In this document: positions 1 to 64,000 of the stretch, in pieces
How positions within the stretch are numbered: the first letter of the stretch is position 1
Layout: every line of letters starts with the position of its first letter
Virus record (IMG/VR): IMGVR_UViG_3300037851_000865
Coordinates: 29,232 to 93,231 of that record
Source: a virus
DNA length: 64,000 nt
Reading direction: 5' to 3' (one strand)
Made by a program: the position numbers and the translations under genes
Notes under the pieces: model-generated
Seen by the model: only the letters and a program-made list of their open reading frames with translations
What the model was told of the DNA's origin: nothing
The model's database searches: none

Positions 1-865
1 GACCTGTCCAGTAGAAGATGAAACGCGCTTTGAGAGGCTGTGTCAGGTCCTTGTGCAGAACGCGCCCTACGTGCATGTCAGCAATGACGTGCAGCCCGTC
101 CTCCCTTTCGGGTGTGGCGGTTAAGCAGTAACGCCTGCCGTAGAAAGCTGCCGCTGTTTTGGAGAATACAGGAGCTGAGAGGTGATGCCCCTCGTCCCAG
201 TACACCCCACCGAACCAGCGGCGAACTTCTTCAGGCATTGTGTCTACCCAGTTCGAGACTGAAGTGTATGTGCCAAGCACAAGACCCTTCTGCCAATCCT
301 TCTGTCCCGCGGCGATGATGCCGAGGCCCCCGGGGATGTCTAAGAAAGCCTCGGCTTCTTGTCGCCACTGTTCGAGCAGCTGCGCATTGTCGAGCATCAC
401 CAAGGCAGGAACCTTCTGCTCGGAGATGAAATGCAGCGTGGTTGGCGTCTTGCCCTTTCCACATGCCAGCTGAAGTACGCCTCCCATGGCGCCGTTCATG
501 GCGTCGAAGGACAGCTGCTGAACGTTGTCTCCTGTTGGAAGAAGTTCGTCCATGCCCTGGGCATTTGCCTGGATGCGATGGTCGAGCTTTACCTTGGAGG
601 AGAAGTCCACCCGAGCGTAGCTGCGCGGGCGGCAATCCACCACAGGGAACAAAAGCTCTTCTGCGCGCCAGAAGGCCCTGGGAACAAGAAGATGGTGCGG
701 TGCTTCTCTGTACAGGTGCAGAACCTTTGTAGCGCCTCCGTACCTATCCACCATCACATGTGTCAGGCTTTGTTTGGTGCCCTCGACGTTGATGTACGTC
801 TTGGGCACCCAGAGCCAGGTGTCAACATAGCCAAAAGAGGGGTCTCTTCTTATTACTTGCATCAT
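1..865 (-). CDS. Superfamily 2 (DExH) helicase, UvsW/XPB-like; runs off the left edge (not in ORF track)
   Basis: Manual translation from ATG at 865 (ATGA overlap with upstream stop): MMQVIRRDPSFG... with Walker A LACGKGKT, motif II WDEGHH and motif III LTATPEREDG; open to position 1. Confidence 0.9.
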   Translation of the reverse strand, partial: MMQVIRRDPSFGYVDTWLWVPKTYINVEGTKQSLTHVMVDRYGGATKVLHLYREAPHHLLVPRAFWRAEELLFPVVDCRPRSYARVDFSSKVKLDHRIQANAQGMDELLPTGDNVQQLSFDAMNGAMGGVLQLACGKGKTPTTLHFISEQKVPALVMLDNAQLLEQWRQEAEAFLDIPGGLGIIAAGQKDWQKGLVLGTYTSVSNWVDTMPEEVRRWFGGVYWDEGHHLSAPVFSKTAAAFYGRRYCLTATPEREDGLHVIADMHVGRVLHKDLTQPLKARFIFYWTG

Positions 866-1491
866 GCTCCTGGAGGTCTGCCCCCGATGGCGTAATAGTC
901 CATGTAATTCGCCACGGCGATAGCTGCCGCCTTGGTCATCGACCGAAACATCGTTCGAGCCAAACGCTGCCCGTGCGATACCCCGTCATTCAGGTAAGGC
1001 TCGGGCACCGTAACAAAGCTGGGAATCTGTGCCCCCATCATTGCGTGGTTTGCAGGGACCATGGCCGGCATTGCTGCGGCATGTGGCTGCGCGTACATGA
1101 CCCCGTTGTGGTACACCTGCTGAGGCTGGGCATACTGCTGAGGCATTACTTGCACCGGCTGCTGCTGCATCGTCGGTGGTACTGGAGGCGCCGCGAAGGG
1201 CGCTCTTTGTATTTGCTGTTGTGGTTGTGGTACTGGCGGAGCGAACATGGGAGATGGTGCCGGAGGGGCCGGCGGCGGCTTCAGCAGATTGGTAGGAGGG
1301 ATGACCCCCTGAGCGCCTTGCTGAACTCGACTTCCTGTAGTTGTCTGCGCGCAAGAGCTGTACCACTTGCACTTATCTCGTACGTGGCTCCCGTTCTGGG
1401 GATTCACGTACATGGGGTCTGTTCCCCCCTTGCATTCCGGGGCATTCGCCTCCCATTGTTTTCCGTAGCAGGTAGGCGCCTTGTCGACCAT
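862..1491 (-). CDS. Hypothetical protein: Cys-rich N-terminus (4 Cys), Pro/Gln-rich disordered middle
   Basis: 209-aa ORF, GGAG RBS upstream, coupled to the helicase start. Confidence 0.8.
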   Translation of the reverse strand: MVDKAPTCYGKQWEANAPECKGGTDPMYVNPQNGSHVRDKCKWYSSCAQTTTGSRVQQGAQGVIPPTNLLKPPPAPPAPSPMFAPPVPQPQQQIQRAPFAAPPVPPTMQQQPVQVMPQQYAQPQQVYHNGVMYAQPHAAAMPAMVPANHAMMGAQIPSFVTVPEPYLNDGVSHGQRLARTMFRSMTKAAAIAVANYMDYYAIGGRPPGA

Positions 1492-1525
1492 AAACTCTCC
1501 TTTGGCTATGGACTGTGTCCAGTTC

Positions 1526-1554
1526 TCTTATCCGGCATAATCGCCTACTATTGC
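1526..1554 (-). promoter_or_regulatory. Candidate phage promoter GCAA-N19-ATAAGA (copy 1)
   Basis: Plus strand TCTTAT 1526-1531, 19 nt, TTGC 1551-1554; 34 nt upstream of the 1491 start. Confidence 0.65.
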
Positions 1555-1593
1555 AGGTGACCTGCGTACCGGTTACGCTCCTGTGGAGGCCTG

Positions 1594-2115
1594 ATGCACA
1601 AACTCAGCGGACTGATTCTTGACGTTGCAGATGACCAGAGGGGAGAAATTCTCCGTTCTGTTTTCCCGACAGCGGCTTCCATGCCCAACTTCGTCAAGAG
1701 TGCCCAATACGTCGGTGAGTCTCAGCGCAGCAGCCTGCCGGACACCATGTTCGCTCTTGTCCTTCGAGACGGAGACGTCAGCCTTCGGAAGTTTGCTTGT
1801 GCCACTTCGGGTGATACAGCCCTGAGTGTCGAGTACTTCATGAAGACTGCCCACAAGCTGCCTGTCGAGGCGCAGAAGGTGGCCGCCAGGAACCTTTGCG
1901 AGGCGTGCTCGTGGTACGATATCGAGCCGCCAGAGGGGTTGCAGAAGGTAGCTCTTGGGTTGGGAACAATGCTCAGCGCGGCCTTCATGGCCCCTGAGGC
2001 CGTGAACCAAGCGAAGGCAATAAAGGGTAACCTACAGATAGCGAAGCAGTCCGGCGGGATGGTAAATCCCGCTCTTGCCGGCGGGGCACAAGCAGCTCCC
2101 CCACAGGTGCAATGA
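1594..2115 (+). CDS. Putative virion (head) protein with K-x-A motifs
   Basis: 173 aa, GGAGG RBS; VKSA, MKTA, QKVA x2; first gene of the operon leading to portal. Confidence 0.7.
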   Translation: MHKLSGLILDVADDQRGEILRSVFPTAASMPNFVKSAQYVGESQRSSLPDTMFALVLRDGDVSLRKFACATSGDTALSVEYFMKTAHKLPVEAQKVAARNLCEACSWYDIEPPEGLQKVALGLGTMLSAAFMAPEAVNQAKAIKGNLQIAKQSGGMVNPALAGGAQAAPPQVQ

Positions 2116-3152
2116 TGGAACAAATCGGTCGTATTCAGTTGTGGCGAAAAATTGGCGGTGATGTTCTCGAGAAGGGAGCGGAGCTGGCCAGCACCTACGA
2201 CATGCCTGCGCAAGAGCCTCTGGACAAGATGCCCAACAAGGGGCAGCCGAAGGCTGTTCTGCGGAAGGTGGCTTCTGCCGGACATCTTGTGCAAACTTCA
2301 TCTGAGCCCGACCATGACTTTGTCTCCTTCTTGGAAGGCAAAGAGAAGGAGCTCGAGGGCGGTGTGCTTGGCGAGCAGAAAGACTCCTTGCCGCAAATGG
2401 CCGCGCTCGCACCACACGTAGACGTGAGCTCGTTTGAGCCGCCGAAGGTGCTCGAAGAGAAGAAGGCCAGCTACTACGCCCTCCCTGACTACGAGATGTA
2501 CCCGCTGGACAGCTACGTCCAGGTCAAGACGGCGAAGCGCTACTTCCTCGACAACTACCGGTACATGGCTCCCGAGGACCGCCATGAGTACTGCGCGAAT
2601 CTGACCAAGCGCGCCTCGGCACTGAACATTGTGACGGACCCTCTCATCGAGAAGTACGGGTCGGCTACGTATGCTCACCCCGATGCTATCGATGCTTGTT
2701 TGGCAGCTCGCCGCGAGTTCCTTCAGGACGAGGACCACATCGGCATTCTGGACAAGCTGGCTTCTGTTCGCCACGCCGTGGACCCCGACGTCTTCGCAGA
2801 GACTCTTGAGCGCTTTGACGTCTCAACAGGCATCGCCAACCAGTACAACGACTCGATGCCCGACGCGTACTTCAGCACCTTCGGGAAGACGGCCGAAGAG
2901 CTTGTCGAGCAGACCAGTCCCGAGACTTCTGTGGTGATTGGTAACGAGTACATCACTCGTCGCCGCCTAGCCGAGTACCTGCAGAACAACGTGAGCACAG
3001 TAGCGCAGCGCTTCGGCGCGGACGTAGCCAAGGAGATGTCCAACAGCCCCAACGACATCTTCGACAGCCTGCCTCGTGACCAGAAGCTGGTCATCATGCG
3101 CATGGCAAACAATGATGATTCCCCAGTCCGTCAGGCTATCCAGACTGCATGA
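2112..3152 (+). CDS. Putative virion (head) protein with K-x-A motifs
   Basis: 346 aa; RKVAS, EKKAS, VKTAK, DKLAS, GKTAE; ATGA-coupled. Confidence 0.75.
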   Translation: MMEQIGRIQLWRKIGGDVLEKGAELASTYDMPAQEPLDKMPNKGQPKAVLRKVASAGHLVQTSSEPDHDFVSFLEGKEKELEGGVLGEQKDSLPQMAALAPHVDVSSFEPPKVLEEKKASYYALPDYEMYPLDSYVQVKTAKRYFLDNYRYMAPEDRHEYCANLTKRASALNIVTDPLIEKYGSATYAHPDAIDACLAARREFLQDEDHIGILDKLASVRHAVDPDVFAETLERFDVSTGIANQYNDSMPDAYFSTFGKTAEELVEQTSPETSVVIGNEYITRRRLAEYLQNNVSTVAQRFGADVAKEMSNSPNDIFDSLPRDQKLVIMRMANNDDSPVRQAIQTA

Positions 3153-4003
3153 CCTTCGACACCGACGTCTTTGACCTTCGCTTCAAGAACGCCGCTGCTG
3201 GTCTGGGTCTCACAAAGACCGGCGCCGACGTCGTTGACGGAGTTGCGCCCGAAGACAACGATACGGTCATTGAAGACGACGATGATGTCACGGACGTTGA
3301 GGTAGAGGAGGAGCAAGACACCCCCCTGCCCGACGTCAATGTGGCGTCTGAAGATGACAAGACACGCCGTGTTCAGGTCAGCAACTTCTTCAGCCATCCG
3401 GATTCTCACCCAATCATCCTGGACCTTCTTCTTCTTCAGAAGTACGGTCCCGAGTGGTTTGATTGGGAGCACGAAACGCTTGAGCTTCGAGTGCAACATG
3501 ACTTCGGTCAGGCCGTCAGCGAGCTGAACATGCACAAGATTCAGGCCGCAAAGACGCTGCACTTCATCGATACGTACTGGAAGGAGTGGCACGTCTTCTG
3601 TTGGGTGACGATGGCCTTCAACGGCCTCTACCCAGACTTCGAAGTGATGCAGGTACCTACAGTCGCTCAGGCCATGGTCTCGGTCGACATCGCAAACCGC
3701 ATCCGCCAGGACGTGCCTTTCAGCCAGGAGCTCAACGATTTTCTCGAGCAGGTGCAGATGCATGACGGCATCTTTGTTCCCATCGAGCCTCTCACGTTCG
3801 TGACCATGGACGACGTGGACGACTACGTGGTGGACGTAGAAGAGGTGAAGAACCGCTGGCCTGACGTGCGCACATCAGGTAGGGCCCCGAAAGGCGACAC
3901 CGTAACGGACGAGCAGCTTCGTAGGATGCTTGACGTGCGAGAAATCCTCGAGGAGTCTCGCCAGGAGCTCAAGGAACAGCTGAGGCTGGTGGCACGTGGC
4001 TGA
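3149..4003 (+). CDS. Hypothetical protein with acidic N-terminal region
   Basis: 284 aa, translationally coupled within the portal operon. Confidence 0.75.
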   Translation: MTFDTDVFDLRFKNAAAGLGLTKTGADVVDGVAPEDNDTVIEDDDDVTDVEVEEEQDTPLPDVNVASEDDKTRRVQVSNFFSHPDSHPIILDLLLLQKYGPEWFDWEHETLELRVQHDFGQAVSELNMHKIQAAKTLHFIDTYWKEWHVFCWVTMAFNGLYPDFEVMQVPTVAQAMVSVDIANRIRQDVPFSQELNDFLEQVQMHDGIFVPIEPLTFVTMDDVDDYVVDVEEVKNRWPDVRTSGRAPKGDTVTDEQLRRMLDVREILEESRQELKEQLRLVARG

Positions 4004-4961
4004 ACAACTACCTAAGAATACGCTGGTGAAGGAAGGTGCCTCGCCTCTGGGTCTGGGACAGCGCGCCCTCGCCGCAGGCGGCCTTGGTGGTGTGGGTCTG
4101 GGTATCGGCGGGCTTGCGGGCGCACTCCTCGGAGGGGTGCGGGGTGCGCGCCGTGCGAAGGAAGAAGGCACCTCTGGTGTCTCCGGCGCTCTTCGTGGAG
4201 CTCTGGGGGGCGCCTCCAAGGGGGCTCTTCTCGGGGGGCTCGGAGGAGCGGTCGTTGGCGGTTTGGGCGGAAAAGCCACGCAGCAACTTTCTTCTAGCTT
4301 GGGCGGTGATGTTGGGGCGTTGGGCGCATTCAACCGTTTTGGTCAGCGCCAGGCCTATAGCCTGACTGGCGCTCTTCCCGAGGGAATGAGTGCCGCGAAA
4401 GGCAAGAAACTGCTTGGGCTGGGGCAGGCAAGTGGTCTGCGTGAGCAGGCTGCTCGCGAGGCCAGCACCGGTGCCAGCAAGGAGCAGGTGAGTAAGCTGC
4501 TTCGTGCCGCGAAAGCACACGCCGCTGCCGAGAACATGGGGCTAGACAACGTGCCGGGCTTCTTCAAGTCCCTGGCGTCTAAGCCGGCTGACACCCTCAA
4601 GACTCTTGCTGCTAAGGAGTGGCACGGCAGCCCCTCTGTCGCAGGGAAACTTTTGACCGTGGGCCTGCCTGCGGCAGCGCTCGCTGGTGACGCTTTTGGT
4701 CCTACAGGAGAAGGACGCACCAGGGCAGGTAACATCCTAGGTGGTGCTGGGTCTGCTCTTGGGTTTATGGCACCACTGCCTCTTGCGGGACAGGCAGTCG
4801 CTTCCGGTCTTTTAGGCGGTGCCGGTCGTCGCATGGGTAATCTCATCGGTCCCAAAGGCGCACGCCCCGCAAACCCGGGCCCCGAGCCTGAGCTTTCAGG
4901 AACTGAGTCGACCAGCGCTCCGCACGTCTACTCGCAACGTATGACTGGAGACTTCGCATGA
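3996..4961 (+). CDS. Gly/Ala-rich protein with several glycine-zipper hydrophobic segments; putative internal/ejection protein
   Basis: GLGGVGLGIGGLAGALLGG, GALLGGLGGAVVGGLGG, ILGGAGSALG...; GTG start; directly upstream of portal. Confidence 0.7.
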   Translation: MAEQLPKNTLVKEGASPLGLGQRALAAGGLGGVGLGIGGLAGALLGGVRGARRAKEEGTSGVSGALRGALGGASKGALLGGLGGAVVGGLGGKATQQLSSSLGGDVGALGAFNRFGQRQAYSLTGALPEGMSAAKGKKLLGLGQASGLREQAAREASTGASKEQVSKLLRAAKAHAAAENMGLDNVPGFFKSLASKPADTLKTLAAKEWHGSPSVAGKLLTVGLPAAALAGDAFGPTGEGRTRAGNILGGAGSALGFMAPLPLAGQAVASGLLGGAGRRMGNLIGPKGARPANPGPEPELSGTESTSAPHVYSQRMTGDFA

Positions 4962-7039
4962 GCTTCTGTGGTTTTGGCGCTGGGCCTGGCGGCACTTCTC
5001 TCGGCGGCCCTGCTGTTACGCGGGGGCGCATTCAGGGCAGTATGGGTGCGGTCAACTACCCGAACCCTTTCTTTGACATCGCGCACACGTACCTGCCGAC
5101 GACCGTCAAGGAGCTCTTCAAGTACTGCCGTTACTACTTTCTCACGAACCCGCTCATCAACGCGACGGTGTTCAAGCTGAGTGAGTACCCGGTCACCGAC
5201 ATCATCATCGACCACGAGAACGGTGAGGTGAAGAAGCGTTGGGAGGAGTACTTCCACGACCATCTGCAGTTCCGCCCTTTCCAGGTGGAGTGCGGGCTCG
5301 ACTACAACACATATGGCAACTGTATGGTCAGTCTCGCGTTTCCTTTCGCGAAGCACCTGACCTGCCCGAGCTGTGGGTACACCGAGAAGGCGAAGAAGAT
5401 TCGCCAGCACTGGACGTTCACGAACTATGGGTTTCGCCTGAACTGCCCCTCTTGCGGGATGACCGACGAGGCCCGGGTTAAGGATGTCTATTACAAGAAC
5501 GCGTCCGGCATCAAGCTCATCCGGTGGAACGTCGAGGATGTGGAAATCACGTACAACGACGTGACGGGCGAGAGCACGTACTTCTACAACATCCCCGGGC
5601 CGCTCCGCAGCGACATCGTCATCGGCAAGAAGGACATCGTCGAGTCGGTGCCGCAAATCTTCATTCAGGCCCTGCGTCAGCAGAAGGGCATCGTCTTCAG
5701 CAAGGACAATCTCTTCCACATGAAGCGTCCGACGCTCGCGTGGCAAGACCGTGGGTGGGGTATTCCGCTCATCCTCCCGGTCCTGAAGGATGCCTTCTAC
5801 CTGCAGCTGATGAAGAAGGCGCAGGAAGCCATCTTGCTTGAGCACATCGTACCTCTTCGAGTGCTCTTCCCGCAGGCCGCTACAGGGACCACCGACCCCT
5901 TCACCACCATCAACCTGGTGCAGTGGAAGGAGCAGGTGGCGGCTGAGATTGGTCGCTGGCGCTACGACAACAATTACATCCCCATCATGCCGCTGCCTCT
6001 CGGCAACCAGAGCATCGGTGGTGACGGTAAAGCCCTGCTCATGTTCAACGAGATGAACATGCAGCAGGAGACACTCATCATGGGTATGGGTGTTCCGCGC
6101 GAGTTCCTTCAGGGCGGTCTAAGCTACTCAGGCACCAACGTTTCGATGCGCATGCTCGAGAACGCGTTCATTGGATACCAGCTTCGACAGAAGCTCATGG
6201 CCAACTGGATTATGAAGATGGTCGCCGGGTACATGGAGTGGACCGAAGCGACGATTCGCTTCAAGCCCTTCAAGATGGCGGACGACATTCAGCGCAAGGC
6301 GTACATGCTCCAGCTGAACCAGGCGCAGAAGATTTCCGACACGACCCTCTTGGCCGATGCTGACCTTCGTCAAGAGGACGAAGACGAAATCATGATGCGT
6401 GAGACCGCGAAGCGTCTGCAGGCGACCCGCAAGCAGCAGCTCGCGATGGCTGACGTTCAGGGCGAGGCTCAACTCATCCAGATGAAGTATCAGGCCAAAG
6501 CCCAGCAGGCGATGGCGCAGGAGCAGGGCATGCCTGCTCCCGGGGAGCCTGGAGGAGCCGAGGGTCAAATGGACCCCATGGCTGCACAGCAGCAGGCGCA
6601 GACGGCCCAGCAGCAACAGCAGGCTGCCCAACAGCAGCAGATGGCTATGCAGGCCGGCGGCGGGGCTACGCAGACTCCTAAGCAAGGCCTGCAGATGATG
6701 GGCATGCCTTCACCGGAACAAATGCTGCCGAGTGGTGGTGTGGCTGACTCGAGTCTTGGCGGTATGCCGCAAGAAGCACAGAGCCAGCTTGGTGCCGGGG
6801 CACAGGGCGGCGGCATGGACATCCAGGCGATGGCCCAGATGTACGCTCAGCAGATTGTAGGCATGGACCCGCGGGAGCAGGACATGGCGATTCAGATGCT
6901 GCAGCAGCAGTCCCCACAACTGGCTCAGTTGGTCATGCAAATTGTCATGAGCATGCAGCCTCAGCAGCAGCCAACTGGAGTAGACCAGCGTCCACTTCCG
7001 AACCAGAAGCCCGAGCGTCGAGCCGCGGCATCTGTTTAG
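4958..7039 (+). CDS. Portal protein with zinc-ribbon insertion and Gln-rich C-terminal tail
   Basis: 693 aa; portal-like pattern (NPLINATVFKLSEYP; HMKRPTLA...WGIPLILP; LIMGMGVPREFLQGG...SMRMLEN); CPSCG x2; head-gene context. Confidence 0.8.
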   Translation: MSFCGFGAGPGGTSLGGPAVTRGRIQGSMGAVNYPNPFFDIAHTYLPTTVKELFKYCRYYFLTNPLINATVFKLSEYPVTDIIIDHENGEVKKRWEEYFHDHLQFRPFQVECGLDYNTYGNCMVSLAFPFAKHLTCPSCGYTEKAKKIRQHWTFTNYGFRLNCPSCGMTDEARVKDVYYKNASGIKLIRWNVEDVEITYNDVTGESTYFYNIPGPLRSDIVIGKKDIVESVPQIFIQALRQQKGIVFSKDNLFHMKRPTLAWQDRGWGIPLILPVLKDAFYLQLMKKAQEAILLEHIVPLRVLFPQAATGTTDPFTTINLVQWKEQVAAEIGRWRYDNNYIPIMPLPLGNQSIGGDGKALLMFNEMNMQQETLIMGMGVPREFLQGGLSYSGTNVSMRMLENAFIGYQLRQKLMANWIMKMVAGYMEWTEATIRFKPFKMADDIQRKAYMLQLNQAQKISDTTLLADADLRQEDEDEIMMRETAKRLQATRKQQLAMADVQGEAQLIQMKYQAKAQQAMAQEQGMPAPGEPGGAEGQMDPMAAQQQAQTAQQQQQAAQQQQMAMQAGGGATQTPKQGLQMMGMPSPEQMLPSGGVADSSLGGMPQEAQSQLGAGAQGGGMDIQAMAQMYAQQIVGMDPREQDMAIQMLQQQSPQLAQLVMQIVMSMQPQQQPTGVDQRPLPNQKPERRAAASV

Positions 7040-7051
7040 ATACCAGTTGTT

Positions 7052-7351
7052 TTGTGCTATGCTTTCGCAGTGTCACAAGACGGAGCTACTGAACGTGAGT
7101 TGGTACTTGTCCCATTAAGCTCTGTTCGCGAGGTAGATGAGTGCCTTCGCGAGCTGCTTAACTACGTCGACAGCACTGCACGGCTGCGCCCAGAGCTGCT
7201 ACGTATCCAGCGTATTGTGCGCGAAATGGACCCGGATAAAACAAACCCTGGGGGCATCGCGTCATCTAGCGCGCCGAATAGCGCCTATTCGGCCTCCTCG
7301 AAGTTCGACAGCGGGTTGTGGGGTCCACGCTTCGCGAAAGAAGATAAGTAG
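7052..7351 (+). CDS. Hypothetical protein (start uncertain)
   Basis: 99-aa ORF filling the gap between portal and a terminator. Confidence 0.5.
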   Translation: MCYAFAVSQDGATERELVLVPLSSVREVDECLRELLNYVDSTARLRPELLRIQRIVREMDPDKTNPGGIASSSAPNSAYSASSKFDSGLWGPRFAKEDK

Positions 7352-7355
7352 GGCT

Positions 7356-7382
7356 AAAAAGAAGGGGCCCTTAGGCCCCTTC
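7356..7382 (-). terminator. Intrinsic terminator for the leftward MoxR/vWA operon
   Basis: GAAGGGGCC-CTTA-GGCCCCTTC stem followed by T5 on the minus strand. Confidence 0.8.
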
Positions 7383-8693
7383 TCACGGAGAATCAAACTC
7401 CTCCACCACGCCATCGTCGTTTGAGCAGATGACGTAGTGGCCCCATTTCGTAGGCCGCATGCGCCACGAGGACGGCACAATGACCCAGATGACCGGGACC
7501 CCAGGAGGCGCTCGTTCAGGCGCAGGCCCTCCACCGTCCGTCACAATCATGATGACGTTCGGCTTGGGGCGCAGCTTCTTCAGGCGCTCGAAGACAGGCC
7601 TAAAGTCGGTACCGCCTCGGCCGTGTGCCTTGATGTTCTTCAAGTCGCGTAAGGAGGTTCGCTGAAAATCTTTGACGATTTGGGTATCGCCTTGCGCCAG
7701 CAACACGTGGTCGATACCCATCTGCGCCAGTACCTCATACGTCACCTGGACACACTTCTCGAGCTCCTTGGTGCCCATGGAGCCTGATGTGTCCCAGAAC
7801 ATCGCAATCTCCGCCTTCTGGTCAATGAGACCAGGTCGAGGAATGCCCAGCAGAATGGAGCGCTTTGACTGTCGAGCCATCGAGAAGTCAGAGCCGCCAG
7901 AAAGAGCAAGGCCAGTAGTACGTCGAACGACGTGCTTCAGGTCTTTCTCCCAATTGCGCTCTTTCTTCTTCTTCGTGCTGTTCAGAAGTTCTTCCACCCA
8001 GCCAGGGGCGGTGCCTCGGCCAGCACCGCCTTGGAAGTGCTTCTTGGCCTCAGACGCTGTGATGCGCTTTGTGTTTTCCTTCTCTGCCTCTGTTCTGCCT
8101 ACTCCAGAAGCGTTGGCTGCTGCTTCTGCCTGCGCGAGGTCACTGCCTTGTCCCCCGTCGTTGCCCGCAACGGAGCCGCATTGACCAGCACAGACATCAG
8201 GCTTCTGTTTGTCCTTGTTCTTCTGCGCATTCTTCATGAGCTCTTGGAAGTAGAACTCCATGGACTCATGTCGCGGCAGGCCGTAGGAACGCGAGAAGAT
8301 TGCCCAAGACGGCAGCTCCCACTCAGCGTCAACGAGGTCATCGTTGATGGGAATGTCTGCCGCCATGTTGGCTATCTGCATGTCTATCGTCGCAAGCTCT
8401 TTGATGCGGTCCATATTTCGAAGGATGTGCATCGCTTCGTGAACAAGACCACCCGCAAGCTTGCGCGGAAGACCGTCTGAATCCAGTGTACTGAACTCAG
8501 GGTCGTCTACGAGCCGCACTGGGTCGTATAGAAAAATCATCGTGTCGGTGACAGCGATGGTCCCAAGATTCGGAACCGGCACAGGCACTAAGCTGTAAAT
8601 CAGCCGAGTGAAGTAGGGCCCCTTCTTCTTGACGTAAATACGGGCCCTCGCCAGGAGGTCGAGGGCCTTTCGTTCGTATTCTTCGGGGTTCAT
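7383..8693 (-). CDS. vWA-domain protein with N-terminal HExxH metallopeptidase-like domain (DUF2201-type)
   Basis: HEAMH motif; MIDAS-like DTSGSM; GRGGTDFRP; VTDG; adjacent to AAA+ ATPase. Confidence 0.85.
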   Translation of the reverse strand: MNPEEYERKALDLLARARIYVKKKGPYFTRLIYSLVPVPVPNLGTIAVTDTMIFLYDPVRLVDDPEFSTLDSDGLPRKLAGGLVHEAMHILRNMDRIKELATIDMQIANMAADIPINDDLVDAEWELPSWAIFSRSYGLPRHESMEFYFQELMKNAQKNKDKQKPDVCAGQCGSVAGNDGGQGSDLAQAEAAANASGVGRTEAEKENTKRITASEAKKHFQGGAGRGTAPGWVEELLNSTKKKKERNWEKDLKHVVRRTTGLALSGGSDFSMARQSKRSILLGIPRPGLIDQKAEIAMFWDTSGSMGTKELEKCVQVTYEVLAQMGIDHVLLAQGDTQIVKDFQRTSLRDLKNIKAHGRGGTDFRPVFERLKKLRPKPNVIMIVTDGGGPAPERAPPGVPVIWVIVPSSWRMRPTKWGHYVICSNDDGVVEEFDSP

Positions 8694-9889
8694 GTTGTTG
8701 CGTACTTCGCCATGACTCCAATCGTCTTCATGGCTTTCTTGGCAGCTTCAGCAGCTGCCTTGTTGGGGTTGTTGTGGTTTAGCTGCGCGACAGCAAGGTC
8801 GTGAGCAATGGGGAGGACGATGTCCTTCATACCTGCTCCGAACGTGTCGAGGACAATGCTCCATGCGTTTTCTGCAAGCGCTTGTCGCGTAACCACATCC
8901 GGGTGCGAGCAAAGCCAAGAACTCATAGAGTTCAGGGCCGTCATTGTGATGTCGAGACGCTTTGAGTCGGCAATCCAGCCATTGCGCAGCATCTCTTCCG
9001 GGTGCGGAAGGTCCGCTTTCTGGCACCACTCCACCCACTCGACTTCATGCTTTGAGCCGATGCAGCCAAAGAGCAGTTCGTTCTCGAGCTCCTTTGGCAG
9101 GTTCAGGCAGCGCACAGTCGTAATAGCGCAGGTACCGAAGTACCAGGTTCGCGGGGAAGGCCATGCCCCGCTACCTTCCTCGCTATCTGGGGTTGGCTGG
9201 TTGTGCAGCATACTCGCTCCTTGTGCTTGCACGAAACCGACCACCAACGCACGGACCTGACCCCAGTGGTGGTGCCAGTTGTCTTTCACCATCTGCTCCG
9301 CCTGCTGGAAGCTGGGAAGACTGCTCATGGAGCGTCCCATCATCCAATCTCCCCAGGTACCTACCTCAGGCTTTCCGGCATCGATGTGCACGAAGCGGTT
9401 TGCTAGGGCTGCCTCAAGGGCGAACCCGCCGGCGGCGTACTCGGGAGGGTTCATACCTGCCAGAACACGGACCTTGTTAGGCAGCTGGTGGTCTCCTACT
9501 TTTCGTTCGTCCACTAGCCCCAAGCAGGGACCCTGGACAGCGGGGCGGGCCGTCGTGAGCTCGTCGATGAAGAGTACGCCCTGTCCGGCCGCCATTAGAG
9601 CTCGAGCCTGCGGCAGGATGCACTCCAGAACGACTCCGTCCGGCGTGGGTACGATGGCACCGCCGAAGTCTTCAGGCTGCTTGTGGCTGGGGAACACCTT
9701 CTGGAAGGGCAGTCCCAAAGAACGTACCGCAGCCCCTACTCGCTGGGACTTTCCGATACCGGAGAGTCCGACAATGTTTAGAGGCAGCCCCCACCGGCAG
9801 GTGGGGGAGTTCGGTCCCATCGGGTCGAAGGGGTCGACCTGAGGTACTGAGAGTGCTGCGAGGATTTTCTGCTCGAGTGTGACAGCCAT
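8690..9889 (-). CDS. MoxR-like AAA+ ATPase
   Basis: Walker A GLSGIGKS, Walker B LFIDE, ALANRF arginine finger, PSPRTW; start moved to the ATG at 9889 (TAATG overlap). Confidence 0.9.
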   Translation of the reverse strand: MAVTLEQKILAALSVPQVDPFDPMGPNSPTCRWGLPLNIVGLSGIGKSQRVGAAVRSLGLPFQKVFPSHKQPEDFGGAIVPTPDGVVLECILPQARALMAAGQGVLFIDELTTARPAVQGPCLGLVDERKVGDHQLPNKVRVLAGMNPPEYAAGGFALEAALANRFVHIDAGKPEVGTWGDWMMGRSMSSLPSFQQAEQMVKDNWHHHWGQVRALVVGFVQAQGASMLHNQPTPDSEEGSGAWPSPRTWYFGTCAITTVRCLNLPKELENELLFGCIGSKHEVEWVEWCQKADLPHPEEMLRNGWIADSKRLDITMTALNSMSSWLCSHPDVVTRQALAENAWSIVLDTFGAGMKDIVLPIAHDLAVAQLNHNNPNKAAAEAAKKAMKTIGVMAKYATT

Positions 9890-10446
9890 TATTCGTCTTC
9901 TTCCTGTTCGTGGTCGTGGGTGCAAGGCGTTCCTGTACGCCAGTTTCTTTCGTATGTGCAAATCGGGCATTCGCCCGCGTAAGAGATGTGAGGCCACATC
10001 TCGATAACGTCCTCGTTGACGGTACGAATACACGACAAGCAGAAGAACTGCGTCATGTCCCTGTACTCTGCAAGGTGAATAGAAGGCTCCCCTTCAGGGC
10101 TTCTAGGTGAGCGGTGAAACTCCCCAGTCGTGGACATGCCTGTTGGCTCGCCGGGGCGAATGTCACTCTCACACATAACACACTTGCAGACCCCGTATGG
10201 GTCAGGTACTGGTGTGGCTCCTTCATCATCCAGGATTTCAAACAGAGTATCCTGGAGCTTTGCCCAACACCCGTCATGGTAGAAGTGCGGCTCATAGAAG
10301 AACTCACCGTTAGCTCCTGAAAAGGGTGTGACGGTAAGTCTTCCTTCGTTGTCTCGTTGTGGAAGCACTATTTGAATCAGGGTCACTATACTGGTGAATG
10401 GGAACTCTTCTTCGCAGTCCCCGCAGATGTGACCTGTGCCGTGCAT
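9889..10446 (-). CDS. Cys-rich (multi zinc-finger) hypothetical protein
   Basis: CGDC, CKCVMC, CLSC, CPIC...CTH; start placed at ATG 10446 just after the upstream stop (track start 10503). Confidence 0.7.
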   Translation of the reverse strand: MHGTGHICGDCEEEFPFTSIVTLIQIVLPQRDNEGRLTVTPFSGANGEFFYEPHFYHDGCWAKLQDTLFEILDDEGATPVPDPYGVCKCVMCESDIRPGEPTGMSTTGEFHRSPRSPEGEPSIHLAEYRDMTQFFCLSCIRTVNEDVIEMWPHISYAGECPICTYERNWRTGTPCTHDHEQEEDE

Positions 10447-10454
10447 AAAAGCTT

Positions 10455-11057
10455 CTACAGCACTCTGTCCCATATAACCTTTCTGTGCTCGACGGAGCAC
10501 CACCTTCTCTCTAGTGTTTCGAAACGGCCGTCTGGGCCGTACTGTGTTTCTGGGTCTTTGTCCCAGAGAAAGGTGAGCAACTCTTCGTAGTCCACCTTGT
10601 CTTCCTTGTGCACTTTCCTTGTGTACTCAACGCCCGAGGGTACGTAACCACACTGATAGTGCTCCAAGTACTGCTGCCGAAGAATCAGCTCGTGCTCGTG
10701 GAGCTCGTCGAGCAAATCCACGCTGTCGCAGCACAAACCAATCCACCCATCATCAGTGTCGTTGATGTACGGGTAGGAGGCACCAAGCCAAGGACACCAC
10801 GCCCCTGGCTTGGCTAGCTCCAACAGCAGCTCCAGGTCGCGCTGGTTCACAAAAGATATGAACCCCTTGTTGTCAACGACCTTCGCGCGTATGCCCCCAA
10901 GCATTCTGCTGCTCAGCGGAGCAAAGAGGCGATGGATGGTCCAAATTCTTCCAGTATCTACAGGGTCTTCGAACTGCGTGCCCGCAAGACCGAAGTCCTC
11001 AGTAAGGATGTGCGTACTGGGGAGGATTGGCAGCGCGCCGTTCGGATTCAGCAGCAC
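10455..11057 (-). CDS. Hypothetical protein
   Basis: 200 aa, GTG start with GGAGG RBS. Confidence 0.75.
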   Translation of the reverse strand: MLLNPNGALPILPSTHILTEDFGLAGTQFEDPVDTGRIWTIHRLFAPLSSRMLGGIRAKVVDNKGFISFVNQRDLELLLELAKPGAWCPWLGASYPYINDTDDGWIGLCCDSVDLLDELHEHELILRQQYLEHYQCGYVPSGVEYTRKVHKEDKVDYEELLTFLWDKDPETQYGPDGRFETLERRWCSVEHRKVIWDRVL

Positions 11058-11120
11058 TTAGTTCCTCCAGTATTGCGAGCACCAGGCCGTTTACTATGCC
11101 GGCAAAGAACAGAGCCCACA

Positions 11121-11231
11121 TCAACTCTCTTTTTCTTCCTCGGTGTCGTAGTCACTACCGCCGTACATCTCATCGATGTCAGCTTCCATCTGTGCCCCAG
11201 AATTGTTGTACTCTTCGTCTTCTTCGCCCAT
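11121..11231 (-). CDS. Small highly acidic peptide (36 aa)
   Basis: MGEEDEEYNNSGAQMEADIDEMYGGSDYDTEEEKES; AGAAAGG RBS; first ORF downstream of promoter motif copy 2. Confidence 0.55.
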   Translation of the reverse strand: MGEEDEEYNNSGAQMEADIDEMYGGSDYDTEEEKES

Positions 11232-11266
11232 GGCGGCCTTTCTGAAGCAGCTTCCTGCTCCACTTT

Positions 11267-11295
11267 TCTTATTCCGCGATATCTGCAGTACTTGC
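11267..11295 (-). promoter_or_regulatory. Candidate phage promoter GCAA-N19-ATAAGA (copy 2)
   Basis: Plus strand TCTTAT 11267-11272, 19 nt, TTGC 11292-11295. Confidence 0.65.
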
Positions 11296-11336
11296 GGGGC
11301 ATTCCTGGGCCGGGGTAGGCTACAATAGGCGGGCGC

Positions 11337-14300
11337 ATGGCACATCTGGACCACAACGAGGCTTTCGAGGAGTTCAAGAACCGAACCCTGGAAGGAATTA
11401 AGGCCAACTTCCCCATCGAGGGGCGAGACCGTTCTCTCGTCCTGAAGGGGTTGGAGGTTGCAGATGCGGCGAACGCATCTGATGACCTCGACGAGCAGCA
11501 CAAGGCGAAGGTAGAAGGGCGCACGTTCAGTCGTCCTATCTATGCGACCGTCTCTGTCGTGGATAAGCAGACGGGTAAAGAACAAACAGAGCGCATGAAG
11601 ATTGGTGAGCTCCCTGTGCTCACCCGCCGGTACAGCTACATCGTTGGCGGGCAGGAGTACCAGGTAGACAATCAGTGGCAGCTGAAGCCCGGCATCTACA
11701 CGCAGCGCAAAGCTGACGGCTCGCTGAAGTCGGAGTTCAACATTCAGGGAAAGAAGTCTTTCAACCTGAAGTTCGAACCTGAGACCAAGCAGTTTCTCAT
11801 GGAGCGCGGCAGTTCCAAGACAATCCCCGCCTATCCCATCCTGAAGACGATGGGTATCGACGACGAAACTCTTGAGCGTCAGTGGGGGAAGGACATTCTT
11901 CAGGCGAACAGGGACTCACGCAACTCCGCTACCGCTCTGTCGCGTTTCTACAAGGCCGACAAGAAGCGCATGCCCGCGGACACCACAACTGCTTCGACGT
12001 ACGTACGCCAGACGCTGCTCGGTTCTCAGGTACGCGCGGACGCCGTAGAGAAAACGCTCGGGCGCAACACGTCGACCGTAGACGGTGACATTCTTCTGCG
12101 GGCTACCAAGCGCATGCTGGACATTCAGGGAGGTGCTCCTGAGGATGACCGCGACAGTCTTGTGTTCAAAGACCTGCGCTCTGTTGGTGACTACGCGTAT
12201 GACAAGCTGACAGACTGGCGCACACAGAGCATGATTCGCACGAAGATTCAGCGGCAGCTCAACAGCGCAAAGGCCACCTCTCCTCGAGACATCCTCCGTA
12301 CGGCTTCTTTTGGACAGCCCATCATGGCGACGTTCAAGAAGAACTCAGCCGCGCGCACCGCCGACCAAATCAATCCGGTTGAGATGCTTGCGTCTTCGAT
12401 GCAGACCACTGTGATGGGCCCTGGTGGTATTCAGTCGGAGCACGGCATCACCCCTGAGGTGAAGTACATCAATCCGTCGCACTTTGGGTTCCTCGACCCA
12501 CTTCACACACCAGAGGGTGGAAAGACCGGCGTAACCCTTCATTTGCCTATGGGTGTGAAGAAGGTCGGAAAAGAGCCCCGAATTCCGGTATATAATTTGA
12601 AAACGGGCAAGAAAGAACTTATCGGTCCGGCGGCATTTATGTCGTCGTCGGTTGCGCTCCCTGACCAGATGAAGTGGGACGACAAGGGCCGACCTGTGCC
12701 TGTCGCTGCCAAAATCAAAGTCTCTTCAAAGGACAATGAGATTGAAGAGGTCTCGTCCAAAGACGTGCAGTACGCGATGTATCACCCGTCGCAGGCGTTC
12801 TCTTTGACCTCGAACCTAATCCCCTTCATGGGCAACACCTCGGGTAACCGCGCCAGCTACGCGACTCACCACATTGAGCAGGCTATCTCGCTAGCGGACC
12901 GGGATGTGCCGCTTATTCAGGCGGGTACTGGCGTAGGCAGAGGCGGCATCAAGAGCTTCGAAGAGTTTGTTGGACGTAACTCTGCACATACAACTCCTGT
13001 TGCAGGTGTTGTTGTGAAGGCGGACAAGCAGCACGGTATTGTGGTCAAAGACGACAAAGGGCAGACCCACAAGGTTCCGCTGTACAACAACTTCCCGCTG
13101 AACGATGCCAAGGCGGTTCTGGACTCCACGCCCATTGTAAAGCCAGGTGACCACGTTCGTGCGGGGCAGGTGGTGGGCGATACAAACTTCACAAAGGGCG
13201 GCAGTCTCGCGCTCGGGAAGAATCTTCGAGTCGGCTACATCCCCTACAAGGGCTACAACTTTGAAGACGGCGTGGTCATCAGCGAGTCGGCCGCGGACGC
13301 TCTCAAGAGCGTGCACATGCACAAGCCGAGCATGAAGCTGCAGCCTACGGACACGACCGATGTCAAGAAGTTCACAGCGCAACATCCTGAGGCTTTCAGG
13401 AAAGAACAGCTACAGAAGGTAGGTGCCGACGGCATTGTTCAGGTAGGTCAGCGCATCAACCCTGGTGACCCGCTTGTGTTGGCGATGAGGCCGCTCAACA
13501 TCAACGACCAGTCTGGTATCGCGCGTGTGCGTAAGAGCTTGTCTGGTCAGCAGACTGACGCGTCTTTGCGCTGGGACAAGGACTACGCCGGCGAAGTTGT
13601 AGGCGTGCACCAGAACAAGAAGGGCGAGGTCACTGTCCACGTAAAGACCATCGAGCCCATGACGGTCGGCGATAAAATCACAGGTCGCTACGGCAACAAG
13701 GGTATCGTCACAAAGGTCATCCCTGACGCTGAAATGCCTCGAACAAAGGACGGACAGCCCATTCAGGTGGCTCTCAATCCCGCTGGCATCCCAGGCCGTA
13801 TGAACGTTGGTCAGGTGCTTGAAACGGCCCTGTCCAAGGTCGCGCGCAAGACCGGGCAGCCCATCATCGTGAACAACTTCGAGTACGGAGTTGACCAACT
13901 TGAGAAGGCCAAAGAAGAACTGAAGAAGCATGGTCTCGAGGACAAGGAAGAGCTCATTGACCCGAAGACCGGCTTGTCTCTCGGCAAAGTGCTCGTCGGC
14001 GAGCAGCACATGCTCAAGCTTCAGCATCAGGTAGACAAGAAGGTCTCGGTCAGAAGCGGTATGGCGCTGCGTGGTGAAGAGGCTGAAGGTTACGACAACA
14101 ACCTCATCCCTAAGGGTGGCGGCAAGGCCGGTGCGCAGTCGATGGGTAACCTCGGCATGAACGTCCTGCTTGCTCACGGAGCCACCGCGAACATCCGCGA
14201 GATGCAGACCTGGAAGTCTCAGGGAGAGGACCCCGCGCCCGAGCACAAGCGCTGGAGGTCTCAACACAACGACGTGTGGAACGCCATTCAGACTGGCGCT

Positions 14301-17300
14301 CCCCTTCCTGCACCCAAGCCTACGTTCGCCTTCCAGAAGTTCACCGACATGCTCAAGGCGTCGGGCATCAACGTAGAGAAGAAGGGCAACAAGATTCAGC
14401 TCACGCCTCTCACCGACAAAGAAATCGAAGCTATGTCTTCGGGCGAGCTGTCTAACCCAAGCCGCCTCACGTACGCGAAGACGGACAAAGATGGGCAGCT
14501 GAAGCCCATCAAGGGTGGCTTGTTCGATGAGGCCAAGACTGGTGGCGTTCACGGGAAGAAGTGGGCTCACTTCAGCCTGGCGGAGCCCATGCCGAATCCC
14601 ATCTTTGAGGAACCTATCAAGAAGGTTCTGGGGATGAACAAGAACCAGTTCGCCGATGTGGTGAACGGGGACAAGGCTATCGACCCCAAGACGGGGCAGG
14701 TTGTGGCTCTCGGAAAAGGGTTGTCTGGTGGTGCCGGCATCGCTGCTGCTCTGAAGAACGTTGATGTGGCCAAGGAGCTCGAGCTTGCAAAGAAAGAGCT
14801 TGAGGCCGTGAAGATTTCTCCTGACTTTGCTCACGGAGCAAATACGCAGAAGCTCGACACGGCCCTCAAGAGGGTGAAGTACTTGAGTGTTCTGCAGGAC
14901 AAGGGCATTCGTGCTGACGAGGCTTACGTGCTCACGAAGCTTCCGGTCATTCCTCCAGCGATGCGCCAGCCGAGCATCATGAACGACGGCAATGTTCGCT
15001 GGGAGGACATCAACGGCCTCTACAAGAGCTTCGCCGAGGTCAACGATAAGCTCAAGGAGCTCAAGGGCTACGAGAGTATCGGCATCGGGGATGCGGACAT
15101 GAAGGTGCCGCGCCAGGGCATGTACGACGGACTCCGCGCACTGGTTGGCGTTGGGCAAAGCGCCGCGGAGCGTGATGAGGACAAGCCGAAGGGTATCCTT
15201 CGTATGATTCACGGAAGTATCCCGAAGGAGGGTTACTTCCAGAAGACGCTCATGTCGCGCAAGCAGGACATGACGATGCGCTCTACCATCGTGCCTGAGC
15301 CTGCCATGAACCTGGACGATGTCGGTGTTCCAGCTGCCAAGGCACTCACGTTGTTCCGTCCGTTCGTAATCAAGAAGATGACTGACATGGGCGTGGCGCA
15401 GACCCCACTTCAGGCACAGGAGATGCTTCGAGACAAGAATGCCATCAAGAATCAAGGCATCTTCAAGGCCCTTGAGGCCGTCACGGCAGAGCGGCCTCTA
15501 CTGATGAAGCGAGACCCCGCGCTGCACATGCACAGTATCCAGGCCTTCAACGCACGACCGGTTAAAGGCAACGCCATCAAGATTCACCCCCTCGTCGTGG
15601 GCGGGTACAACGCAGACTTCGACGGCGACACAATGAGCATGTACGTGCCTATCAGCAACGAGGCCGTAGAGGAGGCGCGCGGCATGATGCCGAGTCGCAA
15701 CCTGTTCAACGCGGCCTCGGGGCATGTGGCCCATGCTCCTTCTCTCGAGAGCTCGCTCGGTCTGTACAAGATGACACAAGTCCAGGGCTCGGGAAGCAAG
15801 TCTTTCAAGAGTGCGGGAGATGCCATGAAGGCAGTACAAGCAGGCAAGCTCAGCATCGACGAGCTTGCTAACATCAGCGGGTACGGGAAGACTACTGCTG
15901 GCCGTGTTCTTCTTGCGGACGCTCTCCCTAAGTCGATGCAGGACAAGATGCTGCATGACCATTCCTTTGTGATGAACAAGAAGGGTGTGAATCAGCTGTA
16001 TGGGGACCTTGCAAAGAACCACCCGGATAGTTTTGCTGATGCAGCAAATCGTCTGAAGGATTACGGCTTTGATGCCTCGTACGGCCAGGTGCGTCTCAAG
16101 CACCCGACTATACACGTGGGTCAGGGCGCTATTGATGCAGCAGAGCAGGGAAAGTTTGCTGTGCTTCCTATTGGGTCGCACAGCCTCGGGCTCGATGACC
16201 TCGCCCCGGACAAGGCCGTTCGTGACAAGATTGTCAATGCGACCCAGCGCCGTGTCGACATGGTGAACCGCTCCAATCTGACGAAGAGCCAGAAGGAGGC
16301 TCGTGCGGTGGAAGAGTGGACCAAGGCTACTGCCGAGATGCAGAAGGCGCACGTCGAGTCCGCCAAGAAGAAGCCTGACAACTTGTTCAAGATGTACGAC
16401 GCAGGCATTAAGCCGGGCATGTCTCAGTACCAGCAGCTGAAGCTTGCCCCGATGCTGCTCGAAGACGCGTCTGGTCGAACCATCCCCATGCCTGTCACGA
16501 AGTCGTACTCTGAAGGTCTCGATATGGCGGGTTACTGGATTCAGTCCAGCGGTGCTCGTAAGGGCTCTATCCAGAAGGTGCAGGAGGTCCAGGACCCTGG
16601 CTACTTCTCGAAGCAGCTCATCAACACGGCCATGAACCTGCAGATTCGCGACGAGGACTGCGGCACGCAGCGCGGCGTTGGTCTTTCTGTCTCAGATAAG
16701 GATGTCTATGACCGAGAACTTGCGTCCGACCTGAAGGTAAAAGGACGTACGTTTGCGAAGGGTACTGTTCTTTCTCCTGATGTGGTCGGGCAGATTCGCA
16801 AGCTCGACAAGGGTGCACAGGTCGTTGTCCGTTCCTCTTTGAAATGCGAGCACGGCAAGGGTCTATGCCAGCACTGTGCAGGTATCAGCCCCACCGGGAA
16901 GTATTACGACGTCGGTACTAACCTCGGTATCTTGTCGGCGCAGTCTCTTGGTGAGCGCTCTGTTCAGCTCGCTTTGAAGGCATTCCACTCTGGTGGTGTG
17001 AAGTCTACCGGCGGGGCTGGTGTGCTCGGCGCTTTTGACCGCACAAAGCAGCTCACGGCACTGCCGAAGAAGATTCCTGACGCAGCCTCCTTGGCTATGA
17101 CCTCGGGTAAGATTGAGAAGGTGCAGGAGGACCGGACCGGCACCAACATCTGGATTGCTGGGCAGAAGCACTTTGTACCCAAGGACCGCGCAGGCCGTAC
17201 CTTGACGACGACGCTTCCTGGCGTGGCGCCTCCTGGCTGGGCTCCACCGAAGGTGGGTGCGTTCGTAGAGGCGGGACAGTCCCTCAGCGACCCGACACGT

Positions 17301-17816
17301 TCTTTCGTGAACCCGCACGACCTATACAAGGCGACGAGGAACATCGAAAAGGTTCAGAACTTTCTCACGAACGAGCTTCACGGCATCTACAAGGATGAAG
17401 GTGTTCGACGGCAGCACATCGAGACGGTTGTGAAGGCACTGAGCAACACTTCTCGCGTACGTAGCCCTGGAGATGCTCAGAACATCCTTCGAGGAGAGTA
17501 TCAGCCTACGTCTCAGATGCGGGCCCTGAACGCAGAGCTCACAAAGGCTGGCAAGCGCCCTGTGAGCTATTCCCCTATTTTGAAGGGTGTCGATGTGGCG
17601 CCCTTGACGGTTCACGATGACTGGATGGCGAAGCTGAATTACGCGCAGCTCACCAAGACGTTGACGGAAGCCGCGGCAGAAGGTTCTATCTCCGACCTGC
17701 ATGGTATGCACCCGGTTCCAGGAGCAGCCTACGGGGCAGAGTTCGGTATCGCGAAGAAACACAAAGACCCCTTCGCGCCACCCCATATCAAGAACCTTCC
17801 AACGTGGTCGTACTGA
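11337..17816 (+). CDS. rpoBC: Fused beta-beta' multisubunit-type DNA-directed RNA polymerase (2159 aa)
   Basis: Beta motifs GYNFEDG, GDKITGRYGNKG, LNPAGIPGRMNVGQ; beta' motifs LPVIPP, catalytic NADFDGD (15609-15629), bridge helix GARKG...GY, CEHGKGLCQHC, trigger loop AQSLGE...AFHSGG. Confidence 0.97.
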   Translation: MAHLDHNEAFEEFKNRTLEGIKANFPIEGRDRSLVLKGLEVADAANASDDLDEQHKAKVEGRTFSRPIYATVSVVDKQTGKEQTERMKIGELPVLTRRYSYIVGGQEYQVDNQWQLKPGIYTQRKADGSLKSEFNIQGKKSFNLKFEPETKQFLMERGSSKTIPAYPILKTMGIDDETLERQWGKDILQANRDSRNSATALSRFYKADKKRMPADTTTASTYVRQTLLGSQVRADAVEKTLGRNTSTVDGDILLRATKRMLDIQGGAPEDDRDSLVFKDLRSVGDYAYDKLTDWRTQSMIRTKIQRQLNSAKATSPRDILRTASFGQPIMATFKKNSAARTADQINPVEMLASSMQTTVMGPGGIQSEHGITPEVKYINPSHFGFLDPLHTPEGGKTGVTLHLPMGVKKVGKEPRIPVYNLKTGKKELIGPAAFMSSSVALPDQMKWDDKGRPVPVAAKIKVSSKDNEIEEVSSKDVQYAMYHPSQAFSLTSNLIPFMGNTSGNRASYATHHIEQAISLADRDVPLIQAGTGVGRGGIKSFEEFVGRNSAHTTPVAGVVVKADKQHGIVVKDDKGQTHKVPLYNNFPLNDAKAVLDSTPIVKPGDHVRAGQVVGDTNFTKGGSLALGKNLRVGYIPYKGYNFEDGVVISESAADALKSVHMHKPSMKLQPTDTTDVKKFTAQHPEAFRKEQLQKVGADGIVQVGQRINPGDPLVLAMRPLNINDQSGIARVRKSLSGQQTDASLRWDKDYAGEVVGVHQNKKGEVTVHVKTIEPMTVGDKITGRYGNKGIVTKVIPDAEMPRTKDGQPIQVALNPAGIPGRMNVGQVLETALSKVARKTGQPIIVNNFEYGVDQLEKAKEELKKHGLEDKEELIDPKTGLSLGKVLVGEQHMLKLQHQVDKKVSVRSGMALRGEEAEGYDNNLIPKGGGKAGAQSMGNLGMNVLLAHGATANIREMQTWKSQGEDPAPEHKRWRSQHNDVWNAIQTGAPLPAPKPTFAFQKFTDMLKASGINVEKKGNKIQLTPLTDKEIEAMSSGELSNPSRLTYAKTDKDGQLKPIKGGLFDEAKTGGVHGKKWAHFSLAEPMPNPIFEEPIKKVLGMNKNQFADVVNGDKAIDPKTGQVVALGKGLSGGAGIAAALKNVDVAKELELAKKELEAVKISPDFAHGANTQKLDTALKRVKYLSVLQDKGIRADEAYVLTKLPVIPPAMRQPSIMNDGNVRWEDINGLYKSFAEVNDKLKELKGYESIGIGDADMKVPRQGMYDGLRALVGVGQSAAERDEDKPKGILRMIHGSIPKEGYFQKTLMSRKQDMTMRSTIVPEPAMNLDDVGVPAAKALTLFRPFVIKKMTDMGVAQTPLQAQEMLRDKNAIKNQGIFKALEAVTAERPLLMKRDPALHMHSIQAFNARPVKGNAIKIHPLVVGGYNADFDGDTMSMYVPISNEAVEEARGMMPSRNLFNAASGHVAHAPSLESSLGLYKMTQVQGSGSKSFKSAGDAMKAVQAGKLSIDELANISGYGKTTAGRVLLADALPKSMQDKMLHDHSFVMNKKGVNQLYGDLAKNHPDSFADAANRLKDYGFDASYGQVRLKHPTIHVGQGAIDAAEQGKFAVLPIGSHSLGLDDLAPDKAVRDKIVNATQRRVDMVNRSNLTKSQKEARAVEEWTKATAEMQKAHVESAKKKPDNLFKMYDAGIKPGMSQYQQLKLAPMLLEDASGRTIPMPVTKSYSEGLDMAGYWIQSSGARKGSIQKVQEVQDPGYFSKQLINTAMNLQIRDEDCGTQRGVGLSVSDKDVYDRELASDLKVKGRTFAKGTVLSPDVVGQIRKLDKGAQVVVRSSLKCEHGKGLCQHCAGISPTGKYYDVGTNLGILSAQSLGERSVQLALKAFHSGGVKSTGGAGVLGAFDRTKQLTALPKKIPDAASLAMTSGKIEKVQEDRTGTNIWIAGQKHFVPKDRAGRTLTTTLPGVAPPGWAPPKVGAFVEAGQSLSDPTRSFVNPHDLYKATRNIEKVQNFLTNELHGIYKDEGVRRQHIETVVKALSNTSRVRSPGDAQNILRGEYQPTSQMRALNAELTKAGKRPVSYSPILKGVDVAPLTVHDDWMAKLNYAQLTKTLTEAAAEGSISDLHGMHPVPGAAYGAEFGIAKKHKDPFAPPHIKNLPTWSY

Positions 17817-19091
17817 ATGGCAGTCAAAGGAATCTCAGAGGGGCATTTCAACCCCTTCAACTGGACAAGCTTTGCGCGTACTGGTTGGACGCAGCCAGAG
17901 GGCATGGTCCCGGCACACGTCGTGGAGGCGCGCGTATTCAACGTCAACCTCCCTAACTGGACCATCGATGTTCAGTCTGTGTTTGACCAGCGGACTATGC
18001 TCGACGTCCAGGTGGGTCAGCCCTACCTGCATTCGACGGGTGGCGAGGGCAGCTATTGCGTCCCGGAGGTGGGCGCGAAGTGCCAGGTACTCATTCCTTC
18101 AGATGGCTCTCCTCCGTGTGTCCTCTGCTTCATCATGCCGATGGAGACGCTAGAAGACACCAGCACTCCTGAGGCCCCTGCTGGAACGGCTCCTCGAGGA
18201 GGAACAGAGGGCGGGTCCAAGGATTACTCGTTCTCTGGAGGACGTCAGCGGCCAAAGCCTGGCGACATCATCAGCAAAGGCAGGGACGGTAACTTCATGA
18301 TTCTGCACCGAGGTGGTGTGGCGCAGTTTGGTGCCAGTCCTTTGGCGCAGCGTATTTGTATTCCGCTGAACAATCTGGTGACGGACATCAGCCAGAACTA
18401 CAACCACTACAACGGTAGCGGCTCTGTGAACTGGGGTGTGCAGGACAGAGGAAGCAAGAACCCGACAGGTGAGTATCGGCACACTCAGCGCATATACGCC
18501 AACGACGCGTACGCAGATATTCGCTTCGCAATGGGGTATGTACGTAGCCCTGTGCCCGAGCCTACAGGGGACGCCGGTGAGACGTCGAACTTGAATCAGC
18601 TTAACATCGGCACGAATGCCGATACTGTGTTTGAGTTTGTTCTGTCAAAGGACGGCTTTGAGACTGACGCCGGTGAGTTCCACGCCACGGCTGGTGATGT
18701 GAAAATTCGTATGTTCTTCGACCGTAACGGTAGCGCGATGGCGCGCTTTGAGGGGTCTGTAGACCTTCGCATCAAAAAGAAGCTCCGAATCACTATCGAC
18801 GACAATGCTGACATCTTCGGGAAGAAAACCATCACCATCGACGCCAAAGACGCATTAAAGCTGTTTGGCGGAAGTCTTGCAGAGCTAGGTACTGCTGGCG
18901 GGAACGTTGTACTCAACGGGGGCTCAAAGGCTGTGGCATTCGTTGGTTCCCGTGTACAGGTAGCAATTACTCCCCCAGGAATCATTGCACAGGCTATTGT
19001 TCCACCGACACCTACACCACAACCAATCACCATCATGGCGGGTGTCTTTGAGGGTGTAGTACTCTCAGGCAATCCAACCATTCTAGTCTGA
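17817..19091 (+). CDS. Baseplate central spike-like protein (gpV/gp5 OB-fold type)
   Basis: N-terminal OB-fold-like segment ending PEVGAKCQV, then beta-rich repeats and GNVVLNGG...VAFVG at the C-terminus; ATG abuts the RNAP stop. Confidence 0.6.
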   Translation: MAVKGISEGHFNPFNWTSFARTGWTQPEGMVPAHVVEARVFNVNLPNWTIDVQSVFDQRTMLDVQVGQPYLHSTGGEGSYCVPEVGAKCQVLIPSDGSPPCVLCFIMPMETLEDTSTPEAPAGTAPRGGTEGGSKDYSFSGGRQRPKPGDIISKGRDGNFMILHRGGVAQFGASPLAQRICIPLNNLVTDISQNYNHYNGSGSVNWGVQDRGSKNPTGEYRHTQRIYANDAYADIRFAMGYVRSPVPEPTGDAGETSNLNQLNIGTNADTVFEFVLSKDGFETDAGEFHATAGDVKIRMFFDRNGSAMARFEGSVDLRIKKKLRITIDDNADIFGKKTITIDAKDALKLFGGSLAELGTAGGNVVLNGGSKAVAFVGSRVQVAITPPGIIAQAIVPPTPTPQPITIMAGVFEGVVLSGNPTILV

Positions 19092-19744
19092 TGGCCATAC
19101 CTGACGCATACAGAGCAATCACGCTCGCTGAGTTCAATGTTGGTGCCGCGGCTGCGGTTGCCTTCTTGAACCCTTTGTGCGCACAGATAGACGCTCTTCT
19201 TGCTTTAGGGCTTGGCCCGTTTCAGGCCACGCTTGCTGCCCAGTTCAATGCCGCACTGGCTGCTCAGGCTCAGCTGGCGCTCACGGTCAATCTGGGAGCA
19301 GCAGCGCAGCTTGCAGCAGCTATCGCCGCCTTAGTGCAGCTGCAGGTCGCTCTGTCTGTTTCTCTTTCTTTAGGCATCCCTCCGATAAGTATTGGGCTGA
19401 GCGCTGAGCTGAGCGCAACAGTAGCCCTCGGAGCTGCTCTCAAGATACAGCTGGGAGGGCTGCAGCTTCTCATCAAAGCTGCTCTCGCGGTAAAGATTCC
19501 GGCGATACAGGCAGCTGCGATGCTGAATGCGTCCCTGCCCGTAGGGCCCTTCTTCGCCATCTCCTTCAGCAACGTTCAGCTGCAAAACGTGTCCAGCTGG
19601 CTGTCCTCCGAGGTGCTGAGCGGAGGTCTTTCAGCAGACAGCCAAGTACTGCTTCCAACCGACCCGACCTACGGTGTTTTGGTCTTCGGGAAGAACCCTT
19701 CTTTTCAGGCACAATTCGGTGCCATAATCAGCGTACCCACGTGA
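19091..19744 (+). CDS. Ala/Leu-rich, nearly uncharged putative baseplate/virion protein
   Basis: 217 aa, long hydrophobic helical stretches, coupled to the spike gene. Confidence 0.6.
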   Translation: MAIPDAYRAITLAEFNVGAAAAVAFLNPLCAQIDALLALGLGPFQATLAAQFNAALAAQAQLALTVNLGAAAQLAAAIAALVQLQVALSVSLSLGIPPISIGLSAELSATVALGAALKIQLGGLQLLIKAALAVKIPAIQAAAMLNASLPVGPFFAISFSNVQLQNVSSWLSSEVLSGGLSADSQVLLPTDPTYGVLVFGKNPSFQAQFGAIISVPT

Positions 19745-19751
19745 GGATGAA

Positions 19752-21932
19752 ATGACCGAACCCCTGTTTATCCAGCCTGATGTTGTCTTCGAGAAGCTCT
19801 CTGCTGAGGTGGACCTTAGCGAGGACCCCAACCAGTGGCCTCATGAGGTGCTTCAGGAGCTCTACAAGCAGGTCCCGTACATCGCTGATTTTGACCCCAG
19901 TGTGGAAATGCAGAAGGTCGACTCTGAGCGAGGCTACGGCATCGGTCAGGTTGTACTTTCTATTCGCAGTGAGGCGCAGGACGGCACAGACCCTGCGATG
20001 ATGGCGGCAACGGGTGTGCGCTCGGTACGCATCCCCCTCATCATCAAGGAGCGCAAGCTCTCGCCGTTTGACCTGCTCGTGAACGACACCGCCAAGGTTC
20101 TTCCCCTCACGGAGAGTCGTTTGCGCACTTCGTTGTTCCGCCCGCAGATGTTCGACGTGACGAGCCAGACCCCTGGCGACCAGTCGATGATTGGCCAGCT
20201 GTACCCGCCCTATCGGCAGAACTACGGTTTCGGTGGCGGCGGTATCTCCATCGGCGGTTCGATGGGCAAGAATGCTTCGGCGGGCAGTCTTGAGTCGTAT
20301 CTTCTCGGAGGCAAGACCAAGACGGCTTCTGTTTTTGACGAGCAGCGCATCAAAGAGCTCGAGTCAAAGGACGCAGGTTTCCGGTACGTGCCCTTCAAGA
20401 AGACGAGCTCTCTTCTGCGCGCAACATTCTCCTCGTACAACCAGACCGATATCAATAGCTTCTTCGACAAGCTCGGAAGCGATGAGAGCCTTCAAGCGGC
20501 CTACAGCCGAAACCGAGAAGCCATCCTTGGCCCGTTGTCGGTCTTGGCGGGAAATGAGCCCTTCACCGTGGAGAAGCGCGCCTCGGCGCTCGAAGGGGCA
20601 ATCCCTCCCACGGTTACGCAGCTGACCAAGACGGCCAGTGGGTACTTGGTTAAGACCGCAAACCACGCCTACTGGCGACCTGAGACGCGCGAGCTCTCGC
20701 GACGGGATGTGATTCGTCAGTACGGGGAGAAGGTGGCGCTTGCGGCCGATGAGGCCGGGCAGGTCACCATGTCTGAGGGTACGGGGGTCTCGGCGGGCCC
20801 ATCCGCTGCTGAGGTACCTGTGCCGGCGCCCATCACCGCCCCAGGCGTCTACAAGGTAACCGTCGACGACGAGACCAAGAAGGAGCTCATCGGCGTGGTT
20901 GTCACCAATCTGCTAGACACCGATGGGACCATGTTGCCCTTGTCGCTGTTCTCGAACGGCTCTCAGACGGCTGTGCAGCCCGACATTATGGGTCTCTCCG
21001 CAGGCGACAGCGCTAGTTTACCGACTGCGCGCCCCGGCGGCGCAGGTGCCTTCTTCAGTCACGGGCAGGACGGGAAGCTCGTCGCAACAATTCCGCTGGA
21101 ACTGAACGGCTCCTATACGATGCCTGGACAGCCTGCCACCTTCAACGGGGTCACCTTCGACGGACGCCCTATCGAGGTGAGTGTGCAGCCGAACATCCAG
21201 TCCGTTCTAGGCACGCCCGAAGGCAAGATGCTCATCCCAGTCTCCTGGCAGTGGACCCCACTTGGTTCCGCGGAGATTGTGGGTCTGGTTGGGTTTGATA
21301 CCGGCAACGAGTCTTCCCCAGAGGACTGGCACGAAGGTTCAGACCGAGAAGACCCGGAGCTTGCGCAGGAAGAAGCCAAGCAGAGCCACGTGGTCGTCCG
21401 CGGTGACCACGACTGCTTCTCCTTCGACGGGCCGGCTGTTGCCAAGCTGGCGAGCTCGGAGACCCAGGGGGTTTCTCTTGACCAGGCCATGTTCCTCCTG
21501 GCCGGTCTGGGTGTGGGGTACGACTACATGACGTCCAAGCTGGCGAGCTCGCTCAGCGGCCCAGCGCTCATTCATACTGGACGCGCCATCACCACAGCCT
21601 CGGAGCAGGAGAAAGTAGCAGCTGAACGCGCTCGGGCGTTCGTTGCTTTGGTTCCCTCTCTGAAGCGAGACCTCACCAAGGAGGCGGCCGTCATCCCAGA
21701 CCCGACGGCTGTCGATGCGGTTTTGTCCCTCGGGTTTATCAATCCCGAGAACATCATGACGTACGTCAGCTATCTGCCCACGCTCGAGGACGCGCAATCC
21801 AAGATGTGTGAGCTTCTTCTGGCTGCTCGTGTAGGGCTTTCAGACGTACCGGCCTCTGCCCTCGAGCGCGCCGTACGCTCCACAGAAGAGGCTATCGAAG
21901 GCCTCAAAGTGCTGGCCTTCCAGGGCAACTGA
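19752..21932 (+). CDS. Large putative internal head protein rich in K-x-A motifs
   Basis: 726 aa; GKNAS, TKTAS x2, EKRAS, VKTAN, EKVAL, AKLAS, SKLAS, EKVAA, TKEAA. Confidence 0.75.
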   Translation: MTEPLFIQPDVVFEKLSAEVDLSEDPNQWPHEVLQELYKQVPYIADFDPSVEMQKVDSERGYGIGQVVLSIRSEAQDGTDPAMMAATGVRSVRIPLIIKERKLSPFDLLVNDTAKVLPLTESRLRTSLFRPQMFDVTSQTPGDQSMIGQLYPPYRQNYGFGGGGISIGGSMGKNASAGSLESYLLGGKTKTASVFDEQRIKELESKDAGFRYVPFKKTSSLLRATFSSYNQTDINSFFDKLGSDESLQAAYSRNREAILGPLSVLAGNEPFTVEKRASALEGAIPPTVTQLTKTASGYLVKTANHAYWRPETRELSRRDVIRQYGEKVALAADEAGQVTMSEGTGVSAGPSAAEVPVPAPITAPGVYKVTVDDETKKELIGVVVTNLLDTDGTMLPLSLFSNGSQTAVQPDIMGLSAGDSASLPTARPGGAGAFFSHGQDGKLVATIPLELNGSYTMPGQPATFNGVTFDGRPIEVSVQPNIQSVLGTPEGKMLIPVSWQWTPLGSAEIVGLVGFDTGNESSPEDWHEGSDREDPELAQEEAKQSHVVVRGDHDCFSFDGPAVAKLASSETQGVSLDQAMFLLAGLGVGYDYMTSKLASSLSGPALIHTGRAITTASEQEKVAAERARAFVALVPSLKRDLTKEAAVIPDPTAVDAVLSLGFINPENIMTYVSYLPTLEDAQSKMCELLLAARVGLSDVPASALERAVRSTEEAIEGLKVLAFQGN

Positions 21933-21992
21933 CCGATTTCCTCAACTTGTGCCTCTTGAGAATTGCAGCAAGGTGGTACATGTTGAGGAACG

Positions 21993-22934
21993 ATGATTCG
22001 GCACTCACCTTGCGAGAAGTACATCCAGTACCTTCTGGTTCACCCAGAGCAGTACAAAGATGAAGTCATTATCTCGAGGCTGCGAGAGTTGCAGCTCGAT
22101 TTCATCGGCCCTAAGTACTTCATCAAGCTGCGCGAAGGCTTGCGTCCACCGACACCGTTCAAGCCCTTCGATGAGTTCCATCTTCCTTCGAAACGGTTCA
22201 TCACAGCACACAAGCTGTACTACTTGTTCTTCCCTGATGCGGCGATGGAACAAGCGCTGTGCATGTTGAAAGAACCTCGAGCAAAAGAAATTGTAGAGGC
22301 CATGCTCATCTCGCATGACCCTCCAGGCCTGATTGCGCGCCGTCTTTCGAAGCTGTGGCGCGCCTGTACCGTGGAGGCGGTGAACCGGTACAAGTTCTTT
22401 TTCTACGACACGGACCTGGTGGACAGCACGGAGATTCAGGCCTTGTTGATGTTCAGAACAGACTTTGTTGATTCGCAGAGTGATGAGTATGACGACCAGA
22501 TGCGCAGCGCTCTGAAGCTAGCGGCAGGTACAGACCCTCGGCGGATTGCTGCCCGTCAAGCTTTGCCCGACCTCACGGGGGTCATGACCGGGATGCGCTA
22601 CGGGTACATGCCCAACCAGCTCGACCTCAACCGGGTGCTGACCAGCACACAAGCAGCAGCAATCAACCGAGTGCACATTCTAGCCCTCAGCGGCTTCGGC
22701 AAGAACAGCGCGGAAGAGGCGCGCGACTGGTCTATGGTCGGTAAGATGATGAGCGAGCTCAAAAGCGAGCTAGGCAGTCCTGATGCCTCGCTACAAAGAG
22801 AGCTTCAGACGTTGGCTCTTGCCACCGACAACTCGCAGGTGCCATACATAGCTCAACTGTCAGGCGGTAATCACACCGTTGACTTGCAGCCCATTGAAGT
22901 AACGGCTGAGGGGATAGTGTCCGATGACGAATGA
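21993..22934 (+). CDS. Hypothetical protein with a possible HTH; candidate terminase small subunit or transcription factor
   Basis: 313 aa, GAGG RBS; segment EQALCMLKEPRAKEIVEAMLISHDPPGLIARRL...VEAVNRY resembles an HTH; two genes upstream of TerL. Confidence 0.5.
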   Translation: MIRHSPCEKYIQYLLVHPEQYKDEVIISRLRELQLDFIGPKYFIKLREGLRPPTPFKPFDEFHLPSKRFITAHKLYYLFFPDAAMEQALCMLKEPRAKEIVEAMLISHDPPGLIARRLSKLWRACTVEAVNRYKFFFYDTDLVDSTEIQALLMFRTDFVDSQSDEYDDQMRSALKLAAGTDPRRIAARQALPDLTGVMTGMRYGYMPNQLDLNRVLTSTQAAAINRVHILALSGFGKNSAEEARDWSMVGKMMSELKSELGSPDASLQRELQTLALATDNSQVPYIAQLSGGNHTVDLQPIEVTAEGIVSDDE

Positions 22935-23391
22935 ACGACAAGTTGCTCTTGGTGGTGTCTCCGAAGAACAGGCTGTAAAGCTCCTGCAAACAGAAGGCTT
23001 GATGGAGGGTACTGTGGATGACGTAGCGAAGGCTGTGCCTCGTTTCACCCAGAAGAGCTTCAAGTCCTTTTACGCAGAGTACGGCATTGTCAATGCGGAC
23101 TTGGTGGTGCACTTCTACCTCCCGAAAAACTTGAACGTCGGGGCTATGGATGTGCGTGAGCAAAAGGCGTGGAGCGCATGGTGGGGCGGTACCTTCCCTG
23201 ATGTACTCAGCTCTGTCGCTCAGGAGTTCTTCGAGGTGGAGTATCCCCGTGTTGTAGCAAAGTACACCGAGGAGGTAGCTAGCTGGTGGTTTGCCGCCCG
23301 CGGTTTTGCTTCTTCGATGGACCCGCAGAAGCTTCTCGAGGTCTTTCTTCAGAAGATGGACTCCGCGCTTTCCCGACCCAACGAAACGTGA
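22924..23391 (+). CDS. Hypothetical protein
   Basis: 155 aa, overlapping start with the previous gene. Confidence 0.7.
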   Translation: MTNERQVALGGVSEEQAVKLLQTEGLMEGTVDDVAKAVPRFTQKSFKSFYAEYGIVNADLVVHFYLPKNLNVGAMDVREQKAWSAWWGGTFPDVLSSVAQEFFEVEYPRVVAKYTEEVASWWFAARGFASSMDPQKLLEVFLQKMDSALSRPNET

Positions 23392-23647
23392 ACTCTAGGC
23401 GGTACGCTGGAAAACTAATCTGGTCTACCTCCCACCCACTTTCCCTCATGTACTGACGCACGTAGCCCCTGACGAAGGGGCGTGCCTCTCTGGCTATCTT
23501 TGAACGCAATCGAAACGCCGCATGGTCTCCCTCTTCTGTGCTCCATACAGCAGTCTGTCCTGTCAGGTTGTCGTTTGCGCGCTCGAGCGACTCTCCAAGT
23601 CTGTGAAGAGTAGCTTCGATATCGCTGCAGAGTTCGGGAGGGTACAT
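23279..23647 (-). CDS. Possible small leftward ORF (122 aa)
   Basis: MYPPELCSDIEATLHRLGE...FVRGYVRQYMRESGWEVDQISF; fills an otherwise empty 255-nt gap, but has no RBS and overlaps the 3' end of the convergent gene. Confidence 0.35.
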   Translation of the reverse strand: MYPPELCSDIEATLHRLGESLERANDNLTGQTAVWSTEEGDHAAFRLRSKIAREARPFVRGYVRQYMRESGWEVDQISFPAYRLEFTFRWVGKARSPSSEERPREASAGPSKKQNRGRQTTS

Positions 23648-25454
23648 GGGAGCTGCTGAACAACTGTACGACGAAGACGACTGGGACGATACCTGGGACG
23701 AGACATCGACCTGGAATCCGGAAAGTCCGATAGTCGAAGACGAGCGTCTCCTACAGAAGAAGCAGAAACAGCTCAAAGCATTGCCGGCTTTGAAGCCGTC
23801 ACAGTTCACGTCATACGCGTTCTGGATGCCTAAGACAGAGCGTGGCGTCACCGAGGAGGGCGAGGAATACGAACGGGTCGTCATGGACCGGTTTACCTTC
23901 GACGGTCGCCGGCACATGATTCGCCCCTACGATACGCCAGCGAAGCGCTTGCTTCTGTTCTGCGGTCGTCAGGTGGAGAAGTCCACGCTGCTGGGCAACA
24001 TCATGCTCAGCTACATGTGCCTAGTTAGTGGGTACAGGGCTCTGTACGTCTCGCCGTCGATGACGCAGACCAAGACGTTCAGCTCTGACCGTATTCGTGA
24101 GCCCATGGAGACAAGCCCTGTCTTGTCTAAGTTCACGACAACGATGCTCTCGCAGAACATTCTCGAGAAGCAGCTTGTCAACCGCAGTAAGCTAACGCTG
24201 CGCTACGCGTACCTGAACGCCGACCGCACGCGCGGTATCCCGGCGTACTTGCTGGCCATCGATGAGTTTCAGGACATCCTGCAGGACAACGTTCCTGTCA
24301 TGCAGCAGTGCTTGTCTCACGCACCGCAGTCGCTGAAGCGGGAGATTTACTCAGGCACGCCCAAGTCCTTGGACAATCACCTTGAGTACTACAGGGCCAA
24401 CCTCAGCACGCAGGGGGAATGGGTTGTTCCCTGCAATGCCTGTAACCACTGGAACGTCCTGGGCGAGAAGAACATCGGCAAGAACTGGCTGTGTTGCGAG
24501 AAGTGCGGCAAGCAAATCAACCCGATGGACGAACGGGCCCAATGGGCCAACATGGTGAAGGGCGATGTTCCGTGGGAGAGCTACCGCATCCCTCAGCTGA
24601 TGGTTCCGTGGCTGAACTGGAAGAAGGACATCCTTTACAACTACGAGAACTACTCTCGAGAGAAGTTCTACAACGAGGTCCTGGGCATCAGTTACGACTC
24701 AGGGCTGCGACCGCTTACAACCCAACAGCTCAAGGATGTCTGCAATCCAGACGTCACCATGATGGAGCTTGGGTGGTACAAAGAACAGAGCCACGCGCAG
24801 CCCATTTACGCCGGATTGGATTGGGGGACCGGAGAGCACTCGTACACGCTCCTGACGCTCGGCACCTACGTGGGTATGAAGTTCCGCGTTTTCTACGCGC
24901 ATCGCTTCACCGGCGAAGAGATTGACCCTGAAGTACAGATAAAGAAAATCATCGAGATTCTTCGGTACTTCAATGTGAAGTTCGTAGGCTCTGATTACGG
25001 CGGAGGCTTCAATCAGAACTACATCCTCGCCAAGACGTTCGGAGCACTCAAGCTCAAGAAGTTCCAGTATCTGGCTCGCAGCTCCGGCGGCAAGGTGAAG
25101 TGGGACCCCAAGTTACTTCGGTACAAGGTGTCCCGCACAGAGGTGATGAGCGACGTCTTCAACGCCGTGAAACAAGGCAAGCTCGAGTTCCCCAAGTGGG
25201 ATGAGTGGCACGACCCGTACGGCCAGGACATGCTCAACATCTACAGCGAGCACAACGCTCAGCTGAACATGATTCAGTACAAGCACGGTGTGGATAAGCC
25301 GGACGACACCATGCATTCGGTCTTGTACTGCTTCCTGGCTTCCATGTTCGACTACCCGCGTCCCGACATCATCACGCCAGATACGGAAGACCAGCACGGT
25401 CGTCGGCGAGAGAACTGGCCCGGTCCTATTGACCAAGGCGGGACCTACTACTGA
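23646..25454 (+). CDS. terL: Terminase large subunit (gpA-like, with zinc finger)
   Basis: Walker A variant GRQVEKS, Walker B AIDEFQD, IYSGTPK, CNAC...CEKC, nuclease motif YAGLDWG; GGAGG RBS. Confidence 0.92.
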   Translation: MGAAEQLYDEDDWDDTWDETSTWNPESPIVEDERLLQKKQKQLKALPALKPSQFTSYAFWMPKTERGVTEEGEEYERVVMDRFTFDGRRHMIRPYDTPAKRLLLFCGRQVEKSTLLGNIMLSYMCLVSGYRALYVSPSMTQTKTFSSDRIREPMETSPVLSKFTTTMLSQNILEKQLVNRSKLTLRYAYLNADRTRGIPAYLLAIDEFQDILQDNVPVMQQCLSHAPQSLKREIYSGTPKSLDNHLEYYRANLSTQGEWVVPCNACNHWNVLGEKNIGKNWLCCEKCGKQINPMDERAQWANMVKGDVPWESYRIPQLMVPWLNWKKDILYNYENYSREKFYNEVLGISYDSGLRPLTTQQLKDVCNPDVTMMELGWYKEQSHAQPIYAGLDWGTGEHSYTLLTLGTYVGMKFRVFYAHRFTGEEIDPEVQIKKIIEILRYFNVKFVGSDYGGGFNQNYILAKTFGALKLKKFQYLARSSGGKVKWDPKLLRYKVSRTEVMSDVFNAVKQGKLEFPKWDEWHDPYGQDMLNIYSEHNAQLNMIQYKHGVDKPDDTMHSVLYCFLASMFDYPRPDIITPDTEDQHGRRRENWPGPIDQGGTYY

Positions 25455-25465
25455 TTCAGGGCTAG

Positions 25466-25498
25466 AGAAAAAGCAACCGATGACTCGGTTACTTTTCT
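25466..25498. terminator. Bidirectional intrinsic terminator (stem perfect on the minus strand)
   Basis: Minus strand AAGTAACCGA-GTCA-TCGGTTGCTT-TTT; on plus the stem has a C-A mismatch and T4. Confidence 0.75.
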
Positions 25499-25710
25499 CC
25501 CACAGGTCACACTTATGCTTGAGAGTTTTGCCTACTGTGCCTCAAGCAAGTCCACCTTTAGTCTCGCGGTGGTTCGGGATGCAGTTACGTCGCAGACTCG
25601 CTGCCGCATCTCAGGAGGCGCTTTTCTCGGGGTTCTGGTTTTACGTGCGTGTGGGGCTCTTAGGTCCCACAGCTACGATATTCTCCAGGCTTGACCGAGG
25701 TGTTTCCTCG
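25466..25710 (-). ncRNA. Candidate structured small RNA (~245 nt)
   Basis: Lies between promoter motif copy 3 and the terminator; five visible hairpins; no convincing ORF. Confidence 0.4.
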
Positions 25711-25714
25711 ATAT

Positions 25715-25743
25715 TCTTATACCATGTTTACTGGGGTTTTTGC
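25715..25743 (-). promoter_or_regulatory. Candidate phage promoter GCAA-N19-ATAAGA (copy 3)
   Basis: Plus strand TCTTAT 25715-25720, 19 nt, TTGC 25740-25743; also reads as extended -10 TGGTATAAG. Confidence 0.65.
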
Positions 25744-25753
25744 GTAGAACAGC

Positions 25754-26506
25754 CTACTGCTGAGAGCGCATGCCCTTGTGTTTTGAAGCAGCTATGGCCA
25801 GCATTGTGATGCGATGATTCTCTCCCGCGAAGTCCGCTTCAAAGGCGCGCATGGCCGCGCGCTTTCCGTACCTCTGAATGTGATACATGAAGATAGCGTT
25901 ACGCAGAGTCTTCCTGGCAGCATTGAGCCGCCGATAGGCAAGAACCTCCGCAGGGTTATACGCCATGTCTTCAGCGTTCTGGCACCTCAGCAGGTGGGTG
26001 ACGAGGTCGTTGTATACACGCCACGGTTCTTCCTTGTCGTTGGTCACCGACGCGACCCGAAGAAAGTACTGCTCACACAGAGAGCCAAAGATGTCTGCCC
26101 AGTAAGTGACGCGTTCTTCGCCGTTGATGGTTTTTGCCAGTGCCTGGTAGGCCTCTTCGTGCAGGGCTTGAATGCTCTCCGCGTCGAGCTGGTATGCTGG
26201 AGAGACATGCATACCGAGCAGCCTCTCGAGAGCTTCGACTCTGCGCTGTGCGACCCTCGCGGCCGCCCAGGCCTGCTCAGCTGTTTCGGTGGTGGCCAGC
26301 AAGGAAATTTCCCGCTCACGGACCTCCCGCAGGGCCGCAATCTCCTCAGGGTCGAACAGCGGGGCGTTGAAAGGCCCGGTTCTTCCTACGATTCGGAGGG
26401 TGCCTTTGCGCATCATCTTCTCGACGCTACGCTCGGACACATCCAGAATTTCCGCCACTTCCTCCTTGGGGATACCTGATACACTTCCCATGACGCTGTT
26501 TTGCAT
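25754..26506 (-). CDS. DNA-binding protein with N-terminal excisionase/MerR-type HTH
   Basis: KEEVAEILDVSERSVEKMMRKGTL...LFDPEEIAAL; divergent from the head operon, starts only 35 nt apart. Confidence 0.75.
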   Translation of the reverse strand: MQNSVMGSVSGIPKEEVAEILDVSERSVEKMMRKGTLRIVGRTGPFNAPLFDPEEIAALREVREREISLLATTETAEQAWAAARVAQRRVEALERLLGMHVSPAYQLDAESIQALHEEAYQALAKTINGEERVTYWADIFGSLCEQYFLRVASVTNDKEEPWRVYNDLVTHLLRCQNAEDMAYNPAEVLAYRRLNAARKTLRNAIFMYHIQRYGKRAAMRAFEADFAGENHRITMLAIAASKHKGMRSQQ

Positions 26507-26541
26507 GGTATTTCTTTGAAGCACAACTGAGAGGCCTTCAG

Positions 26542-28023
26542 ATGCACGACCTACCATCTATTCTGTTGGAGCAGCAGTCACATGCTCCACCCAAATCCGG
26601 TGAAGAGCTCGAGGTTTTGGGGAAGTGTGCTGCGAAGAAGTACATCGACGGCACCTGCAAGAGTCTGAATGAAGCTGTGGTCGATACCATCAAACATGCA
26701 GGGTTATCGCCCGAGCAGGTTCGACGGGTCATCGAGTTCACAAACACAGACGCGTTCCTGACGGAGCACAAGAAGGAAGGCTCGAGCCGCTACGTCGACT
26801 TCCACGGTGGGCCTGCTGACCCCGGTGAGGTTCTTAGGGACCTCAACGATGGTGGTGGCGGAACGGTGTTCGACCGTGGTCTGGCCGACTACAGCCTTCC
26901 TCCCGGGACCAAGACGGCGCGGGCGCACACGCTGGGCGGGCAGGAGAAGACGGCAGCCGCCTCTGAGTTCGGCCCCACCCTTGGGGACATCGCGGGCGAC
27001 ATGCACGGCAAGGTCATGCGCTCCTACAAGCTCCCTCCCTATCAGGGCTACGACCCGTTCGGCCAAGGAGAGGCAAAGCACAAGGTCAAGATGCTGGGTG
27101 CGTTGGGCTTCAAGGGTGTGAAGGTCGGCAGTGCTGAGCCCATCCCGTTCCTCGACAATGACCCCGCAGAAGAGGCGCTTAAGCAGGCTTTTGCCTCTGA
27201 AGAAGAGGCGCTGCCCTTCGCTGACCCTCTGGCTCCCGCCATCGCCACGAGCGACAAGCTCGCCGGCGCAGTTGACCATCTGACCGCAGAGCTCACCGAG
27301 CTCGAGGGTGCTTTCCACGACAGCCTCGACGACGTGTACCAGCACGTGAAGCAGGCGAGCTTGGAAGGCATCCCGCTCGGGCACGTTCTGACGGCCTGGC
27401 AGTCAGTTGTTCCTGACGCCGACTATGTGAAGGTAGCTTTCTCCCACATCAGCCCTCGCCTGGTCCGTGATGGGGTGTTCGCCGGCTTCGATGACGTCGG
27501 TGACTCTCTCCAGAAGACTGCGCACGTTGGTCACGTGAACTCCAGCCATCCTCTGGTCGGCTCCATGGCCCTCTTCTGCATGACGCTCGACAAGCTTGCA
27601 GAGACACGCGCTGCTCGCGCGGAGCTCATTCAGGCTCGAGACGCTATGCAGGACTTCACGCAGAAGACCGCGAGTGTGTTCAAGCGGGTCGCTGATAGTG
27701 GAGGCGTCCTCCCAAAAGTAACAAGGGCGTTCCGGTCTGCGGGTGAGTCCGCAGGTAAAGGCACCAAGACTCTAGGAGAAGTTCTCCTCGGTACTGGTTC
27801 TCGGGGCGCCCAGACCGCCGCCAACGCCGTCGAAAAGGGCATCACATACACCCCGCACGCCGCTGCTACTCTGGCAGGACTTCTCGCCGTCGCTGACATG
27901 CGCGAGCGCGCAAGGTACAGCCCCGCTTTTCAGACCGCGAAGAACTTCGCGCTAGCACGCGTTCCCTACACCCACCAGAACATGGTCTACCAAAATCAGT
28001 TGGCCATGGAAGGCCAGTACTGA
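26542..28023 (+). CDS. Putative internal head protein with K-x-A motifs and C-terminal amphipathic/hydrophobic segment
   Basis: 493 aa; TKTAR, EKTAA, VKQAS, VKVAF, QKTAH, QKTAS. Confidence 0.8.
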   Translation: MHDLPSILLEQQSHAPPKSGEELEVLGKCAAKKYIDGTCKSLNEAVVDTIKHAGLSPEQVRRVIEFTNTDAFLTEHKKEGSSRYVDFHGGPADPGEVLRDLNDGGGGTVFDRGLADYSLPPGTKTARAHTLGGQEKTAAASEFGPTLGDIAGDMHGKVMRSYKLPPYQGYDPFGQGEAKHKVKMLGALGFKGVKVGSAEPIPFLDNDPAEEALKQAFASEEEALPFADPLAPAIATSDKLAGAVDHLTAELTELEGAFHDSLDDVYQHVKQASLEGIPLGHVLTAWQSVVPDADYVKVAFSHISPRLVRDGVFAGFDDVGDSLQKTAHVGHVNSSHPLVGSMALFCMTLDKLAETRAARAELIQARDAMQDFTQKTASVFKRVADSGGVLPKVTRAFRSAGESAGKGTKTLGEVLLGTGSRGAQTAANAVEKGITYTPHAAATLAGLLAVADMRERARYSPAFQTAKNFALARVPYTHQNMVYQNQLAMEGQY

Positions 28024-28029
28024 GGCACT

Positions 28030-28500
28030 ATGAACCCTCTCGATGAAGCACTCATGAGCAAAGAGGCAGGATTTCTCAGCAGTCTGAAGTCCTTCGGCAA
28101 CACACCGCTCGGCGGCAACATTGCAGCAGGCCTTGCTACTGCCGGTGCAGCCGGTGCCGCCGCTGGTGTTGCGGCAGGTGTCAAGAAACTGGTGAGCTCG
28201 GCGACCGCGCGACGCGACTACAACGCCATGATGTCGCTCGACCCAGAGCTCGAGCAGATGCGTGCCGACAACCCCAAGTTCTTCAACACGGCGTATACAT
28301 CGCTTCGCAAGATGAACCCCACCTACGGCAACGACCCCATCGTGGCCAGCGCCATGATGCGGCGCATGATGGAGTCTCCTGGCGGCGCGGGGATGATTCT
28401 GGCAGGTTCTCTCAAGCCCCCGTCTCCCTTGTCTGAGGCAGGCTTGGGCCTCTCTGTTGGGACAGAGTTTGGGCCCGTGCGTTTTGAGCGGCGTTTCTGA
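28030..28500 (+). CDS. Putative head protein: SKEA followed by a glycine-zipper segment
   Basis: 156 aa; MNPLDEALMSKEA-GFLSSLKSFG...IAAGLATAGAAGAAAGVAAGVKK. Confidence 0.75.
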   Translation: MNPLDEALMSKEAGFLSSLKSFGNTPLGGNIAAGLATAGAAGAAAGVAAGVKKLVSSATARRDYNAMMSLDPELEQMRADNPKFFNTAYTSLRKMNPTYGNDPIVASAMMRRMMESPGGAGMILAGSLKPPSPLSEAGLGLSVGTEFGPVRFERRF

Positions 28501-30221
28501 TGTACAAACTGAGTACTTTCTTATCTGAGAGCGACCGCGGTTATGCCGCGGTTCCTCTCTTCGGCCCTGCCGATGCTGTCTTCGAAAAGACCGCGTCGGC
28601 TTCGCTGCTTCCTGAAGTGCTCCTCTACATCTCGAACTTGAAGCCTCGACCAGGTTCTCAGTACGTTCTCGTCAACGCCATGGGTGCAGGCGAGTACTAC
28701 GGCTCGAACGTGAACGGGGACCACTTCGAAGAAGCAGGCCTCATACACAAGCCCCCGGGATGGACCGGTGACCCGCTGGTCGACAAGGCTCTGGGGAAGA
28801 ACTGGACCTACGGTTTTCCCACCTTCTACAACGCCTACCCGTACCTTCACCACCGGAACAAGGACCCGAGCCGGGCCTACGGTGAGGTGGAGATGGCCGT
28901 CTGGAACGACGGCATGAAGCGTGTCGAGCTCGTCTGCCGCGTTGACCACGACAAGTGCGTCAAGTTCGGCGGCATCAGCGTGTGGGACAAGCTGAGCTCC
29001 GGCATGTTTCCCGACGTCTCGATGGGCTCAAAGGTCTGTTACGACCTCAGCTCGGTGGCGACCGACTGGAAGCTGTACCGAGAGGCTCTCGACACCTTCG
29101 ACCCCAAGAAGCACCAGTACCCCGGCCTCGCGGCCCTAGAGTTCCATAAGAAGCTCAAAGAGAAGACCGGCCGAGGCATTCCTGGGCTGAGCATCACCCG
29201 CAACGACTACGACGAGTACACGAAGAACCACATGAACCGCATCCTGCCCGACGGCAGGAAGGTTTGGGTCTACAACCCGTATCCCCGGTTCTTCGACATC
29301 AGCTTTGTTTTCATCGGTGCTGACCGTACCGCCAAGACGATGGTCTTCATCGTTCGCCGAGGGGACTCACGGTACGTCCCCAGCGCTGAGGCGGGCGAGA
29401 AGATTGCTGCTGTGTCCTTCGGTCCACAATCTTCCTCGGACGAGCTCGCAAAAGTAGCGAGTGTTACGGACTCTTCTGTGCGTCATTTGTTCGGAAAGTC
29501 TGCTGCAGACAAGCTGAGCGAAATTACAAAAGAGATTCCTGCGGATGTTGCTGTTCCGCTTCTCGAGAAGAGCGACGAAGACTTGCCTGAGTCGGCAATA
29601 CAGGCGCTGAGCGCTGTTCCTGAAGAGAAGGCTCTAGGAACTACAGCAGCGATGGGCATCGTGCTGAAGCCTAAAGAGTTTCAGCGCATCACTCTAATTC
29701 GTTTGGGTAAGAGTGATTTGGCCAATGAACTTGCGGCGGCCAACAGGGTCTTTCCTCGAGTAGAGGAAGTGAGCTCCTGCCCGTGTGGCGGCGGTTCTTC
29801 TGGTTTCATGCCTTCTCTTGCGCGCATGCTCATGCCGCTTCTTGCAGGTCGTTCTGCTTTAGCACCGTTTGCTTCTACTCGTGTTGTAGTTACCAAGAAT
29901 GAGGGAGAAGAAGCGCCTTCTTCCCTTAATACGGAAGAACTCCGTAAGATGAGTGCTGCGTATAACGGTTACCGGCAAGAGCTCATGAACATGGTGGCGA
30001 CAGCGCAGGATGTACTTCCCTCAGCAGCTCCGAAAGATGAGAGTGTGCTGAAGCTCGCCTCTGCCCCGCCGGAGCAACTGTTTACTGACCTCACGGTTGC
30101 GTACTTGAAGGAAGCACACTTGCCTCCTCTTCTCGTTTCCGATGAGGTAGTATCTACCAACAATCAAACTGCCAACGTGAGAAGGGCGCTTAGCCCCTTC
30201 ACAGACACGTCACTCTTCTAG
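28500..30221 (+). CDS. Prohead (capsid maturation) serine protease
   Basis: His motif LHHRNKD, Ser motif DVSMG, FFDISFVFIGADRTAK resembling the HK97-family E-x-S-x-V-x-x-P-A motif; upstream of scaffold and capsid genes. Confidence 0.8.
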   Translation: MYKLSTFLSESDRGYAAVPLFGPADAVFEKTASASLLPEVLLYISNLKPRPGSQYVLVNAMGAGEYYGSNVNGDHFEEAGLIHKPPGWTGDPLVDKALGKNWTYGFPTFYNAYPYLHHRNKDPSRAYGEVEMAVWNDGMKRVELVCRVDHDKCVKFGGISVWDKLSSGMFPDVSMGSKVCYDLSSVATDWKLYREALDTFDPKKHQYPGLAALEFHKKLKEKTGRGIPGLSITRNDYDEYTKNHMNRILPDGRKVWVYNPYPRFFDISFVFIGADRTAKTMVFIVRRGDSRYVPSAEAGEKIAAVSFGPQSSSDELAKVASVTDSSVRHLFGKSAADKLSEITKEIPADVAVPLLEKSDEDLPESAIQALSAVPEEKALGTTAAMGIVLKPKEFQRITLIRLGKSDLANELAAANRVFPRVEEVSSCPCGGGSSGFMPSLARMLMPLLAGRSALAPFASTRVVVTKNEGEEAPSSLNTEELRKMSAAYNGYRQELMNMVATAQDVLPSAAPKDESVLKLASAPPEQLFTDLTVAYLKEAHLPPLLVSDEVVSTNNQTANVRRALSPFTDTSLF

Positions 30222-30256
30222 GCAGTCTTCACGCAAGAAATCACAGGAGAATCCAG

Positions 30257-31228
30257 ATGAACCATTTTCTCGCAGAGATGTACGGCACAGGTGGTGCTGG
30301 TGAAGCTGCCCCCGACGAGTCCGCAGCCAAGGTCGCCCAGATGGAGCTGTTCGCGAAGGTCGCTGCCGACAACGGCGTGGACCTGACCAAGCTCACCCCC
30401 GACCAGGTCAACGCCCTTTGGAGCGAAGTCATGCCGAAGCTCGCTTCGGAAGACGAAGACGAGGATGACGAGGAAGGCGACGAAGACAAGGCTCCCCCGT
30501 CCGAGAAGAAGGACGAGAAGAAGGACGAGGAGAAGGAAGAGGAAAAGGCCGCTGCTGCCCTCCAGGCTGCTGCCCTCGCCGAGTTCGAGCAGCAGAAGGA
30601 GGCTCAGGCCAAGCTTGCTGAGGCAGAGCTCATGGGCCAGGTCATGGCTCACTCGTTCGTCCGCGAGCTGAACGAAATCGAGAAGTCCGCCGGCGCTGGT
30701 GAGTTCGCTCAGAAGGCTCTCAATTCCGTGAAGGACGTCGCGGGCAAGGCTTCTGGTCGCGCCAAGGGTGCTGTTCACGCTGTCGCAAAGGCAGAGCGCG
30801 GTGCATCGCAGTCGCTGGGCGACAAGGTTCTCAAGGGCATCAACCGAGCAGGTAGCTCCCTTGGTGCTGAGAAGAACGTCGTCAACCGAACGGTCGCCAA
30901 CAAGCGTCTCGCAGGTCGATTGACGGCAGGCGCTGGCGCAGCTGGCGTTGCTGGTGGTGCGTACGCGGCTACCCGTGGCAAGGACAAGGAAGCTTCGGCT
31001 TTCGACACCCTCGCAGCAGAGAACGCCATCAAGATGGCAGCCGAAGCGGGCTACGACGTTCAGGAAGCAACCGACCGTCTGAACGCTCTGTTCACGCTCG
31101 GTCAGGTGCAGGACAGCCAGAAGGTTGCCTTCGTGGACGACCCGAACGCCGCCCTTCACGTTCGTTCGCTGGAGCTCCTCGAGAGCATCGGCGCTCCCGT
31201 CAATTGGGAAGAGGTCTTCGGCGGTTGA
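30257..31228 (+). CDS. Scaffold-like protein with an embedded cationic glycine-zipper segment
   Basis: 323 aa; acidic/charged linker; AKVAQ, AKVAA, PKLAS, AKLAE, EKSAG, DKEAS, IKMAA, QKVAF. Confidence 0.7.
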   Translation: MNHFLAEMYGTGGAGEAAPDESAAKVAQMELFAKVAADNGVDLTKLTPDQVNALWSEVMPKLASEDEDEDDEEGDEDKAPPSEKKDEKKDEEKEEEKAAAALQAAALAEFEQQKEAQAKLAEAELMGQVMAHSFVRELNEIEKSAGAGEFAQKALNSVKDVAGKASGRAKGAVHAVAKAERGASQSLGDKVLKGINRAGSSLGAEKNVVNRTVANKRLAGRLTAGAGAAGVAGGAYAATRGKDKEASAFDTLAAENAIKMAAEAGYDVQEATDRLNALFTLGQVQDSQKVAFVDDPNAALHVRSLELLESIGAPVNWEEVFGG

Positions 31229-31242
31229 GCCGTAAGGAGCTG

Positions 31243-32841
31243 ATGGTGTGGAAACAAGCAGCAGCGTTAGGCTCAGCTTTGGTGGACGAGACGAAGTCTC
31301 AGGCCGCCGCCACGCCGTCGGCTCCTGTCGTCATTGGGAACGCTCCGGCTCCGGGCCAGAAAGGTCCAGTCGGGACGTCCCCTCGTACCACATACTCTCG
31401 CGCCAACACTGGCGCACAGGAAGTACCCTCACTCGGGGAACAAGCCAAAGCGCAGCCACCGCGGGGTCTCGAGTCCCTGCCCAAGCTGGCGCACAAGGAG
31501 ATTTCAATGGCCAATGAATTCATGCCGCGTCCGGGCCTTCAGGACCTTGTGAAGAGCGCAATGGAGAGCACTCTTTCCCGCGCTCAGATTGTCGCCGAGG
31601 CTGCTCGTCAGTTTGGGCACGAGGTCGAAGCACCGGTGACGAAGACCGCCTCTGCAAAGAGCGACAACCACATACCTTCCGAGGTCTGCGAGAAGTACGC
31701 AAGTGCTCTCGAGTTCCTCTCCAAGCAGGCAGCTGACCCGGGTAGTGCCGAGGTTGCTTCCCCTGGTGTCGGCCCCGGTATGGGCGCCAACGCCACCGAG
31801 GTGCTGGTTTCGAACCGCACCGAGAACATCAAAGCTCAGAACATGGGCCAGGCGAAGGTACAGCCGCCGACGAGCCCCGGTTTCGAGAGCGACCCGGGCA
31901 AGTCATCGGACCCCACCAACGCGATGGCGACCAACGACGAGATGCAGCACGGTGAGCAGCCCGTTGACCCGATGGGTAACGCGCATGCTTCGAACGCTGC
32001 ACAGAAGCAGGCCTCTGCCAACCTGGCGTACCTCCAGAAGATTGCGAAGCTGCCCGATGCTGTCCTGAAGACGATGGCGGACGCCGCGAAGAAGGCCCCG
32101 AAGACGGGCGCCTTCCCGGTCGACAAGACCATCAAGGCTGTCGGCGGGCGCCTCAACGCAGACAAGCTCAAGCAGCTTGCTGCTCAGGCTGGTCCGAGCC
32201 GCAGCGGCGCCATCATGCCCGGCCAGCTCTCCGTCAAGGACCTGCTTGGGGGCGGTGGCGGCGGTCTTGGCAAGGTGGCCGGCGTCAAGCTGAGCTCAGC
32301 TCAGCTGACGTTCCTTCGCAACCTCGACGCTCTCGGTGTTGAGTACATCAGCCAGGACAAGCTCATGAAGATTGCCGAGGATGCCATCAACCCCGCACAG
32401 ATTTCGGCCGGTCCGGCGTCTGCTCAGGGTGCTGAGGCTCCTGATGGTGTGAGCGGTTCTGAGGACGGTCCCGAGCCGCCCAAGCCCGGCCCCGCCAATA
32501 CGCAGGCAAGCCTGATTGGCTCCAATGAGTCGGCCATCAACTACGACAAACGTCAGGCGAAGGCCAACATGCGCTCCGACATGTCGAATCTGCTGAACGA
32601 GCCCATGCAGGCTTCGAGTGGCGACTCCACGTTGCAGACCATGCTCGACCACACCGCTCAGTCGGGCGCCAAGATTGCTCAGCAGCAGACCAAGACGGCT
32701 GCCGCACACGCACTTCTTCTGAAGCTCGCTCAGGCGCAGGACGCCGAGAAGAAGAGCAAGAAGGAGAAGACCTCGAACATGGGAGGCGGCTTGTCCACCC
32801 CCCAGGGCCAGAGCGGTTTCAGTGCCGCCAACATGATGTGA
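31243..32841 (+). CDS. Low-complexity scaffold/inner-core protein; second in-frame start at 31507
   Basis: AAGGAG RBS before ATG 31243 and before ATG 31507; many K-x-A motifs (TKTAS, SKQAA, QKQAS, GKVAG, TKTAA, LKLAQ). Confidence 0.75.
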   Translation: MVWKQAAALGSALVDETKSQAAATPSAPVVIGNAPAPGQKGPVGTSPRTTYSRANTGAQEVPSLGEQAKAQPPRGLESLPKLAHKEISMANEFMPRPGLQDLVKSAMESTLSRAQIVAEAARQFGHEVEAPVTKTASAKSDNHIPSEVCEKYASALEFLSKQAADPGSAEVASPGVGPGMGANATEVLVSNRTENIKAQNMGQAKVQPPTSPGFESDPGKSSDPTNAMATNDEMQHGEQPVDPMGNAHASNAAQKQASANLAYLQKIAKLPDAVLKTMADAAKKAPKTGAFPVDKTIKAVGGRLNADKLKQLAAQAGPSRSGAIMPGQLSVKDLLGGGGGGLGKVAGVKLSSAQLTFLRNLDALGVEYISQDKLMKIAEDAINPAQISAGPASAQGAEAPDGVSGSEDGPEPPKPGPANTQASLIGSNESAINYDKRQAKANMRSDMSNLLNEPMQASSGDSTLQTMLDHTAQSGAKIAQQQTKTAAAHALLLKLAQAQDAEKKSKKEKTSNMGGGLSTPQGQSGFSAANMM

Positions 32842-32851
32842 GGAGACAGCG

Positions 32852-33226
32852 ATGAACCACAAAGAGAAGACTGCACAGGTACTGCAGGACGCGGCCAACA
32901 TCGTTCGCGCTGTGTCCGCTGAACGCGATGAGCTCGCAGAGAAGCTCGCCGCCGAGCAGCGCAAAACCGCATCCTACGAACGCCGCGTGTCGGCCGAGAA
33001 GGTCGCGGCAATGATGCACCAGAAGGGCATCAACACCGACATCGATTTTCCCACCTTGGTAGCCGACCTTGAGAAGGCTGCCTCGGAGGGCAAGCTGGAC
33101 ACCATCGAAGAAGCGGTCGAAATGGTGGGTCCGGATATGGGTTTGAAGACCGCATCAATCAACCATGATGCACCCGCTGCAACTGGGTCCGACTTTGAGC
33201 GGTTCCTGACCGGCACAGTCGGCTGA
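32852..33226 (+). CDS. Coiled-coil head assembly protein
   Basis: 124 aa; EKTAQ, EKLAA, RKTAS, EKVAA, EKAAS, LKTAS. Confidence 0.75.
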   Translation: MNHKEKTAQVLQDAANIVRAVSAERDELAEKLAAEQRKTASYERRVSAEKVAAMMHQKGINTDIDFPTLVADLEKAASEGKLDTIEEAVEMVGPDMGLKTASINHDAPAATGSDFERFLTGTVG

Positions 33227-33269
33227 TGCGGTTTGCACAACATTCGAGCCAGAAAGAGGAGAAACAGAA

Positions 33270-33770
33270 ATGTCTGTAACAAAGGTCAACTTCGAGCCCG
33301 TCTCGAACGTGCTTCACATCCAGCGCCGGGACTTCCCCTTGGACAACCCCGACCTGGCAAACCCGCTCAAGGCCGGAGCTCTGCTCGACGGCGAGTGGAT
33401 GTCGGTCACCGGCGCGGGCAAGATTGTTCGCGCTGCGGACATCTCTCAGGCCGACGGCACCGCCGCAGCTTCTAAAATCAGCTACCCCTGCTGGAACGAG
33501 AAGGGTCGCTACGACAACCAGGCTATGGGTGAGCGGAAGAAGACCGTCATCTACCTCGGCCCCTGGGAGTTCGACACCCGCATCTTCAACCCGGCATCAA
33601 TGGCTCAGGACCACTACGTCAGCGTAGCGGTCGTGACCATCGACGGAGTCAAGTACTCCGGCTTGGTCGACGCAGGCACCACCCTCGCCGCTGGCGTGGT
33701 TGGCGTCATCACCCGCTTGCCCACCGTCAATGGTGGCAAGCTCCGAATCCGAGGCGGCGTCTTCTTCTAA
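33270..33770 (+). CDS. Putative head decoration/cement protein
   Basis: 166 aa beta-rich protein directly upstream of the capsid gene; GAGGAG RBS. Confidence 0.6.
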   Translation: MSVTKVNFEPVSNVLHIQRRDFPLDNPDLANPLKAGALLDGEWMSVTGAGKIVRAADISQADGTAAASKISYPCWNEKGRYDNQAMGERKKTVIYLGPWEFDTRIFNPASMAQDHYVSVAVVTIDGVKYSGLVDAGTTLAAGVVGVITRLPTVNGGKLRIRGGVFF

Positions 33771-33809
33771 GAAGTCAGCTAGTCCAAGAATCAAGAAGGA
33801 GAATCATCA

Positions 33810-34931
33810 ATGTCTGCAAGAATGCTCAATGATGCCTTCGCCGCCAAGCTCTCGACTGCTGACGGCAAGGAAAAGCTCGCTGCGTATGGCGGCTCGTACA
33901 TCCGAGACCGTCTTCGTGAAGTGAGTTTCGCACGCAAAGTCCTGCCTCCTGAGCAGGTCACCCGCCAGGACTGCCAGCGCTCGACGCAGCACGACACCCT
34001 CGTGAAGATTGTCGACATCGAGCCGAAGAGCCGCGCGATGGCAATCAGCTTCCGTGGCGAGTCCACCACGCGGTTTATCCGCGGTGAGCGCGCTGAGGCG
34101 GCGTTCTTCACCATCACCTCGGAAATCTTCCAGAAGACCGAGCAGGAGCTTCTCGCCTACGAGATGCCCATCACCAAAATCATCGAAGAGAACTCGGTGA
34201 AGGATATCCAGGAGATTGAGGACCGCGAGTTCCTCCTCCACATCGAGGCAGCCGTCCAGGCTCTCCAGACCGAGGCCAACGGTGGTACCCCCACCGCGCT
34301 CAACAACACCAACATCCAAGCTGGTTCTGTTGTGGAGTTCTCGGTTCGCAAGGGTCTTCTCGCTCGTGAGGACACCAATGCACCCAGTGCTGCGGTTCGC
34401 CCCATTCAGCGTCCGGACATCGTCGAGCTCTTCAAGATGCTCGACGGCAACCGTCTCCGTGCGGAACGCCTCCTCATGACCGAGGTTGATTACGACGACG
34501 TCCTTCAGTGGACCGTTGACGACAACGGCGACCGTATCCAGTCGGAGACGACGGTCGACGGGTACAAGTACAACACGCTCCTCGGCCGCGCGTACATCCG
34601 CACGGTCAAGACGGACATCCTCCGTCCGGGCAACGTGTATGTCTTCACCCGCCCCGAGTTCCTCGGGAAGTTCTTCGTGCTCAACAACACGAAGTTCTAC
34701 ATCGACAAGGTCGCAAACCTCATCTCTTTCCAGGCTTGGGAAGACATCTCGATGATGATTGCGAATATCGCATCGGTTCGAAAGCTCGAGCTCTACAGCG
34801 CGGACGCGAACCCGACCACCAACGCGGACAGCCTCCTCGCCAACTTCATCCCGAAGGCGGAAGAGGACCTCGGAGCGGCCAACAACCGCGTCGAGGAAGG
34901 CCTCAAGTTCCCGCAGGTCGTCCAGTTCTGA
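33810..34931 (+). CDS. Major capsid protein (HK97-like fold inferred)
   Basis: 373 aa, strong RBS, strongly biased codons, follows protease/scaffold/decoration genes and is followed by a terminator. Confidence 0.8.
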   Translation: MSARMLNDAFAAKLSTADGKEKLAAYGGSYIRDRLREVSFARKVLPPEQVTRQDCQRSTQHDTLVKIVDIEPKSRAMAISFRGESTTRFIRGERAEAAFFTITSEIFQKTEQELLAYEMPITKIIEENSVKDIQEIEDREFLLHIEAAVQALQTEANGGTPTALNNTNIQAGSVVEFSVRKGLLAREDTNAPSAAVRPIQRPDIVELFKMLDGNRLRAERLLMTEVDYDDVLQWTVDDNGDRIQSETTVDGYKYNTLLGRAYIRTVKTDILRPGNVYVFTRPEFLGKFFVLNNTKFYIDKVANLISFQAWEDISMMIANIASVRKLELYSADANPTTNADSLLANFIPKAEEDLGAANNRVEEGLKFPQVVQF

Positions 34932-34962
34932 GACTGACCATATTGGTCGGCCCGAGCGAAAC

Positions 34963-35003
34963 AGGGCGTCGGTGCCACTTGGTTACCGGCGCCCTTTTCT
35001 TTT
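34963..35003 (+). terminator. Intrinsic terminator after the capsid gene
   Basis: GGGCGTCGGT...ACCGGCGCCC-TTTTCTTTT. Confidence 0.85.
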
Positions 35004-35027
35004 GGTAACCTTCCTCAGGAGGAAAAC

Positions 35028-35639
35028 ATGCCTGTAGCGCAGTATCAAATTCACAACACGTCGAAGGACGTGCGTACCAAGACCCAGCGCGTAACTGCCG
35101 CCGGGAACCCGAAGACTCGTTTGTTCTTGGCTGGCGGAAGCATACAAGTGCTGCGTCAGCGCCCCTACCCGGCAACGGAGGCTTTGATTCGCCGTCTTGC
35201 GCCCGAGCTTCTCAAGTACGAGCAGCGCGGATTCTGCAAGGTGACGGATTACCTCGGCGCTCGAGTAGACCTCAACTCCTTCGTAGCCGCAGACCCTGTA
35301 GCAACGAAGCCCGCACCGACTCCCTCTCCGGCCCCTCCGGCACAGTCGCCTGTTGTTCAGCCTCCGGCACCCGAGCTCCCGCCAGCTGTGGTAGTTCCTG
35401 TCGTCGAAGAACCACCGGCTCCTGTGGCTGAACCGGTGGTCGAGGAGCCTGTGGTTGAAGAGCCCGTGCAGTCTGAAGAAGCTATCCCGGTGGCCGAAGA
35501 GGCGTCGACTGAGGTGTCTGCGGACGAACCTGCCGGTGTCGCTGCTTCGACGACCAACGAGGTGGACGAATCACTGACGGCCGCTCCCGCGGACCCGGTG
35601 GCTTCGTTCGGCGGAAAGAAGAACAAGAATCGCCGCTGA
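35028..35639 (+). CDS. Hypothetical virion-associated protein with Pro/Glu/Val-rich tail
   Basis: 203 aa, AGGAGG RBS. Confidence 0.7.
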   Translation: MPVAQYQIHNTSKDVRTKTQRVTAAGNPKTRLFLAGGSIQVLRQRPYPATEALIRRLAPELLKYEQRGFCKVTDYLGARVDLNSFVAADPVATKPAPTPSPAPPAQSPVVQPPAPELPPAVVVPVVEEPPAPVAEPVVEEPVVEEPVQSEEAIPVAEEASTEVSADEPAGVAASTTNEVDESLTAAPADPVASFGGKKNKNRR

Positions 35640-35647
35640 GGTAAAGC

Positions 35648-36166
35648 ATGTCCGAAGTTGGTCTCACCAGTCTTGATAGTATCCCGGGCGTAACCGTGAC
35701 CACGCGCAAGTTTGTGCAGATGGTTCGGTTGTACTTGCGCGACTTCTCAGAGCTCAACAGGCTCATCAAGGGTGAGGAGACCAACGATAGGATGATTCTC
35801 TGGGCCGTGAAGGATGCCGTGAGCGACTTCAACGGCACCCCTCAGTTCACCAACTTCACGCTGGACAGCTTGTTGGACATGAACCTGCAGCACTTGATGC
35901 TGCGCCTCACCGTCATCTCCATCATCGAGTCCGTGGGTCTTCTTCAGACCCGAAACCACATCAACTACTCGACGGGTGGCATCAACGTGGGGGTCAACGA
36001 CAAGACCGGCATGCTGATGAACTGGCTGCAGTACTTCAAGAGTACGACCGAGCAGAAGAAGCAACAGGTCAAGGTGGCCATCAACGTAGAGAGCATCCTC
36101 GGCGCCGGAGAGCGTGGGGTGCACAGCGAGTACTGGGCTGTGAATAGTACGTACCTCAGCTATTAG
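35648..36166 (+). CDS. Putative head-tail adaptor (neck) protein
   Basis: 172 aa; VQMVRLYLRD pattern and position after the capsid gene. Confidence 0.55.
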   Translation: MSEVGLTSLDSIPGVTVTTRKFVQMVRLYLRDFSELNRLIKGEETNDRMILWAVKDAVSDFNGTPQFTNFTLDSLLDMNLQHLMLRLTVISIIESVGLLQTRNHINYSTGGINVGVNDKTGMLMNWLQYFKSTTEQKKQQVKVAINVESILGAGERGVHSEYWAVNSTYLSY

Positions 36167-36195
36167 TCCCTTGAAAAGACTAAGGAATTAGCAAC

Positions 36196-36645
36196 ATGTC
36201 ATACAAGACCTACAACTTTACCAACGCCACGGCGATGGACCTGTTTCTCAACGGTGGCGTGAGCGGTGGGCGCAAGGTCGTCTCTGCCAACGATAAGGGC
36301 CGCATCCTTGGGCTGCACAACAAGACGCTCATCATCAACGGCAGCACCTGTACGTTCTCCGACGCAGCGGGTACCGGCCTGACGCTGGCTCAGATTAAGA
36401 CTGCCATCCAGGCAGCTGCTGCGGGCGTGACCGCCGCCTTCATCGACGGCTCTCTCACACTGGAAGCCGCTACGGCCATCACGGTCGCCAAGACAGGAAC
36501 CGCCAACAGCGTGTTCGGCTTCAGCAGCAACGAAGACACGGTTGGAACAGTATTCAACCCCTACGACGGCGTTGCGCCTCGTGTTCTTTTCATTGGCGCT
36601 AGCCCTACACAGGACAGCTACGCCGTAACCACGGAGCTCGCGTAA
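36196..36645 (+). CDS. Virion protein consisting of one copy of the domain repeated in the sheath
   Basis: TLIINGSTCTFSD...TLAQIKTAIQAAAAGVTA...LTLEAATAITVAKTGTANSVFGF. Confidence 0.6.
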   Translation: MSYKTYNFTNATAMDLFLNGGVSGGRKVVSANDKGRILGLHNKTLIINGSTCTFSDAAGTGLTLAQIKTAIQAAAAGVTAAFIDGSLTLEAATAITVAKTGTANSVFGFSSNEDTVGTVFNPYDGVAPRVLFIGASPTQDSYAVTTELA

Positions 36646-36646
36646 C

Positions 36647-38473
36647 ATGCGTACGAAGTTCGAAGAACAGATTCTTTCCAGTGAAGGCATTCCCTTCAAC
36701 GTCGCTGCTGACTTCTTCGTCGGCATCCGACAGCCGGTTCTCGACGGCAGTAAGACCGCCAGCATGTCCGACGCTCCCGATGAGACGGGTGAGCTTGAAG
36801 GCATGTTCGAGGTCTCGCCGGAGCAGGTGTGCGGCCTCATTCAGAACGTCATTACCAAGGCAGCAACGCTTCAAAGCGCGGCGCTCTTGTACTCGGGTTC
36901 CATCCGCAGCCCGCTCAAGCCTGTGTTTATGGAGTGGGACTACACGCACCTCATCAAGAACATGTCTGCTCGGGCAGCCGTTCTTGCAGGCCCCGTTCAC
37001 CTTGGCGAAATTGAGCCTCCGCCGGCTACCACTGACCCGCGGTCCGCGGTCCGCGCCATGATTCGCGGCGAGCAGGAGCTCATCCACGCCCTTCGTGAGC
37101 TCAAGACCGTCTGCGGCGAGAACCCCATGAGCTTCATGGCTTCGCAGGAGATGCGCTCCGCGCAGTGCCGCATGGATGACTTCTGGCGCTATCTTGAGCC
37201 CGAGGCTCCGCAGATGCCTGGGGTCACCGAGCCCCGCGGGCTGATGGAGCATGAGGCAGACGAGACGCCCGAGGAGGCCGAGCAGGAGTCCCCGGAGTTC
37301 GAGGCAGCCGAGGAAGCTGCCGGTACCGAGGCGCACGAAGAGCCGAAGACAGCCTCTTCTCGTACGCTGGAGAAGAGGGCCTCGGCGCTTTTCCGGCAGG
37401 CATTCAAAAAGCTCGCCGAGGGGGAGATGGGGATGACGCAAGAAGCTCCCATGTCTGCACCCTCGGATACTCGGCAGCTCGAGCCCGCCAACTACCTCCA
37501 GGCTGAGCTCATGGGCCGTCAGGCGCAGGAGCAGAACGAGTCGGGCTACTACAAGCAGCAGCTTCAGTCGGCTAGCCAGACCTTGCAGCAGATGCAGCAG
37601 CAGATGGAAGCTGCGAATCAGCAACTGATGCAGGTGCAGCAGCAGGCCGAGATGTCGGGCCAGCAGATTCAGCAGGCCACCCAGCAAGCTGTTCAGGCCA
37701 ACGACGAGGCGCTGCGCCAGACGCAGATTGCCGCCAACATGAGGATGGGCATGCAGCAGATGCGCGCCCAGATGATGGAAATCGCGAGCCAGGACCCGAC
37801 GCAGTCAGCTGCCCAACAGGTGCAAACTCCTCCCGGTGCCGAGCAGCAGATGGCCGCCGGCGGCGAGGAGGCGGGCCCTGGTGGTCAGCTCATCAACGAG
37901 CTCGCCCAGCAGCCCGGACAGGCAGGCGAGCAGGCCCGCCAAGCTCAACGTGCGGACATGAACGCCGAAGAGCAGACCGTGCAGGCAGAAGCCACCGCGG
38001 CGAACCAAGGGGCTGCCGCACAGTCTCCCATGGGCGCCGTCGCTCCGAACGGCACCAACGGCCCCGGAGGCAGCGGGATGGCGATGCAGAATTCCGCCGG
38101 GGCTCCTGGGATGGACCCTATGACGGCGGAGCCTGAAGGGTTCGCTGGTGTCAAAACCTCTGCCGACCCCGTGAACATCGCCGCGGGCGCTGCGATTGGC
38201 GTTGGTTTGGGGTACGCCTACCACAAGCACCTTGCAGCAGAGGCGGACCGCATGAGGGCGAACATGAGCAGTGAGTCCCCCACGACCTTCATGGGGGCTA
38301 TGCGGCAGGCGCTTCAGCAGAGGACTATTGACTCAGCCGAGCGTGCAAAGAACTTCCCCACGCAGTCTGCTCTCATGCACACTGCTAGAGGCGCCCTTGC
38401 TGGCGGTGTTGCAGGAGCATCCTCTATCGAAAACGTTCGGCACATGCTGAACCCCAAGAACAGCCAGGTGTAA
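36647..38473 (+). CDS. Multi-domain head-associated protein: ferritin-like helical segment, Gln-rich coiled coil, C-terminal glycine zipper
   Basis: 608 aa; SKTAS, PKTAS, EKRAS, KKLAE, VKTSA. Confidence 0.7.
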   Translation: MRTKFEEQILSSEGIPFNVAADFFVGIRQPVLDGSKTASMSDAPDETGELEGMFEVSPEQVCGLIQNVITKAATLQSAALLYSGSIRSPLKPVFMEWDYTHLIKNMSARAAVLAGPVHLGEIEPPPATTDPRSAVRAMIRGEQELIHALRELKTVCGENPMSFMASQEMRSAQCRMDDFWRYLEPEAPQMPGVTEPRGLMEHEADETPEEAEQESPEFEAAEEAAGTEAHEEPKTASSRTLEKRASALFRQAFKKLAEGEMGMTQEAPMSAPSDTRQLEPANYLQAELMGRQAQEQNESGYYKQQLQSASQTLQQMQQQMEAANQQLMQVQQQAEMSGQQIQQATQQAVQANDEALRQTQIAANMRMGMQQMRAQMMEIASQDPTQSAAQQVQTPPGAEQQMAAGGEEAGPGGQLINELAQQPGQAGEQARQAQRADMNAEEQTVQAEATAANQGAAAQSPMGAVAPNGTNGPGGSGMAMQNSAGAPGMDPMTAEPEGFAGVKTSADPVNIAAGAAIGVGLGYAYHKHLAAEADRMRANMSSESPTTFMGAMRQALQQRTIDSAERAKNFPTQSALMHTARGALAGGVAGASSIENVRHMLNPKNSQV

Positions 38474-38484
38474 AGGAGCACAAC

Positions 38485-39834
38485 ATGTTGGACGCATTTC
38501 TCGCAGTGACCTGCGAACACGAAAAGAAGGCTGCTGCATACGACAGCATGGTGCAGGATTTCATGAAGCTCCCCATGTCGGAGCTCAAGAAGATTGCTTC
38601 GGGCAAGACGAAGCTCGCCTACCACGACGAGGAGTGGCTCGAGAAGTTCGAGGGCTCGCCGCTGTATGATGAAGCGCTTGCCCTTGAAGAGGCTTGTCTG
38701 AGTCTGGATATCGAACAGAAGCAGCGTGACATCGCGCGACAGGCTGAGCGCGCTGAAGACAGTGACCTCTGGAAGCAGCGTGATGCCATCAGCCTGAAGA
38801 AGCGCATTCTCGAGCTCGAGCTCACTAAGTCTCGTCTAGGTGCCGGTCACTCAGGCACTAAGGAGGACGAGAGTGAAGAGGAGGAGTACGAGACCGCCGT
38901 AGCCTCTCCTGCCGTGGAGGCTCGTACGAAGGAGGCCGGACTCATAACACGCGCAGGTAAAGCTCCTTCCGATATTATGGCGGAGCGTGAGGCACAAGGC
39001 AGAGGCCATGGAGGCAGCGTGGGGGCTAGTGCCGGTGCTTTGCTAGGAGCGCTGGAGGGTTTGCGTCGTTCGGGTATGCATGGTCTGCCTGCCTCCCTGG
39101 GGTATGCTGCCGGAGGAGCGGCGCTCGGTGGTCTTGGCGGGGGTCTGACCGGTTCTGCTCTTGGCGGACATATTGGACGCAATATAGCTGCTGCTGACCT
39201 TGAGGCGGCACGTTCTGGCGAAGCGTCGCTGGAAGAAGCAGATGAGCTGGACGCTGCTTTTGACCAGTACCGCAAAGCAACAAGTCACGAGCGCGACGTG
39301 GCAGCTCGTGGAGCTGCCTACGGCGTCCCCGTTGGGGCTCTTGCAGGCGCCTCGCTCAGCCATGCGCTGGGGGGCCGTCCTGGTGTAGGTGCTTTGCTGG
39401 GGGGCGGCGCAGGTTCTGTCATGGGAACGCTCGCTGGCGGCGCCATAGGTAGAAGGGGAGATAACGCCGCTGCCAGAGAGTTGGCTGATAAGCGTCTCAC
39501 GAAGGCTATGGAACACCTGGACCGAGAGCCGCAGAAGCTCGCTGGTATCTCCCAGGAAACCGTTGAGCAGATGCGTAAAGAAGCCTTTGGCGCCGCCATG
39601 ATGGCAGGGCTGAAGGGTCTCGGGCAGGGAGCTGCTACAATGGGCAAGGCCGTCCAGTCTGGCTTCGCTCGAAAAGGCATGGCGGGTGCCCTCAGTAATG
39701 CGAAGCGCCTTGGCGGTGCGCAGCTTGGGCAGGCCGCGAAGTGGGTAGGGCAGAACCCTGGCGCAGCTGCCGGTCTGGCAGGTGCAGGTCTTGCTGGTGC
39801 TGCCGGGGCGGGATACCTGGCAGGTCGTGACTGA
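38485..39834 (+). CDS. Putative internal/ejection protein with multiple glycine zippers
   Basis: 449 aa; EKKAA, KKIAS, TKLAY, TKEAG, QKLAG, RKEAF; about five Gly-zipper segments. Confidence 0.75.
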   Translation: MLDAFLAVTCEHEKKAAAYDSMVQDFMKLPMSELKKIASGKTKLAYHDEEWLEKFEGSPLYDEALALEEACLSLDIEQKQRDIARQAERAEDSDLWKQRDAISLKKRILELELTKSRLGAGHSGTKEDESEEEEYETAVASPAVEARTKEAGLITRAGKAPSDIMAEREAQGRGHGGSVGASAGALLGALEGLRRSGMHGLPASLGYAAGGAALGGLGGGLTGSALGGHIGRNIAAADLEAARSGEASLEEADELDAAFDQYRKATSHERDVAARGAAYGVPVGALAGASLSHALGGRPGVGALLGGGAGSVMGTLAGGAIGRRGDNAAARELADKRLTKAMEHLDREPQKLAGISQETVEQMRKEAFGAAMMAGLKGLGQGAATMGKAVQSGFARKGMAGALSNAKRLGGAQLGQAAKWVGQNPGAAAGLAGAGLAGAAGAGYLAGRD

Positions 39835-40751
39835 TGAGCTCATGCCCTCTCACCATCAAGAAGTTGAAGGTGCGCTCGCTCTCGGTCGACTTCAATGAAG
39901 TCTCCTGGGAAGTAGAAGCGACCACCATCGATGTTCTTGACTATACCTTTCAGGTCCTTCGTAGTGAGGGGCCTGAAGGGCCGTGGGATGAGTTGTCTCC
40001 GCAGTTCGAGGACCAATACCTGTACTTAGATGATGCTGTGATGAAGCAGCATAGGTACCGCCAGTGGTACTACAAGATTCGCGTCCGTAGGAAGAGCAGC
40101 CAACAGTACTGGGACTCTCCAGCAGCAGAACTGGGACAAGAGGAAGACCTCATTGCAGGCGAGCTTCGAACGCACATCAACATTCTGATGCGCGAGTTCA
40201 TCGGAGAGCGTTGCTGGGTTCTTCCTGTCCGCACATTCGGTACGCGTTGTAGTTGTTACAGCACAACGCTTCGAAACAAGACCCGTTCCGGCTGTCGGTT
40301 GTGTTGGGATACATCCTTCATTCGAGGGTACATGCACCCCATCGAGTCTTGGATTTCTTTTGACCCCAGCCCTGCGAACGAACAGTTCACATCTGTTGGC
40401 AAGCTTCAGCAGAATGAAACTACTGCCCGTATGGGTTATTTTCCGCCGCTCAAACCAGGTGACCTCATCGTATCGAGCGCAACTGTTCAGCGGTGGTCCG
40501 TAACGCAGGTCAGCGAGACGCGGCATGTTGGTACCCCTGTCCACCAGGAAGTACAGCTTCACGAAGTTCCTCAGACCGCCATCGAGTACGACATTCCCTT
40601 GAAGCTCTGCGATGAGCTTCGCAATCTATTTCTAAAGCCCGAGCGCCAATTCACCAATCCGACACAGCTCGATGCTTTGGATGATGAGGCGTATAACGGT
40701 ATCTTCAGTATCTACAACACCCACAATTGTGGAGACCCTCCATGTCGCTGA
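39834..40751 (+). CDS. Putative head-closure/neck protein with FN3-like N-terminus and Cys cluster
   Basis: VSWEV...YTFQVLRSEGPEGPW...YYKIRV; RCSC...CRLC; position between head and tail genes. Confidence 0.55.
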   Translation: MSSCPLTIKKLKVRSLSVDFNEVSWEVEATTIDVLDYTFQVLRSEGPEGPWDELSPQFEDQYLYLDDAVMKQHRYRQWYYKIRVRRKSSQQYWDSPAAELGQEEDLIAGELRTHINILMREFIGERCWVLPVRTFGTRCSCYSTTLRNKTRSGCRLCWDTSFIRGYMHPIESWISFDPSPANEQFTSVGKLQQNETTARMGYFPPLKPGDLIVSSATVQRWSVTQVSETRHVGTPVHQEVQLHEVPQTAIEYDIPLKLCDELRNLFLKPERQFTNPTQLDALDDEAYNGIFSIYNTHNCGDPPCR

Positions 40752-41077
40752 AGTACACCGAAGTCGCCTCCATGTCTCGTGAGTTTTCGAAGCTTGCTGA
40801 GGAGGATTCTCCTAAGAAGTTGCCCGAGCACCCCATGAAGACGTTCGCCAAGGGCGTAGGTGCGTATGGTCTCGGTACCGGCCTTGGCTATGGCGGCGTC
40901 ATGGCCGCTCGTCACTTCTACCCCGAGAGCACCTCCAAGCTTTTGCGCGGTCCTGGTGCAATGGTTCTTCCCGTCGCTACCGGTCTGGGTGCGCTTCTGT
41001 TTCACATCGGACAGGACGAAGGCTTTCATCGCATCCGAAAGTACCGCGATGCAAAGGACAAGCTAGATGACCGGTAA
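40742..41077 (+). CDS. Small protein: SKLA followed by two glycine-rich hydrophobic segments
   Basis: GVGAYGLGTGLGYGGVMAA and MVLPVATGLGALLF. Confidence 0.65.
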   Translation: MSLKYTEVASMSREFSKLAEEDSPKKLPEHPMKTFAKGVGAYGLGTGLGYGGVMAARHFYPESTSKLLRGPGAMVLPVATGLGALLFHIGQDEGFHRIRKYRDAKDKLDDR

Positions 41078-42011
41078 GCTGACAGAGACGGCAGCGATGC
41101 CGCAGTTCCCGGAGAGCAGCTTCAAGTACAACCCGCTGCTTCATGTCCGGGTGCTGTTCATTCGCTTTGTTCAGGGTCTGTTCTCTTCTGCTCCCTCTGG
41201 TTGTTACCGCTGGTCTGATGATGACGAGACCACCGAGCTCTACATCTCCGGCGAAGAGGAAATCTCCCCAGTGGTAGTGGAGAAAGTCCCCGCCATCTCT
41301 TTTGTCAGAGGTCCTGTGAGCTTTTACAGCCTCGGTATCGACGACATGGACGGGTACGACTTTGCTCTCGATAAGAAGACAAAGGACGTTCTGATTCCAG
41401 GAACAATGACCATCAATGCTGCTTCTCGTGCGTCGCTTGAGAGTGAGCAGATTGCATGGGTTGTTGCAGACCATATCTGGCTTCTTCGTGACCTCTTGAT
41501 GAAACTCGGCTTCTTCGAGATTGGTCGAGGTATTCAAGTAGGCGCGCCGTCAAAGGCCGGTTCTATTATCTCTGGTGACCGCGGTACCGAGTTCTTTGCC
41601 ACGTCTGTCAGTGTGCCGTTTCAGTTCTCGCGACGCTCTTCTTTCACACCGCTTGGTCTCGAGATTGCGCGCAACATTGACCAGCACTTGAATCTGCGGC
41701 CTGGGCTTCCCGTACGGAGCGAAGGAGCTCCTGGTACGTCTCAGCTGTCCCAAGGACAAGGGCATGAGGTACCCGTTGGGTACAAGTACACATTCCCTGA
41801 ATCCTTCGCGCCACAAGCGCGCGACCTGAAGCAACCGATTACAGCACTTCAACCTCACCCTCTGAACCCTTCGCAGATGGTCTGCGTGAGAACGGTGAGA
41901 CCAAACAGGGCGGGCGCGAACCTCCACCTCAGCAGGGCTGCTATTCCCATACAGCAACCATGCGTGGAACAATCTTCGTTACAAGCCCCGGCATTTGAGC
42001 AGAAAGGCTAA
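41067..42011 (+). CDS. Putative tail-completion/terminator protein
   Basis: 314 aa; position before the sheath; beta-strand pattern IPGTMTINAAS...SVSVPFQF. Confidence 0.5.
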   Translation: MTGKLTETAAMPQFPESSFKYNPLLHVRVLFIRFVQGLFSSAPSGCYRWSDDDETTELYISGEEEISPVVVEKVPAISFVRGPVSFYSLGIDDMDGYDFALDKKTKDVLIPGTMTINAASRASLESEQIAWVVADHIWLLRDLLMKLGFFEIGRGIQVGAPSKAGSIISGDRGTEFFATSVSVPFQFSRRSSFTPLGLEIARNIDQHLNLRPGLPVRSEGAPGTSQLSQGQGHEVPVGYKYTFPESFAPQARDLKQPITALQPHPLNPSQMVCVRTVRPNRAGANLHLSRAAIPIQQPCVEQSSLQAPAFEQKG

Positions 42012-42016
42012 GAACA

Positions 42017-42652
42017 GTGGCAGAGAGGAGCAAGAAGCACTACCGCTCCCGCAAGCAAGCGGGAGGATGCGTTCGTTGCCGCGAAGAAGCGGTACCGGGC
42101 AAAGTGCTGTGCTCTTCCTGCAGCACGCAGCGCTTAGCCGAAAAAGTCCCTAAAGGGTTGTGCAGGGATTGTCGCACCCCTGTGACCGACGCTAGTCGAT
42201 GCGCTAAGTGCAAAGACAAGGCACATAAGAGCTACCGTCGGCGAATTGCTGAGGGGGTGTGCGCAAAGTGCAGAAACGCCGCAGTAGCTGGTGCGTTTTG
42301 TCTGGAGCACTGGTTCGCGAATATCGGCCTAGCGCACGGCCTCACCAAGAAAAATGGAGGGGTGCGTCTTCTGCAAGAGCTGTGGGCGGAGCAGAAGGGG
42401 CTGTGTGCTGTTACGGGAGTAAGGCTGGTCCCTGGCACCAACGCCAGCGTAGACCATTTGGTACCAAAGGTCCGCGGTGGAGGCAGCAGCAAGGGCAATC
42501 TGAGATGGGTCACGCTTCACGTTAACCGCATGAAGTGGGACATGTCCGATATAGAGTTTGTGGCTATGTGCGTTACAATCGTGCGCGCAGCCGGTCATGT
42601 GGTCGTAGATACGCGCACCGAGGCCGCCTCGGTAGATACAAGGAGCAACTAA
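42017..42652 (+). CDS. HNH endonuclease with N-terminal Cys-rich repeats (free-standing homing endonuclease)
   Basis: SVDHLVPKVRGGGSSKGNLRWVTLHVNRMK; five CxxC-type units N-terminal. Confidence 0.85.
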   Translation: MAERSKKHYRSRKQAGGCVRCREEAVPGKVLCSSCSTQRLAEKVPKGLCRDCRTPVTDASRCAKCKDKAHKSYRRRIAEGVCAKCRNAAVAGAFCLEHWFANIGLAHGLTKKNGGVRLLQELWAEQKGLCAVTGVRLVPGTNASVDHLVPKVRGGGSSKGNLRWVTLHVNRMKWDMSDIEFVAMCVTIVRAAGHVVVDTRTEAASVDTRSN

Positions 42653-42653
42653 A

Positions 42654-45600
42654 GTGGCAGACGAACTAGCCAGGCCTGGGGTTGAGGTCATCCAGGAGTT
42701 TCGCACGGTAACTCCGTCCATCATTACTCCCACGCTGGTACCGAACGTTCTCGGCGTGGCGAAGCAGATTGTTGAAGTACAGATTCCCAACGGCTCGGGC
42801 GGCGTTCAGTTGAACCCGAATGCGCTTGTGGTGATGCCTGCTTTCTTCATCGCCGCCCCAGGTAGTGGCAATCCTTTGCGCTACACAGGTCTTGGTGGGC
42901 TCCTGCTTGTCATCTCCGCAAATGAGTCCCCTGACATCACCCTGGTCTTCAGTGACCCTACGGCTTTTGGCCTGACACCGGCTACCGTGGTCGACCAAAT
43001 CAACAAGCAGCTTGCAGCGCAGCTTGTCACGTCTGTGGTCGCCGAGACGGTCGGCGCAGATACTTGGCAGCTCCGCACTGTCGGTGTTGGTGAGTTCCAG
43101 TCCATCGCTGTGGTCGCTGGAACGTCGCCTGTGGTGGCGAGCACCTTCGGTCTCGGTATCGGTCAGACGTATCTGGGGCTCACCTCGTACAACCAGTACG
43201 CGGTGGTCATCCCCCCGACGTCACTGCCGGACCCGAACAACAACCTCGACGAGCTTGCAGTAGAAGCATCCACCGTCCGGGTGTTCCTCTCGACAGGTTC
43301 TGGCGGGCTTCAGGAAGCACTTCGCACCAGCTCCTTCTTGAGCCGCGGTGAGGTGTCCTGGCCAGGTCAGACGACTGAGGGTACAGTCAACCTTACTGGT
43401 CCGTTCCCCTTCTTCTCGGGCCAGGTCATCTGGGTACGCACTGAGGTGGGGGAGATTCAGGTCGTTGCTATCCCGGCAACCGTCAACACGTCTGCCCAGC
43501 TGCTCGCCCTGCTTAACGGCATGTCCGGTCTGGTCGGCATCACGGCGTCCCTTGGGGCCGGCAATGGTCTGGTTCTGACACGCAGCACAGGTGAGGGCGG
43601 CCAGAGCTCGTTCGTTGAGATTCTGCAGCCCGACGTCAACTCCGCAAACCTTCTGCTCGGGCTCACCCCGCAGAAGGCGGAGGGCGTCAGCATCGCGGTC
43701 ATCGACGACGGCAACGGGGACGCCATCAGTCCCTTGGTGCAGTTCGACGGGCTCGACTTCACCACACCCGGAGGCACTGCGGTTCTTTCGGGCGGCGGTG
43801 CTGTAGACTTTCCGCTTCTCGCTAACACCACCCTGGTGCTTAGTGACGGCGGGCAGCCTCAGACCATCGACTTCGGGGCAACTCCTCCGGCAAACATGAC
43901 GCAGCTCAAGGCTGCCATCGAAGCAGTTGTGGGTCCTGTCGCTGGCGGGAACATCGTTGTTACGTCCCCTTCGCCGAACCTCATTCTCACCAACACGCTC
44001 CTGGGTGACCAGTCGTTCGTGCAGGTGATTGGAGGCACGGCTTTGCCGAAGCTCGACAGCGGTACGACTGTCGCGTCGTCGTCAGAGGGCTCGGTCAGCC
44101 TCAACCCGAACTTGCCGGCAACCACCACGGAGGGCACCGTCAATCTGGCGGACGGCATCACCTTCCCTGTGCTTGGTACGCAGACCTTCAGCATCAATAT
44201 CGGTGGCGGCCCCATCCTGGTGACGCTTGCTAGCGAAGCAACGTTTGCTGCGCTGAAGGCCAACATCGAAGGCACCATCGGCCTGGTCGGCCAGATTGTT
44301 GTAACCCGTGCGTCAGGCACCACGGGCGGTATGGTCATCAAGACAGTTGCTACTGGAGGTGCGGCGACCATCACGGTAACCGAAGGCACTGGTGCAGCTG
44401 CTCTCCTCGGCCTCGCGCTGGAGACCGTGCTCGGTGTGACTGTGTTCCCGACCATTGCCGCGCAGACCTTCAGTGTTGATGTGGACGGCGCAGGTCCTAC
44501 GCTGGTCACGCTGGCAAGTGAGACCAACTTTGCTGCCGTCAAGGCGAACATCGAAGGCGTAGTTACCGACGTTGTGGTCACACAGGGGCCGAACGGAGGC
44601 ATCGTCATCTCAGGCGACGGCACATCCGTCGGCGTCGGCAACACCATCGAGATTATCGAAGGTGCTGGCGGCGCGGCTCTCCTGGGACTCCCGGTCGGTA
44701 CTGTGTTCGCAGGCAACGGTGAGCTCATTGTGGCTGGTGCTTCGGCAAACGGTGCTCCGTTCCCGCCGGCTCCCGGCGACCAGCTCTACATCGATGGCGT
44801 GTATTTCGCAGACATCACCAAGGTCGCTCCTGGCGGTCTCTCGGATGTTCTTCGAATCAATCGCCAGGTCCCCATCGACGTCAACATCGGCCAGTACTTC
44901 TACCTCGTTGCGAAGAATCTGGTTGCTGGTGACCCGCTGAATGGCGTGACTCGTCCGTTCCCGGACCTCATCGTTGATGGGGCCAACAACCTCCTCTTGA
45001 AGCCCAATCAGCTTCGGGACATCCGAGGCGTTCCGGTCCCCAGCAAGGCACCGCTCTACGTGGCCTACTCGGCCGTCCGTCAGGACGTTACCGCTCTGGC
45101 GGCACAGCCTGGTCTCCTTCGCTTCAACGACACACTATCACTCGAGCAGACGCTTTCGCCCATCAACACCGACAACCCTCTCGCTCTCGGGCTCTTCTTC
45201 GCGCTCGTGAACGCCCCGGGTATCGAGGTGACGGGGCTTGGCGTTGATGCTGTGAGCGCAGATGCTCCGTACGGCACGGTCGAGGCCTTCACCCGCGCTT
45301 TCGAGTACCTCGAGAGCTTTGAGGTGTACGCCATCGCACCGCTGACGCACGACCAGACGGTTGCTCAAGTGGCCAACACCCACGTCAACTTCATGTCGAG
45401 TCCGACCCAGAAGGGCGAGCGTATCACCCTCTGGAATCCCGAGACTCCCACACGCGAAGTGGACAAGCTCGTGGCTTCCGGCACCGACGGTGATGCTCTG
45501 ACCACGGTGACCTTCGATACGAAGGTTGCTGGTTTGTCTGCGCTGCTCAACAACGCAGGCGTCAACCCAGTGGGCATCATCCCGACCACCGCAGGTGTGT

Positions 45601-46442
45601 TCCTGGATATCGCAGGCGATGACAGTGCCTACTCGGTCGAGAGTATCTCGGGCGGCGTGGTTACTATTCGCACGCTCTTCCAGGCAGGCACCAACGACGA
45701 TTCGTTCTACTCCACGACTCCTCTAAGTCTGCCCATCATCTCAACCGCGTTCGCTATTCGTGTACGCGGCTCTGAGCTTGTGACGACCGCGGGTACGACG
45801 GACAAGCCTCGAGTCGCGACCACGGTCGCAGCACTCGGAAAGTCTTTCCAGAATCGTCGGTTCTGGATGACCTTCCCCGATGCTTGCGGTGCAACCATCG
45901 AAGGGCTCGAGCAGCGCATCGAGGGCTTCTACATGAATGCCGCCATCGTCGGCATGATTGGACAGCAGCCTCCGCAGCAGTCGTTCACCAACTATCCGAT
46001 GGCGGGCTTCACGCGCGTCTTCGGGTCGAACGACACCTTCTCGGAGAGCCAGCTGAACCAGATGGCGGCCGGCGGTGCGTATGTCATCGTGCAGGACACC
46101 CCTGGGGCACCGCTCACGAGCCGCATGGCGCTGACCACGGACCTCACGTCCATTGAAACTCGTACGGACTCCATCACAAAGGTGGTGGACTTCACGGCGA
46201 AGTTCATGCGGCGCGGTCTGCGCAACTTCATCGGGCGGTTCAATATCACGCAGGGCTTCCTCGACACCCTCGGCTCTGTCATTCAGGGTCTCGGCGGGTT
46301 CCTCGTGGAGACCGGCGTACTCATCGGGCTCACCTTGAACAACCTTGTTCAAGACGAAGACGCTCGCGACACCGTGCTGGTCGATTGTACTCTCGACCCG
46401 CCCTACCCATGTAACTACATCCGTCTGACCCTCGTGGTGTGA
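42654..46442 (+). CDS. Contractile tail sheath protein with large repeated insertion domains (1262 aa)
   Basis: N-term ELARPGVEVIQE; C-term sheath core (FEYLESFEVYAIAPL...SITKVVDFTAK...VLVDCTLDPPYPCNYIRLTL); precedes the tube gene. Confidence 0.88.
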   Translation: MADELARPGVEVIQEFRTVTPSIITPTLVPNVLGVAKQIVEVQIPNGSGGVQLNPNALVVMPAFFIAAPGSGNPLRYTGLGGLLLVISANESPDITLVFSDPTAFGLTPATVVDQINKQLAAQLVTSVVAETVGADTWQLRTVGVGEFQSIAVVAGTSPVVASTFGLGIGQTYLGLTSYNQYAVVIPPTSLPDPNNNLDELAVEASTVRVFLSTGSGGLQEALRTSSFLSRGEVSWPGQTTEGTVNLTGPFPFFSGQVIWVRTEVGEIQVVAIPATVNTSAQLLALLNGMSGLVGITASLGAGNGLVLTRSTGEGGQSSFVEILQPDVNSANLLLGLTPQKAEGVSIAVIDDGNGDAISPLVQFDGLDFTTPGGTAVLSGGGAVDFPLLANTTLVLSDGGQPQTIDFGATPPANMTQLKAAIEAVVGPVAGGNIVVTSPSPNLILTNTLLGDQSFVQVIGGTALPKLDSGTTVASSSEGSVSLNPNLPATTTEGTVNLADGITFPVLGTQTFSINIGGGPILVTLASEATFAALKANIEGTIGLVGQIVVTRASGTTGGMVIKTVATGGAATITVTEGTGAAALLGLALETVLGVTVFPTIAAQTFSVDVDGAGPTLVTLASETNFAAVKANIEGVVTDVVVTQGPNGGIVISGDGTSVGVGNTIEIIEGAGGAALLGLPVGTVFAGNGELIVAGASANGAPFPPAPGDQLYIDGVYFADITKVAPGGLSDVLRINRQVPIDVNIGQYFYLVAKNLVAGDPLNGVTRPFPDLIVDGANNLLLKPNQLRDIRGVPVPSKAPLYVAYSAVRQDVTALAAQPGLLRFNDTLSLEQTLSPINTDNPLALGLFFALVNAPGIEVTGLGVDAVSADAPYGTVEAFTRAFEYLESFEVYAIAPLTHDQTVAQVANTHVNFMSSPTQKGERITLWNPETPTREVDKLVASGTDGDALTTVTFDTKVAGLSALLNNAGVNPVGIIPTTAGVFLDIAGDDSAYSVESISGGVVTIRTLFQAGTNDDSFYSTTPLSLPIISTAFAIRVRGSELVTTAGTTDKPRVATTVAALGKSFQNRRFWMTFPDACGATIEGLEQRIEGFYMNAAIVGMIGQQPPQQSFTNYPMAGFTRVFGSNDTFSESQLNQMAAGGAYVIVQDTPGAPLTSRMALTTDLTSIETRTDSITKVVDFTAKFMRRGLRNFIGRFNITQGFLDTLGSVIQGLGGFLVETGVLIGLTLNNLVQDEDARDTVLVDCTLDPPYPCNYIRLTLVV

Positions 46443-46473
46443 TGCGGTAAGATAAGGCAAGGAGACCGACAAA

Positions 46474-47238
46474 ATGGCAGGTAACTTCAGCGACTGGTCG
46501 CCCTATACCAACTATGTCCAAGCAGGCATGTTGGACGGCCAGTACGTCAACGCAGCACACACACTTCTTGCCGCCGGCCCGCCGCGCATCGCCAACATCG
46601 GCGGTGTTGCGGCCTTTGCCCAGGCGGTGAGCGGCAGCGGACAGGCAGCGAATCAAATCGTTCTGCCTATCGGCATCGTTCAGAACTTCAGCGTCAGCCA
46701 CAACCGGCAGTTCAGCCGTATCTTCGAAATCGGTTCGGAGCGCAGCTACTACATCTCCGGTCGTACGGTGGGGCAGATTGGTCTGGGACGCGTGTACTAC
46801 CACGGAGCATCACTGCTTCGCATCATGTACGCGTATTACCAGGACCTCATCCCTCCGACGGTCGTACCCTCGATGTGGCCGAACTCTGGCGCTGCTTCTA
46901 CCGCCAACCCGCACGATGTGGTTGTGCCTCCTGGTTACGAGAACATCTTCTTGAACCTGGCGTCCGACCTCTTTGCGCAGCCGGTCGGTATGCTGATGTA
47001 CATCCGGGACATCAACCAGGACGCGCTGGGTGCCGGTTACTTCGAAGCCTGCTACTTGCCGAACCACAGCATGTCCACGGACTCGCAGGGCGTGCTCGTA
47101 CAGGAGCAGGTCGGTATTCAGTTCGAGCGCATGGTGCCTGTCGCTATCTCGAGCCTCACCCTCATCTCGAACGGCAGTTCGCAGAACGCAGGCGGAGCAA
47201 ATCTCAGTGAAACGTACCTAGGCATTCCTGGGTCCTAA
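46474..47238 (+). CDS. Tail tube protein
   Basis: PIGIVQNFSVSHNRQFSRIFEIGSERSYYISGR pattern; directly after the sheath. Confidence 0.8.
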   Translation: MAGNFSDWSPYTNYVQAGMLDGQYVNAAHTLLAAGPPRIANIGGVAAFAQAVSGSGQAANQIVLPIGIVQNFSVSHNRQFSRIFEIGSERSYYISGRTVGQIGLGRVYYHGASLLRIMYAYYQDLIPPTVVPSMWPNSGAASTANPHDVVVPPGYENIFLNLASDLFAQPVGMLMYIRDINQDALGAGYFEACYLPNHSMSTDSQGVLVQEQVGIQFERMVPVAISSLTLISNGSSQNAGGANLSETYLGIPGS

Positions 47239-47250
47239 TAGGAGCACGAC

Positions 47251-47643
47251 ATGGCTGTTGCACCTTTTTCGTATCTTGCTCAGATTCAGTTCCCGCCGGA
47301 CGTTGGGGCACCCAACGTTCAGATTCCGGTGAGCCTCTCTGGTCAGTTTGAGTCGGCTTCCACCTTCGTCTACAAGTTGACGGGGGTGGGTTCTCAGGCT
47401 GTGGACTTCGGCACCATTTTTCCGAATGGCGCCAAGCTCATTTCCATCGAGGTCGACGCGGACCCCAGTCCAGCAGCACAGCCCATTGTAGTTACATTCA
47501 ATGGGTCCCTCACTGGTGGCGTTGAAATCTCTCCTGGAGGTTTCATGACCGTCGGCAGTCCGAAACCCACCGCTGCTGGTGTGCTTTCTATGCTCATCAC
47601 GCATGCGGCTGATGTTTGTGTCCGCGTGCGCGTGTTGGGCTAA
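47251..47643 (+). CDS. Putative virion structural protein (beta-rich)
   Basis: 130 aa, AGGAG RBS. Confidence 0.6.
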   Translation: MAVAPFSYLAQIQFPPDVGAPNVQIPVSLSGQFESASTFVYKLTGVGSQAVDFGTIFPNGAKLISIEVDADPSPAAQPIVVTFNGSLTGGVEISPGGFMTVGSPKPTAAGVLSMLITHAADVCVRVRVLG

Positions 47644-47646
47644 AGC

Positions 47647-47982
47647 ATGGAACAGAAAGTACTCGACACTGGCGTGAAGGCTGGGCTCTCCATCGTGGAG
47701 TCCAGCCTTCTTGGCGCTTTCGCTGTGCTTTGTCTTACAGTCGCTGTGTTTTGTGTCGTACTTACCTTTAGGACACAAAACGCCCGAGTGGCCGACCAAA
47801 AAGCGCTTTCTGAAAAACTTGAGGCTCTTATTGAAAAACAGGCTGACTTCAACACCAAAACGACGTCTGCCATCGAAAAGTTGAACGACTCTGAGCGCCA
47901 GCAAGTTACACTCCTCACGGAGTTAAAGCTGCAGATGCAAAACATCTCACTAGGACTGATGACTCGTGGAAGGAATAGCTGA
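47647..47982 (+). CDS. Membrane protein (one TM helix plus coiled coil); holin-like candidate
   Basis: LLGAFAVLCLTVAVFCVVLTF followed by a coiled coil. Confidence 0.55.
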   Translation: MEQKVLDTGVKAGLSIVESSLLGAFAVLCLTVAVFCVVLTFRTQNARVADQKALSEKLEALIEKQADFNTKTTSAIEKLNDSERQQVTLLTELKLQMQNISLGLMTRGRNS

Positions 47983-47986
47983 ACCA

Positions 47987-48262
47987 ATGGCGTTCGTGAC
48001 GTTTCTCAAGCGCTTAGTCGGTCAAGACCAAGAAGCGATTGATACAGAGAGACGTTTCAAAGCGCGTCTGCAAGATGTCGACGACCGCACCAGTGAGCTG
48101 GCCGCTGCCAGTAAAGCTATAGAAGCAATCCTGTGTTCCGTTGAGACCAAGAGCGAGAACATAGCGATATCCGTAGCCAGCTCTGGGGTTTCTGGGGAGC
48201 ACCGTATTACACTGCCTGCTGAGCAAGCAGGAGTAAGAGACGATGCACGAGAAGATATCTGA
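47987..48262 (+). CDS. Small coiled-coil hypothetical protein
   Basis: 91 aa from ATG 47987. Confidence 0.55.
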   Translation: MAFVTFLKRLVGQDQEAIDTERRFKARLQDVDDRTSELAAASKAIEAILCSVETKSENIAISVASSGVSGEHRITLPAEQAGVRDDAREDI

Positions 48263-48833
48263 CATCGATTCACAGGTTATCCGGCGTAAAGACCTCGTAG
48301 AGCTCGGTGACGACTTCAAGCGAGCGCTGAGCCCCATCACGGTGGTCATCTCCCACCTAGAGCGTACGAATAAGGATGTACGTCTTACACGCCTGCTGGT
48401 CCTGCTTGTGGCCGCGCTGGCTGCTGTGGTGCTTGTCGTCCTGTTTCTTGTAGTAAGGCAAGTAGCAGGTGTTGTTCAGCAGGTAGAGGGTCTCCACAGC
48501 CGGGGCGTGGTTGCTGTCGAGGAGCTGGAGAAGCTCACCGTCGCAGTAACACAAGCAAAGGCGAGCACAGAGCGTGTGGAGGAGGCTAGTAAGTCTCAGT
48601 CTACTCTTCAGCTGGTTGCTGAGACTGACCCTGTGAGGGCCCGGAAGGCGCCTGTCAAGCTTGTCATTCAGCCCCCGGCTGCTTCGACATCTTCGCCCCC
48701 AGAGAAGAAGCCCGTAATGTCTACGGGCTTTGGGAGTGCCCCGCGCTCGGCTAGCATGAAAGAAGTTCCCGAGTCCCCGGTTCCGCCGATGCCTCCGCTA
48801 GAAATACCCATCACAGATTTAGGGCCAAGATGA
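48243..48833 (+). CDS. Single-pass membrane protein with coiled coil and Pro-rich tail; spanin-like candidate
   Basis: LLVLLVAALAAVVLVVLFLVV TM segment. Confidence 0.55.
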   Translation: MHEKISDIDSQVIRRKDLVELGDDFKRALSPITVVISHLERTNKDVRLTRLLVLLVAALAAVVLVVLFLVVRQVAGVVQQVEGLHSRGVVAVEELEKLTVAVTQAKASTERVEEASKSQSTLQLVAETDPVRARKAPVKLVIQPPAASTSSPPEKKPVMSTGFGSAPRSASMKEVPESPVPPMPPLEIPITDLGPR

Positions 48834-49753
48834 ATCAGCCAAACCCACAGCTTCTTCAGCGATACGGTACCAGCGACTTCTACCTAGGTAACTTGGAGAA
48901 GAAGGCCAACACACCGTCTTTGACGCAGCTACTGGGCGCGGGAGGCACAGCAATGCTGCTTCGAGCTCAGGGTGAGCACCAGGAGCGACAAGTACAGGAG
49001 GCGGTTGTGATGACCGCTATGCTGCGAGAGCTGGCGGCACGTAAACAGCAGGGTGTCATCGCAGGCTTGTCCGGAAAAGGTGCCGCCCTCTCTGCGTCAG
49101 GCAGGGCCGCACAAGCACTGAACGAGATGCGCCAGTACCAGTCGATGATGTCTCTTTTGGACAAGCGTGCGAGCGCTGCACAAGAGGAGCTAGAGAAAGA
49201 AGCTTTTGTTGGCAGGCTGATGGCTTCTGCGGGTAAGGGGCTGGGTTCCATGGGTCGCGGGCTTGCAGGTACCGCGGCACAGCAGGCAGTAGGTAAGGGA
49301 CTCGCTCCTGGTATCGGCAATAGCTTGCGTGAGATGGGGGCGAAGATGCAGGCTACGGGTATGCGCCTTGACCGGCACGGATTTGGTGCTCAGGGGCGTC
49401 TCTCCCAGGCCATGGCTGAACAGGGCATGAAGCTTCCTGGCGCTGCTCGCGCCCCCGCTGCAGGTGCTGCTCGTGCAGCCGCACCTGCGGTGAAGGGTGC
49501 CCCCGGTATTCAGGGAGCCGCACAAGCGGCAGTTCAAAGCAAAGGCCCAGGAGTGCTCCAAGGAGTCAAGGATGCGCTAACCCCCGGGTGGAAAACCAAG
49601 GCTGGTCTCATCGCTGGGGGTCTCGGTGCTGCGTATCTCGGGTACAAAGGCCTGCAGGCAGTCAAGGACTACATGATGATGCCTTCTGGAGGGCATCATC
49701 CAGGCATGCTGCCTGGGCGTCTTAACGAGTACGGATACGTCAATCCCTACTGA
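48830..49753 (+). CDS. Putative internal/ejection protein: K-x-A motifs then a cationic amphipathic Gly-rich region
   Basis: EKKAN, DKRAS, EKEA-FVGRLMASAGKGLG...; AGLIAGGLGAAYLGYKGL. Confidence 0.7.
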   Translation: MNQPNPQLLQRYGTSDFYLGNLEKKANTPSLTQLLGAGGTAMLLRAQGEHQERQVQEAVVMTAMLRELAARKQQGVIAGLSGKGAALSASGRAAQALNEMRQYQSMMSLLDKRASAAQEELEKEAFVGRLMASAGKGLGSMGRGLAGTAAQQAVGKGLAPGIGNSLREMGAKMQATGMRLDRHGFGAQGRLSQAMAEQGMKLPGAARAPAAGAARAAAPAVKGAPGIQGAAQAAVQSKGPGVLQGVKDALTPGWKTKAGLIAGGLGAAYLGYKGLQAVKDYMMMPSGGHHPGMLPGRLNEYGYVNPY

Positions 49754-49754
49754 A

Positions 49755-50351
49755 CTACTTCTGCCACCACATTGTAGAGGGCGCGTCCATCGGGATGTCA
49801 GGCACGTTCGTTAGCGGGACGTGCTTGCCGTCTTCTCGGTATTCGAGCTCAACATCATCATCGCTCATCAGTTCCTGGTGTGTCAGGTGCTCCACCGCTG
49901 AGTGTGGCTGCGAGTCGAGCTTGTTGTTGTCGAATTGCTTCTGGGAGTGCCTCGGTGATGCGTACTCGATTGTCGCCAGGTCCAGGAGTTGTAGTTCCTC
50001 TGGACTCAAATCCGACAGAAGACGAGTTCCATGTGACAGCTGCTGAATCAGTTCGGCTGTTGCGGCGTCGAACCTTCTTGGGTCCTCCAAGTATTCCCGT
50101 AACAAGATTTTGGGGTCGCCAACTAGGGCCGTGAACAAGCTCTGCTTTCCGAACAGACTCCCGCTGGGAGCGGAGGTCTGCTGCTGAATCTCCTTTGCAT
50201 CTTGCTGCGCCATTTCGAAGAATGTCGGCAAGGTCAGAGCCGTCGGTGGCTGCAATGGCTGCAAGTCTTTCAGGGCTAAAAAATCTGGGTACCCTGCTTC
50301 GAGCATCGTTGGCGACAAGTTCACTGTAGTATTCGTCGATTTCGGCTGCAT
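49755..50351 (-). CDS. Hypothetical protein (overlaps next ORF in another frame)
   Basis: 198 aa, AGAAGG RBS, natural-looking C-terminal half. Confidence 0.6.
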   Translation of the reverse strand: MQPKSTNTTVNLSPTMLEAGYPDFLALKDLQPLQPPTALTLPTFFEMAQQDAKEIQQQTSAPSGSLFGKQSLFTALVGDPKILLREYLEDPRRFDAATAELIQQLSHGTRLLSDLSPEELQLLDLATIEYASPRHSQKQFDNNKLDSQPHSAVEHLTHQELMSDDDVELEYREDGKHVPLTNVPDIPMDAPSTMWWQK

Positions 50352-50538
50352 GGGTTACGACCTTCTCTGCAACGATAGCACTTACCACGTCGGAGAGGCT
50401 GAGTATTGGCTGGTCTGGGTTCTTCGAGAGAGATGCTGCGTCGTAGATGCGTGAGGCGCAGTAGCGCGGGAGCATCCGCGCTACTGCCCTCGGCAGTTTC
50501 AAGACGATTGTCGTGTACTCGTAGTCGTCTTCGGACAT
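49858..50538 (-). CDS. Hypothetical protein with RHH-like N-terminus (overlaps previous ORF by 494 nt)
   Basis: TTIVLKLPRAVARML; natural-looking N-terminal ~110 aa. Confidence 0.5.
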   Translation of the reverse strand: MSEDDYEYTTIVLKLPRAVARMLPRYCASRIYDAASLSKNPDQPILSLSDVVSAIVAEKVVTHAAEIDEYYSELVANDARSRVPRFFSPERLAAIAATDGSDLADILRNGAARCKGDSAADLRSQRESVRKAELVHGPSWRPQNLVTGILGGPKKVRRRNSRTDSAAVTWNSSSVGFESRGTTTPGPGDNRVRITEALPEAIRQQQARLAATLSGGAPDTPGTDER

Positions 50539-50553
50539 GCCGGAAAAGTACTA

Positions 50554-50811
50554 CTACACGAATGGTAGTGCCAGCTGCTTCTGCTCACGCTGCCAGCGGG
50601 CGGGAAGAAACCCACCCTTTACAAGCCACTCGTCCAGGTCTTCCAGGCCGAAGACAAGGCACGTCAGTGCTTGTTGAAGGTCAGTGTTTCCTTTCTTCGT
50701 CTCAGACACTATCGCGTCTAGCAGCGCCGCCTCTGGGTCAGGCGCCTCCATCACAAGCTTCAACGTGTCTTTGGCGGCGAGCAGTTGCGTAAGGGTTGCG
50801 TTAGGGTCCAT
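50554..50811 (-). CDS. Small phage hypothetical protein (MDPNATL...WLxKGGFLP..W type)
   Basis: 85 aa, AAGGAG RBS. Confidence 0.75.
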   Translation of the reverse strand: MDPNATLTQLLAAKDTLKLVMEAPDPEAALLDAIVSETKKGNTDLQQALTCLVFGLEDLDEWLVKGGFLPARWQREQKQLALPFV

Positions 50812-51043
50812 GCTTTCTCCTTTGTCCTTGTAGTTTGTATTTCAGCGCATCTGCCGCAGCGCAGCCTGTGGCAGCTTCTTCGTCTTCGTCGTCGAAAGGC
50901 TCGTGCGCGAATCCGTCGCGGCGGTACTTAGGCGAACTTCGCCAATACGTGCTATCATCCAAGGCAGTGATGAGGGTCTCGAACTCTGCCTCAGAGACGT
51001 AGAGCTTGATGTCCTTTTTGGTCTGTTTGTCTTCACTGGTCAT
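50801..51043 (-). CDS. Small hypothetical protein
   Basis: 80 aa from ATG 51043 with GAGG RBS, just downstream of promoter motif copy 4. Confidence 0.7.
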   Translation of the reverse strand: MTSEDKQTKKDIKLYVSEAEFETLITALDDSTYWRSSPKYRRDGFAHEPFDDEDEEAATGCAAADALKYKLQGQRRKHGP

Positions 51044-51057
51044 GCGGTCCTCACTTC

Positions 51058-51086
51058 TCTTATCGCTCAAAGTGCGCGAGAATTGT
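51058..51086 (-). promoter_or_regulatory. Candidate phage promoter ACAA-N19-ATAAGA (copy 4)
   Basis: Plus strand TCTTAT 51058-51063, 19 nt, TTGT 51083-51086. Confidence 0.65.
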
Positions 51087-51117
51087 GCTCCGCATCGTTT
51101 TCTAAGGAGAAACACAA

Positions 51118-51810
51118 ATGAACGGTTCTGGTATCTACGACAACAATCCCCGTCAGCGTCGCTTCACGGAAGGCGGCGGCGTTCAAGGCGAAATCGGTGA
51201 GCTCCGCAAGGACCTCCGCCACGTCAGTGCCCTCGCGGCACTCACCGTCGAGGAGTACACCAACGCTCTCGCTGGCGGAGCAGCCACACTCAAGGCCGCT
51301 ACCGCAACGGTGGCATCCGAGGTTGTACTTCTTCCCGCAGACCTCCTTCAGCCTGCGCTGTTGAATCTCGCGGTTGCGCCCCGCAAGCTCACCTTCACGA
51401 CCGCAGGTGCTACTCCCGCAAACGCTCCCGCCAGTGTCACCATCAAAGGCACTAACGCGCAAGGCGAATCGCAGAGCGAAGTACTTGTTTTGGCACAGAC
51501 AGCTGCTGCTGTGACTAGCGCCAAGTTCTACGCGAGCATCGAATCGCTCACGTACCCGGCTGCTGACGGCACCGCGGCCACGGTGGCTATCGGAACGGAA
51601 GCCACCAAGATTGGTCTCACCTACGCTCCGAAGGCGCGCGCAGGACTCACTACGCACCTCTTCAAAGAGATTTCAGCAGGCGCTGTTGTTACCACAGGTG
51701 CGCTTACGACTCCGGCCGCCGACGCGCCGTTTGGGGCATACGTGCCCGCGGCAGCACCGAATGGAACGGTGGATTACGCCATCTACTATGAGTTCGACCC
51801 GAGCATCTGA
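51118..51810 (+). CDS. Ala/Thr-rich putative virion decoration protein
   Basis: 230 aa, AAGGAG RBS, beta-rich composition. Confidence 0.6.
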   Translation: MNGSGIYDNNPRQRRFTEGGGVQGEIGELRKDLRHVSALAALTVEEYTNALAGGAATLKAATATVASEVVLLPADLLQPALLNLAVAPRKLTFTTAGATPANAPASVTIKGTNAQGESQSEVLVLAQTAAAVTSAKFYASIESLTYPAADGTAATVAIGTEATKIGLTYAPKARAGLTTHLFKEISAGAVVTTGALTTPAADAPFGAYVPAAAPNGTVDYAIYYEFDPSI

Positions 51811-51829
51811 TTGCTGTAGTCTGTGACGC

Positions 51830-52609
51830 ATGTCACTAGAGAGCATCAAGAAAGGCGCCCGAGGGGAAGCAGTTGCCGACTGGCAGTACTTCCTTCTCGG
51901 GCGTGGCATTTACAAGGGCGAGGTTCACGGGGAGTTTGACGATGCGACGCATCGAGCTACTGTGGCCTTTCAGAAAAACAACAATCTCAGCCCTGTTGAT
52001 GGCTGGGTAGGGACGAGTACCTATGCGGTTGCGCTGGGTCTCGGCTTCGACCCGCTCGTCTACACGTTAGAGAACTCGAAGGACTTTCCTGGTCCGCCCG
52101 ACTTCAAGCCGTTGACGGTAGCAGAGAAGCATAAACTGTTCGGTACCATTCAGTTCGTCGACGCGCCTACGAAGAGCAATCCAGAGGCGGTGCGAATCTC
52201 AAACGGCTGGGAGAAGAACATCACGCAAGTCAGCATTCCTCAGCTGGTGGGCCTCGAGGGTACAGGGCGCGCCAAGACCTTCTCGTTTCACAAAAAGATT
52301 GCTGAGCAGGTGCAGGCGCTATTCCAGGCCTGGGACGACGCAGGTCTGAAGAAGTACCTGCTCACCTACGCAGGTGACTGGGCGCCCCGGTATGTCAGAG
52401 GGTCCAGAACTACACTGAGCTCTCACGCTTGGGGGACGGCTTTCGATATCAATGCGGCCTGGAATATGCGTGGGAGCCGCGCAGCCGCCAGAGGAACAGA
52501 AGGGTCTGTGCGTGAGCTTGTGTTGATTGCCTATGAGCACGGGTTCTATTGGGGAGGGTACTTCCAGCAAACAGATGGCATGCATTTCGAGGCTACAAAG
52601 ATTTTGTAG
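51830..52609 (+). CDS. Endolysin: peptidoglycan-binding domain plus M15-family zinc peptidase
   Basis: IKKGARGEAVADWQ...GEFDDAT...FQKNNNL..DGWVG; SSHAWGTAFDIN; DGMHFE. Confidence 0.9.
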   Translation: MSLESIKKGARGEAVADWQYFLLGRGIYKGEVHGEFDDATHRATVAFQKNNNLSPVDGWVGTSTYAVALGLGFDPLVYTLENSKDFPGPPDFKPLTVAEKHKLFGTIQFVDAPTKSNPEAVRISNGWEKNITQVSIPQLVGLEGTGRAKTFSFHKKIAEQVQALFQAWDDAGLKKYLLTYAGDWAPRYVRGSRTTLSSHAWGTAFDINAAWNMRGSRAAARGTEGSVRELVLIAYEHGFYWGGYFQQTDGMHFEATKIL

Positions 52610-52614
52610 CTTTT
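52592..52614 (+). terminator. Intrinsic terminator overlapping the endolysin stop
   Basis: GCTACAAA-GAT-TTTGTAGC-TTTT. Confidence 0.65.
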
Positions 52615-52618
52615 CCTC

Positions 52619-52670
52619 TTGACCTGTGCTGTTGTATTTCTACAACTACAGTCTGGAACAGGGAACAAGA
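52619..52670 (+). promoter_or_regulatory. Overlapping sigma70-like promoter (TTGACC-N16-TACAAC) and phage-motif variant ACAA-N19-ACAAGA (copy 5)
   Basis: TTGACC 52619-24, TACAAC 52641-46; ACAA 52642-45, ACAAGA 52665-70. Confidence 0.5.
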
Positions 52671-52712
52671 GCCCTGACGTACTGTTTGCCCACATAGGGT
52701 GAAGGAGAAACC

Positions 52713-53483
52713 ATGCCCACGTACAAGATGATGAGCGTTGCGGACTTCCGCACAAAGATGAAGAACGGTGATTACGACTCTGCTGGCGGCGCACGTAAGG
52801 CCATCGGCAAGATGAAGGAGTGGAGCGAGGCTGACCGCGATACCGCCAAGTCGTTCGTCGCAAAGCACTTCGGTGAGGATGCTCCCGCCAAGAAGACGGA
52901 AGGACGCAAGCCTCGTCCGGAGAAGAAGGCGGCGAAGAAGGTTGCTGCGAAGGCAAAGCCTGCCAAGGCAGAGAAGGCTACCAAGGCGGCAAAGCCGGCC
53001 AAGGCAGAGAAGAAGATTGCAGCCAAGCCGGCTGCTAAGGTCAAGCCGGAGAAGAAGGCTGCTGCGGCGAAGACCAAAGCAGTGAAAGCAAAGATGCAGG
53101 CGACGATGCTCGAAGACGACGGAACGTTTCGTGACCGTCTCACGGAGTACCAGGATGCGGTCGGCGTCTACAAGGACGCAGCAGACACCTTGAAGAAGTG
53201 CGAGTCCGAAGGTCTCAACGTCTCCGAGGGGCTGAAGACCTGCGCAGACGGGCTTTCGGCACTCATCAAGGGCATGGACAAGCACATTGTTCAGCCGCTG
53301 ACGAGTCAGGAGCAGGCAGGCGCTGAGCTGTTCGCAAAGGCGGCTGCGATTGCACCGCCTGTTGTGGCCCCGTTCAGCTCTGATGACGAAGAGCCCTCGT
53401 TCAACCACACGTTCAACGGAGCGCCTCCGGCGTTCCCGACGGCAGGTGTGGTGCCTCCGCGTCTTCCCGGCGCATCCGCATAA
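52713..53483 (+). CDS. Histone H1-like Lys/Ala/Pro-rich DNA-binding protein
   Basis: KKAAKKVAAKAKPAKAEKATKAAKPAKAEKKIAAKPAAK... flanked by helical domains; AAGGAG RBS. Confidence 0.75.
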   Translation: MPTYKMMSVADFRTKMKNGDYDSAGGARKAIGKMKEWSEADRDTAKSFVAKHFGEDAPAKKTEGRKPRPEKKAAKKVAAKAKPAKAEKATKAAKPAKAEKKIAAKPAAKVKPEKKAAAAKTKAVKAKMQATMLEDDGTFRDRLTEYQDAVGVYKDAADTLKKCESEGLNVSEGLKTCADGLSALIKGMDKHIVQPLTSQEQAGAELFAKAAAIAPPVVAPFSSDDEEPSFNHTFNGAPPAFPTAGVVPPRLPGASA

Positions 53484-53504
53484 CAAGCCACCGGCCCAGT
53501 AAGT

Positions 53505-53545
53505 GCCCGTCACCTGTTTTACAGTTGGCGGGCGTTTGCTATTTT
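53505..53545 (+). terminator. Probable intrinsic terminator
   Basis: GCCCGTCA...TGGCGGGC stem, then GTTTGCTATTTT. Confidence 0.55.
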
Positions 53546-53550
53546 GAGCC

Positions 53551-53832
53551 ATGAACAAAGTCATGCGGCAGTTCAGACACGACCTTCTTCAGTGGGAGGC
53601 TCGTATGCGCCGCGCAGGGTACTTGACCTCTATCGAAGTTCGTGACCTTTCTGATGGAGAGTTCGAGCTAGTAGGAAAGTGGAACGGAGGGGAGTTTGTA
53701 CAGGCGTTCACGCGCCAGTATGTAATGGGTCCTCTCATGTTACGAACAACGGCGCAGCAACGTCCGCAGCGTCGTGTGTGTTGGTTCAGGGACGAGTTCG
53801 TAAGGAGAGCGTTAGCTGCAAGAGGAGTATGA
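53551..53832 (+). CDS. Hypothetical protein
   Basis: 93 aa, coupled to the next gene. Confidence 0.65.
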   Translation: MNKVMRQFRHDLLQWEARMRRAGYLTSIEVRDLSDGEFELVGKWNGGEFVQAFTRQYVMGPLMLRTTAQQRPQRRVCWFRDEFVRRALAARGV

Positions 53833-54023
53833 AGAAGGGAATCTACTGCACATCATTCTGCAATCACGGCCACAGACTGGAGGACGGTAAGCCCGTCAAG
53901 CACGAGTGCTATGTACTTCCTACGGAAGCTTTGCACGCAGAGCAGAGAGGCGACCACGCTCGAGCAAAAGAAGTGCTTAGTACGTGGAAGAAGCGCAAGG
54001 TACACAACGGGGTCTACTCATGA
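53829..54023 (+). CDS. Small Cys/His-rich hypothetical protein
   Basis: MKKGIYCTSFCNHGH...HEC; GAGGAG RBS; ATGA overlaps. Confidence 0.7.
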   Translation: MKKGIYCTSFCNHGHRLEDGKPVKHECYVLPTEALHAEQRGDHARAKEVLSTWKKRKVHNGVYS

Positions 54024-54226
54024 CGTTCCCTGACAACGCCGTCTTTGAGGACGTGCACATCTCCAAACTGCGCGCAGGTGATATGGTCGTGCACGACAGT
54101 TGCCTGAAAACAGTCTGTTCGAAGGACATCAGGTACAACAGCTTCATGGGGCTTACCCTCTGGGGCGACAGTTACAAGCTAGGAACCGTCCCAGTCAGGA
54201 GGCTGAAATGCTTTTGGGTCTCGTAG
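54020..54226 (+). CDS. Small hypothetical protein
   Basis: 68 aa from ATG 54020 (ATGA overlap). Confidence 0.65.
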   Translation: MTFPDNAVFEDVHISKLRAGDMVVHDSCLKTVCSKDIRYNSFMGLTLWGDSYKLGTVPVRRLKCFWVS

Positions 54227-55008
54227 GAAGAAGCATCGACCCAACGGGTGCGATGTGTAGTCTCGGTACAGGCAAGGACACGGTCGCTGACTTTCTCGTC
54301 GCAGGGGAGACCTTTGCCAAGATTGGTCTGGCTGACCCTCTGAAACGTTTCGTTCGCGATGTGTACGGCTTCACGAGAGAGCAGCTGTGGGGGCCTAGCT
54401 CTGAGCGCAACCGTATCGACACCAGGTACCCAAGAGCGCAACATATCTGGATACCGACAGACAACTTGCATGAGGAGGTGTGTGAGTGCTGTGGCATCAC
54501 CCGTCGTCCCAACCTCAAGTACGACTCCTTTCCAGGATGCTTTCTCACTCCTCGCTTCGCCCTTCAGAAGCTCGGTACAGAATGGGGACGACACTGCTGG
54601 GAAGACACTTGGATACACAAGGCGGTAGACGAAGCGCTCAGCCTGATGGACGACCCGGAGTACCACATGTACGACCCTGAAGAGGGTGTGGTCAATCGCA
54701 TGGAAGACACGTACGACCGAGAGAACGCACCAGAAGGACCCATCAACGGTGTTGTGTTCTCGGACATACGCTTCAAGAATGAAGTGCAGCACATCAAGGC
54801 GTCGGGCGGGAAGATTGTACTGGTCTACCGTGAGGTCGACAAAGTGGCGGCTTCCGCGAAGGACATGGCGCATCAGTCAGAAAACGATTTGAATGAGTAT
54901 GGTCTCGACAACCCCTTGTGGGATGCTGTCGTTCGAAACGACAGTGGCATAGAGGCCCTCTCAGGCAAAGTACAAGAATGCCTAGCACTCCTTCGCATAC
55001 AGAAGTAG
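54208..55008 (+). CDS. Deoxynucleoside monophosphate kinase (T4 gp1-like)
   Basis: GTGKDTVA, LADPLK, RFALQKLGTEWGR, VFSDIRFKNE, HQSE; AGGAGG RBS before ATG 54208. Confidence 0.88.
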   Translation: MLLGLVGRSIDPTGAMCSLGTGKDTVADFLVAGETFAKIGLADPLKRFVRDVYGFTREQLWGPSSERNRIDTRYPRAQHIWIPTDNLHEEVCECCGITRRPNLKYDSFPGCFLTPRFALQKLGTEWGRHCWEDTWIHKAVDEALSLMDDPEYHMYDPEEGVVNRMEDTYDRENAPEGPINGVVFSDIRFKNEVQHIKASGGKIVLVYREVDKVAASAKDMAHQSENDLNEYGLDNPLWDAVVRNDSGIEALSGKVQECLALLRIQK

Positions 55009-55034
55009 AAGGGTCCCTTCGGGGATTCTTCTTT
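55007..55034 (+). terminator. Intrinsic terminator with UUCG tetraloop
   Basis: AGAAGGGTCCC-TTCG-GGGATTCTTCT-TT. Confidence 0.8.
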
Positions 55035-55078
55035 AGCCCAGAAACAGCAACTGCTAGACTCCGTGCTGGAGAAACACA

Positions 55079-55477
55079 ATGACAGACCCTCTCACATTCA
55101 CGTTGGACCGTCAGGAGTACGAAGCCTTGATTGGCTTCGCTCGCCAGGCCACTCTCAAGTCTGATGGTCAGGTGGACCACGAGAAGGCGCTGCGCTTGGA
55201 CATGTTCCTGCAGAGCATCGAGAAGAAGAACGGCATCACGCGCCACATCATCTGGGTGCAGTGGCAGGAACTTGATGCCCCGCTGCCGCCTAACACGCGC
55301 TTTCCTGATGTGTGGCCGCCGAACCTTCGTATTCGCATCGAGCAGGTTACAAGGCCCATCAGCCGCGCAGACATCGACCAAGTGCTTGCCGAGAACGCCA
55401 AGAAGCCAATCAGCGTGCTCTTCACGCGAGACCCGGGAGCCCGTTATGGATGGACAGAACTTGACCAGTACACCTGA
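55079..55477 (+). CDS. Hypothetical protein
   Basis: 132 aa, GGAG RBS. Confidence 0.75.
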   Translation: MTDPLTFTLDRQEYEALIGFARQATLKSDGQVDHEKALRLDMFLQSIEKKNGITRHIIWVQWQELDAPLPPNTRFPDVWPPNLRIRIEQVTRPISRADIDQVLAENAKKPISVLFTRDPGARYGWTELDQYT

Positions 55478-55739
55478 GCTTGTCGACCCTTCTAAGGTCA
55501 TCATGTCGGCCTCTGGCGGCAGCGTAGTACGCGTTGAGACTACGATGGGCGCTCAGTATGTGTTTCCTGACATGGACGGCCCGGCAGTGAAGGCTGTGAT
55601 TCCTGAGTCTGGGCGCATCCTTGCCAACCAGCCATCTCTGATGCTGACCAACGTTAGCCTCGCTGTTCTGTTGGTGCCCTTTCGCATCATCAAGACCATT
55701 CACGTCGGAGAGGAGCTTGTATGGGCCTTCCGTGCATGA
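55446..55739 (+). CDS. Hypothetical protein
   Basis: 97 aa from ATG 55446 with GGAG RBS. Confidence 0.65.
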   Translation: MDGQNLTSTPELVDPSKVIMSASGGSVVRVETTMGAQYVFPDMDGPAVKAVIPESGRILANQPSLMLTNVSLAVLLVPFRIIKTIHVGEELVWAFRA

Positions 55740-56185
55740 ACTGCAAAGTCGACGTCGGCGCAGACAGCGGTAAGTTCTTCGCACAAGCTTTTGTTTGTGC
55801 TGACTGCTTCCGCGTCGCCGAACGCATCTTCGTACAAGGCAACGCTGAAATTGAACAGCTTCGTACCACTCTTCGTGAGGTGATTCGTTTGGCAATCATC
55901 CAGGGCCAGCTCTCTTTTCCAGAGGCACAGGCTGTTGATGAAAACCGCGGTGAGATTCCGCAGAAGAAGGCCCTAGAAGCGGTCTTCGCTATGATGAAGA
56001 AATGCCCACCGACATCAAAGACCCGCTCGACGGAGATTACGAGGCAGCCTGCACCCACCCAGGCTGCGGCTGGACCAACAAGTTCAGAATGCAAGCCAAT
56101 CTCCTCAACACAGGAGACAGCATCCCCAGAGACCCCACCAATGGAGAGTTCGGAAAATGCAGGAAGTGCAAAAGACACAGTTTGA
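55721..56185 (+). CDS. Zinc-finger hypothetical protein
   Basis: CMNC...CADC; disordered C-terminus overlapping the next ORF. Confidence 0.6.
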   Translation: MGLPCMNCKVDVGADSGKFFAQAFVCADCFRVAERIFVQGNAEIEQLRTTLREVIRLAIIQGQLSFPEAQAVDENRGEIPQKKALEAVFAMMKKCPPTSKTRSTEITRQPAPTQAAAGPTSSECKPISSTQETASPETPPMESSENAGSAKDTV

Positions 56186-56259
56186 CCGTCACGAAGGTGC
56201 CGGCTCGAGTCTTGACGACTCCGGGACACCCCGGTTTCTGGAAGGTCCCAACGGAGTAG
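56002..56259 (+). CDS. Small zinc-ribbon protein
   Basis: CTHPGC...CRKC. Confidence 0.6.
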   Translation: MPTDIKDPLDGDYEAACTHPGCGWTNKFRMQANLLNTGDSIPRDPTNGEFGKCRKCKRHSLTVTKVPARVLTTPGHPGFWKVPTE

Positions 56260-56603
56260 TCGGTCTATACTTCTACGGACAGCCTCTTGCTCTGGTCCGA
56301 GGACACGCAAGCACCTGGACTTTTCTTCTAGCTAACGAGCCATATCGCGTGACGCGTATCTATGACCTTCACTGGCTTTGGCCGTCGGTGATGCGGCTCC
56401 TTCAGGGCGACTCTCTTCAGGGGCTGCTCGGGCCGCGCTACTTCGTCGTCGATTTCAGCAACGCCCCCATCTACAGCCCGATACCGAAGCTTCGCTACCT
56501 CGCGGTTGTGGAGCCTCTTTTCCCTGTTCCGCTCGAGCGCGCCGGCGATGTGCTGGCCAAGCTCTACACCTACGTCCGGCCTGCTCTTTCCTCTCTGAAC
56601 TGA
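56157..56603 (+). CDS. Hypothetical protein (start uncertain)
   Basis: Natural-looking C-terminal ~115 aa. Confidence 0.55.
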   Translation: MQEVQKTQFDRHEGAGSSLDDSGTPRFLEGPNGVVGLYFYGQPLALVRGHASTWTFLLANEPYRVTRIYDLHWLWPSVMRLLQGDSLQGLLGPRYFVVDFSNAPIYSPIPKLRYLAVVEPLFPVPLERAGDVLAKLYTYVRPALSSLN

Positions 56604-56609
56604 GAGTGC

Positions 56610-56661
56610 TTGACGGCTCGACACAACCCGCGTATCAATGCGGTGTACACTTGTACACCGC
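56610..56661 (+). promoter_or_regulatory. Sigma70-like promoter followed by a perfect 10-bp inverted repeat
   Basis: TTGACG-N17-TATCAA (56610-56638); GCGGTGTACA-CT-TGTACACCGC (56640-56661) just before the GGAGG RBS. Confidence 0.5.
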
Positions 56662-56672
56662 CCTGGAGGACC

Positions 56673-57965
56673 ATGGCCAATCCGAATGCCGACCCAAATA
56701 ACCCAGCCTCTTTCTCGCCCTCGATGGAGCAGGTGAGAGAAGGAGCCCAACAGCCATACGTACATCCTTCGCTGCAGGGTAGTCCTGAGGCCTTGGCCTA
56801 CGCCATTGGTGCTGCCGCTCGTCGCGGCGGCGGGCTTCCGAAGTACAACGCGCCTACCCCCGGCGCCGGGCCGGCGATGCCTCCCCTCGATGCTCCGCAC
56901 CAGTCCGGGCTGACCATTGAGCAGCAGGCAGGTTTCCACGGACAGACTCATGCGCAGCAGGCCCAACAGGCAGCTCGCACCGCAGGCTCTATCGTAGATG
57001 GCGGTGCGCGGCCCGTCGGAATCGGCTCCATGCAGCCTGGGGCAGCCCGTCCCGCCCAGCCTTCTCCTGCGCAGATGGGCATCCTGCAGACCGACATGCT
57101 TCCGCAGGAGGCCATGAATGACCCGAACTTTATCAGGGGTCAGGGCGCAATGTTCGCGGCCAACCAACCTAACATGGCCCTTCGCTACGGCGTGGTACGG
57201 AATGGGCAGCACGTTCCGCCGCAGGCCTTGCAGGCCAACGTCGGAGGCGCCGGGCAGTCAGGGCAGATTGGAAATCGCCCGCTGAGTCAAACGCTGCAGG
57301 ACCTACAGAACCTGAGCAGCGTACAGCAGCCCAAGCAGGTGCACGACACAGAAGAAGAGGCGGAGAAAGAAGCTGCCACAAACTCTGCGGCGAGCTCGGC
57401 GAATGCTGGCAAACCTGCTGAGCAGCCTTTCACCAAGGAAGATATCGAGAACGTCATCAAGAAGATGGACGACTTCGACTATGCGTCGTTCCGCAAACAG
57501 CTGATGCACGACCAGCTAAACAATCCCGAGCAACGTCTCTTGATTGAGTCTCGGTTAGAGGAGCTCAGCCTCGACGAACTTATTATGAAGGACCGCGTAA
57601 CGCAGCGCGTGCCAGTTATCCCAGACCGCTTTGAGATTGTGTTTCAGAGCATGACAGGGGACGAGGACCTGGCGCTGAAGCGTCTTCTTATGAAAGAGTC
57701 TACTAACGTAGAGGTCACGGATAAGTATGTGCTTGATAAGTTTGCCCTGATGGCGCTTACCGCTGGTCTGTACAAGTTGAACAAGAACCCGGTCCCATCG
57801 CACCTGAACGAGAAGGGTCTGTTCGACGAGAAGCTATTCTGGGCCAAGTTTGATTGGGTGCTAAAGCGTCCTCTGCACATGCTTGCTTCTATCGGATGTA
57901 ACCACACTTGGTTTGAAATCCGCGTACGCAAGCTGTTCGTTGCTGAGAAGGTAAAAAATGGCTGA
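56673..57965 (+). CDS. Tail assembly chaperone (G-type) with long Gln/Pro/Ala-rich N-terminal extension
   Basis: ATG 56673 with GGAGG RBS; C-terminal globular domain (EIVFQSMTGDEDL...LYKLNK); ends on slippery A AAA AAT. Confidence 0.6.
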   Translation: MANPNADPNNPASFSPSMEQVREGAQQPYVHPSLQGSPEALAYAIGAAARRGGGLPKYNAPTPGAGPAMPPLDAPHQSGLTIEQQAGFHGQTHAQQAQQAARTAGSIVDGGARPVGIGSMQPGAARPAQPSPAQMGILQTDMLPQEAMNDPNFIRGQGAMFAANQPNMALRYGVVRNGQHVPPQALQANVGGAGQSGQIGNRPLSQTLQDLQNLSSVQQPKQVHDTEEEAEKEAATNSAASSANAGKPAEQPFTKEDIENVIKKMDDFDYASFRKQLMHDQLNNPEQRLLIESRLEELSLDELIMKDRVTQRVPVIPDRFEIVFQSMTGDEDLALKRLLMKESTNVEVTDKYVLDKFALMALTAGLYKLNKNPVPSHLNEKGLFDEKLFWAKFDWVLKRPLHMLASIGCNHTWFEIRVRKLFVAEKVKNG

Positions 57966-58393
57966 CCACTCCTGGAGGATGGGCTCGAGCAAACCTTTTG
58001 CTTCAGACCCTGAAAGCGCCGCCCGAAGTTGGGTCGCTCCGGGAGTGGGTACTCGTCTTGCTGCTGCACCGACTCGAGGATATCGAGCACGCAAGACTGC
58101 GCGCGGTTGTTCAAGTCCTAGTCGACAAGGAACAGGGTGTTACTGCGTTCGAGGACTACATGAAGATTGCGTTTCCTTATCTCGAGACGCGTAAGAGGCA
58201 GGAGAAGGACGACGCAAAGAAGGCTCTCATGTCCTGGGTGAAGAGTGGTCCGCTAAAAGTCACCCCGATGAACCAAGAAAAGAAAATCACGAGCCGAATG
58301 AAGGAGCGAGTAGTCGCTCGAATGGCCACACAAGAAACTCAGACAAGACACAGTCGTTTGGAGGAGCAATGGAACAAGAGAAGACCAACGTAG
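57947..58393 (+). CDS. Frameshift-accessed C-terminal extension of the tail assembly chaperone (GT-type)
   Basis: KWLTTPGGWARANLLLQTLKAPPEVGSLREW...; no ATG start in the 5' part, only a weak TTG at 57998. Confidence 0.65.
   Translation, partial: EGKKWLTTPGGWARANLLLQTLKAPPEVGSLREWVLVLLLHRLEDIEHARLRAVVQVLVDKEQGVTAFEDYMKIAFPYLETRKRQEKDDAKKALMSWVKSGPLKVTPMNQEKKITSRMKERVVARMATQETQTRHSRLEEQWNKRRPT
57953..57959 (+). other. Programmed -1 ribosomal frameshift site A_AAA_AAT
   Basis: Codons GTA AAA AAT GGC TGA; the -1 frame is open from 57947 to 58393; hairpin CCA(C)TCC-TGGA-GGATGG begins 6 nt downstream. Confidence 0.7.
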
Positions 58394-58752
58394 CCTACTT
58401 CTGCCCCGAGTGCGGGTCCGCGAGTGTCGAGTTCAGCGGGCTCGTAGGCGGAGGTGCTTCCTGCCGTGTATGCAAGTGGGAGGGAGCCAAAGATAAGCTA
58501 CTCGCGCACGTGTTCTCGCACGAGCATGGCGACGGCTCTCAGGTCACCCAGGCTATTCTGAACGACTTTCGCCGGGCGTGCGCAGTCTCTGCGCAGTCCT
58601 TCGGGCAAATCCTCGTTAAGTGGGGATTCATCACCGACCCTTCCAACGTAAAAACGTTGTCCCGCTACATCGCGGCTATCTGCCGGGCATCGCTGTTGGC
58701 GGTGCTTGAAGAGCGTCAGAAAATTGAACAGGAGCGCGTCAATGGGAACTGA
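58369..58752 (+). CDS. Zinc-ribbon hypothetical protein
   Basis: CPECGS...CRVCKW; GGAGGAG RBS. Confidence 0.75.
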   Translation: MEQEKTNVAYFCPECGSASVEFSGLVGGGASCRVCKWEGAKDKLLAHVFSHEHGDGSQVTQAILNDFRRACAVSAQSFGQILVKWGFITDPSNVKTLSRYIAAICRASLLAVLEERQKIEQERVNGN

Positions 58753-59089
58753 AGAGCAAGAAGAAGAGCTCATCGAACAGAGCGAGATGCGTCCGCCGGA
58801 GACAGGTCTGTACTGTTTCCTGGACGCCAAGCGGCCTTGTGGCGCCTCCTGTATGGCGTTCGTGACGCACCCGAACCATAAGACGGTCGCTGCCTCTGAG
58901 CTGAGTGAGCAGCAGATTCACTGCGCGCTCATCACGGGTGTTGAGCGTACGGGACGTAATCTCGTCATGTTGGCAAGCTCTGCCTCGGGCATTTTGAAGA
59001 AGCAGAGCATCAAGGAGACGGACGACCGTAGGGCCGCGCAGTTTCAGCAGGGCTCAGTGTCGCCCTTTGGGAAGAAGGACGGACAATGA
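58742..59089 (+). CDS. Cys-containing hypothetical protein
   Basis: CFLDAKRPCGASCMAF...HC; AGGAG RBS. Confidence 0.7.
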   Translation: MGTEEQEEELIEQSEMRPPETGLYCFLDAKRPCGASCMAFVTHPNHKTVAASELSEQQIHCALITGVERTGRNLVMLASSASGILKKQSIKETDDRRAAQFQQGSVSPFGKKDGQ

Positions 59090-59805
59090 TTCAAGCGAAC
59101 ATCCTCGGCGTCGAGCAGAAGATGGACTTCAGCACGAAGGTCATCCGTAACTACGTGCTTCTCGAGATTGGTGGTAAGCAGATTCACGCAGAGGTACCTG
59201 ACATCAGTGAGTTGTCTGAGCTTATCAGCGCGGGCATGGGCGGGGATGTTTCTGCGCAGGCGGCTCCTGAGGTAAAGCTTGTCCACAAAGAGGAGCTGTT
59301 TACCTCTCCATTGCCTCGTGCCTCCTCACAAGAGCCGCAGGAGGCCCTGTTCAACTGGAGGAACTTGGATGACAATCTCTTGCCTGCTGAGGTCAAAGCA
59401 GCGATGCGCATGATGGAGGTGCCTGCTGTTCTCCCTGCGTCCAGTATTGATGAGATGGCCAAGGCCATTCTCGACGAGTTCACAGAGGACGATTGGGCTA
59501 ACGTGCGCGCGCACATGCAGTCGCAGGCAGTCTCCGTCGAGATGAAGACTGCCTGGCAGGTAGTGCCCGAGCAAGCACAACCAGTCTCGCCACCGCTTGC
59601 CGCCCCTCCTGTCACCGCCCCAGAGCAGCCAGTCGTAGGAAAGGTTCAGTGGACCAACGGATTCGTCATGAAGAATCCGCGCCCTGCGAGGACTGTGCAG
59701 GCGGATGACTACGGGTATCCAGTGGTCAGCGGCTCCGGGGTGAACCCCTCTGATGTTGTCGGCAGCAGCGACGTTGTCGATGAGGATGGTATCGGTCAGG
59801 TATGA
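59086..59805 (+). CDS. Hypothetical protein
   Basis: 239 aa, ATGA-coupled. Confidence 0.75.
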   Translation: MIQANILGVEQKMDFSTKVIRNYVLLEIGGKQIHAEVPDISELSELISAGMGGDVSAQAAPEVKLVHKEELFTSPLPRASSQEPQEALFNWRNLDDNLLPAEVKAAMRMMEVPAVLPASSIDEMAKAILDEFTEDDWANVRAHMQSQAVSVEMKTAWQVVPEQAQPVSPPLAAPPVTAPEQPVVGKVQWTNGFVMKNPRPARTVQADDYGYPVVSGSGVNPSDVVGSSDVVDEDGIGQV

Positions 59806-60242
59806 TTTTCTTTGCATGCTCCGGTGAGTGCGACTTTGTCGGTCGTGTTCATGTGGAAGATGAGGCAGAGGCTGCTCACCTCATCGGGCCAAGCTCGGAG
59901 TGGTACCCCAACAAGTACCCATGTCCGAAGTGCGGCAGTTCGTGCACGTTCTCTGCACGCTCTGACCCTATGTCCCGCTTCACCGACCTGACGACGAAGG
60001 AGGCTTTTATCGCATTCTCCGGTGTCGGCCTCCCTGAAGAGCAAGAGTGTGGGGCTTCTGTGGTGCGCAACCTCATTCTCGAGCAGGGTGTGAAGGATGT
60101 CACGACCAGGCACATTGCAAACACAAAACGCTGCCTCCTCGAACGCATCACGCTGAACGATGGGACCGAGCTGTACTTGGGTGCGAGTTCTCTTGGTGCC
60201 TGTGTGTACCGAATCAAGAAAGCCTCCAGCTATGTCGAGTAG
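59802..60242 (+). CDS. Zinc-finger hypothetical protein
   Basis: CSGEC...CPKCG. Confidence 0.75.
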   Translation: MIFFACSGECDFVGRVHVEDEAEAAHLIGPSSEWYPNKYPCPKCGSSCTFSARSDPMSRFTDLTTKEAFIAFSGVGLPEEQECGASVVRNLILEQGVKDVTTRHIANTKRCLLERITLNDGTELYLGASSLGACVYRIKKASSYVE

Positions 60243-60972
60243 CATCAAAATTGTCCTTAGGTACAAGCGTCAGCAGGAGCTCGTGAAGAACGAGCACTTG
60301 TTCACGGGCTCATTTGTGTTGACCGATGAAGAACGAGAGACCAAGCAAGACTTTCTTGGCTTGAAGTTCCACCAGATGATGACTGCTGCTTCTCGGCTTC
60401 TCCGTAAGCACGAAGACGCAGTCATGTACCTGGAGCGTACTGAGCGAGAAGGGCTTCGTCCCATTCGGCTTGAAGAGGACATGCGTGTACTTCTTCGTGA
60501 CGACCCTGTGAGTGCCATCGACGCTATGACGGTGCGTACAGGTTCGAAGGTTACCCCGCGCCTTGACCCGCAGGCATCCCCTTACGACTTCGAGGCGTCG
60601 GTCTTCAGTGATGTGGTGTACCTGCGCATGAAGAGCGGCAGTGTCGAGAACCCTTTGACAGGTCGGTGGTCAACGCTTGCCGCCTTTGTGAAGACCGGTG
60701 AGTGGGCTATTCGTGGTGAAGACAACCGTTCTGCCTCCTGGCTGCGTATCAAGCTGCCGGAGTTCAGCGGCAGCCTGAACGACCAACAAGAGTTGGCGGA
60801 CGGACTTCACAAGTGTCAGTGGGCTACCGTCCGTGTGGAGGACCTGCTGAAAGAAAGTACCAACAAGTTCTTCTTGCCACGTCGATGGAACAAGTGGCAG
60901 TGGATTAGTCGTCGAGACCTGCAACAGCTGCTCGACCAGTGGAACGGAAACAAGAACGGAGAAATGTCATGA
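60232..60972 (+). CDS. Hypothetical protein
   Basis: 246 aa from ATG 60232. Confidence 0.7.
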   Translation: MSSSIKIVLRYKRQQELVKNEHLFTGSFVLTDEERETKQDFLGLKFHQMMTAASRLLRKHEDAVMYLERTEREGLRPIRLEEDMRVLLRDDPVSAIDAMTVRTGSKVTPRLDPQASPYDFEASVFSDVVYLRMKSGSVENPLTGRWSTLAAFVKTGEWAIRGEDNRSASWLRIKLPEFSGSLNDQQELADGLHKCQWATVRVEDLLKESTNKFFLPRRWNKWQWISRRDLQQLLDQWNGNKNGEMS

Positions 60973-61319
60973 ATCGTCCTCAAGGTGTAGTTGTGCCGCA
61001 GAGTCAGAAGCGTTCTGAGCGGAAGGGTGAGCCCAACAAGGTCTATGCGGCCGTACCTGCAACGATGGTTGCTGTGCAGTACGCAGACGGCAGCGGGAAT
61101 CTCATCAAGGAGTTTTGGTACAAGGTTGGTGACCAGTACTACATCCCGCCGCAGGCTGAGCAGTTTGCCAGCCAGCTTCGCTCCGTGAAGGAAGGTCACG
61201 CAGCTCAGGTGAACAACCTGTTGGCTGCCTATCACAGCGACCCGAACGACATTCCTGAGCAGGACCCTGTCAACGTGGTGACCAACGCAGTCGCCTCAGA
61301 CAACGGTGTCGACGTATGA
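60969..61319 (+). CDS. Hypothetical protein
   Basis: 116 aa, ATGA-coupled. Confidence 0.7.
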   Translation: MNRPQGVVVPQSQKRSERKGEPNKVYAAVPATMVAVQYADGSGNLIKEFWYKVGDQYYIPPQAEQFASQLRSVKEGHAAQVNNLLAAYHSDPNDIPEQDPVNVVTNAVASDNGVDV

Positions 61320-61678
61320 GTGACTTCGCTGACCGGTTTCGGCCTCTCAACGACGTCGTCCTGGTGAAGGTCGGTCCTCTGCAGAAGTTTTCGGACATCA
61401 TCGAGATTCCGGACTCCATCGCACAGAATCACCCGGTCAGCGTCGGCGTCATCGTGAAGGCTGGTCCTGGGCGCTGGAAGGCCAAGAAGGCTGGAGAGCC
61501 CAAGCGGGTATTCATCCCCACAGCCTCTCGCCCCGGGCAGCACGTAGTGTTCTTCTCGGCGGCTATGCACGGCAAGAAGGGTGAAAGCTTCTGTCACGAC
61601 ATGCCTGACGACCACGCGCTCATTCGTGACGGAGACGTTCTGTTTGAGTACGACGAGGATGTAAAGGTGGATGTGTGA
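61316..61678 (+). CDS. groES: GroES-like co-chaperonin
   Basis: FRPLNDVVLVK...IIEIPDS...GVIVKAGPG...PGQHVVF...LIRDGDVL. Confidence 0.88.
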   Translation: MSDFADRFRPLNDVVLVKVGPLQKFSDIIEIPDSIAQNHPVSVGVIVKAGPGRWKAKKAGEPKRVFIPTASRPGQHVVFFSAAMHGKKGESFCHDMPDDHALIRDGDVLFEYDEDVKVDV

Positions 61679-61962
61679 TGTATGCCGTAGTTAGTCCTGC
61701 GCCAGGTGTTCTCGAGCTCAACTATATGTGGCTCCCCACCTGGATTGGTATGAACACTGCGCTCCTCAAGGAGCTTGGCGAGGTTGCCTCTAAAGCAGCT
61801 GTTGGGCGCCCTCTCACAGAAGCAATAGAAGAAAGTCATCAAGCAGTTCTGGACCACCTGAGCGAGAAGTACCCAGATATCGAAGGTCTGAAAGACTGGC
61901 TACAAGGTATGAAGTTGGTGTTCGTCAATGGCAGCGACAAAGAAGGCAACAGCCAAGGATGA
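61675..61962 (+). CDS. Hypothetical protein
   Basis: 95 aa, coupled. Confidence 0.65.
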   Translation: MMYAVVSPAPGVLELNYMWLPTWIGMNTALLKELGEVASKAAVGRPLTEAIEESHQAVLDHLSEKYPDIEGLKDWLQGMKLVFVNGSDKEGNSQG

Positions 61963-62125
61963 GCGTCTTCCCTTGCGTATCAGGGCGGACCTAAAGAAGG
62001 ACATCAAGGAGTACGCAAAGCGAAACAGCACATCGCCTAGCGAGCTCGTCACGAGGTTCTTTGAAGGGCTTCTGAAGCGTGACGAGGAAGAGCGACAGAA
62101 GACGGCGAAGAAGAAGTTTTTCTGA
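61928..62125 (+). CDS. Ribbon-helix-helix DNA-binding protein
   Basis: ERLPLRIRADLKKDIKEYAKRNSTSPSELVTRFF. Confidence 0.8.
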   Translation: MAATKKATAKDERLPLRIRADLKKDIKEYAKRNSTSPSELVTRFFEGLLKRDEEERQKTAKKKFF

Positions 62126-62697
62126 TGGACGACTACCAGGAGATAACCGACACGATTGATGTGCCGCGGAATACAGGGCTCGAAGGCTTTCTGTACACCG
62201 TACGCACGCTGCTGCGACGTCCGCGAGTCCAGGAGATTCGTATTGACCATCGTGGTGTTGTTACGTGCCGTCGGTATGCTCGGGTGAACGACACTGAGCG
62301 CAACTTGGGGGTGGACTTCTCAGAGCTTCAACCTAGCGGGATTGTCAGAAATACACATGTTGAAGAGGTTCCTGTTTACGACGGCGCAAACGCAGCTGTT
62401 GTGGTCGGCGGCTTACTTGACCTTGTAGCGGTTGAGCAGCACAAGCCTTTGGCGTTTATGACAGGAGCAGCCTCGGTTCTCTGGGATTGGTACAGAGCGA
62501 CCACGAAAGTGTCACTGCGCAACAAGGAGACTCTGCACGGGTTGCCCTTGTACGGTGACAGGCTACTACCAGACACGGCGCTGATTCTTGTTTCGGGGTA
62601 CGGGCGAGAGGCTGCATTGTCAGACGCCCGGCGTTCGTACAAGATAGAGATGCCGCAATACGAATACCCATCAGATGAAGTAGAGGTGATGCTGTGA
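62125..62697 (+). CDS. Hypothetical protein
   Basis: 190 aa, TGATG-coupled. Confidence 0.75.
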   Translation: MDDYQEITDTIDVPRNTGLEGFLYTVRTLLRRPRVQEIRIDHRGVVTCRRYARVNDTERNLGVDFSELQPSGIVRNTHVEEVPVYDGANAAVVVGGLLDLVAVEQHKPLAFMTGAASVLWDWYRATTKVSLRNKETLHGLPLYGDRLLPDTALILVSGYGREAALSDARRSYKIEMPQYEYPSDEVEVML

Positions 62698-63179
62698 AGT
62701 CAGTAGCAAAAGCAGTCGTAGAGGCCGGGTTGGTGGACGACAGCGTCCTGGGTGAGATGCGTCGTTGGGGCGTGCCTCTTCCGGACGCTGAAGCGCAGGA
62801 GTCCGTTCTCCGTAACAAGGACACCGTGCTGCTTCACATCCGTGAGGCCATCGAGAGCGAGGACCAGGTGCGCATGGACGAAACAGAGCTCGACCTGTTG
62901 AGTCGGTACCTTGATAAGAAGAATCAGCTGCACGGCCGCCTCATCCTCAAAGAGGGGAAAAAGCACCAGACCACTAATGTCTCTTTCTGTCTCACCACTT
63001 TGGGTGAGTACGCTATTCCGTGGACTGACGACGACGAGCCTGAGATTCTGGTCAACGGTGAGACCCACCTGAAGTGGGAGGATGAGGAGGGAAAGCACGA
63101 TGTGCATTTCTCTAGCTACCGTTCTGTCTACTTCGGTAACCGTAAGGCCTTCGTAGTCTGTGAGGGAACAAATGTCTGA
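62694..63179 (+). CDS. Hypothetical protein
   Basis: 161 aa, GTG start, coupled. Confidence 0.7.
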   Translation: MKSVAKAVVEAGLVDDSVLGEMRRWGVPLPDAEAQESVLRNKDTVLLHIREAIESEDQVRMDETELDLLSRYLDKKNQLHGRLILKEGKKHQTTNVSFCLTTLGEYAIPWTDDDEPEILVNGETHLKWEDEEGKHDVHFSSYRSVYFGNRKAFVVCEGTNV

Positions 63180-63612
63180 CGCGCAAGAACTCATCAAGGT
63201 GCTACATCAGCGTCTCGGCTACGAGACGGTAAAACCTACAGTCTCAGCAAATCAGATTCGCCTGGCTGGCCGCGTAGGCACAGCGCACATGCGTAACTGG
63301 GTTGTTGCCGCTGCTCACCTGCTTCAGGTCGCGGAAGGCGCCACATGGTCTCTTGACCTGTCAAAGCATTACTTCTTGCGCGCAGGGCAGATGGTGTACA
63401 CCTGGCGCCTCATCTTCCAGGCAGAGAACGTTGCTCAACACCTCCCTTCAATCATCGGCGCCATCAACAACTCCCCTCGAGCTCGCTTTGAGGTGGAGGA
63501 GCAAGCGCTGCCTGGTGTCAACGGTCCTCGCACCATGATGAACAAGCGGGGCAAGGGCGCGGCCTCTGCGGGCTCTACTCCCATGCTGATTCGTCAGAGG
63601 GCTGGCGGATGA
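63172..63612 (+). CDS. Hypothetical protein
   Basis: 146 aa from ATG 63172 with GAGGG RBS. Confidence 0.7.
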   Translation: MSDAQELIKVLHQRLGYETVKPTVSANQIRLAGRVGTAHMRNWVVAAAHLLQVAEGATWSLDLSKHYFLRAGQMVYTWRLIFQAENVAQHLPSIIGAINNSPRARFEVEEQALPGVNGPRTMMNKRGKGAASAGSTPMLIRQRAGG

Positions 63613-64000
63613 GTGGTGTAGCCAAAGAACTGTCGGCAGAGCTTCTGAGCGCGCCTGACGTGACCCGCATCTCCCCTGAGGAGGCGGAGAATCTCAAGAA
63701 GCGCCAGGAGGCTTTGGACAAGCTCCTCGAGGAGAAGAACCTGGCCAAGTATAAGCTTGAGGTCATGTTCAGCCACAGGCACACGTCTCGGGCCCCCACG
63801 GCAGGCACCGTGACCTGGTGGGAGAGCGGGACCAAGCTTCACGGTGGAGGGGATGCCAAGCTGTACCTGTGCGACAACAGCGTGCCAGGCTCCCGGTACG
63901 AGGGCCGCGGTTGCGGGAAGTTCATCCCCGACAGCGCCAACGGTCTCAGTTTCATCGTCTGCCCTCACTGCCAGATGATGTGGAAGCCGGAGTATCTGGT
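63609..64000 (+). CDS. Zinc-finger hypothetical protein, runs off the right edge (not in ORF track)
   Basis: Manual translation MSGVAKELSAELL...LYLCDNS...GCGKF...IVCPHCQMMWKPEY. Confidence 0.7.
   Translation, partial: MSGVAKELSAELLSAPDVTRISPEEAENLKKRQEALDKLLEEKNLAKYKLEVMFSHRHTSRAPTAGTVTWWESGTKLHGGGDAKLYLCDNSVPGSRYEGRGCGKFIPDSANGLSFIVCPHCQMMWKPEYL

Follow-up and report, generated by a model that had tools for sequence, protein, structure and literature searches.

The multisubunit RNA polymerases of phiKZ and AR9, virion and non-virion, act at phage-specific promoters, and it is the virion enzyme that transcribes the early genes (PMC7598289, PMC5312081). These polymerases are split and work without a canonical sigma factor, and their promoters are minimal, lying near −10 with no −35 block. 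In SPO1 (gp28 and gp33/34), T4 (gp55) and phiEco32/7-11 (gp36), a phage sigma-family protein imposes a non-host promoter sequence and thereby defines a temporal class of genes; these phages encode no RNA polymerase themselves, and the phage sigma factors known so far rely on the core enzyme of the host. In bacteria, promoters of the sigma28 class (FliA/SigD/WhiG, group 3) have their upstream block at −34 to −31 and a second one at −15 to −8, in which the flipped base is A-11 (PMC12784957).

We analysed a 64,000-nucleotide stretch of viral DNA (the window) and the 176-kb genome to which it belongs (G000). As in phiKZ and AR9, a phage-encoded relative of bacterial RNA polymerase may read phage-specific promoters here, and as in SPO1, T4, phiEco32 and 7-11, a phage sigma-family protein would direct a temporal class of genes to a non-host sequence. 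Unlike the phiKZ and AR9 enzymes, however, the polymerase is a single chain and is accompanied by a true sigma70-family factor, and the promoter-like motif is bipartite, with a −35 block; it is therefore not a promoter of the phiKZ/AR9 type. In contrast to the phages that rely on a sigma factor alone, a fused beta-beta′ polymerase accompanies sigma in every genome checked. Fused core, true sigma factor and predicted bipartite promoter are united in a lineage of at least 67 metagenomic contigs and the cultured phages Arash and D69. Literature searches turned up no account of this family of polymerase and sigma or of its promoters, and a near-identity search among phage records gave no match.

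A bipartite motif with fixed spacing

An earlier note on this DNA had described four minus-strand copies of RCAA-N19-ATAAGA in the window, and all four were recovered, at 1526-1554, 11267-11295, 25715-25743 and 51058-51086. By chance 0.06 exact copies would be expected, and none of 100 shuffles exceeded 1. All four are intergenic relative to the called genes. The G reported six bases past the hexamer is present in five of five window copies, including a one-mismatch copy described below, and is directly preceded by T in four of them (by C in copy 3). The remaining ATAAGA/TCTTAT occurrences in the window lack an RCAA partner; the list of these in the note was correct in that respect but omitted 29146 (plus strand).

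The enrichment expected elsewhere in the genome was observed, with 8 additional exact copies outside the window, and the motif was also found in relatives. G000 contains 12 exact copies and about 25 weight-matrix sites (shuffles, 0-2), and in an unbiased word scan of this genome GGCATAAG was the top intergenic-enriched word. The fuller consensus is GCAA-N16-GG(C/G)ATAAGAA-N3-TG. The distance from GCAA to GGsATAAGA is always 16 bp in the genome, and a genome search in which spacers of 18-20 were permitted gave no extra sites. Across the family sites, no spacer column reaches 0.35 bits. At −10, T is found in 25/25 genome sites, and at −7, G is found in 20/25 genome sites and 48/55 family sites. 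A T-G step is conserved at the distance expected for a transcription start in the genome, the family and Arash.

In the genome, the matrix sites are followed within 6-50 nt by a start codon on their own strand, mostly with a Shine-Dalgarno sequence; 17 of the 25 are wholly intergenic and the others extend into the end of a gene or into a small call. A constant distance between blocks, a spacer of free sequence and a co-oriented position upstream of genes are what is expected of a bipartite sigma70-family promoter, and we consider it very probable that the motif is a promoter. The two-block geometry first proposed holds, but the −10 element is better placed one base to the left (S-12 A-11 T-10 A-9 A-8 G-7), with GG as an extended −10. 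The genes under the leftward motif encode helicases, a recombinase, dCMP deaminase, MoxR/VWA and HNH proteins and many small ORFs. The suggestion that the motif avoids structural genes is true of most sites but not of all: one motif-driven gene looks structural (collagen/tail-fibre-like), which speaks against a purely non-structural role, and there are six weaker plus-strand copies.

A family scan of 1.45 Mb from 67 metagenomic relatives gave 65 sites. Every one is on the opposite strand to the polymerase gene, and 46 lie within the 8.8% of the DNA that is free of ORFs. Complete genomes contain 7-15 matches each to GGNATAAGN5TG, compared with 0-1 for a reversed-pattern control. Salmonella phage Arash has 20 motif matches, 19 on one strand, and Vibrio phage D69 has 21, 20 on one strand, compared for D69 with 0-3 in random genomes. 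Positions −14/−13 are GT, not GG, in D69, where the strict GGNATAAGN5TG pattern is not enriched (2 matches versus 3 in the control) and a variant of it, GTTATAAGTAA, is the top intergenic word in an unbiased scan. All clades examined retain GCAA or CAA at an unchanged distance, and we therefore rejected a clade-specific −35 change that would pair with changes in sigma region 4. The motif is common to phages of Salmonella, Vibrio and unknown freshwater hosts (GC 44-64%).

The sigma factor and polymerase of the phage

The genome encodes one sigma70-family factor of group-3 type, 268 aa long (G000:112456-113262, outside the window) and homologous to Arash gp10 (E 1.7e-11). Its profile matches PDB chains of SigA, RpoS and FliA over regions 2-4 (best E 5e-8). 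An AlphaFold model (pLDDT 83.6) has structural matches to sigma factors only, with SigD, WhiG, SigB, sigmaS and sigmaA at the top, although Foldseek does not clearly separate the sigma28 relatives from SigA, SigB and RpoS. G000, five of five relatives checked, Arash and D69 each have a single copy of the gene, in keeping with the cognate sigma factor that a bipartite promoter requires. No second sigma factor or polymerase was found in the genome. The only other match, besides the known sigma and polymerase, was a weak N-terminal HTH in the protein encoded at 25754-26557.

The motif lies upstream of the sigma gene, on the same strand, in G000, G001 and Arash, and the copy in Arash is the only plus-strand copy of that phage; four distant relatives have no strict motif within 1.5 kb of the sigma gene. 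The link between sigma and motif is inferred from this position and from co-occurrence, that is, from sequence data, and on this basis the motif is probably read through the phage sigma factor.

The sole polymerase gene in the genome (11337-17816, plus strand) encodes a single-chain beta-beta′ RNA polymerase of 2159 aa, with Pfam domains Rpb2_6, Rpb2_3, Rpb1_1, Rpb1_2 and Rpb1_5 and the sequence NADFDGD at residues 1425-1431. This enzyme need not be the partner of sigma: the phage sigma factor could read the motif but redirect the host core, leaving the fused polymerase to read other signals, such as TAnnnT. We know of no characterised phage sigma factor that does not use the host core. Phages 7-11 and phiEco32 are reported cases of a phage sigma working with the host core (PMC8948821). 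The beta′ N-terminal zinc-binding domain is reportedly missing from the phage enzyme (unchecked), which would also favour the host core.

A second promoter-like class, as use of the host core would lead one to expect, does exist. The GCAA-N19-ATAAGA motif is absent from the polymerase gene and from the 38-kb virion module, which carry a TAnnnT element instead, so a second recognition mode or a second enzyme must exist. Before the polymerase gene this is a −10-only promoter-like element, GGCTACAAT (11318-11326, plus strand), which ends 10 nt before the ATG and is not followed by a Shine-Dalgarno sequence; GGnTAnnnT is found at −17 to −14 upstream of the polymerase in about 30 of 41 distinct relatives. 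The element falls outside the GCAA-N19-ATAAGA class and is its counterpart. As there are two promoter-like classes, sigma can be assigned to one or the other only by inference.

Several observations nevertheless argue against the host core. Sigma and the polymerase are found together without exception in the genomes checked, and the motif is kept in phages whose hosts are Salmonella, Vibrio and freshwater bacteria. Beta, beta′ and sigma were all detected by mass spectrometry of Arash virions (PMC10585845). The authors of that study, in which the word 'promoter' does not appear, point out that abundant enzymes may co-purify with particles (PMC10585845), and packaging of polymerase and sigma in Arash is therefore not proven. 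In addition, a model of sigma with polymerase residues 1005-1460 scored 0.77, compared with 0.00 for the best of 3 controls; the calibration mark for this score is passed by 58/80 solved complexes and 2/110 mismatched pairs. The runs had at least 48% of contacts in common, with a partner pLDDT of at least 69, and the modelled interface joins the beta′ clamp helices (polymerase residues 1219-1264) to sigma region 2. Such a model would indicate only that the docking surface has been kept, and does not exclude binding of sigma to the host core also or instead; the score may also reflect memory of solved sigma-beta′ complexes. On balance we incline slightly towards the phage polymerase rather than that of the host as the core enzyme, and regard redirection of the host core as unlikely.

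Predicted recognition of the motif

The earlier note had inferred an early or middle promoter read by the phage polymerase or a phage sigma factor. The promoter reading and a phage-encoded reader are both supported, since all the comparative tests that were run were passed (enrichment, orientation, conservation and presence of a sigma factor). We judge the likely explanation to be a promoter specific to the phage and read through its sigma factor. The 268-aa group-3-type factor would then confer specificity: its region 4 would read GCAA at −34 to −31, the 16-bp spacer would be free in sequence, GG at −14/−13 with C, G or T at −12 would form an extended −10 read by regions 3.0/2.4, and melting of A-11 T-10 A-9 A-8 G-7 A-6 would be nucleated by region 2. 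The predicted initiating base is the conserved G (or A) directly after T (T-1 G+1), six bases past ATAAGA. The core enzyme would most likely be the single-chain phage polymerase, and the promoters would drive leftward pre-replicative units, one non-coding RNA and the sigma gene itself. The start site and the assignment of sigma to the motif are inferred. Pre-replicative timing and the choice of core enzyme are likewise inferred, because no transcript starts could be mapped; no public RNA runs contain this DNA, which was found only in freshwater metagenome DNA runs.

As polymerase and sigma were detected in Arash virions, it is possible that the DNA is accompanied into the cell by the holoenzyme. 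We put forward only tentatively the possibility that a self-contained holoenzyme of beta-beta′ and group-3-like sigma, packed in the virion and injected, starts the infection programme without host RNA polymerase. If this is true, a canonical sigma and a −35/−10 promoter would be seen for the first time with a multisubunit polymerase of a phage, and the sigma gene, under its own promoter, would form a positive loop. The lineage would also offer an orthogonal transcription system of only two proteins whose DNA target is known, the pairing being inferred, and, subject to the same inference, a natural case of a group-3-type sigma reading G-7 and GG at −14/−13. With the motif as a guide, transcription units and temporal classes can be assigned in these genomes of about 180 kb, which are largely unannotated.

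The geometry of the motif is that of sigma70-family promoters in general, and could suit host polymerase carrying a host sigma factor, either housekeeping or alternative, such as flagellar sigma28. Its register is identical to that of the sigma28 class (PMC12784957), with A-32, A-31, G/C-12, A-11, T-10, A-9 and A-8 in common, so that AA at −32/−31 and the −10 core ATAA match the sigma28 consensus, TAAA-N15-GCCGATAA. Both have a two-base extended −10 and neither needs T at −7, and the putative phage reader, a sigma of three domains, has SigD, WhiG and FliA among its best structural matches. The sigma28 consensus is nevertheless not met. Geometry and 7 positions agree, but the motif has GC rather than TA at −34/−33, and GG at −14/−13 where the consensus has CC (sigma28 has GC at −15/−14 plus C-13, giving GC/CCG). 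The motif also differs in its conserved G-7 A-6 and T-1 G+1, and in belonging with a phage-encoded factor paired with a phage-encoded polymerase. As judged from the letters alone, it would work like the sigma28 class yet is not a member of it.

Housekeeping promoters, TTGACA-N17-TATAAT, likewise have two blocks about 17 bp apart; the Arash and D69 −10 element TATAAG matches TATAAT at 5/6 positions, and G-14 recalls the TG of an extended −10. However, the motif lacks TTGACA and has G where sigma70 needs T-7, as the earlier note had recognised in calling it unlike TTGACA/TATAAT. When at least 9/12 consensus matches, A at −11 and T at −7 were required, no motif site passed the scan, and none was found at copy 3. 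Canonical −35/−10 matches are depleted in G000 (22, compared with 40-63 in random genomes and about 51 expected), and only 1 is intergenic. Little or no such depletion is seen in D69 or over the first 50 kb of Arash, and it is therefore not a family-wide argument. Given in addition that the phage encodes its own sigma, and that phages with unrelated hosts share the motif over a GC range of 44-64%, reading by a host sigma factor is most improbable.

Inverted repeats in a few spacers might speak for a reading other than a promoter, either an operator for a phage DNA-binding regulator, such as the HTH protein (25754-26557) encoded beside copy 3, or an RNA-level signal (processing site or 5′ leader), but such a reading can scarcely be upheld against two short fixed-distance blocks with a free spacer and a pyrimidine-purine step at start distance, strict co-orientation upstream of Shine-Dalgarno and ATG, a non-palindromic motif and a lack of enrichment of spacer hairpins. 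An N4-like hairpin promoter was also rejected: stems of at least 5 bp occur in 16% of genome spacers but in only 5% of family spacers, compared with 3% of shuffles. No significant conservation of a hairpin at transcript 5′ ends was seen in G000 or Arash, and the D69 set was too small to judge.

Transcription units in the window

Continuing with the motif as a promoter, copy 1 (1520-1554, minus strand; 30.3 bits) has GCAA at 1554-1551, GG at 1534-1533, ATAAGA at 1531-1526 and a predicted start at G 1520. Downstream are a 209-aa ORF (862-1491) and an SF2 helicase/replication-recombination cluster. Copy 2 (11261-11295, minus strand; 35.2 bits; predicted start 11261) is directed away from the polymerase gene, and its equivalent in most relatives diverges from that gene in the same orientation. 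Downstream of it lie a 36-aa acidic ORF (11121-11231) and two ORFs of unknown function, then the genes for a MoxR-like AAA ATPase (8690-9889) and for a VWA/DUF2201 protein (7383-8693).

Copy 3 (25709-25743, minus strand; 39.2 bits; predicted start 25709) heads a unit of promoter, RNA and terminator without an ORF. The candidate non-coding RNA is 248 nt long (25462-25709, minus strand), contains no ORF and ends in the hairpin AACCGAGTCATCGGTT followed by GCTTTTTCTCTAGCC; its folding energy is −85 kcal/mol (z −3.78). An Rfam scan of the window, including the candidate RNA, gave no family, and a tRNA scan of the window found none. Copy 4 (51052-51086, minus strand; 24.4 bits) has ACAA as its upstream block; its start is predicted at 51052, and the ATG comes 9 nt later, at 51043. 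Downstream are an 80-aa ORF, an 85-aa HNH-like ORF (50554-50811) and a 198-aa ORF (49755-50351).

The fifth, one-mismatch copy reported at 52642-52670 on the plus strand exists (ACAA-N19-ACAAGA-N5-G, 52642-52676), before a 256-aa gene (52713-53483) labelled 'H1-like', but its membership in the motif is doubtful. The window contains 2 one-mismatch matches to the pattern given in the note, and 2.9 are expected with up to one mismatch, so the copy is within chance. It has C in place of the otherwise invariant T at −10, and at 11.3 bits ranks 26 in the genome, just under the 25 clear sites. The GG, the TG and the position before a gene are retained, and a TTGACC-N16-TACAAC pair at 52619-52646 overlaps this copy.

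Occurrence and consensus of the motif

Four exact matches to RCAA-N19-ATAAGA had been described on the minus strand of the window in the earlier note, and all four were recovered (copies 1 to 4, at 1526-1554, 11267-11295, 25715-25743 and 51058-51086). Only 0.06 matches are expected by chance, and none of 100 shuffled windows contained more than one. The window comprises bases 29232-93231 of a single viral contig, G000, of 175,761 bp and 56.9% GC. The whole contig contains 12 exact matches, all but one of them on the minus strand. An RCAA partner lies exactly 19 nt from 12 of the 36 genomic ATAAGA words, and no extra sites were found when spacers of 18-20 nt were permitted in the whole-contig scan. 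The motif is thus enriched outside the window, and lack of enrichment in the rest of the genome, which would have refuted the proposal, was not seen.

A weight matrix started from the 12 exact copies converged, over repeated rounds, on 25 sites in G000 scoring 14.5 to 42.6 bits (0-2 in shuffled genomes), with the consensus GCAA-N16-GG(C/G)ATAAGAA-N3-TG(A/G). The G six bases past the hexamer, reported earlier for every copy, is present in 23 of these sites, and a T stands directly before it in 20 of the 25. The minus strand has 19 sites and the plus strand six, the latter with weaker -10 blocks. Most sites end 6-50 nt upstream of a same-strand start codon, usually with a Shine-Dalgarno sequence intervening. 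In an unbiased comparison of intergenic with intragenic words, GGCATAAG came top, tied with TTTAGCC, the tail of terminators. Two copies are arranged back to back at G000:156005-156049, one on each strand and with their upstream blocks overlapping (GCAAAAGTATTGT), an arrangement that would drive divergent genes.

A fifth copy, at 52642-52670 (+), had been included in the earlier note with one mismatch. The mismatch replaces by C a T that is invariant in all other sites, and the copy scores 11.3 bits, ranking 26th in the genome, just below the 25 clear sites. With up to one mismatch allowed, 2 one-mismatch matches were seen against 2.9 expected, which is within chance. Membership of this copy is doubtful.

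Conservation in related phages

The gene at 11337-17816 (+) encodes a 2159-aa fused beta-beta' polymerase, and G000 contains no other polymerase. In IMG/VR we found 67 loci with relatives of this polymerase (38-62% identity; contig GC 44-64%). The 65 sites that the matrix detected in 1.45 Mb from these loci all lie on the strand that does not encode the polymerase; 46 of them fall within the 8.8% of the DNA without long ORFs. The copy diverging from the polymerase gene is in the same place in most relatives. A stricter core, GGNATAAGN5TG, occurs 7-15 times per genome in five complete or near-complete genomes, and 0-1 times when reversed as a control.

The cultured phages Arash (Salmonella) and D69 (Vibrio) are distant relatives, with about 30% polymerase identity. 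Arash has 20 matches, 19 on one strand, with the consensus GGTATAAG(A/T)A-N3-TGTAA and a weaker upstream CAAT block. The strict pattern failed in D69, where the top intergenic word is GTTATAAGTAA. When G-T was permitted at -14/-13, D69 yielded 21 sites, 20 of them on one strand (random genomes, 0-3), with CAA(C/T)A upstream at an unchanged distance. Absence from relatives, which would also have counted against the motif, is therefore not observed. As judged from these comparisons, the motif is inherited with the phage lineage across widely differing hosts, which points to a reader encoded by the phage.

At five relatives' loci (L028, L043, L044, L059 and L074) the polymerase gene occupies 1-2.6 kb more sequence than in G000, and in Vibrio phages D181 and D148 a homing endonuclease is annotated beneath the polymerase match. 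The extra DNA probably represents introns or inteins.

Proposed promoter register and the phage sigma factor

Taking the first A of ATAAGA as -11 would place GCAA at -34 to -31, GG at -14/-13, C, G or T at -12, ATAAG at -11 to -7, A at -6, T at -1 and G at +1. The start site is inferred without transcript ends, as is the timing of transcription from the motif. Sigma28-class promoters have (-36)TCTAAAG(-30) and (-15)GCCGATAA(-8), with A-11 flipped and -7 neither conserved nor flipped (PMC12784957). They share the register and seven positions with the phage motif, but have TA and CC where it has GC and GG. These coincidences and differences suggest that the motif functions in the manner of a group-3 promoter without being a sigma28 promoter. 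Sigma70 housekeeping promoters require T-7 and have TTGACA, whereas the phage motif has an invariant G at -7 and no TTGACA, features that would exclude the host holoenzyme from these sites. G000 is depleted of matches to the canonical sigma70 consensus (22, one intergenic, against 40-63 in random sequence of the same composition); no clear depletion was seen in Arash or D69.

A weak region-4 match, together with the Arash annotation, led to a 268-aa sigma gene at G000:112456-113262 (+), equivalent to window 83225-84031 but outside the window as taken. G000 has no other gene of the sigma70 family. Arash gp10 is a homologue of its product (E 1.7e-11), as are 36 metagenome proteins, several of them annotated as sigma subunits or with Sigma70_r3/r4. 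Over regions 2.3 to 4 its profile matched SigA, RpoS and FliA chains (best E 5e-8), and the structural model (pLDDT 83.6) recovered nothing but sigma factors, with SigD, WhiG, SigB, sigmaS and sigmaA ranked highest. There is exactly one copy in each of G000, five of five relatives, Arash and D69. Region 2.3 lacks the tryptophan pair, and the residue corresponding to E. coli Y430 is an invariant His.

The motif lies upstream of the sigma gene, on its strand, in G000 (G000:112414-112442, 30.8 bits), in the closest relative and in Arash, where it is the sole plus-strand copy; it was not seen before the sigma gene in four more distant relatives. Self-regulation is typical of alternative sigma factors, and this placement is the best available link between sigma and motif.

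When sigma was modelled with polymerase residues 1005-1460, the complex scored 0.77, and the best of three controls 0.00. Of 80 complexes with known structures, 58 attained the calibration mark, as did 2 of 110 mismatched pairs. Runs agreed on at least 48% of contacts, partner pLDDT was at least 69, and the predicted interface, which pairs sigma region 2 with the clamp helices of beta', is the canonical one. As many sigma-beta' complexes have been solved, the model shows that a docking surface for sigma is kept on the phage polymerase, not that the pair binds. Mass spectrometry of Arash particles detected beta (with the highest spectra count of all proteins), beta' and sigma, although the authors warn of possible co-purification of abundant enzymes (PMC10585845). 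Whether sigma partners the phage or the host core is, without transcript ends, a matter of inference.

Our literature search found no paper on promoters of this lineage or on a sigma factor paired with a fused polymerase, and a comparative study states that jumbo phages encoding a polymerase have no sigma factor (PMC7824862). The sigma-type bipartite promoter is a known kind; the sequence, the lineage and the probable enzyme are new.

Genes and signals around the motif

Within the window the motif would drive a 209-aa ORF and SF2 helicase, with a DnaB-like helicase and a UvsX-like recombinase further along the same strand; a 36-aa acidic ORF, MoxR-like ATPase and VWA/DUF2201 protein; a candidate non-coding RNA; and small ORFs, one HNH-like. 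Outside the window, the genes downstream of it are a dCMP deaminase gene, one collagen/tail-fibre-like gene and numerous small genes of unknown function. The association with non-structural genes described in the earlier note is not exclusive, since the collagen/tail-fibre-like gene looks structural. No copy was found on the coding strand of a 38-kb plus-strand block that begins with the polymerase gene and includes terminase, major head protein and sheath-like protein.

A different element, GGnTAnnnT, representing a second promoter-like class, precedes the polymerase gene (11318-11326, +). It ends 8-11 nt ahead of an ATG without a Shine-Dalgarno sequence, implying a putative leaderless or near-leaderless mRNA. 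About 30 of 41 distinct relatives have retained it. On this evidence the virion module would use another recognition mode, with an unidentified reader. A comparable TACGCT lies at 1574-1579 (+).

The 248 nt after copy 3 contain no ORF, fold well (z -3.78) and end in a hairpin and T-run. These features identify a predicted complete promoter-RNA-terminator unit, for which there are no transcript data. The gene at 25754-26557 (-) ends 11 nt ahead of copy 3, and its start overlaps that of a divergent gene at 26542. Its 267-aa product has an N-terminal helix-turn-helix (HTH_17) weakly similar to sigma region 4.

The terminator at 25462-25490 (-), and G000 intergenic terminators generally, share one layout, a GC hairpin followed by a T-run and AGC(C), as in GCTTTTTCTCTAGCC or TTCTTTTTAGCC. 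TTTAGCC is intergenic in 11 of 17 copies (p 3e-8), an enrichment equal to that of the promoter word, and D69 is likewise enriched for a TTTTTAG tail. This tail may be a lineage-specific termination signal. G000 also encodes a tmRNA (G000:156918-157293, +; tag ANDNASAVLALAS) and four tRNAs, Ile-AAT, Glu-CTC, Gln-CTG and Thr-TGT, at G000:135375-135567 and 157802-158074.

What the first reader, a model, noticed from the sequence alone, without database searches (positions are those of the whole stretch)
1594..49753. Pervasive K-x-A-(S/A/G) motif marks head proteins: candidate prohead-protease cleavage or capsid-targeting signal
Seen: the motif recurs in ORFs at 1594, 2112, 19752, 26542, 28030, 28500, 30257, 31243, 32852, 33810, 36647, 38485, 40742 and 48830 (e.g. 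EKTAS, TKTAS, AKLAS, QKQAS, DKEAS, EKRAS). It appears in the capsid N-terminus (GKEKLAAY), before the catalytic domain of the protease (FEKTASA) and in the protease C-terminal tail. It is not evident in the sheath or tube. Known: T4 gp21 (I/L-x-E) and phiKZ gp175 (S/A/G-x-E) cleave many head proteins at a short motif. Inference: this phage uses a Lys-x-Ala specificity instead, and the motif identifies its inner-head proteome.
Basis: partly seen in the sequence, partly recalled or inferred. Interest (0 to 1): 0.8.

Follow-up and report, generated by a model that had tools for sequence, protein, structure and literature searches.

The report
Lys-x-Ala head-protease cleavage code
The head-assembly proteins of this 176-kb uncultivated-type phage and its many relatives carry a conserved Lys-x-Ala-(Ser/Ala) motif. 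It is most likely the cutting signal of a new family of head-maturation proteases that share the fold of the T4 and herpesvirus proteases but do not cut after glutamate.

Summary
K-x-A-S occurs 30 times in the window's ORFs against 6.8 expected (z 8.9), and K-x-A-S-[AVSG] 23 times against 2.3. An unbiased scan ranks it the top gapped tripeptide in the head module. Mirror, register-shifted and Arg versions sit at chance. The excess lies in about 10 proteins; the terminase, portal and sheath are at chance, and the presumed tube has no site.

K and A are kept in 85-100% of orthologs at many sites whose flanks are only 10-50% identical. The same motif tops the head modules of distant relatives (Salmonella phage Arash, Vibrio phage D69, a 196-kb metagenomic contig).

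ORF 28500-30221 is a prohead protease by fold: VZV protease Z 9.8, T4 gp21 Z 9.0, and many "prohead protease" matches among viral models. It has no Pfam family. H118, S174 and H216 are invariant. Conserved motif sites sit before the protease domain, in a disordered linker and near the C-terminus, a layout like herpesvirus pUL26.

The literature searched gives only Glu-directed motifs for T4- and phiKZ-type phages. This scan has noted the same code in other genomes (e.g. e1-5326997). I class it as a new variant of a known kind.

The parts
28500..30221 (+). Prohead protease precursor (573 aa). It has an N-terminal propeptide, an assemblin/gp21-fold domain, a disordered linker, a helical C-terminal domain and a tail.
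   Evidence: AF2 models; VIA Z 9.8 to VZV protease and 9.0 to T4 gp21; BFVD prohead-protease matches; family of 2540 representative clusters; no Pfam family.
28581..28598 (+). Site 1 in the protease, F-E-K-T-A-S (residues 28-33), directly before the folded domain. Putative N-terminal autoprocessing site.
   Evidence: K 98% and A 98% conserved in 46 orthologs. Retained in most of the 56 diverse family representatives as hydrophobic-x-K-x-A-(S/A/G); a few lack it. Model pLDDT <40 here.
28608..29384 (+). Protease domain (residues 37-295) with invariant H118, S174 (in the D-V-S-M-G motif), D182, H216, D266 and S268.
   Evidence: Invariant columns of the diverse alignment A3. pLDDT 91.8. The hhalign local match puts S174 on T4 gp21 S140, but E 0.45 is not significant. 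Inteins are inserted right after DVSMG and right before HHRNK in relatives.
29448..29462 (+). Site in the disordered linker, A-K-V-A-S (residues 317-321). It resembles a herpesvirus release (R) site.
   Evidence: K 100% and A 98% conserved while flanks are 15% identical and full of indels. Linker pLDDT is 31-41.
30048..30065 (+). Site near the C-terminus, L-K-L-A-S-A (residues 517-522), about 55 residues from the end. It resembles a herpesvirus maturation (M) site.
   Evidence: K 98% and A 89% conserved; flanks 33% identical.
33810..34931 (+). Major capsid protein (373 aa). Its K-x-A site, E-K-L-A-A, lies at residues 21-25 (nt 33870-33884).
   Evidence: phrog_2522 major head protein, E 2.6e-12. 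K and A are 100% conserved in 42 orthologs, with +3 mostly E. The Arash and D69 capsid proteins have G-L-x-K-E-A-G at residue 27.
26542..28023 (+). Head-module protein (493 aa) with 6 motif sites. Syntenic with Arash gp220, a virion protein by MS.
   Evidence: 6 observed vs 1.1 expected. At sites 28, 239 and 270, K and A are 96-100% conserved with flanks 34-49% identical. Arash gp220 has 7 sites and was detected in virions.
28030..28500 (+). Small Gly/Ala-rich protein (156 aa) with one site at residue 11.
   Evidence: K-x-A is kept in 52% of orthologs. Weak on its own.
30257..31228 (+). Acidic, Lys/Ala-rich scaffold-like protein (323 aa) with 6 sites.
   Evidence: 6 observed vs 1.8 expected. 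Sites 34 and 61 are conserved, K 86-93% and A 100%. Its position between protease and capsid gene matches T4 gp22.
31204..32841 (+). Low-complexity head-module protein (545 aa from the TTG start; an ATG lies at 31243) with 7 sites.
   Evidence: 7 observed vs 2.2 expected. At site 164, K is 100% and A 87% conserved with flanks 15% identical.
32852..33226 (+). Small helical protein (124 aa) with 5 sites.
   Evidence: 5 observed vs 0.38 expected, P 5e-5. At sites 50 and 75, K and A are 97-100% conserved. The ortholog in distant locus L085 has 3 vs 0.24.
19752..21932 (+). 726-aa protein of unknown fold with 9 sites, the most enriched protein in the genome.
   Evidence: 9 observed vs 0.78 expected, P 1.5e-7. 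A 650-aa protein at the equivalent position in L085 has 6 vs 1.1. No family or fold was found.
2112..3152 (+). 346-aa protein in the portal gene cluster with 4 K-x-A-S sites.
   Evidence: 4 observed vs 0.43 expected, P 1e-3.
36647..38473 (+). 608-aa Gln/Ala-rich, poorly conserved protein with 3 K-x-A-S sites (residues 36, 234, 243).
   Evidence: 3 observed vs 0.69 expected. Only one ortholog was found among the related loci.
38485..39834 (+). 449-aa Gly/Ala-rich protein with 5 sites (residues 14, 15, 36, 149, 351).
   Evidence: 5 observed vs 2.0 expected, borderline. No ortholog was found in the related loci.
48830..49753 (+). 307-aa Gly/Ala-rich protein downstream of the sheath and tube genes with 2 sites. 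A weak, doubtful member.
   Evidence: Not individually enriched.
4958..7039 (+). Portal protein (context and negative control).
   Evidence: 32% identical to the Arash gp204 portal, E 4e-92. K.A[SAG] 1 vs 0.6 expected.
23646..25454 (+). Large terminase (context and negative control).
   Evidence: PF05876 GpA_ATPase, E 6.5e-10. No K-x-A site at all.
42654..46442 (+). Tail sheath (negative control).
   Evidence: phrog_279 tail sheath, E 3e-6. 1 site vs 0.5 expected.

Best explanation
K-x-A-(S/A) is the recognition and cleavage site of the phage's own head-maturation protease, the product of ORF 28500-30221. The extended form is (E/D)-x-(L/F/M)-(E/G)-K-(L/T/V/I)-A-(S/A)-(A/V/L).

The enzyme is a serine protease with the assemblin/T4 gp21 fold. 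It belongs to a large sequence family that has not been described. It is made as a precursor: a propeptide of about 33 residues, the protease domain, a disordered linker and a helical C-terminal domain.

Inside the assembled prohead it would cut itself at three places: before the domain, in the linker and about 55 residues from the C-terminus. It would also trim about 24 residues from the capsid protein. It would cut the scaffold-like and internal proteins (ORFs 2112, 19752, 26542, 30257, 31204, 32852, and probably 36647 and 38485) into pieces, removing N-terminal propeptides or targeting segments and clearing space for DNA.

Shown here: the enrichment and its controls, the conservation, the fold, the invariant His/Ser residues and the domain layout. 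Inferred: that cleavage occurs, that this enzyme does it, and that the scissile bond is K-x-A|(S/A), with Lys at P3, Ala at P1 and Ser/Ala at P1'. That bond is inferred by analogy with the P3-x-P1 reading of T4 (I/L-x-E|), phiKZ (S/A/G-x-E|) and herpesvirus (V/L/I-x-A|S) proteases.
For: Statistics:
- K.AS occurs 30 times vs 6.8 expected and K.AS[AVSG] 23 vs 2.3.
- K.AS is the top pattern in an unbiased scan.
- Mirror, shifted and Arg controls are at chance.
- The rest of the genome is at expectation.
- The enrichment lies in about 10 proteins, all in the window.

Conservation:
- In 29 related 21-kb loci, K.AS occurs 437 times vs 68 expected.
- At many sites K and A are kept in 85-100% of orthologs, while x varies and the flanks are 10-50% identical.
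- A conserved (E/V)-K-x-A-(S/G) island survives in a linker full of indels.
- The same motif tops the head modules of Arash and D69, whose proteins are 26-30% identical, and of a distant family member, L085.
- The site before the protease domain is kept in most of the 56 diverse representatives.

Enzyme:
- The domain model has pLDDT 91.8.
- VIA gives Z 9.8 for VZV protease, 9.0 for T4 gp21 and 7.1 for HCMV protease; the best unrelated chain scores 5.3.
- There are 99 BFVD matches at E<=1e-3, many named prohead protease.
- H118, S174 and H216 are invariant.
- Inteins in relatives sit exactly at the DVSMG and HHRNK motifs, as inteins often do at active sites.

Position:
- The first site lies within 55 residues of the N-terminus in 10 of 12 carriers (P 0.006).
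- The three linker sites and the N-terminal site of the protease fall in low-pLDDT segments; the C-terminal site at residue 518 does not.

Method control: the same scan on T4 core proteins returns I.E and L.E, the known gp21 motif (motif as cited in PMC5694885).

Precedent: T4 gp21 is activated by removal of N-terminal residues that block its active site (PMC9958956). SPN3US and phiKZ proteases cut their own C-termini (PMC5694885).
Against: - No protein-level data exist for this phage or any relative. The Arash virion MS paper does not mention processing and reports only coverage percentages. It lists 100% coverage for gp221, gp223 and gp224, which does not suggest that fragments are lost.
- The protease family gives no significant sequence match to known protease families (Pfam none; hhalign vs T4 gp21 E 0.45). 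Foldseek against PDB is not significant (best E 0.06).
- The geometry of the catalytic residues was not checked. The third triad member is undecided (H216, D266 or D182).
- Several window sites are not conserved in position.
- In most relatives the capsid site has E, not S/A/G, at +3. Either +3 is tolerant or that site is structural.
- Counter-selection of the motif in the packaged-type RNAP is seen in the window (8 vs 17.6) but not in Arash or D69.
Confidence: 0.7

Rival explanations
1. The motif is a short docking or targeting motif that is bound but not cut. It might attach scaffold and internal proteins to the inner capsid surface, to the protease's C-terminal domain or to each other during prohead assembly.
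For: It is multi-copy in scaffold-like proteins and conserved in disordered segments, as binding motifs also are. Arash homologs of the carrier proteins are found in virions with high reported coverage. The capsid copy has a different +3 residue.
Against: The sites bracket the protease's own domain in the way autoprocessing sites do in T4, phiKZ-type and herpesvirus enzymes. There is a strong N-terminal bias. The three-position P3-x-P1-like pattern with a free middle residue matches protease motifs. A dedicated protease is encoded in the middle of the carrier genes. No binding partner is evident.
Confidence: 0.15
2. The motif is a cleavage site, but the bond cut is not after Ala (for example directly after Lys, as in Lys-directed prohead proteases), or the cutting enzyme is another phage or host protease.
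For: Lys is the only strictly basic-specific position, and Arg does not substitute. The scissile bond cannot be read from sequence. Other notes of this scan propose cuts after Lys in unrelated phages (unchecked).
Against: An invariant residue two positions after the cut, with a free residue right after it, would be unusual. The P3-x-P1 pattern is shared by the structurally related T4, phiKZ and herpesvirus enzymes. The protease gene co-occurs with the motif in every lineage examined. No second protease was noticed in the head module.
Confidence: 0.1
3. The pattern is a by-product of Lys/Ala/Ser-rich helical or low-complexity composition and has no specific function.
For: Several carriers are Ala- and Lys-rich. 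K.AA enrichment is weaker (z 4.3) and K.AG is absent.
Against: Shuffles within each protein control for composition. Mirror and shifted patterns are at chance. Specific K and A columns are invariant amid variable flanks. The same motif appears in relatives only 26-30% identical.
Confidence: 0.03

Closest known systems
T4 gp21 prohead protease (MEROPS S77) and its I/L-x-E cleavage motif
   Same: Same fold (Z 9.0, 131 of 165 residues aligned, rmsd 2.8). The gene sits among core, scaffold and capsid genes. A three-position motif with a free middle residue is spread over core proteins, the capsid N-terminus and the enzyme itself. There is an N-terminal propeptide before the domain. The same enrichment scan recovers both motifs.
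   Different: No significant sequence similarity. The motif is K-x-A instead of I/L-x-E, so there is no Glu at the presumed P1. The protein is 573 aa with a long linker and a helical C-terminal domain, against 212 aa in T4. The enrichment is much stronger than in T4.
phiKZ gp175 / SPN3US gp245 prohead proteases (MEROPS S80), motif S/A/G-x-E or A-x-E
   Same: Large phages whose virion-type multisubunit RNAP genes lie near the head genes. Many head proteins carry the motif. The protease cuts its own C-terminus (PMC5694885).
   Different: Those enzymes all cut after Glu, and here the motif has Lys/Ala. No sequence relationship was detected. In SPN3US the portal is processed; here the portal carries no excess of sites.
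Herpesvirus assemblin/pUL26 (MEROPS S21), sites (V/L/I)-x-A|S
   Same: Best structural match (VZV protease Z 9.8, HCMV protease Z 7.1). Ala followed by Ser/Ala at the core of the motif resembles the A|S (or A|T) release and maturation sites (PMC4498786). The precursor layout is the same: protease, a linker with a site, a C-terminal assembly domain and a site near the C-terminus. His, Ser and His are invariant in the same order.
   Different: Lys rather than a hydrophobic residue lies three positions before the presumed cut. There is an extra site before the protease domain. The motif also occurs in many separate head proteins. No nested scaffold gene was examined. Cleavage at A|S is inferred, not shown.
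HK97-type prohead proteases (MEROPS S78, COG3740)
   Same: Many BFVD matches carry this annotation (E 1e-6 to 1e-5). The general fold and role are the same.
   Different: Only 8-13% identity. No Pfam match. From my own knowledge, HK97-type enzymes are not known for a pervasive multi-protein motif.

Membership tests
Assemblin-fold capsid maturation proteases (S21 / S77 / S78 / S80) | Shared three-dimensional fold of the catalytic domain | tested here: met
   Domain model pLDDT 91.8. VIA gives Z 9.8 (VZV protease), 9.0 (T4 gp21), 7.1 (HCMV protease) and 5.0 (KSHV protease); the best unrelated chain scores 5.3. There are 99 BFVD matches at E<=1e-3, many named prohead protease. Foldseek against PDB ranks herpesvirus proteases first but is not significant.
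Assemblin-fold capsid maturation proteases (S21 / S77 / S78 / S80) | Sequence membership in one of the curated families (a Pfam protease model) | tested here: not met
   No Pfam family for the full protein at E<=0.01 or for any of 62 domain sequences at E<=1. A PDB profile search found nothing relevant. hhalign vs T4 gp21 gave E 0.45.
Assemblin-fold capsid maturation proteases (S21 / S77 / S78 / S80) | Conserved catalytic Ser and His (plus a third His or Asp) in the order His-Ser-His/Asp | tested here: inconclusive
   H118, S174, H216, D182 and D266 are invariant in 62 diverse sequences. S174 aligns with T4 gp21 S140 in a non-significant local alignment. Inteins are inserted at both motifs. 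Spatial proximity in the model could not be inspected.
Assemblin-fold capsid maturation proteases (S21 / S77 / S78 / S80) | Gene located in the head-morphogenesis module next to scaffold and major capsid genes | tested here: met
   The order is terminase 23646, protease 28500, scaffold-like 30257 and capsid 33810. The same order holds in Arash, D69 and L085.
Assemblin-fold capsid maturation proteases (S21 / S77 / S78 / S80) | Proteolytic activity on prohead proteins | not testable with these tools
   No biochemical or proteomic data are available. The Arash MS paper reports coverage only.
Prohead-protease cleavage-motif systems of T4 / phiKZ type | A short motif over-represented in head-core proteins and present at the capsid N-terminus and in the protease itself | tested here: met
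   Positive control on T4.
Prohead-protease cleavage-motif systems of T4 / phiKZ type | Cleavage C-terminal to glutamate (x-x-E|) | tested here: not met
   The conserved positions are Lys and Ala. Glu is only frequent at -1 and -4 relative to Lys. I.E and L.E patterns are not among the enriched patterns here.
Herpesvirus pUL26-type protease-scaffold precursor | N-terminal protease, a release site in a linker, a C-terminal assembly domain and a maturation site near the C-terminus | tested here: met
   The layout comes from the AF2 model (folded 37-265, disordered 265-353, helical 360-540) and from conserved sites at residues 318 and 518. That these sites are cut is inferred.
Herpesvirus pUL26-type protease-scaffold precursor | Scissile bond Ala|Ser | not testable with these tools
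   The motif has A followed by S/A. The PrV sites are YLQA-T and VQA-S (PMC4498786). The bond cut here is unknown.

The most novel reading that the evidence does not exclude
This huge, unnamed protease family (2540 clusters at 50% identity) may be the closest phage counterpart of the herpesvirus maturation system. It would be an assemblin-fold enzyme made as a protease-linker-assembly-domain precursor that cuts at Ala|Ser. Its new determinant would be Lys at P3, which lets the whole processed inner-head proteome of thousands of uncultivated ~180-kb phages be read directly from sequence.
Probability: 0.4. Interest if true: 0.75.

Novelty: new variant of a known kind. Interest (0 to 1): 0.62.

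Why it matters
Head-maturation cleavage motifs are experimentally known for only a few phage groups. In the large myoviruses studied so far (T4, phiKZ, 201phi2-1, SPN3US) all are Glu-directed.

A Lys-x-Ala code, tied to a very large and environmentally widespread protease family with no family assignment, would do three things:
- It would show that assemblin-fold proteases have diversified their specificity far more than is known. One result would resemble the herpesvirus Ala|Ser sites.
- It would give a sequence-only way to predict which proteins are packaged and processed in the heads of a large clade of mostly uncultivated phages whose genes are otherwise unannotatable.
- It would supply sites and an enzyme that are easy to test by co-expression.

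The Salmonella phage Arash and the Vibrio phages D69, D148 and D181 are cultured relatives in which it can be tested.

Tried and rejected
- Megablast of the head module against GenBank phages found no match.
- PHROGs and Pfam gave nothing for most carrier proteins.
- The full-length AF2 model of the protease was poor (pLDDT 64). Its PDB searches were weak: Foldseek was not significant, and VIA gave Z 4.7 for T4 gp21. The domain-only model solved this.
- A profile search of PDB sequences found nothing relevant.
- hhalign against T4 gp21 was not significant.
- An ESM Atlas search for ORF 19752 found no usable hit. A tblastn of ORF 19752 against Arash found no match.
- The supplement of the Arash paper holds annotation only, with no peptide lists, so mature termini could not be read.
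- Complex prediction of the protease domain with its own N-terminal 36 residues gave no verdict (score 0.22, below the mark). It counts neither for nor against.
- Counter-selection of the motif in the virion-type RNAP shows in the window (K.A 8 vs 17.6, P 0.009) but is absent in Arash and D69, so it was dropped as an argument.
- Cheng et al. 2004 (PMC2279824) is not held, so the T4 catalytic residue numbers rest on the T4 sequence, PMC5694885 and my memory.
- The listing of cluster members gave no organism names for relatives.
- Literature searches for a K-x-A prohead-protease motif found nothing. The library is partial, so this is not proof of absence.

Full report
**Context.** The window is bases 29232-93231 of a single 175,761-bp contig, a large phage genome of about 57% G+C. 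Megablast finds no near relative among GenBank phages. At the protein level the capsid and protease genes match only Salmonella phage Arash (181 kb) and Vibrio phages D69, D148 and D181 (187 kb), at 26-30% identity. Metagenomes hold a very large clade of 175-200-kb contigs with 55-90% identical head genes.

Landmarks in the window:
- portal 4958-7039, 32% identical to the Arash gp204 portal;
- a 2159-aa RNA polymerase, 11337-17816, matching both Arash gp206 and gp216;
- large terminase 23646-25454 (PF05876);
- major capsid protein 33810-34931 (phrog_2522);
- tail sheath 42654-46442 (phrog_279).

**1. The observation.** Over 63 ORFs of the window, with residues shuffled within each protein, the counts are as follows:

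| pattern | observed | expected | z |
|---|---|---|---|
| K.A[SAG] | 70 | 28.6 | 8.0 |
| K.AS | 30 | 6.8 | 8.9 |
| K.AS[AVSG] | 23 | 2.3 | 13.7 |
| K.AA | 27 | 12.4 | 4.3 |
| K.AG | 13 | 9.5 | 1.2 |

An unbiased scan of all tripeptides with up to two gaps in the head module ranks K.AS first (23 vs 2.9, P 1e-13). The following hits (KTA, KT.S, L.K.A, EK.A, K.A.A, K..SA) are pieces of the same longer motif.

The pattern is directional, register-specific and Lys-specific. On the 11 motif-bearing proteins (a set chosen for the motif), K.AS is 27 vs 2.5. The mirror SA.K is 3/2.5, R.AS 1/2.0, KA.S 3/2.5, K..AS 1/2.5 and KAS 2/2.5.

Genome-wide, the excess sits in about ten proteins, all in the window. 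They are ORFs 19752 (9 vs 0.78), 32852 (5 vs 0.38), 26542, 2112, 28500, 31204 and 30257, and more weakly 36647 and 38485. The rest of the genome is at expectation: K.A 211 vs 215.5 and K.A[SAG] 62 vs 53.5. The terminase has no K-x-A at all. The portal and sheath are at chance, and the presumed tube has none.

ORF 40742 has only K-L-A-E. ORFs 1594, 28030, 33810 and 48830 are not individually significant.

**2. Conservation.** In 29 related 21-kb loci centred on the capsid gene, K.AS occurs 437 times against 68 expected, and it is enriched in every locus. I aligned orthologs of the head-module proteins. At many sites K and A are kept in 85-100% of sequences, the middle residue varies freely, and the flanks are only 10-50% identical:
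- ORF 26542, sites 28, 239 and 270;
- protease, sites 30, 318 and 518;
- ORF 30257, sites 34 and 61;
- ORF 31204, site 164;
- ORF 32852, sites 50 and 75;
- capsid protein, site 22.

The clearest case is the protease linker. This segment is full of insertions and deletions, yet one island, (E/V)-K-x-A-(S/G), survives in all 40 aligned sequences.

Pooling the conserved sites gives (E/D)-x-(L/F/M)-(E/G)-K-(L/T/V/I)-A-(S/A, less often E or G)-(A/V/L). The invariant core is therefore K-x-A. In most relatives the capsid site reads E-K-(I/L/M)-A-E-Y. Some window sites are lineage-specific.

In the distant relatives Arash and D69, the same unbiased scan puts L.K.A, K.AS and EK.A first (P 1e-13 to 1e-15). 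Their sites fall in the syntenic genes, at residue 27 of the capsid protein and just before the protease domain. A member of the protease family about 45% identical, on a 196-kb contig (L085), shows the same distribution. The genes before the protease, the protease, the scaffold-like genes, the 124-aa protein and the capsid N-terminus are enriched. The terminase and the post-capsid genes have none.

**3. The enzyme.** ORF 28500-30221 (573 aa) has no PHROG or Pfam family. It belongs to a very large family: 1322 hits in the 90%-clustered database, and 2540 representative clusters at 50% identity with E<=1e-3.

The full-length AF2 model is poor overall (pLDDT 64) but shows the architecture: disordered 1-36, folded 37-265, disordered 265-353, helical 360-540. 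A domain-only model built on 62 diverse sequences reaches pLDDT 91.8.

An exhaustive structural comparison with 48,161 PDB chains gives these matches, with the best unrelated chain at Z 5.3:
- VZV protease, Z 9.8 (124 residues, rmsd 3.7);
- T4 gp21, Z 9.0 (131 of 165 residues, rmsd 2.8);
- HCMV protease, Z 7.1;
- KSHV protease, Z 5.0.

Foldseek against PDB also ranks herpesvirus proteases and gp21 on top, but without significance. Against predicted viral structures there are 99 matches at E<=1e-3. They include phage G gp19, phiRSL1, PaBG and many entries named prohead protease or COG3740.

Invariant residues across the diverse set include H118, S174 (in D-V-S-M-G), D182, H216, D266 and S268. 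A non-significant hhalign match nevertheless aligns S174 with Ser140 of T4 gp21, in G-V-S-S-R. Many family members are interrupted by inteins placed exactly after D-V-S-M-G or exactly before H-H-R-N-K. That fits these being active-site motifs.

**4. How the motif sits in the proteins.** The protease precursor has conserved sites at three places: directly before the folded domain (F-E-K-T-A-S, residues 28-33), in the disordered linker (site at 318, with a partly conserved K-x-A at 333), and about 55 residues from the C-terminus (L-K-L-A-S-A). The site before the domain is retained in most of the 56 diverse family representatives examined.

This mirrors known autoprocessing. T4 gp21 removes N-terminal residues that block its active site (PMC9958956). 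The SPN3US and phiKZ proteases cut their own C-termini (PMC5694885). Herpesvirus pUL26 has a release site between protease and scaffold and a maturation site near the C-terminus (PMC4498786).

In 10 of 12 carrier proteins the first site lies within 55 residues of the N-terminus, against 5.6 expected (P 0.006). That is what one expects for propeptides or targeting segments that are removed.

**5. Method control and literature.** Applied to T4 gp67, gp68, gp21, gp22, gp23 and gp24, the same scan returns I.E (23 vs 10.3) and L.E (23 vs 11.9) as the top gapped pairs. This is the known gp21 motif. The signal here is far stronger. The literature I could search describes only Glu-directed motifs for T4, phiKZ, 201phi2-1 and SPN3US, and nothing on K-x-A. 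The Arash paper does not discuss a protease or processing.

**6. Mechanism proposed.** The motif is most likely the recognition site of this protease (confidence about 0.7). The scissile bond is inferred, not shown. All structurally related enzymes read P3 and P1 with a free P2: T4 I/L-x-E|, phiKZ S/A/G-x-E|, herpesvirus V/L/I-x-A|S. I therefore favour K-x-A|(S/A). That makes the P1/P1' pair herpesvirus-like and Lys at P3 the new determinant.

The consequences would be:
- loss of about 24 residues from the capsid protein;
- release of the protease domain from its N-terminal peptide and its C-terminal assembly domain;
- fragmentation of the scaffold-like and internal proteins.

**7. What weakens it.**
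- There are no protein data.
- The Arash virion MS lists the syntenic proteins gp220 to gp225.1 as virion components with high coverage, and the capsid protein at 86.6%. This neither shows nor excludes processing.
- Sequence-level links to known proteases are absent.
- The triad geometry was not inspected.
- The +3 position is loose.
- Motif depletion in the RNAP is seen here (8 vs 17.6) but does not replicate in Arash or D69.
- A complex prediction of domain plus propeptide gave no verdict (see Tried and rejected).

**8. Rivals.** A bound-but-uncut docking motif (0.15) is the main alternative. A cut at another bond or by another enzyme (0.1) keeps the cleavage idea but changes the details. 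A compositional artefact (0.03) is disfavoured by the controls.

**9. Novelty and earlier notes.** The kind of system is known: a prohead protease with a short motif written across head proteins. The specificity, the protease sequence family and the herpesvirus-like precursor layout in a phage are new as far as the searched literature shows. I class it as a new variant of a known kind.

The scan has already noted the same K-x-A code in other genomes (e1-5362240, e1-5365314, e1-5377239, e1-5352021). One follow-up (e1-5326997) reached the same reading. These are AI notes on related DNA, not independent evidence. They do show that the finding is a property of the clade, not of this genome.

Noticed in passing
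window 28500-30221 and relatives P0127, P0130, P0131, P0137, P0142, P0155, P0181: Many members of this protease family are interrupted by one to three inteins (lengths 900-1690 aa; Hint and LAGLIDADG Pfam domains). The inteins sit directly after the D-V-S-M-G motif (next residue Cys) or directly before H-H-R-N-K. Further break points lie near domain positions ~33, ~155 and ~205. The window's own copy has no intein.
   Followed up: partly
window 11337-17816: A single 2159-aa ORF matches both Arash gp206 (annotated RNAP beta; 32% over 1558 aa) and gp216 (beta'; 23% over 665 aa). The two large RNAP subunits are therefore fused here. In Arash both are among the most abundant virion proteins by MS. 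This agrees with first-reader note e1-5360721.
   Followed up: partly
window 42017-42652: An HNH / endonuclease VII-like gene (phrog_1035, E 3.5e-14) sits directly upstream of the sheath gene. It is found in only 3 of the related loci, so it is probably a mobile homing endonuclease.
   Followed up: no
window 42654-46442: The tail sheath is unusually long (1262 aa). Only its last ~170 residues match a sheath family, and it has very few lysines (1.5%). The next ORF (46474-47238, presumed tube) has no lysine at all.
   Followed up: no
window 28500-30221, residues ~555-573, and alignment A1: Beyond the last K-x-A site, many orthologs share a second conserved C-terminal tail, Q-(S/A)-x-A-(S/G)-V-(K/E/Q)-R-G-x-P-S-R-N-T-W. 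It could be a capsid- or portal-binding tail, like the C-terminus of the herpesvirus scaffold.
   Followed up: no
window 36647-39834 and 48830-49753: Three poorly conserved Gly/Ala/Gln-rich proteins with glycine-zipper-like stretches carry motif sites near their N-termini. They have almost no orthologs in otherwise syntenic relatives. They may be variable cargo or ejection proteins.
   Followed up: no
L001 (Arash gp223, gp225) and L002 (D69 0271): The scaffold-like proteins of Arash and D69 contain internal tandem repeats, each carrying a motif copy (E-L-V-K-E-A-S alternating with (D/E)-L-E-K-(A/S/V)-A-A-V). The site is thus duplicated together with its helix.
   Followed up: no

Follow-up and report, generated by a model that had tools for sequence, protein, structure and literature searches.

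A single-chain bacterial-type RNA polymerase in the morphogenesis region of a large freshwater phage that also encodes a sigma-70-family factor

The gene described here belongs to a large uncultured freshwater phage, which is represented by a 175.8-kb virus genome record (94% complete). We analysed a stretch of 64,000 nucleotides of this record (the window). As claimed in a preliminary description of this DNA, one uninterrupted 2159-aa open reading frame (ORF), which starts with an ATG, carries the core motifs of the RNA polymerase beta subunit followed by those of beta'. Its stop codon, which ends at position 17816, directly abuts the ATG (17817) of a spike-like gene, as had also been claimed. 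The genes and features of the locus are as follows:

4958..7039, plus strand: portal-like protein, homologue of Arash gp204, which is annotated as portal (tblastn 32% identity, E 9e-86); present in 59 related loci
11267..11295, minus strand: promoter-like GCAA-N19-ATAAGA copy, conserved in the clade and pointing away from the RNA polymerase gene into minus-strand genes
11337..17816, plus strand: fused RNA polymerase beta-beta' (2159 aa), full-length in more than 100 protein clusters and in 67 IMG/VR loci
11337..14375, plus strand: beta module (aa 1-1013), equivalent to E. coli beta 30-1334 without SI1 and SI2
14376..17816, plus strand: beta' module (aa 1014-2159), without SI3
17817..19091, plus strand: gp5/gpV-like central spike (424 aa); a profile of 31 homologues matches central spikes, among them the T4 gp5 beta-helix (E 4e-4 to 2e-3)
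19752..21932, plus strand: 726-aa probable homologue of Arash virion protein Gp218 and D69 gp266 (hhalign 76.6% probability, E 2e-5, 537 columns); present in 55 related loci
23646..25454, plus strand: large terminase subunit (Pfam GpA_ATPase, E 6.5e-10), homologue of Arash gp1

The RNA polymerase gene lies inside the morphogenesis region, and its late/structural neighbours also include the major capsid protein. The order portal ... RNA polymerase, gp5-like spike, Gp218-like virion protein, terminase is conserved across the clade; it is identical in a relative with 70% identity, and the placement between portal and spike/terminase is retained over an identity range of 38-76%. For the spike gene, atlas features pointed to Phage_base_V/Gp5_OB and a fold search was weakly consistent with this assignment. 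The large terminase subunit matches PF05876 and no Pfam family was matched by the capsid protein.

Pfam analysis of the ORF yielded, in this order, Rpb2_3 (aa 341-403), Rpb2_6 (557-907, E 5e-61), Rpb1_1 (1016-1243), Rpb1_2 (1309-1451, E 1e-25) and Rpb1_5 (1727-2046, E 1e-21), and the closest PDB matches of the beta' part were bacterial beta' subunits (E 5e-104). The ORF encodes a compact RNA polymerase of the bacterial type with its entire catalytic core in one 240-kDa chain, and there is one Rpb1_2-bearing ORF per phage genome. The much smaller size compared with the E. coli subunits (2159 vs. 2749 aa), which had been pointed out before, is real and mostly reflects missing lineage-specific inserts, which are beta SI1 (E. 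coli residues 226-347), beta SI2 (937-1048) and beta' SI3 (945-1130). The beta' zinc ribbon (65-96) and a few smaller segments are missing as well. The following elements were located within the chain:

13251..13271, plus strand: beta GYNFEDG, aa 639-645 with E643/D644 (by alignment; D644 invariant in A5)
13668..13703, plus strand: beta GDKITGRYGNKG with the active-site lysines K780/K788 (GDK..GRYGNKG), invariant in A5
14364..14402, plus strand: seamless beta/beta' junction, GINVE followed by KKGNKIQL (by alignment; gap-free in 108 sequences)
14532..14558, plus strand: AKTGGVHGK, which replaces the beta' N-terminal zinc ribbon (E. coli 65-96)
15009..15155, plus strand: beta' clamp helices (coiled coil), by alignment to E. 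coli 265-310
15609..15629, plus strand: beta' NADFDGD, catalytic Mg site, aa 1425-1431
16524..16634, plus strand: bridge helix, aa 1730-1766
16659..16877, plus strand: second zinc site, C1775/C1837/C1844/C1847, the only four cysteines of the protein
16917..17075, plus strand: trigger loop, aa 1861-1913, with FHSGG and without the SI3 insert

Judged from the alignments, the catalytic motifs of the single-chain enzyme are all intact. The beta double-psi barrel is represented by GDK(780)..GNK(788)G and GYNFE(643)D(644)G in the Rpb2_6 region, and the equivalent of beta H897 is present in MLKLQH. Of the two zinc sites of bacterial beta', the C-terminal one is kept with its four cysteines and the N-terminal ribbon is deleted.

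In cellular enzymes, the beta C-terminus adjoins the beta' N-terminus. The preliminary description had interpreted SGINVEKKGNKIQL (aa 1009-1022, nt 14361-14402) as a short linker between the two parts, but this interpretation did not hold. The peptide sits precisely at the point where beta (E. coli C-terminus ...LGINIELEDE) passes into beta' at about residue 15-19 (...EEFDAIKIAL). It is not an added linker; about 18 terminal residues of beta and beta' are missing. The surrounding region (aa 976-1050) is about 75% conserved with zero gaps among 108 family members. Natural RpoB-RpoC fusions (Helicobacter, Wolbachia) and an engineered E. coli fusion indicate that this topology is compatible with activity. 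They likewise join the beta C-terminus to the beta' N-terminus, but the phage chain removes terminal residues instead of adding a linker. Moreover, the Helicobacter and Wolbachia proteins are cellular, are encoded in ribosomal-protein operons and function together with alpha2 and omega, whereas the phage gene is found in a morphogenesis region and its product falls outside bacterial diversity.

The full-length fused gene was present in at least 120 metagenomic protein clusters (2124-2675 aa, 51-100% identity). When clusters were defined at 50% identity (E < 1e-153), at least 150 were counted, 110 of them with a length of at least 2000 aa. Sixty-seven IMG/VR loci carry the fused gene (38-62% identity), and it is a single uninterrupted ORF wherever the whole gene is included. 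Logan contigs from two freshwater runs span positions 13300-15300 with zero differences. A stop codon at the fusion, which had been named beforehand as the sign of an artefact, did not turn up, and assemblies, clusters and loci all show the fusion intact. Taken together, sequence conservation indicates that the fusion is real, ancient and under selection. The phages that share this layout number in the hundreds and form a very large clade with genomes of about 175-195 kb.

Phylogenetic analysis of both halves, which had been suggested in the preliminary description, grouped them with Salmonella phage Arash and Vibrio phage D69, outside the bacteria sampled. In the beta' tree, the bacteria lie on one side (SH-aLRT 99) and the fused family forms a clade with Arash/D69 (98); the beta tree is congruent (bacteria 100). 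These trees come from a 'quick' search with a bacterial sample in which Actinomycetota and Bacillota predominate and a few other phyla are included, and Helicobacter and Wolbachia sequences are absent from both. The top GTDB bacterial rpoC match was only 25-30% identical. Those cultured phages with separate subunits that were sampled (RHph_TM30, Va2, RP13) occupy a different branch of the beta' tree. Nesting within a bacterial clade with ribosomal-protein synteny, which the preliminary description had considered damaging to its reading, was not seen; we observed a phage context and bacteria standing apart in both trees. A cellular rpoBC fusion was ruled out by this phage context and by the position of the bacteria on one side of both trees (sampled without Helicobacter and Wolbachia).

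These data also bear on the idea that a cellular rpoB-rpoC pair was placed on a mis-binned or chimeric contig, or that an assembly or frameshift artefact joined two genes. Beyond the generic risk of metagenomic contigs nothing speaks for this idea, and we consider its probability negligible. The ORF is surrounded by portal, terminase, capsid and tail genes in a nearly complete virus genome, ribosomal-protein synteny is absent, the fusion is common to more than 150 independent clusters, independent Logan contigs agree, and both halves branch outside the bacteria.

The nearest cultured relative is Arash, the RNA polymerase of which shares about 30-31% identity with the single-chain enzyme. Arash (Gp206 and Gp216, sigma factor Gp10) and the Vibrio phages D69, D148 and D181 belong to the same clade in the beta and beta' trees. 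Arash gp206 and D69 gp261 have the identical seamless junction and the same loss of the beta' zinc ribbon, and in Arash-type genomes the polymerase likewise follows the portal gene and precedes Gp218-like and head genes. A homologous sigma factor is also shared. However, the Arash-type genes are cut at about residue 1505 into beta plus N-terminal beta' (1525-1527 aa) and C-terminal beta' (606-609 aa), and the pieces are parted by small ORFs, a homing endonuclease or about 4.8 kb, whereas a single chain is encoded here. In addition, Arash has a second sigma factor (gp196) and an SNF2 helicase (gp217), neither of which was found here. The Arash records annotate Gp206 as plain 'beta' and the corresponding paper does not mention a fusion (PMC10585845). 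We found no published description of the single-chain form in the literature.

Other phage polymerases are more distant. The phiKZ and AR9 enzymes are likewise phage-encoded two-barrel enzymes related to cellular beta/beta' that lack alpha and omega, and one set is packaged in the virion for early transcription (PMC7598289). However, they consist of 4-5 polypeptides, each genome carries two paralogous sets, their divergence from bacterial enzymes is far greater and their specificity subunits are not sigma factors, whereas our phage encodes one chain in one set, with strong Pfam and PDB matches to bacterial beta/beta' and a sigma-70-family partner. One chain and one Rpb1_2-bearing ORF per genome ruled out a phiKZ/AR9-type enzyme. 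The mReC Caudovirales (Weinheimer and Aylward 2020, PMC7481178) are also tailed phages known from metagenomes, and their beta and beta' branch deeply and align readily, but the entries seen in Supplementary Dataset 2 of that paper are two separate proteins of about 900-1500 aa each, and their capsid and terminase belong to PF07068/PF03237 (T4-like capsid). The fused gene, the PF05876 terminase and a capsid protein without Pfam family ruled out this assignment. The virion RNA polymerases of crAss-like phages (gp66 of phi14:2) and N4 are also very large single polypeptides, which are packed into the capsid, ejected and used for early-gene transcription. However, the crAss-like enzyme is a two-barrel protein without detectable sequence similarity to COG0085/COG0086, and the N4 enzyme is T7-like. 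Use of a sigma-70-type factor by either is not reported in the literature examined, whereas a phage sigma factor is encoded here.

The claim that alpha, omega and sigma genes are lacking proved correct for the 64,000-nt window, but not for the genome. When the remaining genome was searched, no alpha homologue was found, but a 268-aa sigma-70-family homologue was detected (G000:112456-113262, G000 being the phage genome). It matches Arash Gp10 (phmmer E 1e-12), which bears Sigma70_r3 (E 9e-9), and its family profile matches about 60 solved sigma factors (E down to 4e-8). The AF2 model (pLDDT 84.8) retrieved sigma factors as all 50 of its top 50 fold matches, and homologues are present in five of five related genomes. 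Every complete genome examined encodes one divergent sigma-70-family factor and neither alpha nor omega. Because this conserved partner is encoded elsewhere in the genome, the implied picture of a sigma-less enzyme was wrong.

The beta' clamp helices are the usual docking site for sigma region 2. A predicted complex of the phage sigma factor with the clamp-helix fragment scored 0.55 (best control 0.00), with at least 47% contact agreement between runs and a partner pLDDT of at least 68. This result was graded 'weak support'. Of 80 solved complexes, 58 attained that mark, as did 2 of 110 mismatches; scores of 0.60 or less were found for only seven of the 80 solved complexes and for both passing mismatches. 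The model may have passed because it remembers solved sigma-core complexes. It is common for phage sigma factors to redirect the host core enzyme, and this one could serve the host RNA polymerase instead of the single-chain enzyme.

Profiles for alpha and omega gave no match above chance level (PF01000 in G000 only, PF01193 and PF01192 in five genomes), whereas 14 of 14 control genomes were positive. Since this absence was defined by Pfam profiles only, a very divergent scaffold protein is possible among the many unannotated ORFs. Alternatively, the fused chain might depend on alpha and join a host alpha dimer (perhaps with omega) after synthesis or ejection. Natural Helicobacter RpoB-RpoC fusions and the engineered E. 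coli fusion assemble with an alpha dimer. The phage chain is bacterial-type throughout and has kept the segments that align with E. coli beta 1058-1297 and beta' 1201-1348, and a phage substitute for alpha was not recognised. We regard dependence on host alpha as a real possibility but lean against it. The chain shares 25-30% identity with bacterial enzymes at best, which makes it doubtful that docking to alpha subunits from many different hosts is conserved, and waiting for host alpha would be awkward for an enzyme that acts at once on ejected DNA. Moreover, the multisubunit RNA polymerases of phiKZ and AR9 function without alpha (PMC7598289).

The GCAA-N19-ATAAGA motif occurs in 12 copies in G000, 11 of them on the minus strand, and in 6, 9, 1 and 5 copies in four relatives; the reversed motif gave 0, 0, 0, 0 and 2 copies in the same five genomes (G000 first). 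It lies mostly on the strand opposite the RNA polymerase gene and is enriched there in most related genomes checked. The minus-strand genes include those for RecA-like, DnaB-like and PD-(D/E)XK proteins. The genes for RNA polymerase and sigma factor are on the plus strand together with the structural genes, and neither has the motif found in front of the replication genes. By its letters, the motif loosely resembles a -35/-10 layout that might be readable by a host holoenzyme. No RNA runs holding the phage sequence were found.

It is plausible from this analysis that the enzyme is carried in the virus particle to start infection. In Arash virions purified on sucrose gradients, the RNA polymerase pieces were the most-detected proteins and the sigma factor was also present (unique peptides/spectra: Gp206 128/3516, Gp216 40/1210, Gp10 24/467; PMC10585845). 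That study lists 116 'virion' proteins, among them ribonucleotide reductases, a kinase and a primase; its authors themselves raise carry-over (PMC10585845). Because the list includes such obvious cytoplasmic enzymes, carry-over of abundant RNA polymerase is possible. The single-chain enzyme has four cysteines in 2159 aa (0.19%) compared with 1.35% for the proteome and 2.2% for the minus-strand genes; 109 of the 151 family members likewise have exactly four, and the sigma factor is free of cysteine. This cysteine depletion, the strand layout of the two genes and the promoter-like motif conserved on the opposite strand fit packaging as circumstantial evidence.

If, instead, the polymerase was made in the infected cell and transcribed middle or late genes, alone or with the phage sigma factor, while host RNA polymerase read the early genes, the Arash signal would be carry-over of an abundant cytoplasmic protein, as its mixed 116-protein list allows, and the -35/-10-like layout of the bipartite motif would fit. 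We consider this explanation rather unlikely. A polymerase made only late is of little use in the same cycle, and both genes lie on the structural strand without the replication-gene motif. The conserved portal-to-spike/terminase placement and the extreme cysteine depletion of both proteins also argue against it, as does the presence of one RNA polymerase per genome, unlike the vRNAP/nvRNAP pairs of phiKZ-like phages.

Our preferred explanation, which we hold with slightly more confidence than doubt, is a phage-sigma holoenzyme that is packaged and ejected. The beta-beta' chain would pair with the phage sigma factor to form a two-protein holoenzyme, both proteins being made late alongside the structural proteins and packed into the capsid. 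Ejected with the DNA, they would start transcription of the opposite-strand early and replication genes from clade-specific GCAA-N19-ATAAGA promoters. Such early transcription would be independent of host RNA polymerase and probably rifampicin-insensitive. More tentatively, and with doubt prevailing, we propose that the 240-kDa chain and the small sigma factor, without alpha and omega, may be the complete packaged transcription machine of a widespread clade of phages of about 180 kb. If this is true, early infection by these phages would be independent of host RNA polymerase by virtue of their own conserved promoters, and the enzyme would rank as the simplest bacterial-type RNA polymerase known and offer a natural experiment on why alpha is needed.

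Beta and beta' are encoded by a single ATG-initiated ORF, in which the Pfam beta domains Rpb2_3 and Rpb2_6 (within residues 1-907) precede the beta' domains Rpb1_1, Rpb1_2 and Rpb1_5 (residues 1016-2046). The top matches among solved structures were bacterial beta' subunits (E 5e-104). Residues were assigned by alignment with the RpoB and RpoC subunits of Salmonella, in E. coli numbering, which gave these features of the RNA polymerase (RNAP):

11337-17816, plus strand: RNAP beta-beta' gene, one ORF with ATG start, 2159 aa
12336-12419, plus strand (aa 334-361): rifampicin-binding cluster I, heavily substituted
aa 639-645: beta ED pair, GYNFEDG (alignment to RpoB)
K780 and K788: beta lysines, present (alignment to RpoB)
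aa 1425-1431: beta' NADFDGD (alignment to RpoC)
Bridge helix, trigger loop and C-terminal Zn site: all present (alignment to RpoC)

Domain order and alignment agree with the preliminary description, which had reported one 2159-aa ORF with beta motifs and then beta' motifs including NADFDGD. Its statements that the stop codon abuts the next ATG and that the protein is much shorter than its E. coli counterparts also held: the following ORF begins at 17817, immediately 3' of the RNAP stop codon, and the deficit amounts to 590 residues, mainly because beta SI1, beta SI2 and beta' SI3 are absent. Also lost are the Zn ribbon at the N-terminus of beta' and some short segments. Since the motifs are present and the deficit mainly concerns SI1, SI2 and SI3, the enzyme is, judged from its sequence, compact yet complete. 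In the rifampicin pocket, R, T, S, Q and T replace E. coli Q513, F514, H526, R529 and S531, respectively, and because of this heavy substitution the RNAP is predicted to be rifampicin-insensitive. Of 152 family members, 138 have Tyr as the final residue of the C-terminus (17787-17813), usually as part of aromatic/His-x-Tyr, and this conserved aromatic terminus could serve as a signal for packaging or docking.

A short linker had been proposed between the two halves. Here, we found no added sequence, but a beta C-terminus that continues directly into beta', with about 18 terminal residues missing at the junction. The end of beta (...ASGINVE) corresponds to E. coli ...SLGINIELEDE, and beta' is entered at about residue 15-19, where KKGNKIQLTPLTDKEI of the RNAP corresponds to EEFDAIKIALASPDMI of E. 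coli. Among 108 intein-free relatives, aa 976-1050 are about 75% conserved and gap-free.

The preliminary description had also considered that the fusion might be an assembly artefact. A word-indexed search of 5.8 billion proteins gave, among the matches listed, 120 clusters (2124-2675 aa, 51-100% identity, contigs up to 200 kb), all of which carried both the beta and the beta' domain sets. Exhaustive HMMER searching yielded at least 150 clusters at 50% identity (E < 1e-153), and 110 of the best 150 comprised at least 2000 aa. In IMG/VR, 67 loci contained a relative of the RNAP (38-62% identity); wherever the whole gene was present it formed one uninterrupted ORF, of 2054-2173 aa or, at loci with inserted extra sequence, of 2515-3008 aa, and Pfam intein and LAGLIDADG domains are recorded for comparably long relatives. 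Logan contigs from two freshwater metagenome runs, which may be the source samples although the assembler differed, covered 13300-15300 with zero differences. An assembly artefact was therefore rejected as far as sequence data allow.

Large insertions extend the RNAP of many family members to 2400-4739 aa (P0034, P0036, P0045, P0202 and other proteins; loci L043-L045, L059, L063 and L074), and 66 of the best 150 representatives at 50% identity exceed 2220 aa. Several of these long RNAPs carry precomputed Pfam Intein_splicing, LAGLIDADG_2 or LAGLIDADG_3 domains.

To place both halves phylogenetically, as the preliminary description had proposed, trees were calculated for beta and beta'. In the beta' tree (60 rows, 957 columns, LG+C20 PMSF), one branch separated the 31 bacteria from the remaining sequences (SH-aLRT 99), the fused family formed a clade with Salmonella phage Arash and Vibrio phage D69 (SH-aLRT 98), and RHph_TM30, Va2 and RP13 formed another group (SH-aLRT 98). 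The beta tree reproduced this split with a support of 100 and agreed on the nearest relatives, so that both halves share one history. Both trees are limited by a biased bacterial sample, long branches and a quick search. A scan of GTDB species genomes found no member of the RNAP family, only ordinary rpoC genes with 25-30% identity. A cellular origin of the RNAP was rejected on the basis of this low identity and of the separation of the bacteria in the trees. The search with RNAP representatives returned only family members and thus no outgroup.

The closest cultured relatives, with about 30% identity, are Arash, the enzyme of which was published as separate 'beta' and 'beta'' (PMC10585845), and the Vibrio phages D69, D148 and D181. 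They share the identical beta/beta' junction and the Zn-ribbon deletion with the RNAP, but their beta' is cut near residue 1505 into a second gene, and in D148 and D181 a homing endonuclease sits in this gap. The identical junction implies that the fusion is older than the divergence of these clades, and since Arash and D69 fall inside the family in the beta tree, their beta' split may be secondary. In the mReC lineage of metagenomic Caudovirales, beta and beta' are separate proteins in every dataset entry consulted (PMC7481178). These phages also differ in their capsid and terminase families and are a different group. In Cobetia phage Carin-5 (L009), both RNAP genes are annotated as 'beta', but the 1083-aa product of the first gene is beta'-like and the 927-aa product of the second beta-like, which is the reverse of the bacterial order; an annotated sigma factor lies directly upstream.

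No alpha, omega or sigma gene had been recognized in the window. For alpha (PF01000, PF01193) and omega (PF01192) this holds for all phage genomes searched, while 14 of 14 control genomes were positive, but a sigma factor is encoded outside the window, at 112456-113262 (plus strand, 268 aa) of the complete 175,761-bp virus record (estimated completeness 94%). Each phage genome carries one RNAP gene, and the sigma gene was present in 5 of 5 related genomes. The 268-aa protein matches Arash Gp10 (E 1e-12), a protein that bears Sigma70_r3. Among the 36 homologues of the 268-aa protein, some have Sigma70_r3 or r4 domains on record from precomputed annotation, and the JGI name 'specialized sigma subunit' also occurs. 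Its profile matched about 60 sigma factors of solved structure (best E 4e-8), and the top 50 fold matches of its AF2 model (pLDDT 84.8) were all sigma factors. Complex prediction of sigma with a beta' clamp-helix fragment scored 0.55 versus 0.00 for the best control, which was classed as weak support and may reflect memory of solved sigma-core complexes. The runs showed at least 47% contact agreement and a partner pLDDT of at least 68. Of 80 solved complexes, 58 attained the mark used, as did 2 of 110 mismatches; scores of 0.60 or lower comprised 7 of the 80 solved complexes and both mismatches that passed. Directly after its beta'C gene, Arash encodes an SNF2-family helicase (gp217, L005:1261-2679) for which virions yielded 38 peptides and 1148 spectra, a signal similar to that of the RNAP pieces (PMC10585845); no homologue was found in the present genome.

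The gene neighborhood of the RNAP contains the following features:

4958-7039: homologue of the Arash gene annotated as portal
7383-10033, minus strand: DUF2201/VWA protein and MoxR-like AAA_5 ATPase, between portal and RNAP
After the RNAP: 424-aa spike candidate, profile match to central spikes, including the T4 gp5 beta-helix (E 4e-4)
After the 424-aa gene, before the large terminase: proteins of 217, 726, 313 and 155 aa
23646-25454: large terminase
33810-34931: capsid homologue, with tail genes also in the region

The gene order is retained in a relative with 70% identity, and the neighborhood genes recur beside the RNAP in most related IMG/VR loci. Thus, the earlier assignment of the RNAP to a virion gene cluster was confirmed, and the cluster is conserved. 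Most neighbors had no PHROGs or Pfam match, and a single-sequence PDB search with the portal candidate was negative, so that the portal call depends on the similarity to the annotated Arash gene. Foldseek returned zero matches at E <= 0.001 for the AF2 model of the 424-aa protein (pLDDT 68.8), with spike, VgrG and baseplate chains among the weak matches, so that the spike call rests on the sequence profile and Atlas features. The 726-aa protein is probably homologous to the Arash virion protein Gp218 (hhalign 76.6%, E 2e-5). This was the sole match of these families to the Arash/D69 genes downstream of beta'C (424, 217, 313 and 155 aa: none above 50% probability), and an Atlas search with the 726-aa protein was uninformative. 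The DUF2201 (metallopeptidase-like plus VWA)/AAA_5 pair is present in 32-33 related loci.

Just upstream of sigma, outside the window (G000:96819-110251, plus strand of the complete record), lie genes for proteins of 1012, 589, 1066, 612, 153 and 950 aa that matched hardly anything in the databases. Cysteine is absent from the 1012-aa and 612-aa proteins, and the 589-aa protein is similar to gp6, a virion protein of Arash. They are candidate ejection or internal head proteins, sigma-adjacent as in Arash gp4-gp17. ARAGORN found a phage tmRNA, also outside the window (L087:3687-4062, plus strand = G000:156918-157293; tag peptide ANDNASAVLALAS), adjoining tRNA-Gln and tRNA-Thr; tRNA-Ile and tRNA-Glu are located at L086:2144-2336.

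In sucrose-gradient virions of Arash, the beta plus beta'N protein Gp206 ranked first in detection, with 128 unique peptides and 3516 spectra, and was accompanied by Gp216 (40/1210) and sigma Gp10 (24/467); the study counted 116 proteins as virion-associated, and its authors allow for carry-over (PMC10585845). Our RNAP contains 4 Cys in 2159 residues (0.19%), exactly the Zn ligands, whereas the proteome has 1.35% Cys and the products of the minus-strand genes 2.2%. Exactly four Cys were counted in 109 of 151 relatives and none in sigma. By composition, RNAP and sigma resemble particle proteins and not cytoplasmic ones, and their genes are grouped with the structural genes on the plus strand.

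The bipartite motif RCAA-N19-ATAAGA (often ...GGN-ATAAGA) occurs in 12 copies in the complete record, 11 of them on the minus strand, and in 6, 9, 1 and 5 copies in four relatives (reversed-motif control: 0, 0, 0, 0, 2). Most copies lie on the strand that does not code for the RNAP, where RecA-like, DnaB-like and nuclease proteins are encoded. Its retention among RNAPs of only 42-62% identity fits recognition by a conserved phage holoenzyme. A sigma-70-type promoter scan around the RNAP gene, run alongside a terminator scan, remained at shuffle level, and k-mer enrichment of upstream regions gave no late-promoter motif. The promoter-like copy at 11267-11295 is the putative driver of the DUF2201/AAA_5 pair. 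From the Arash mass spectrometry, Cys content, strand and motif, we infer and favour a scenario in which a beta-beta'/sigma holoenzyme would be carried in the capsid and would start early transcription.

Precedents exist for phage multisubunit-type RNAPs, for virion RNAPs and for cellular beta-beta' fusions. In the prevailing view, a cellular-type RNA polymerase requires an alpha (or alpha-like) dimer on which to assemble, and the phage versions described to date break beta and beta' into more pieces, not fewer. In the literature searched, mostly outside subscription journals, we found no description of a single-chain bacterial-type phage RNAP or of its sigma partner. The present analysis contributes the sigma partner, the conservation of the motif across genomes, the dissection of the junction and the phylogeny of both halves. 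A natural, abundant single-chain core with a recognizable sigma could be a minimal, genetically simple model, which would help to study how the core assembles, how sigma docks and how promoters are recognized in the absence of a Zn ribbon, and would let the packing and ejection of a 240-kDa enzyme be studied. It could also provide synthetic biology with a one-gene, probably rifampicin-insensitive, orthogonal multisubunit-type polymerase. Finally, the family is well suited as a phylogenetic marker for a large phage clade with hardly any cultured members, of which Arash and the Vibrio D69 group were the only cultured outliers found.
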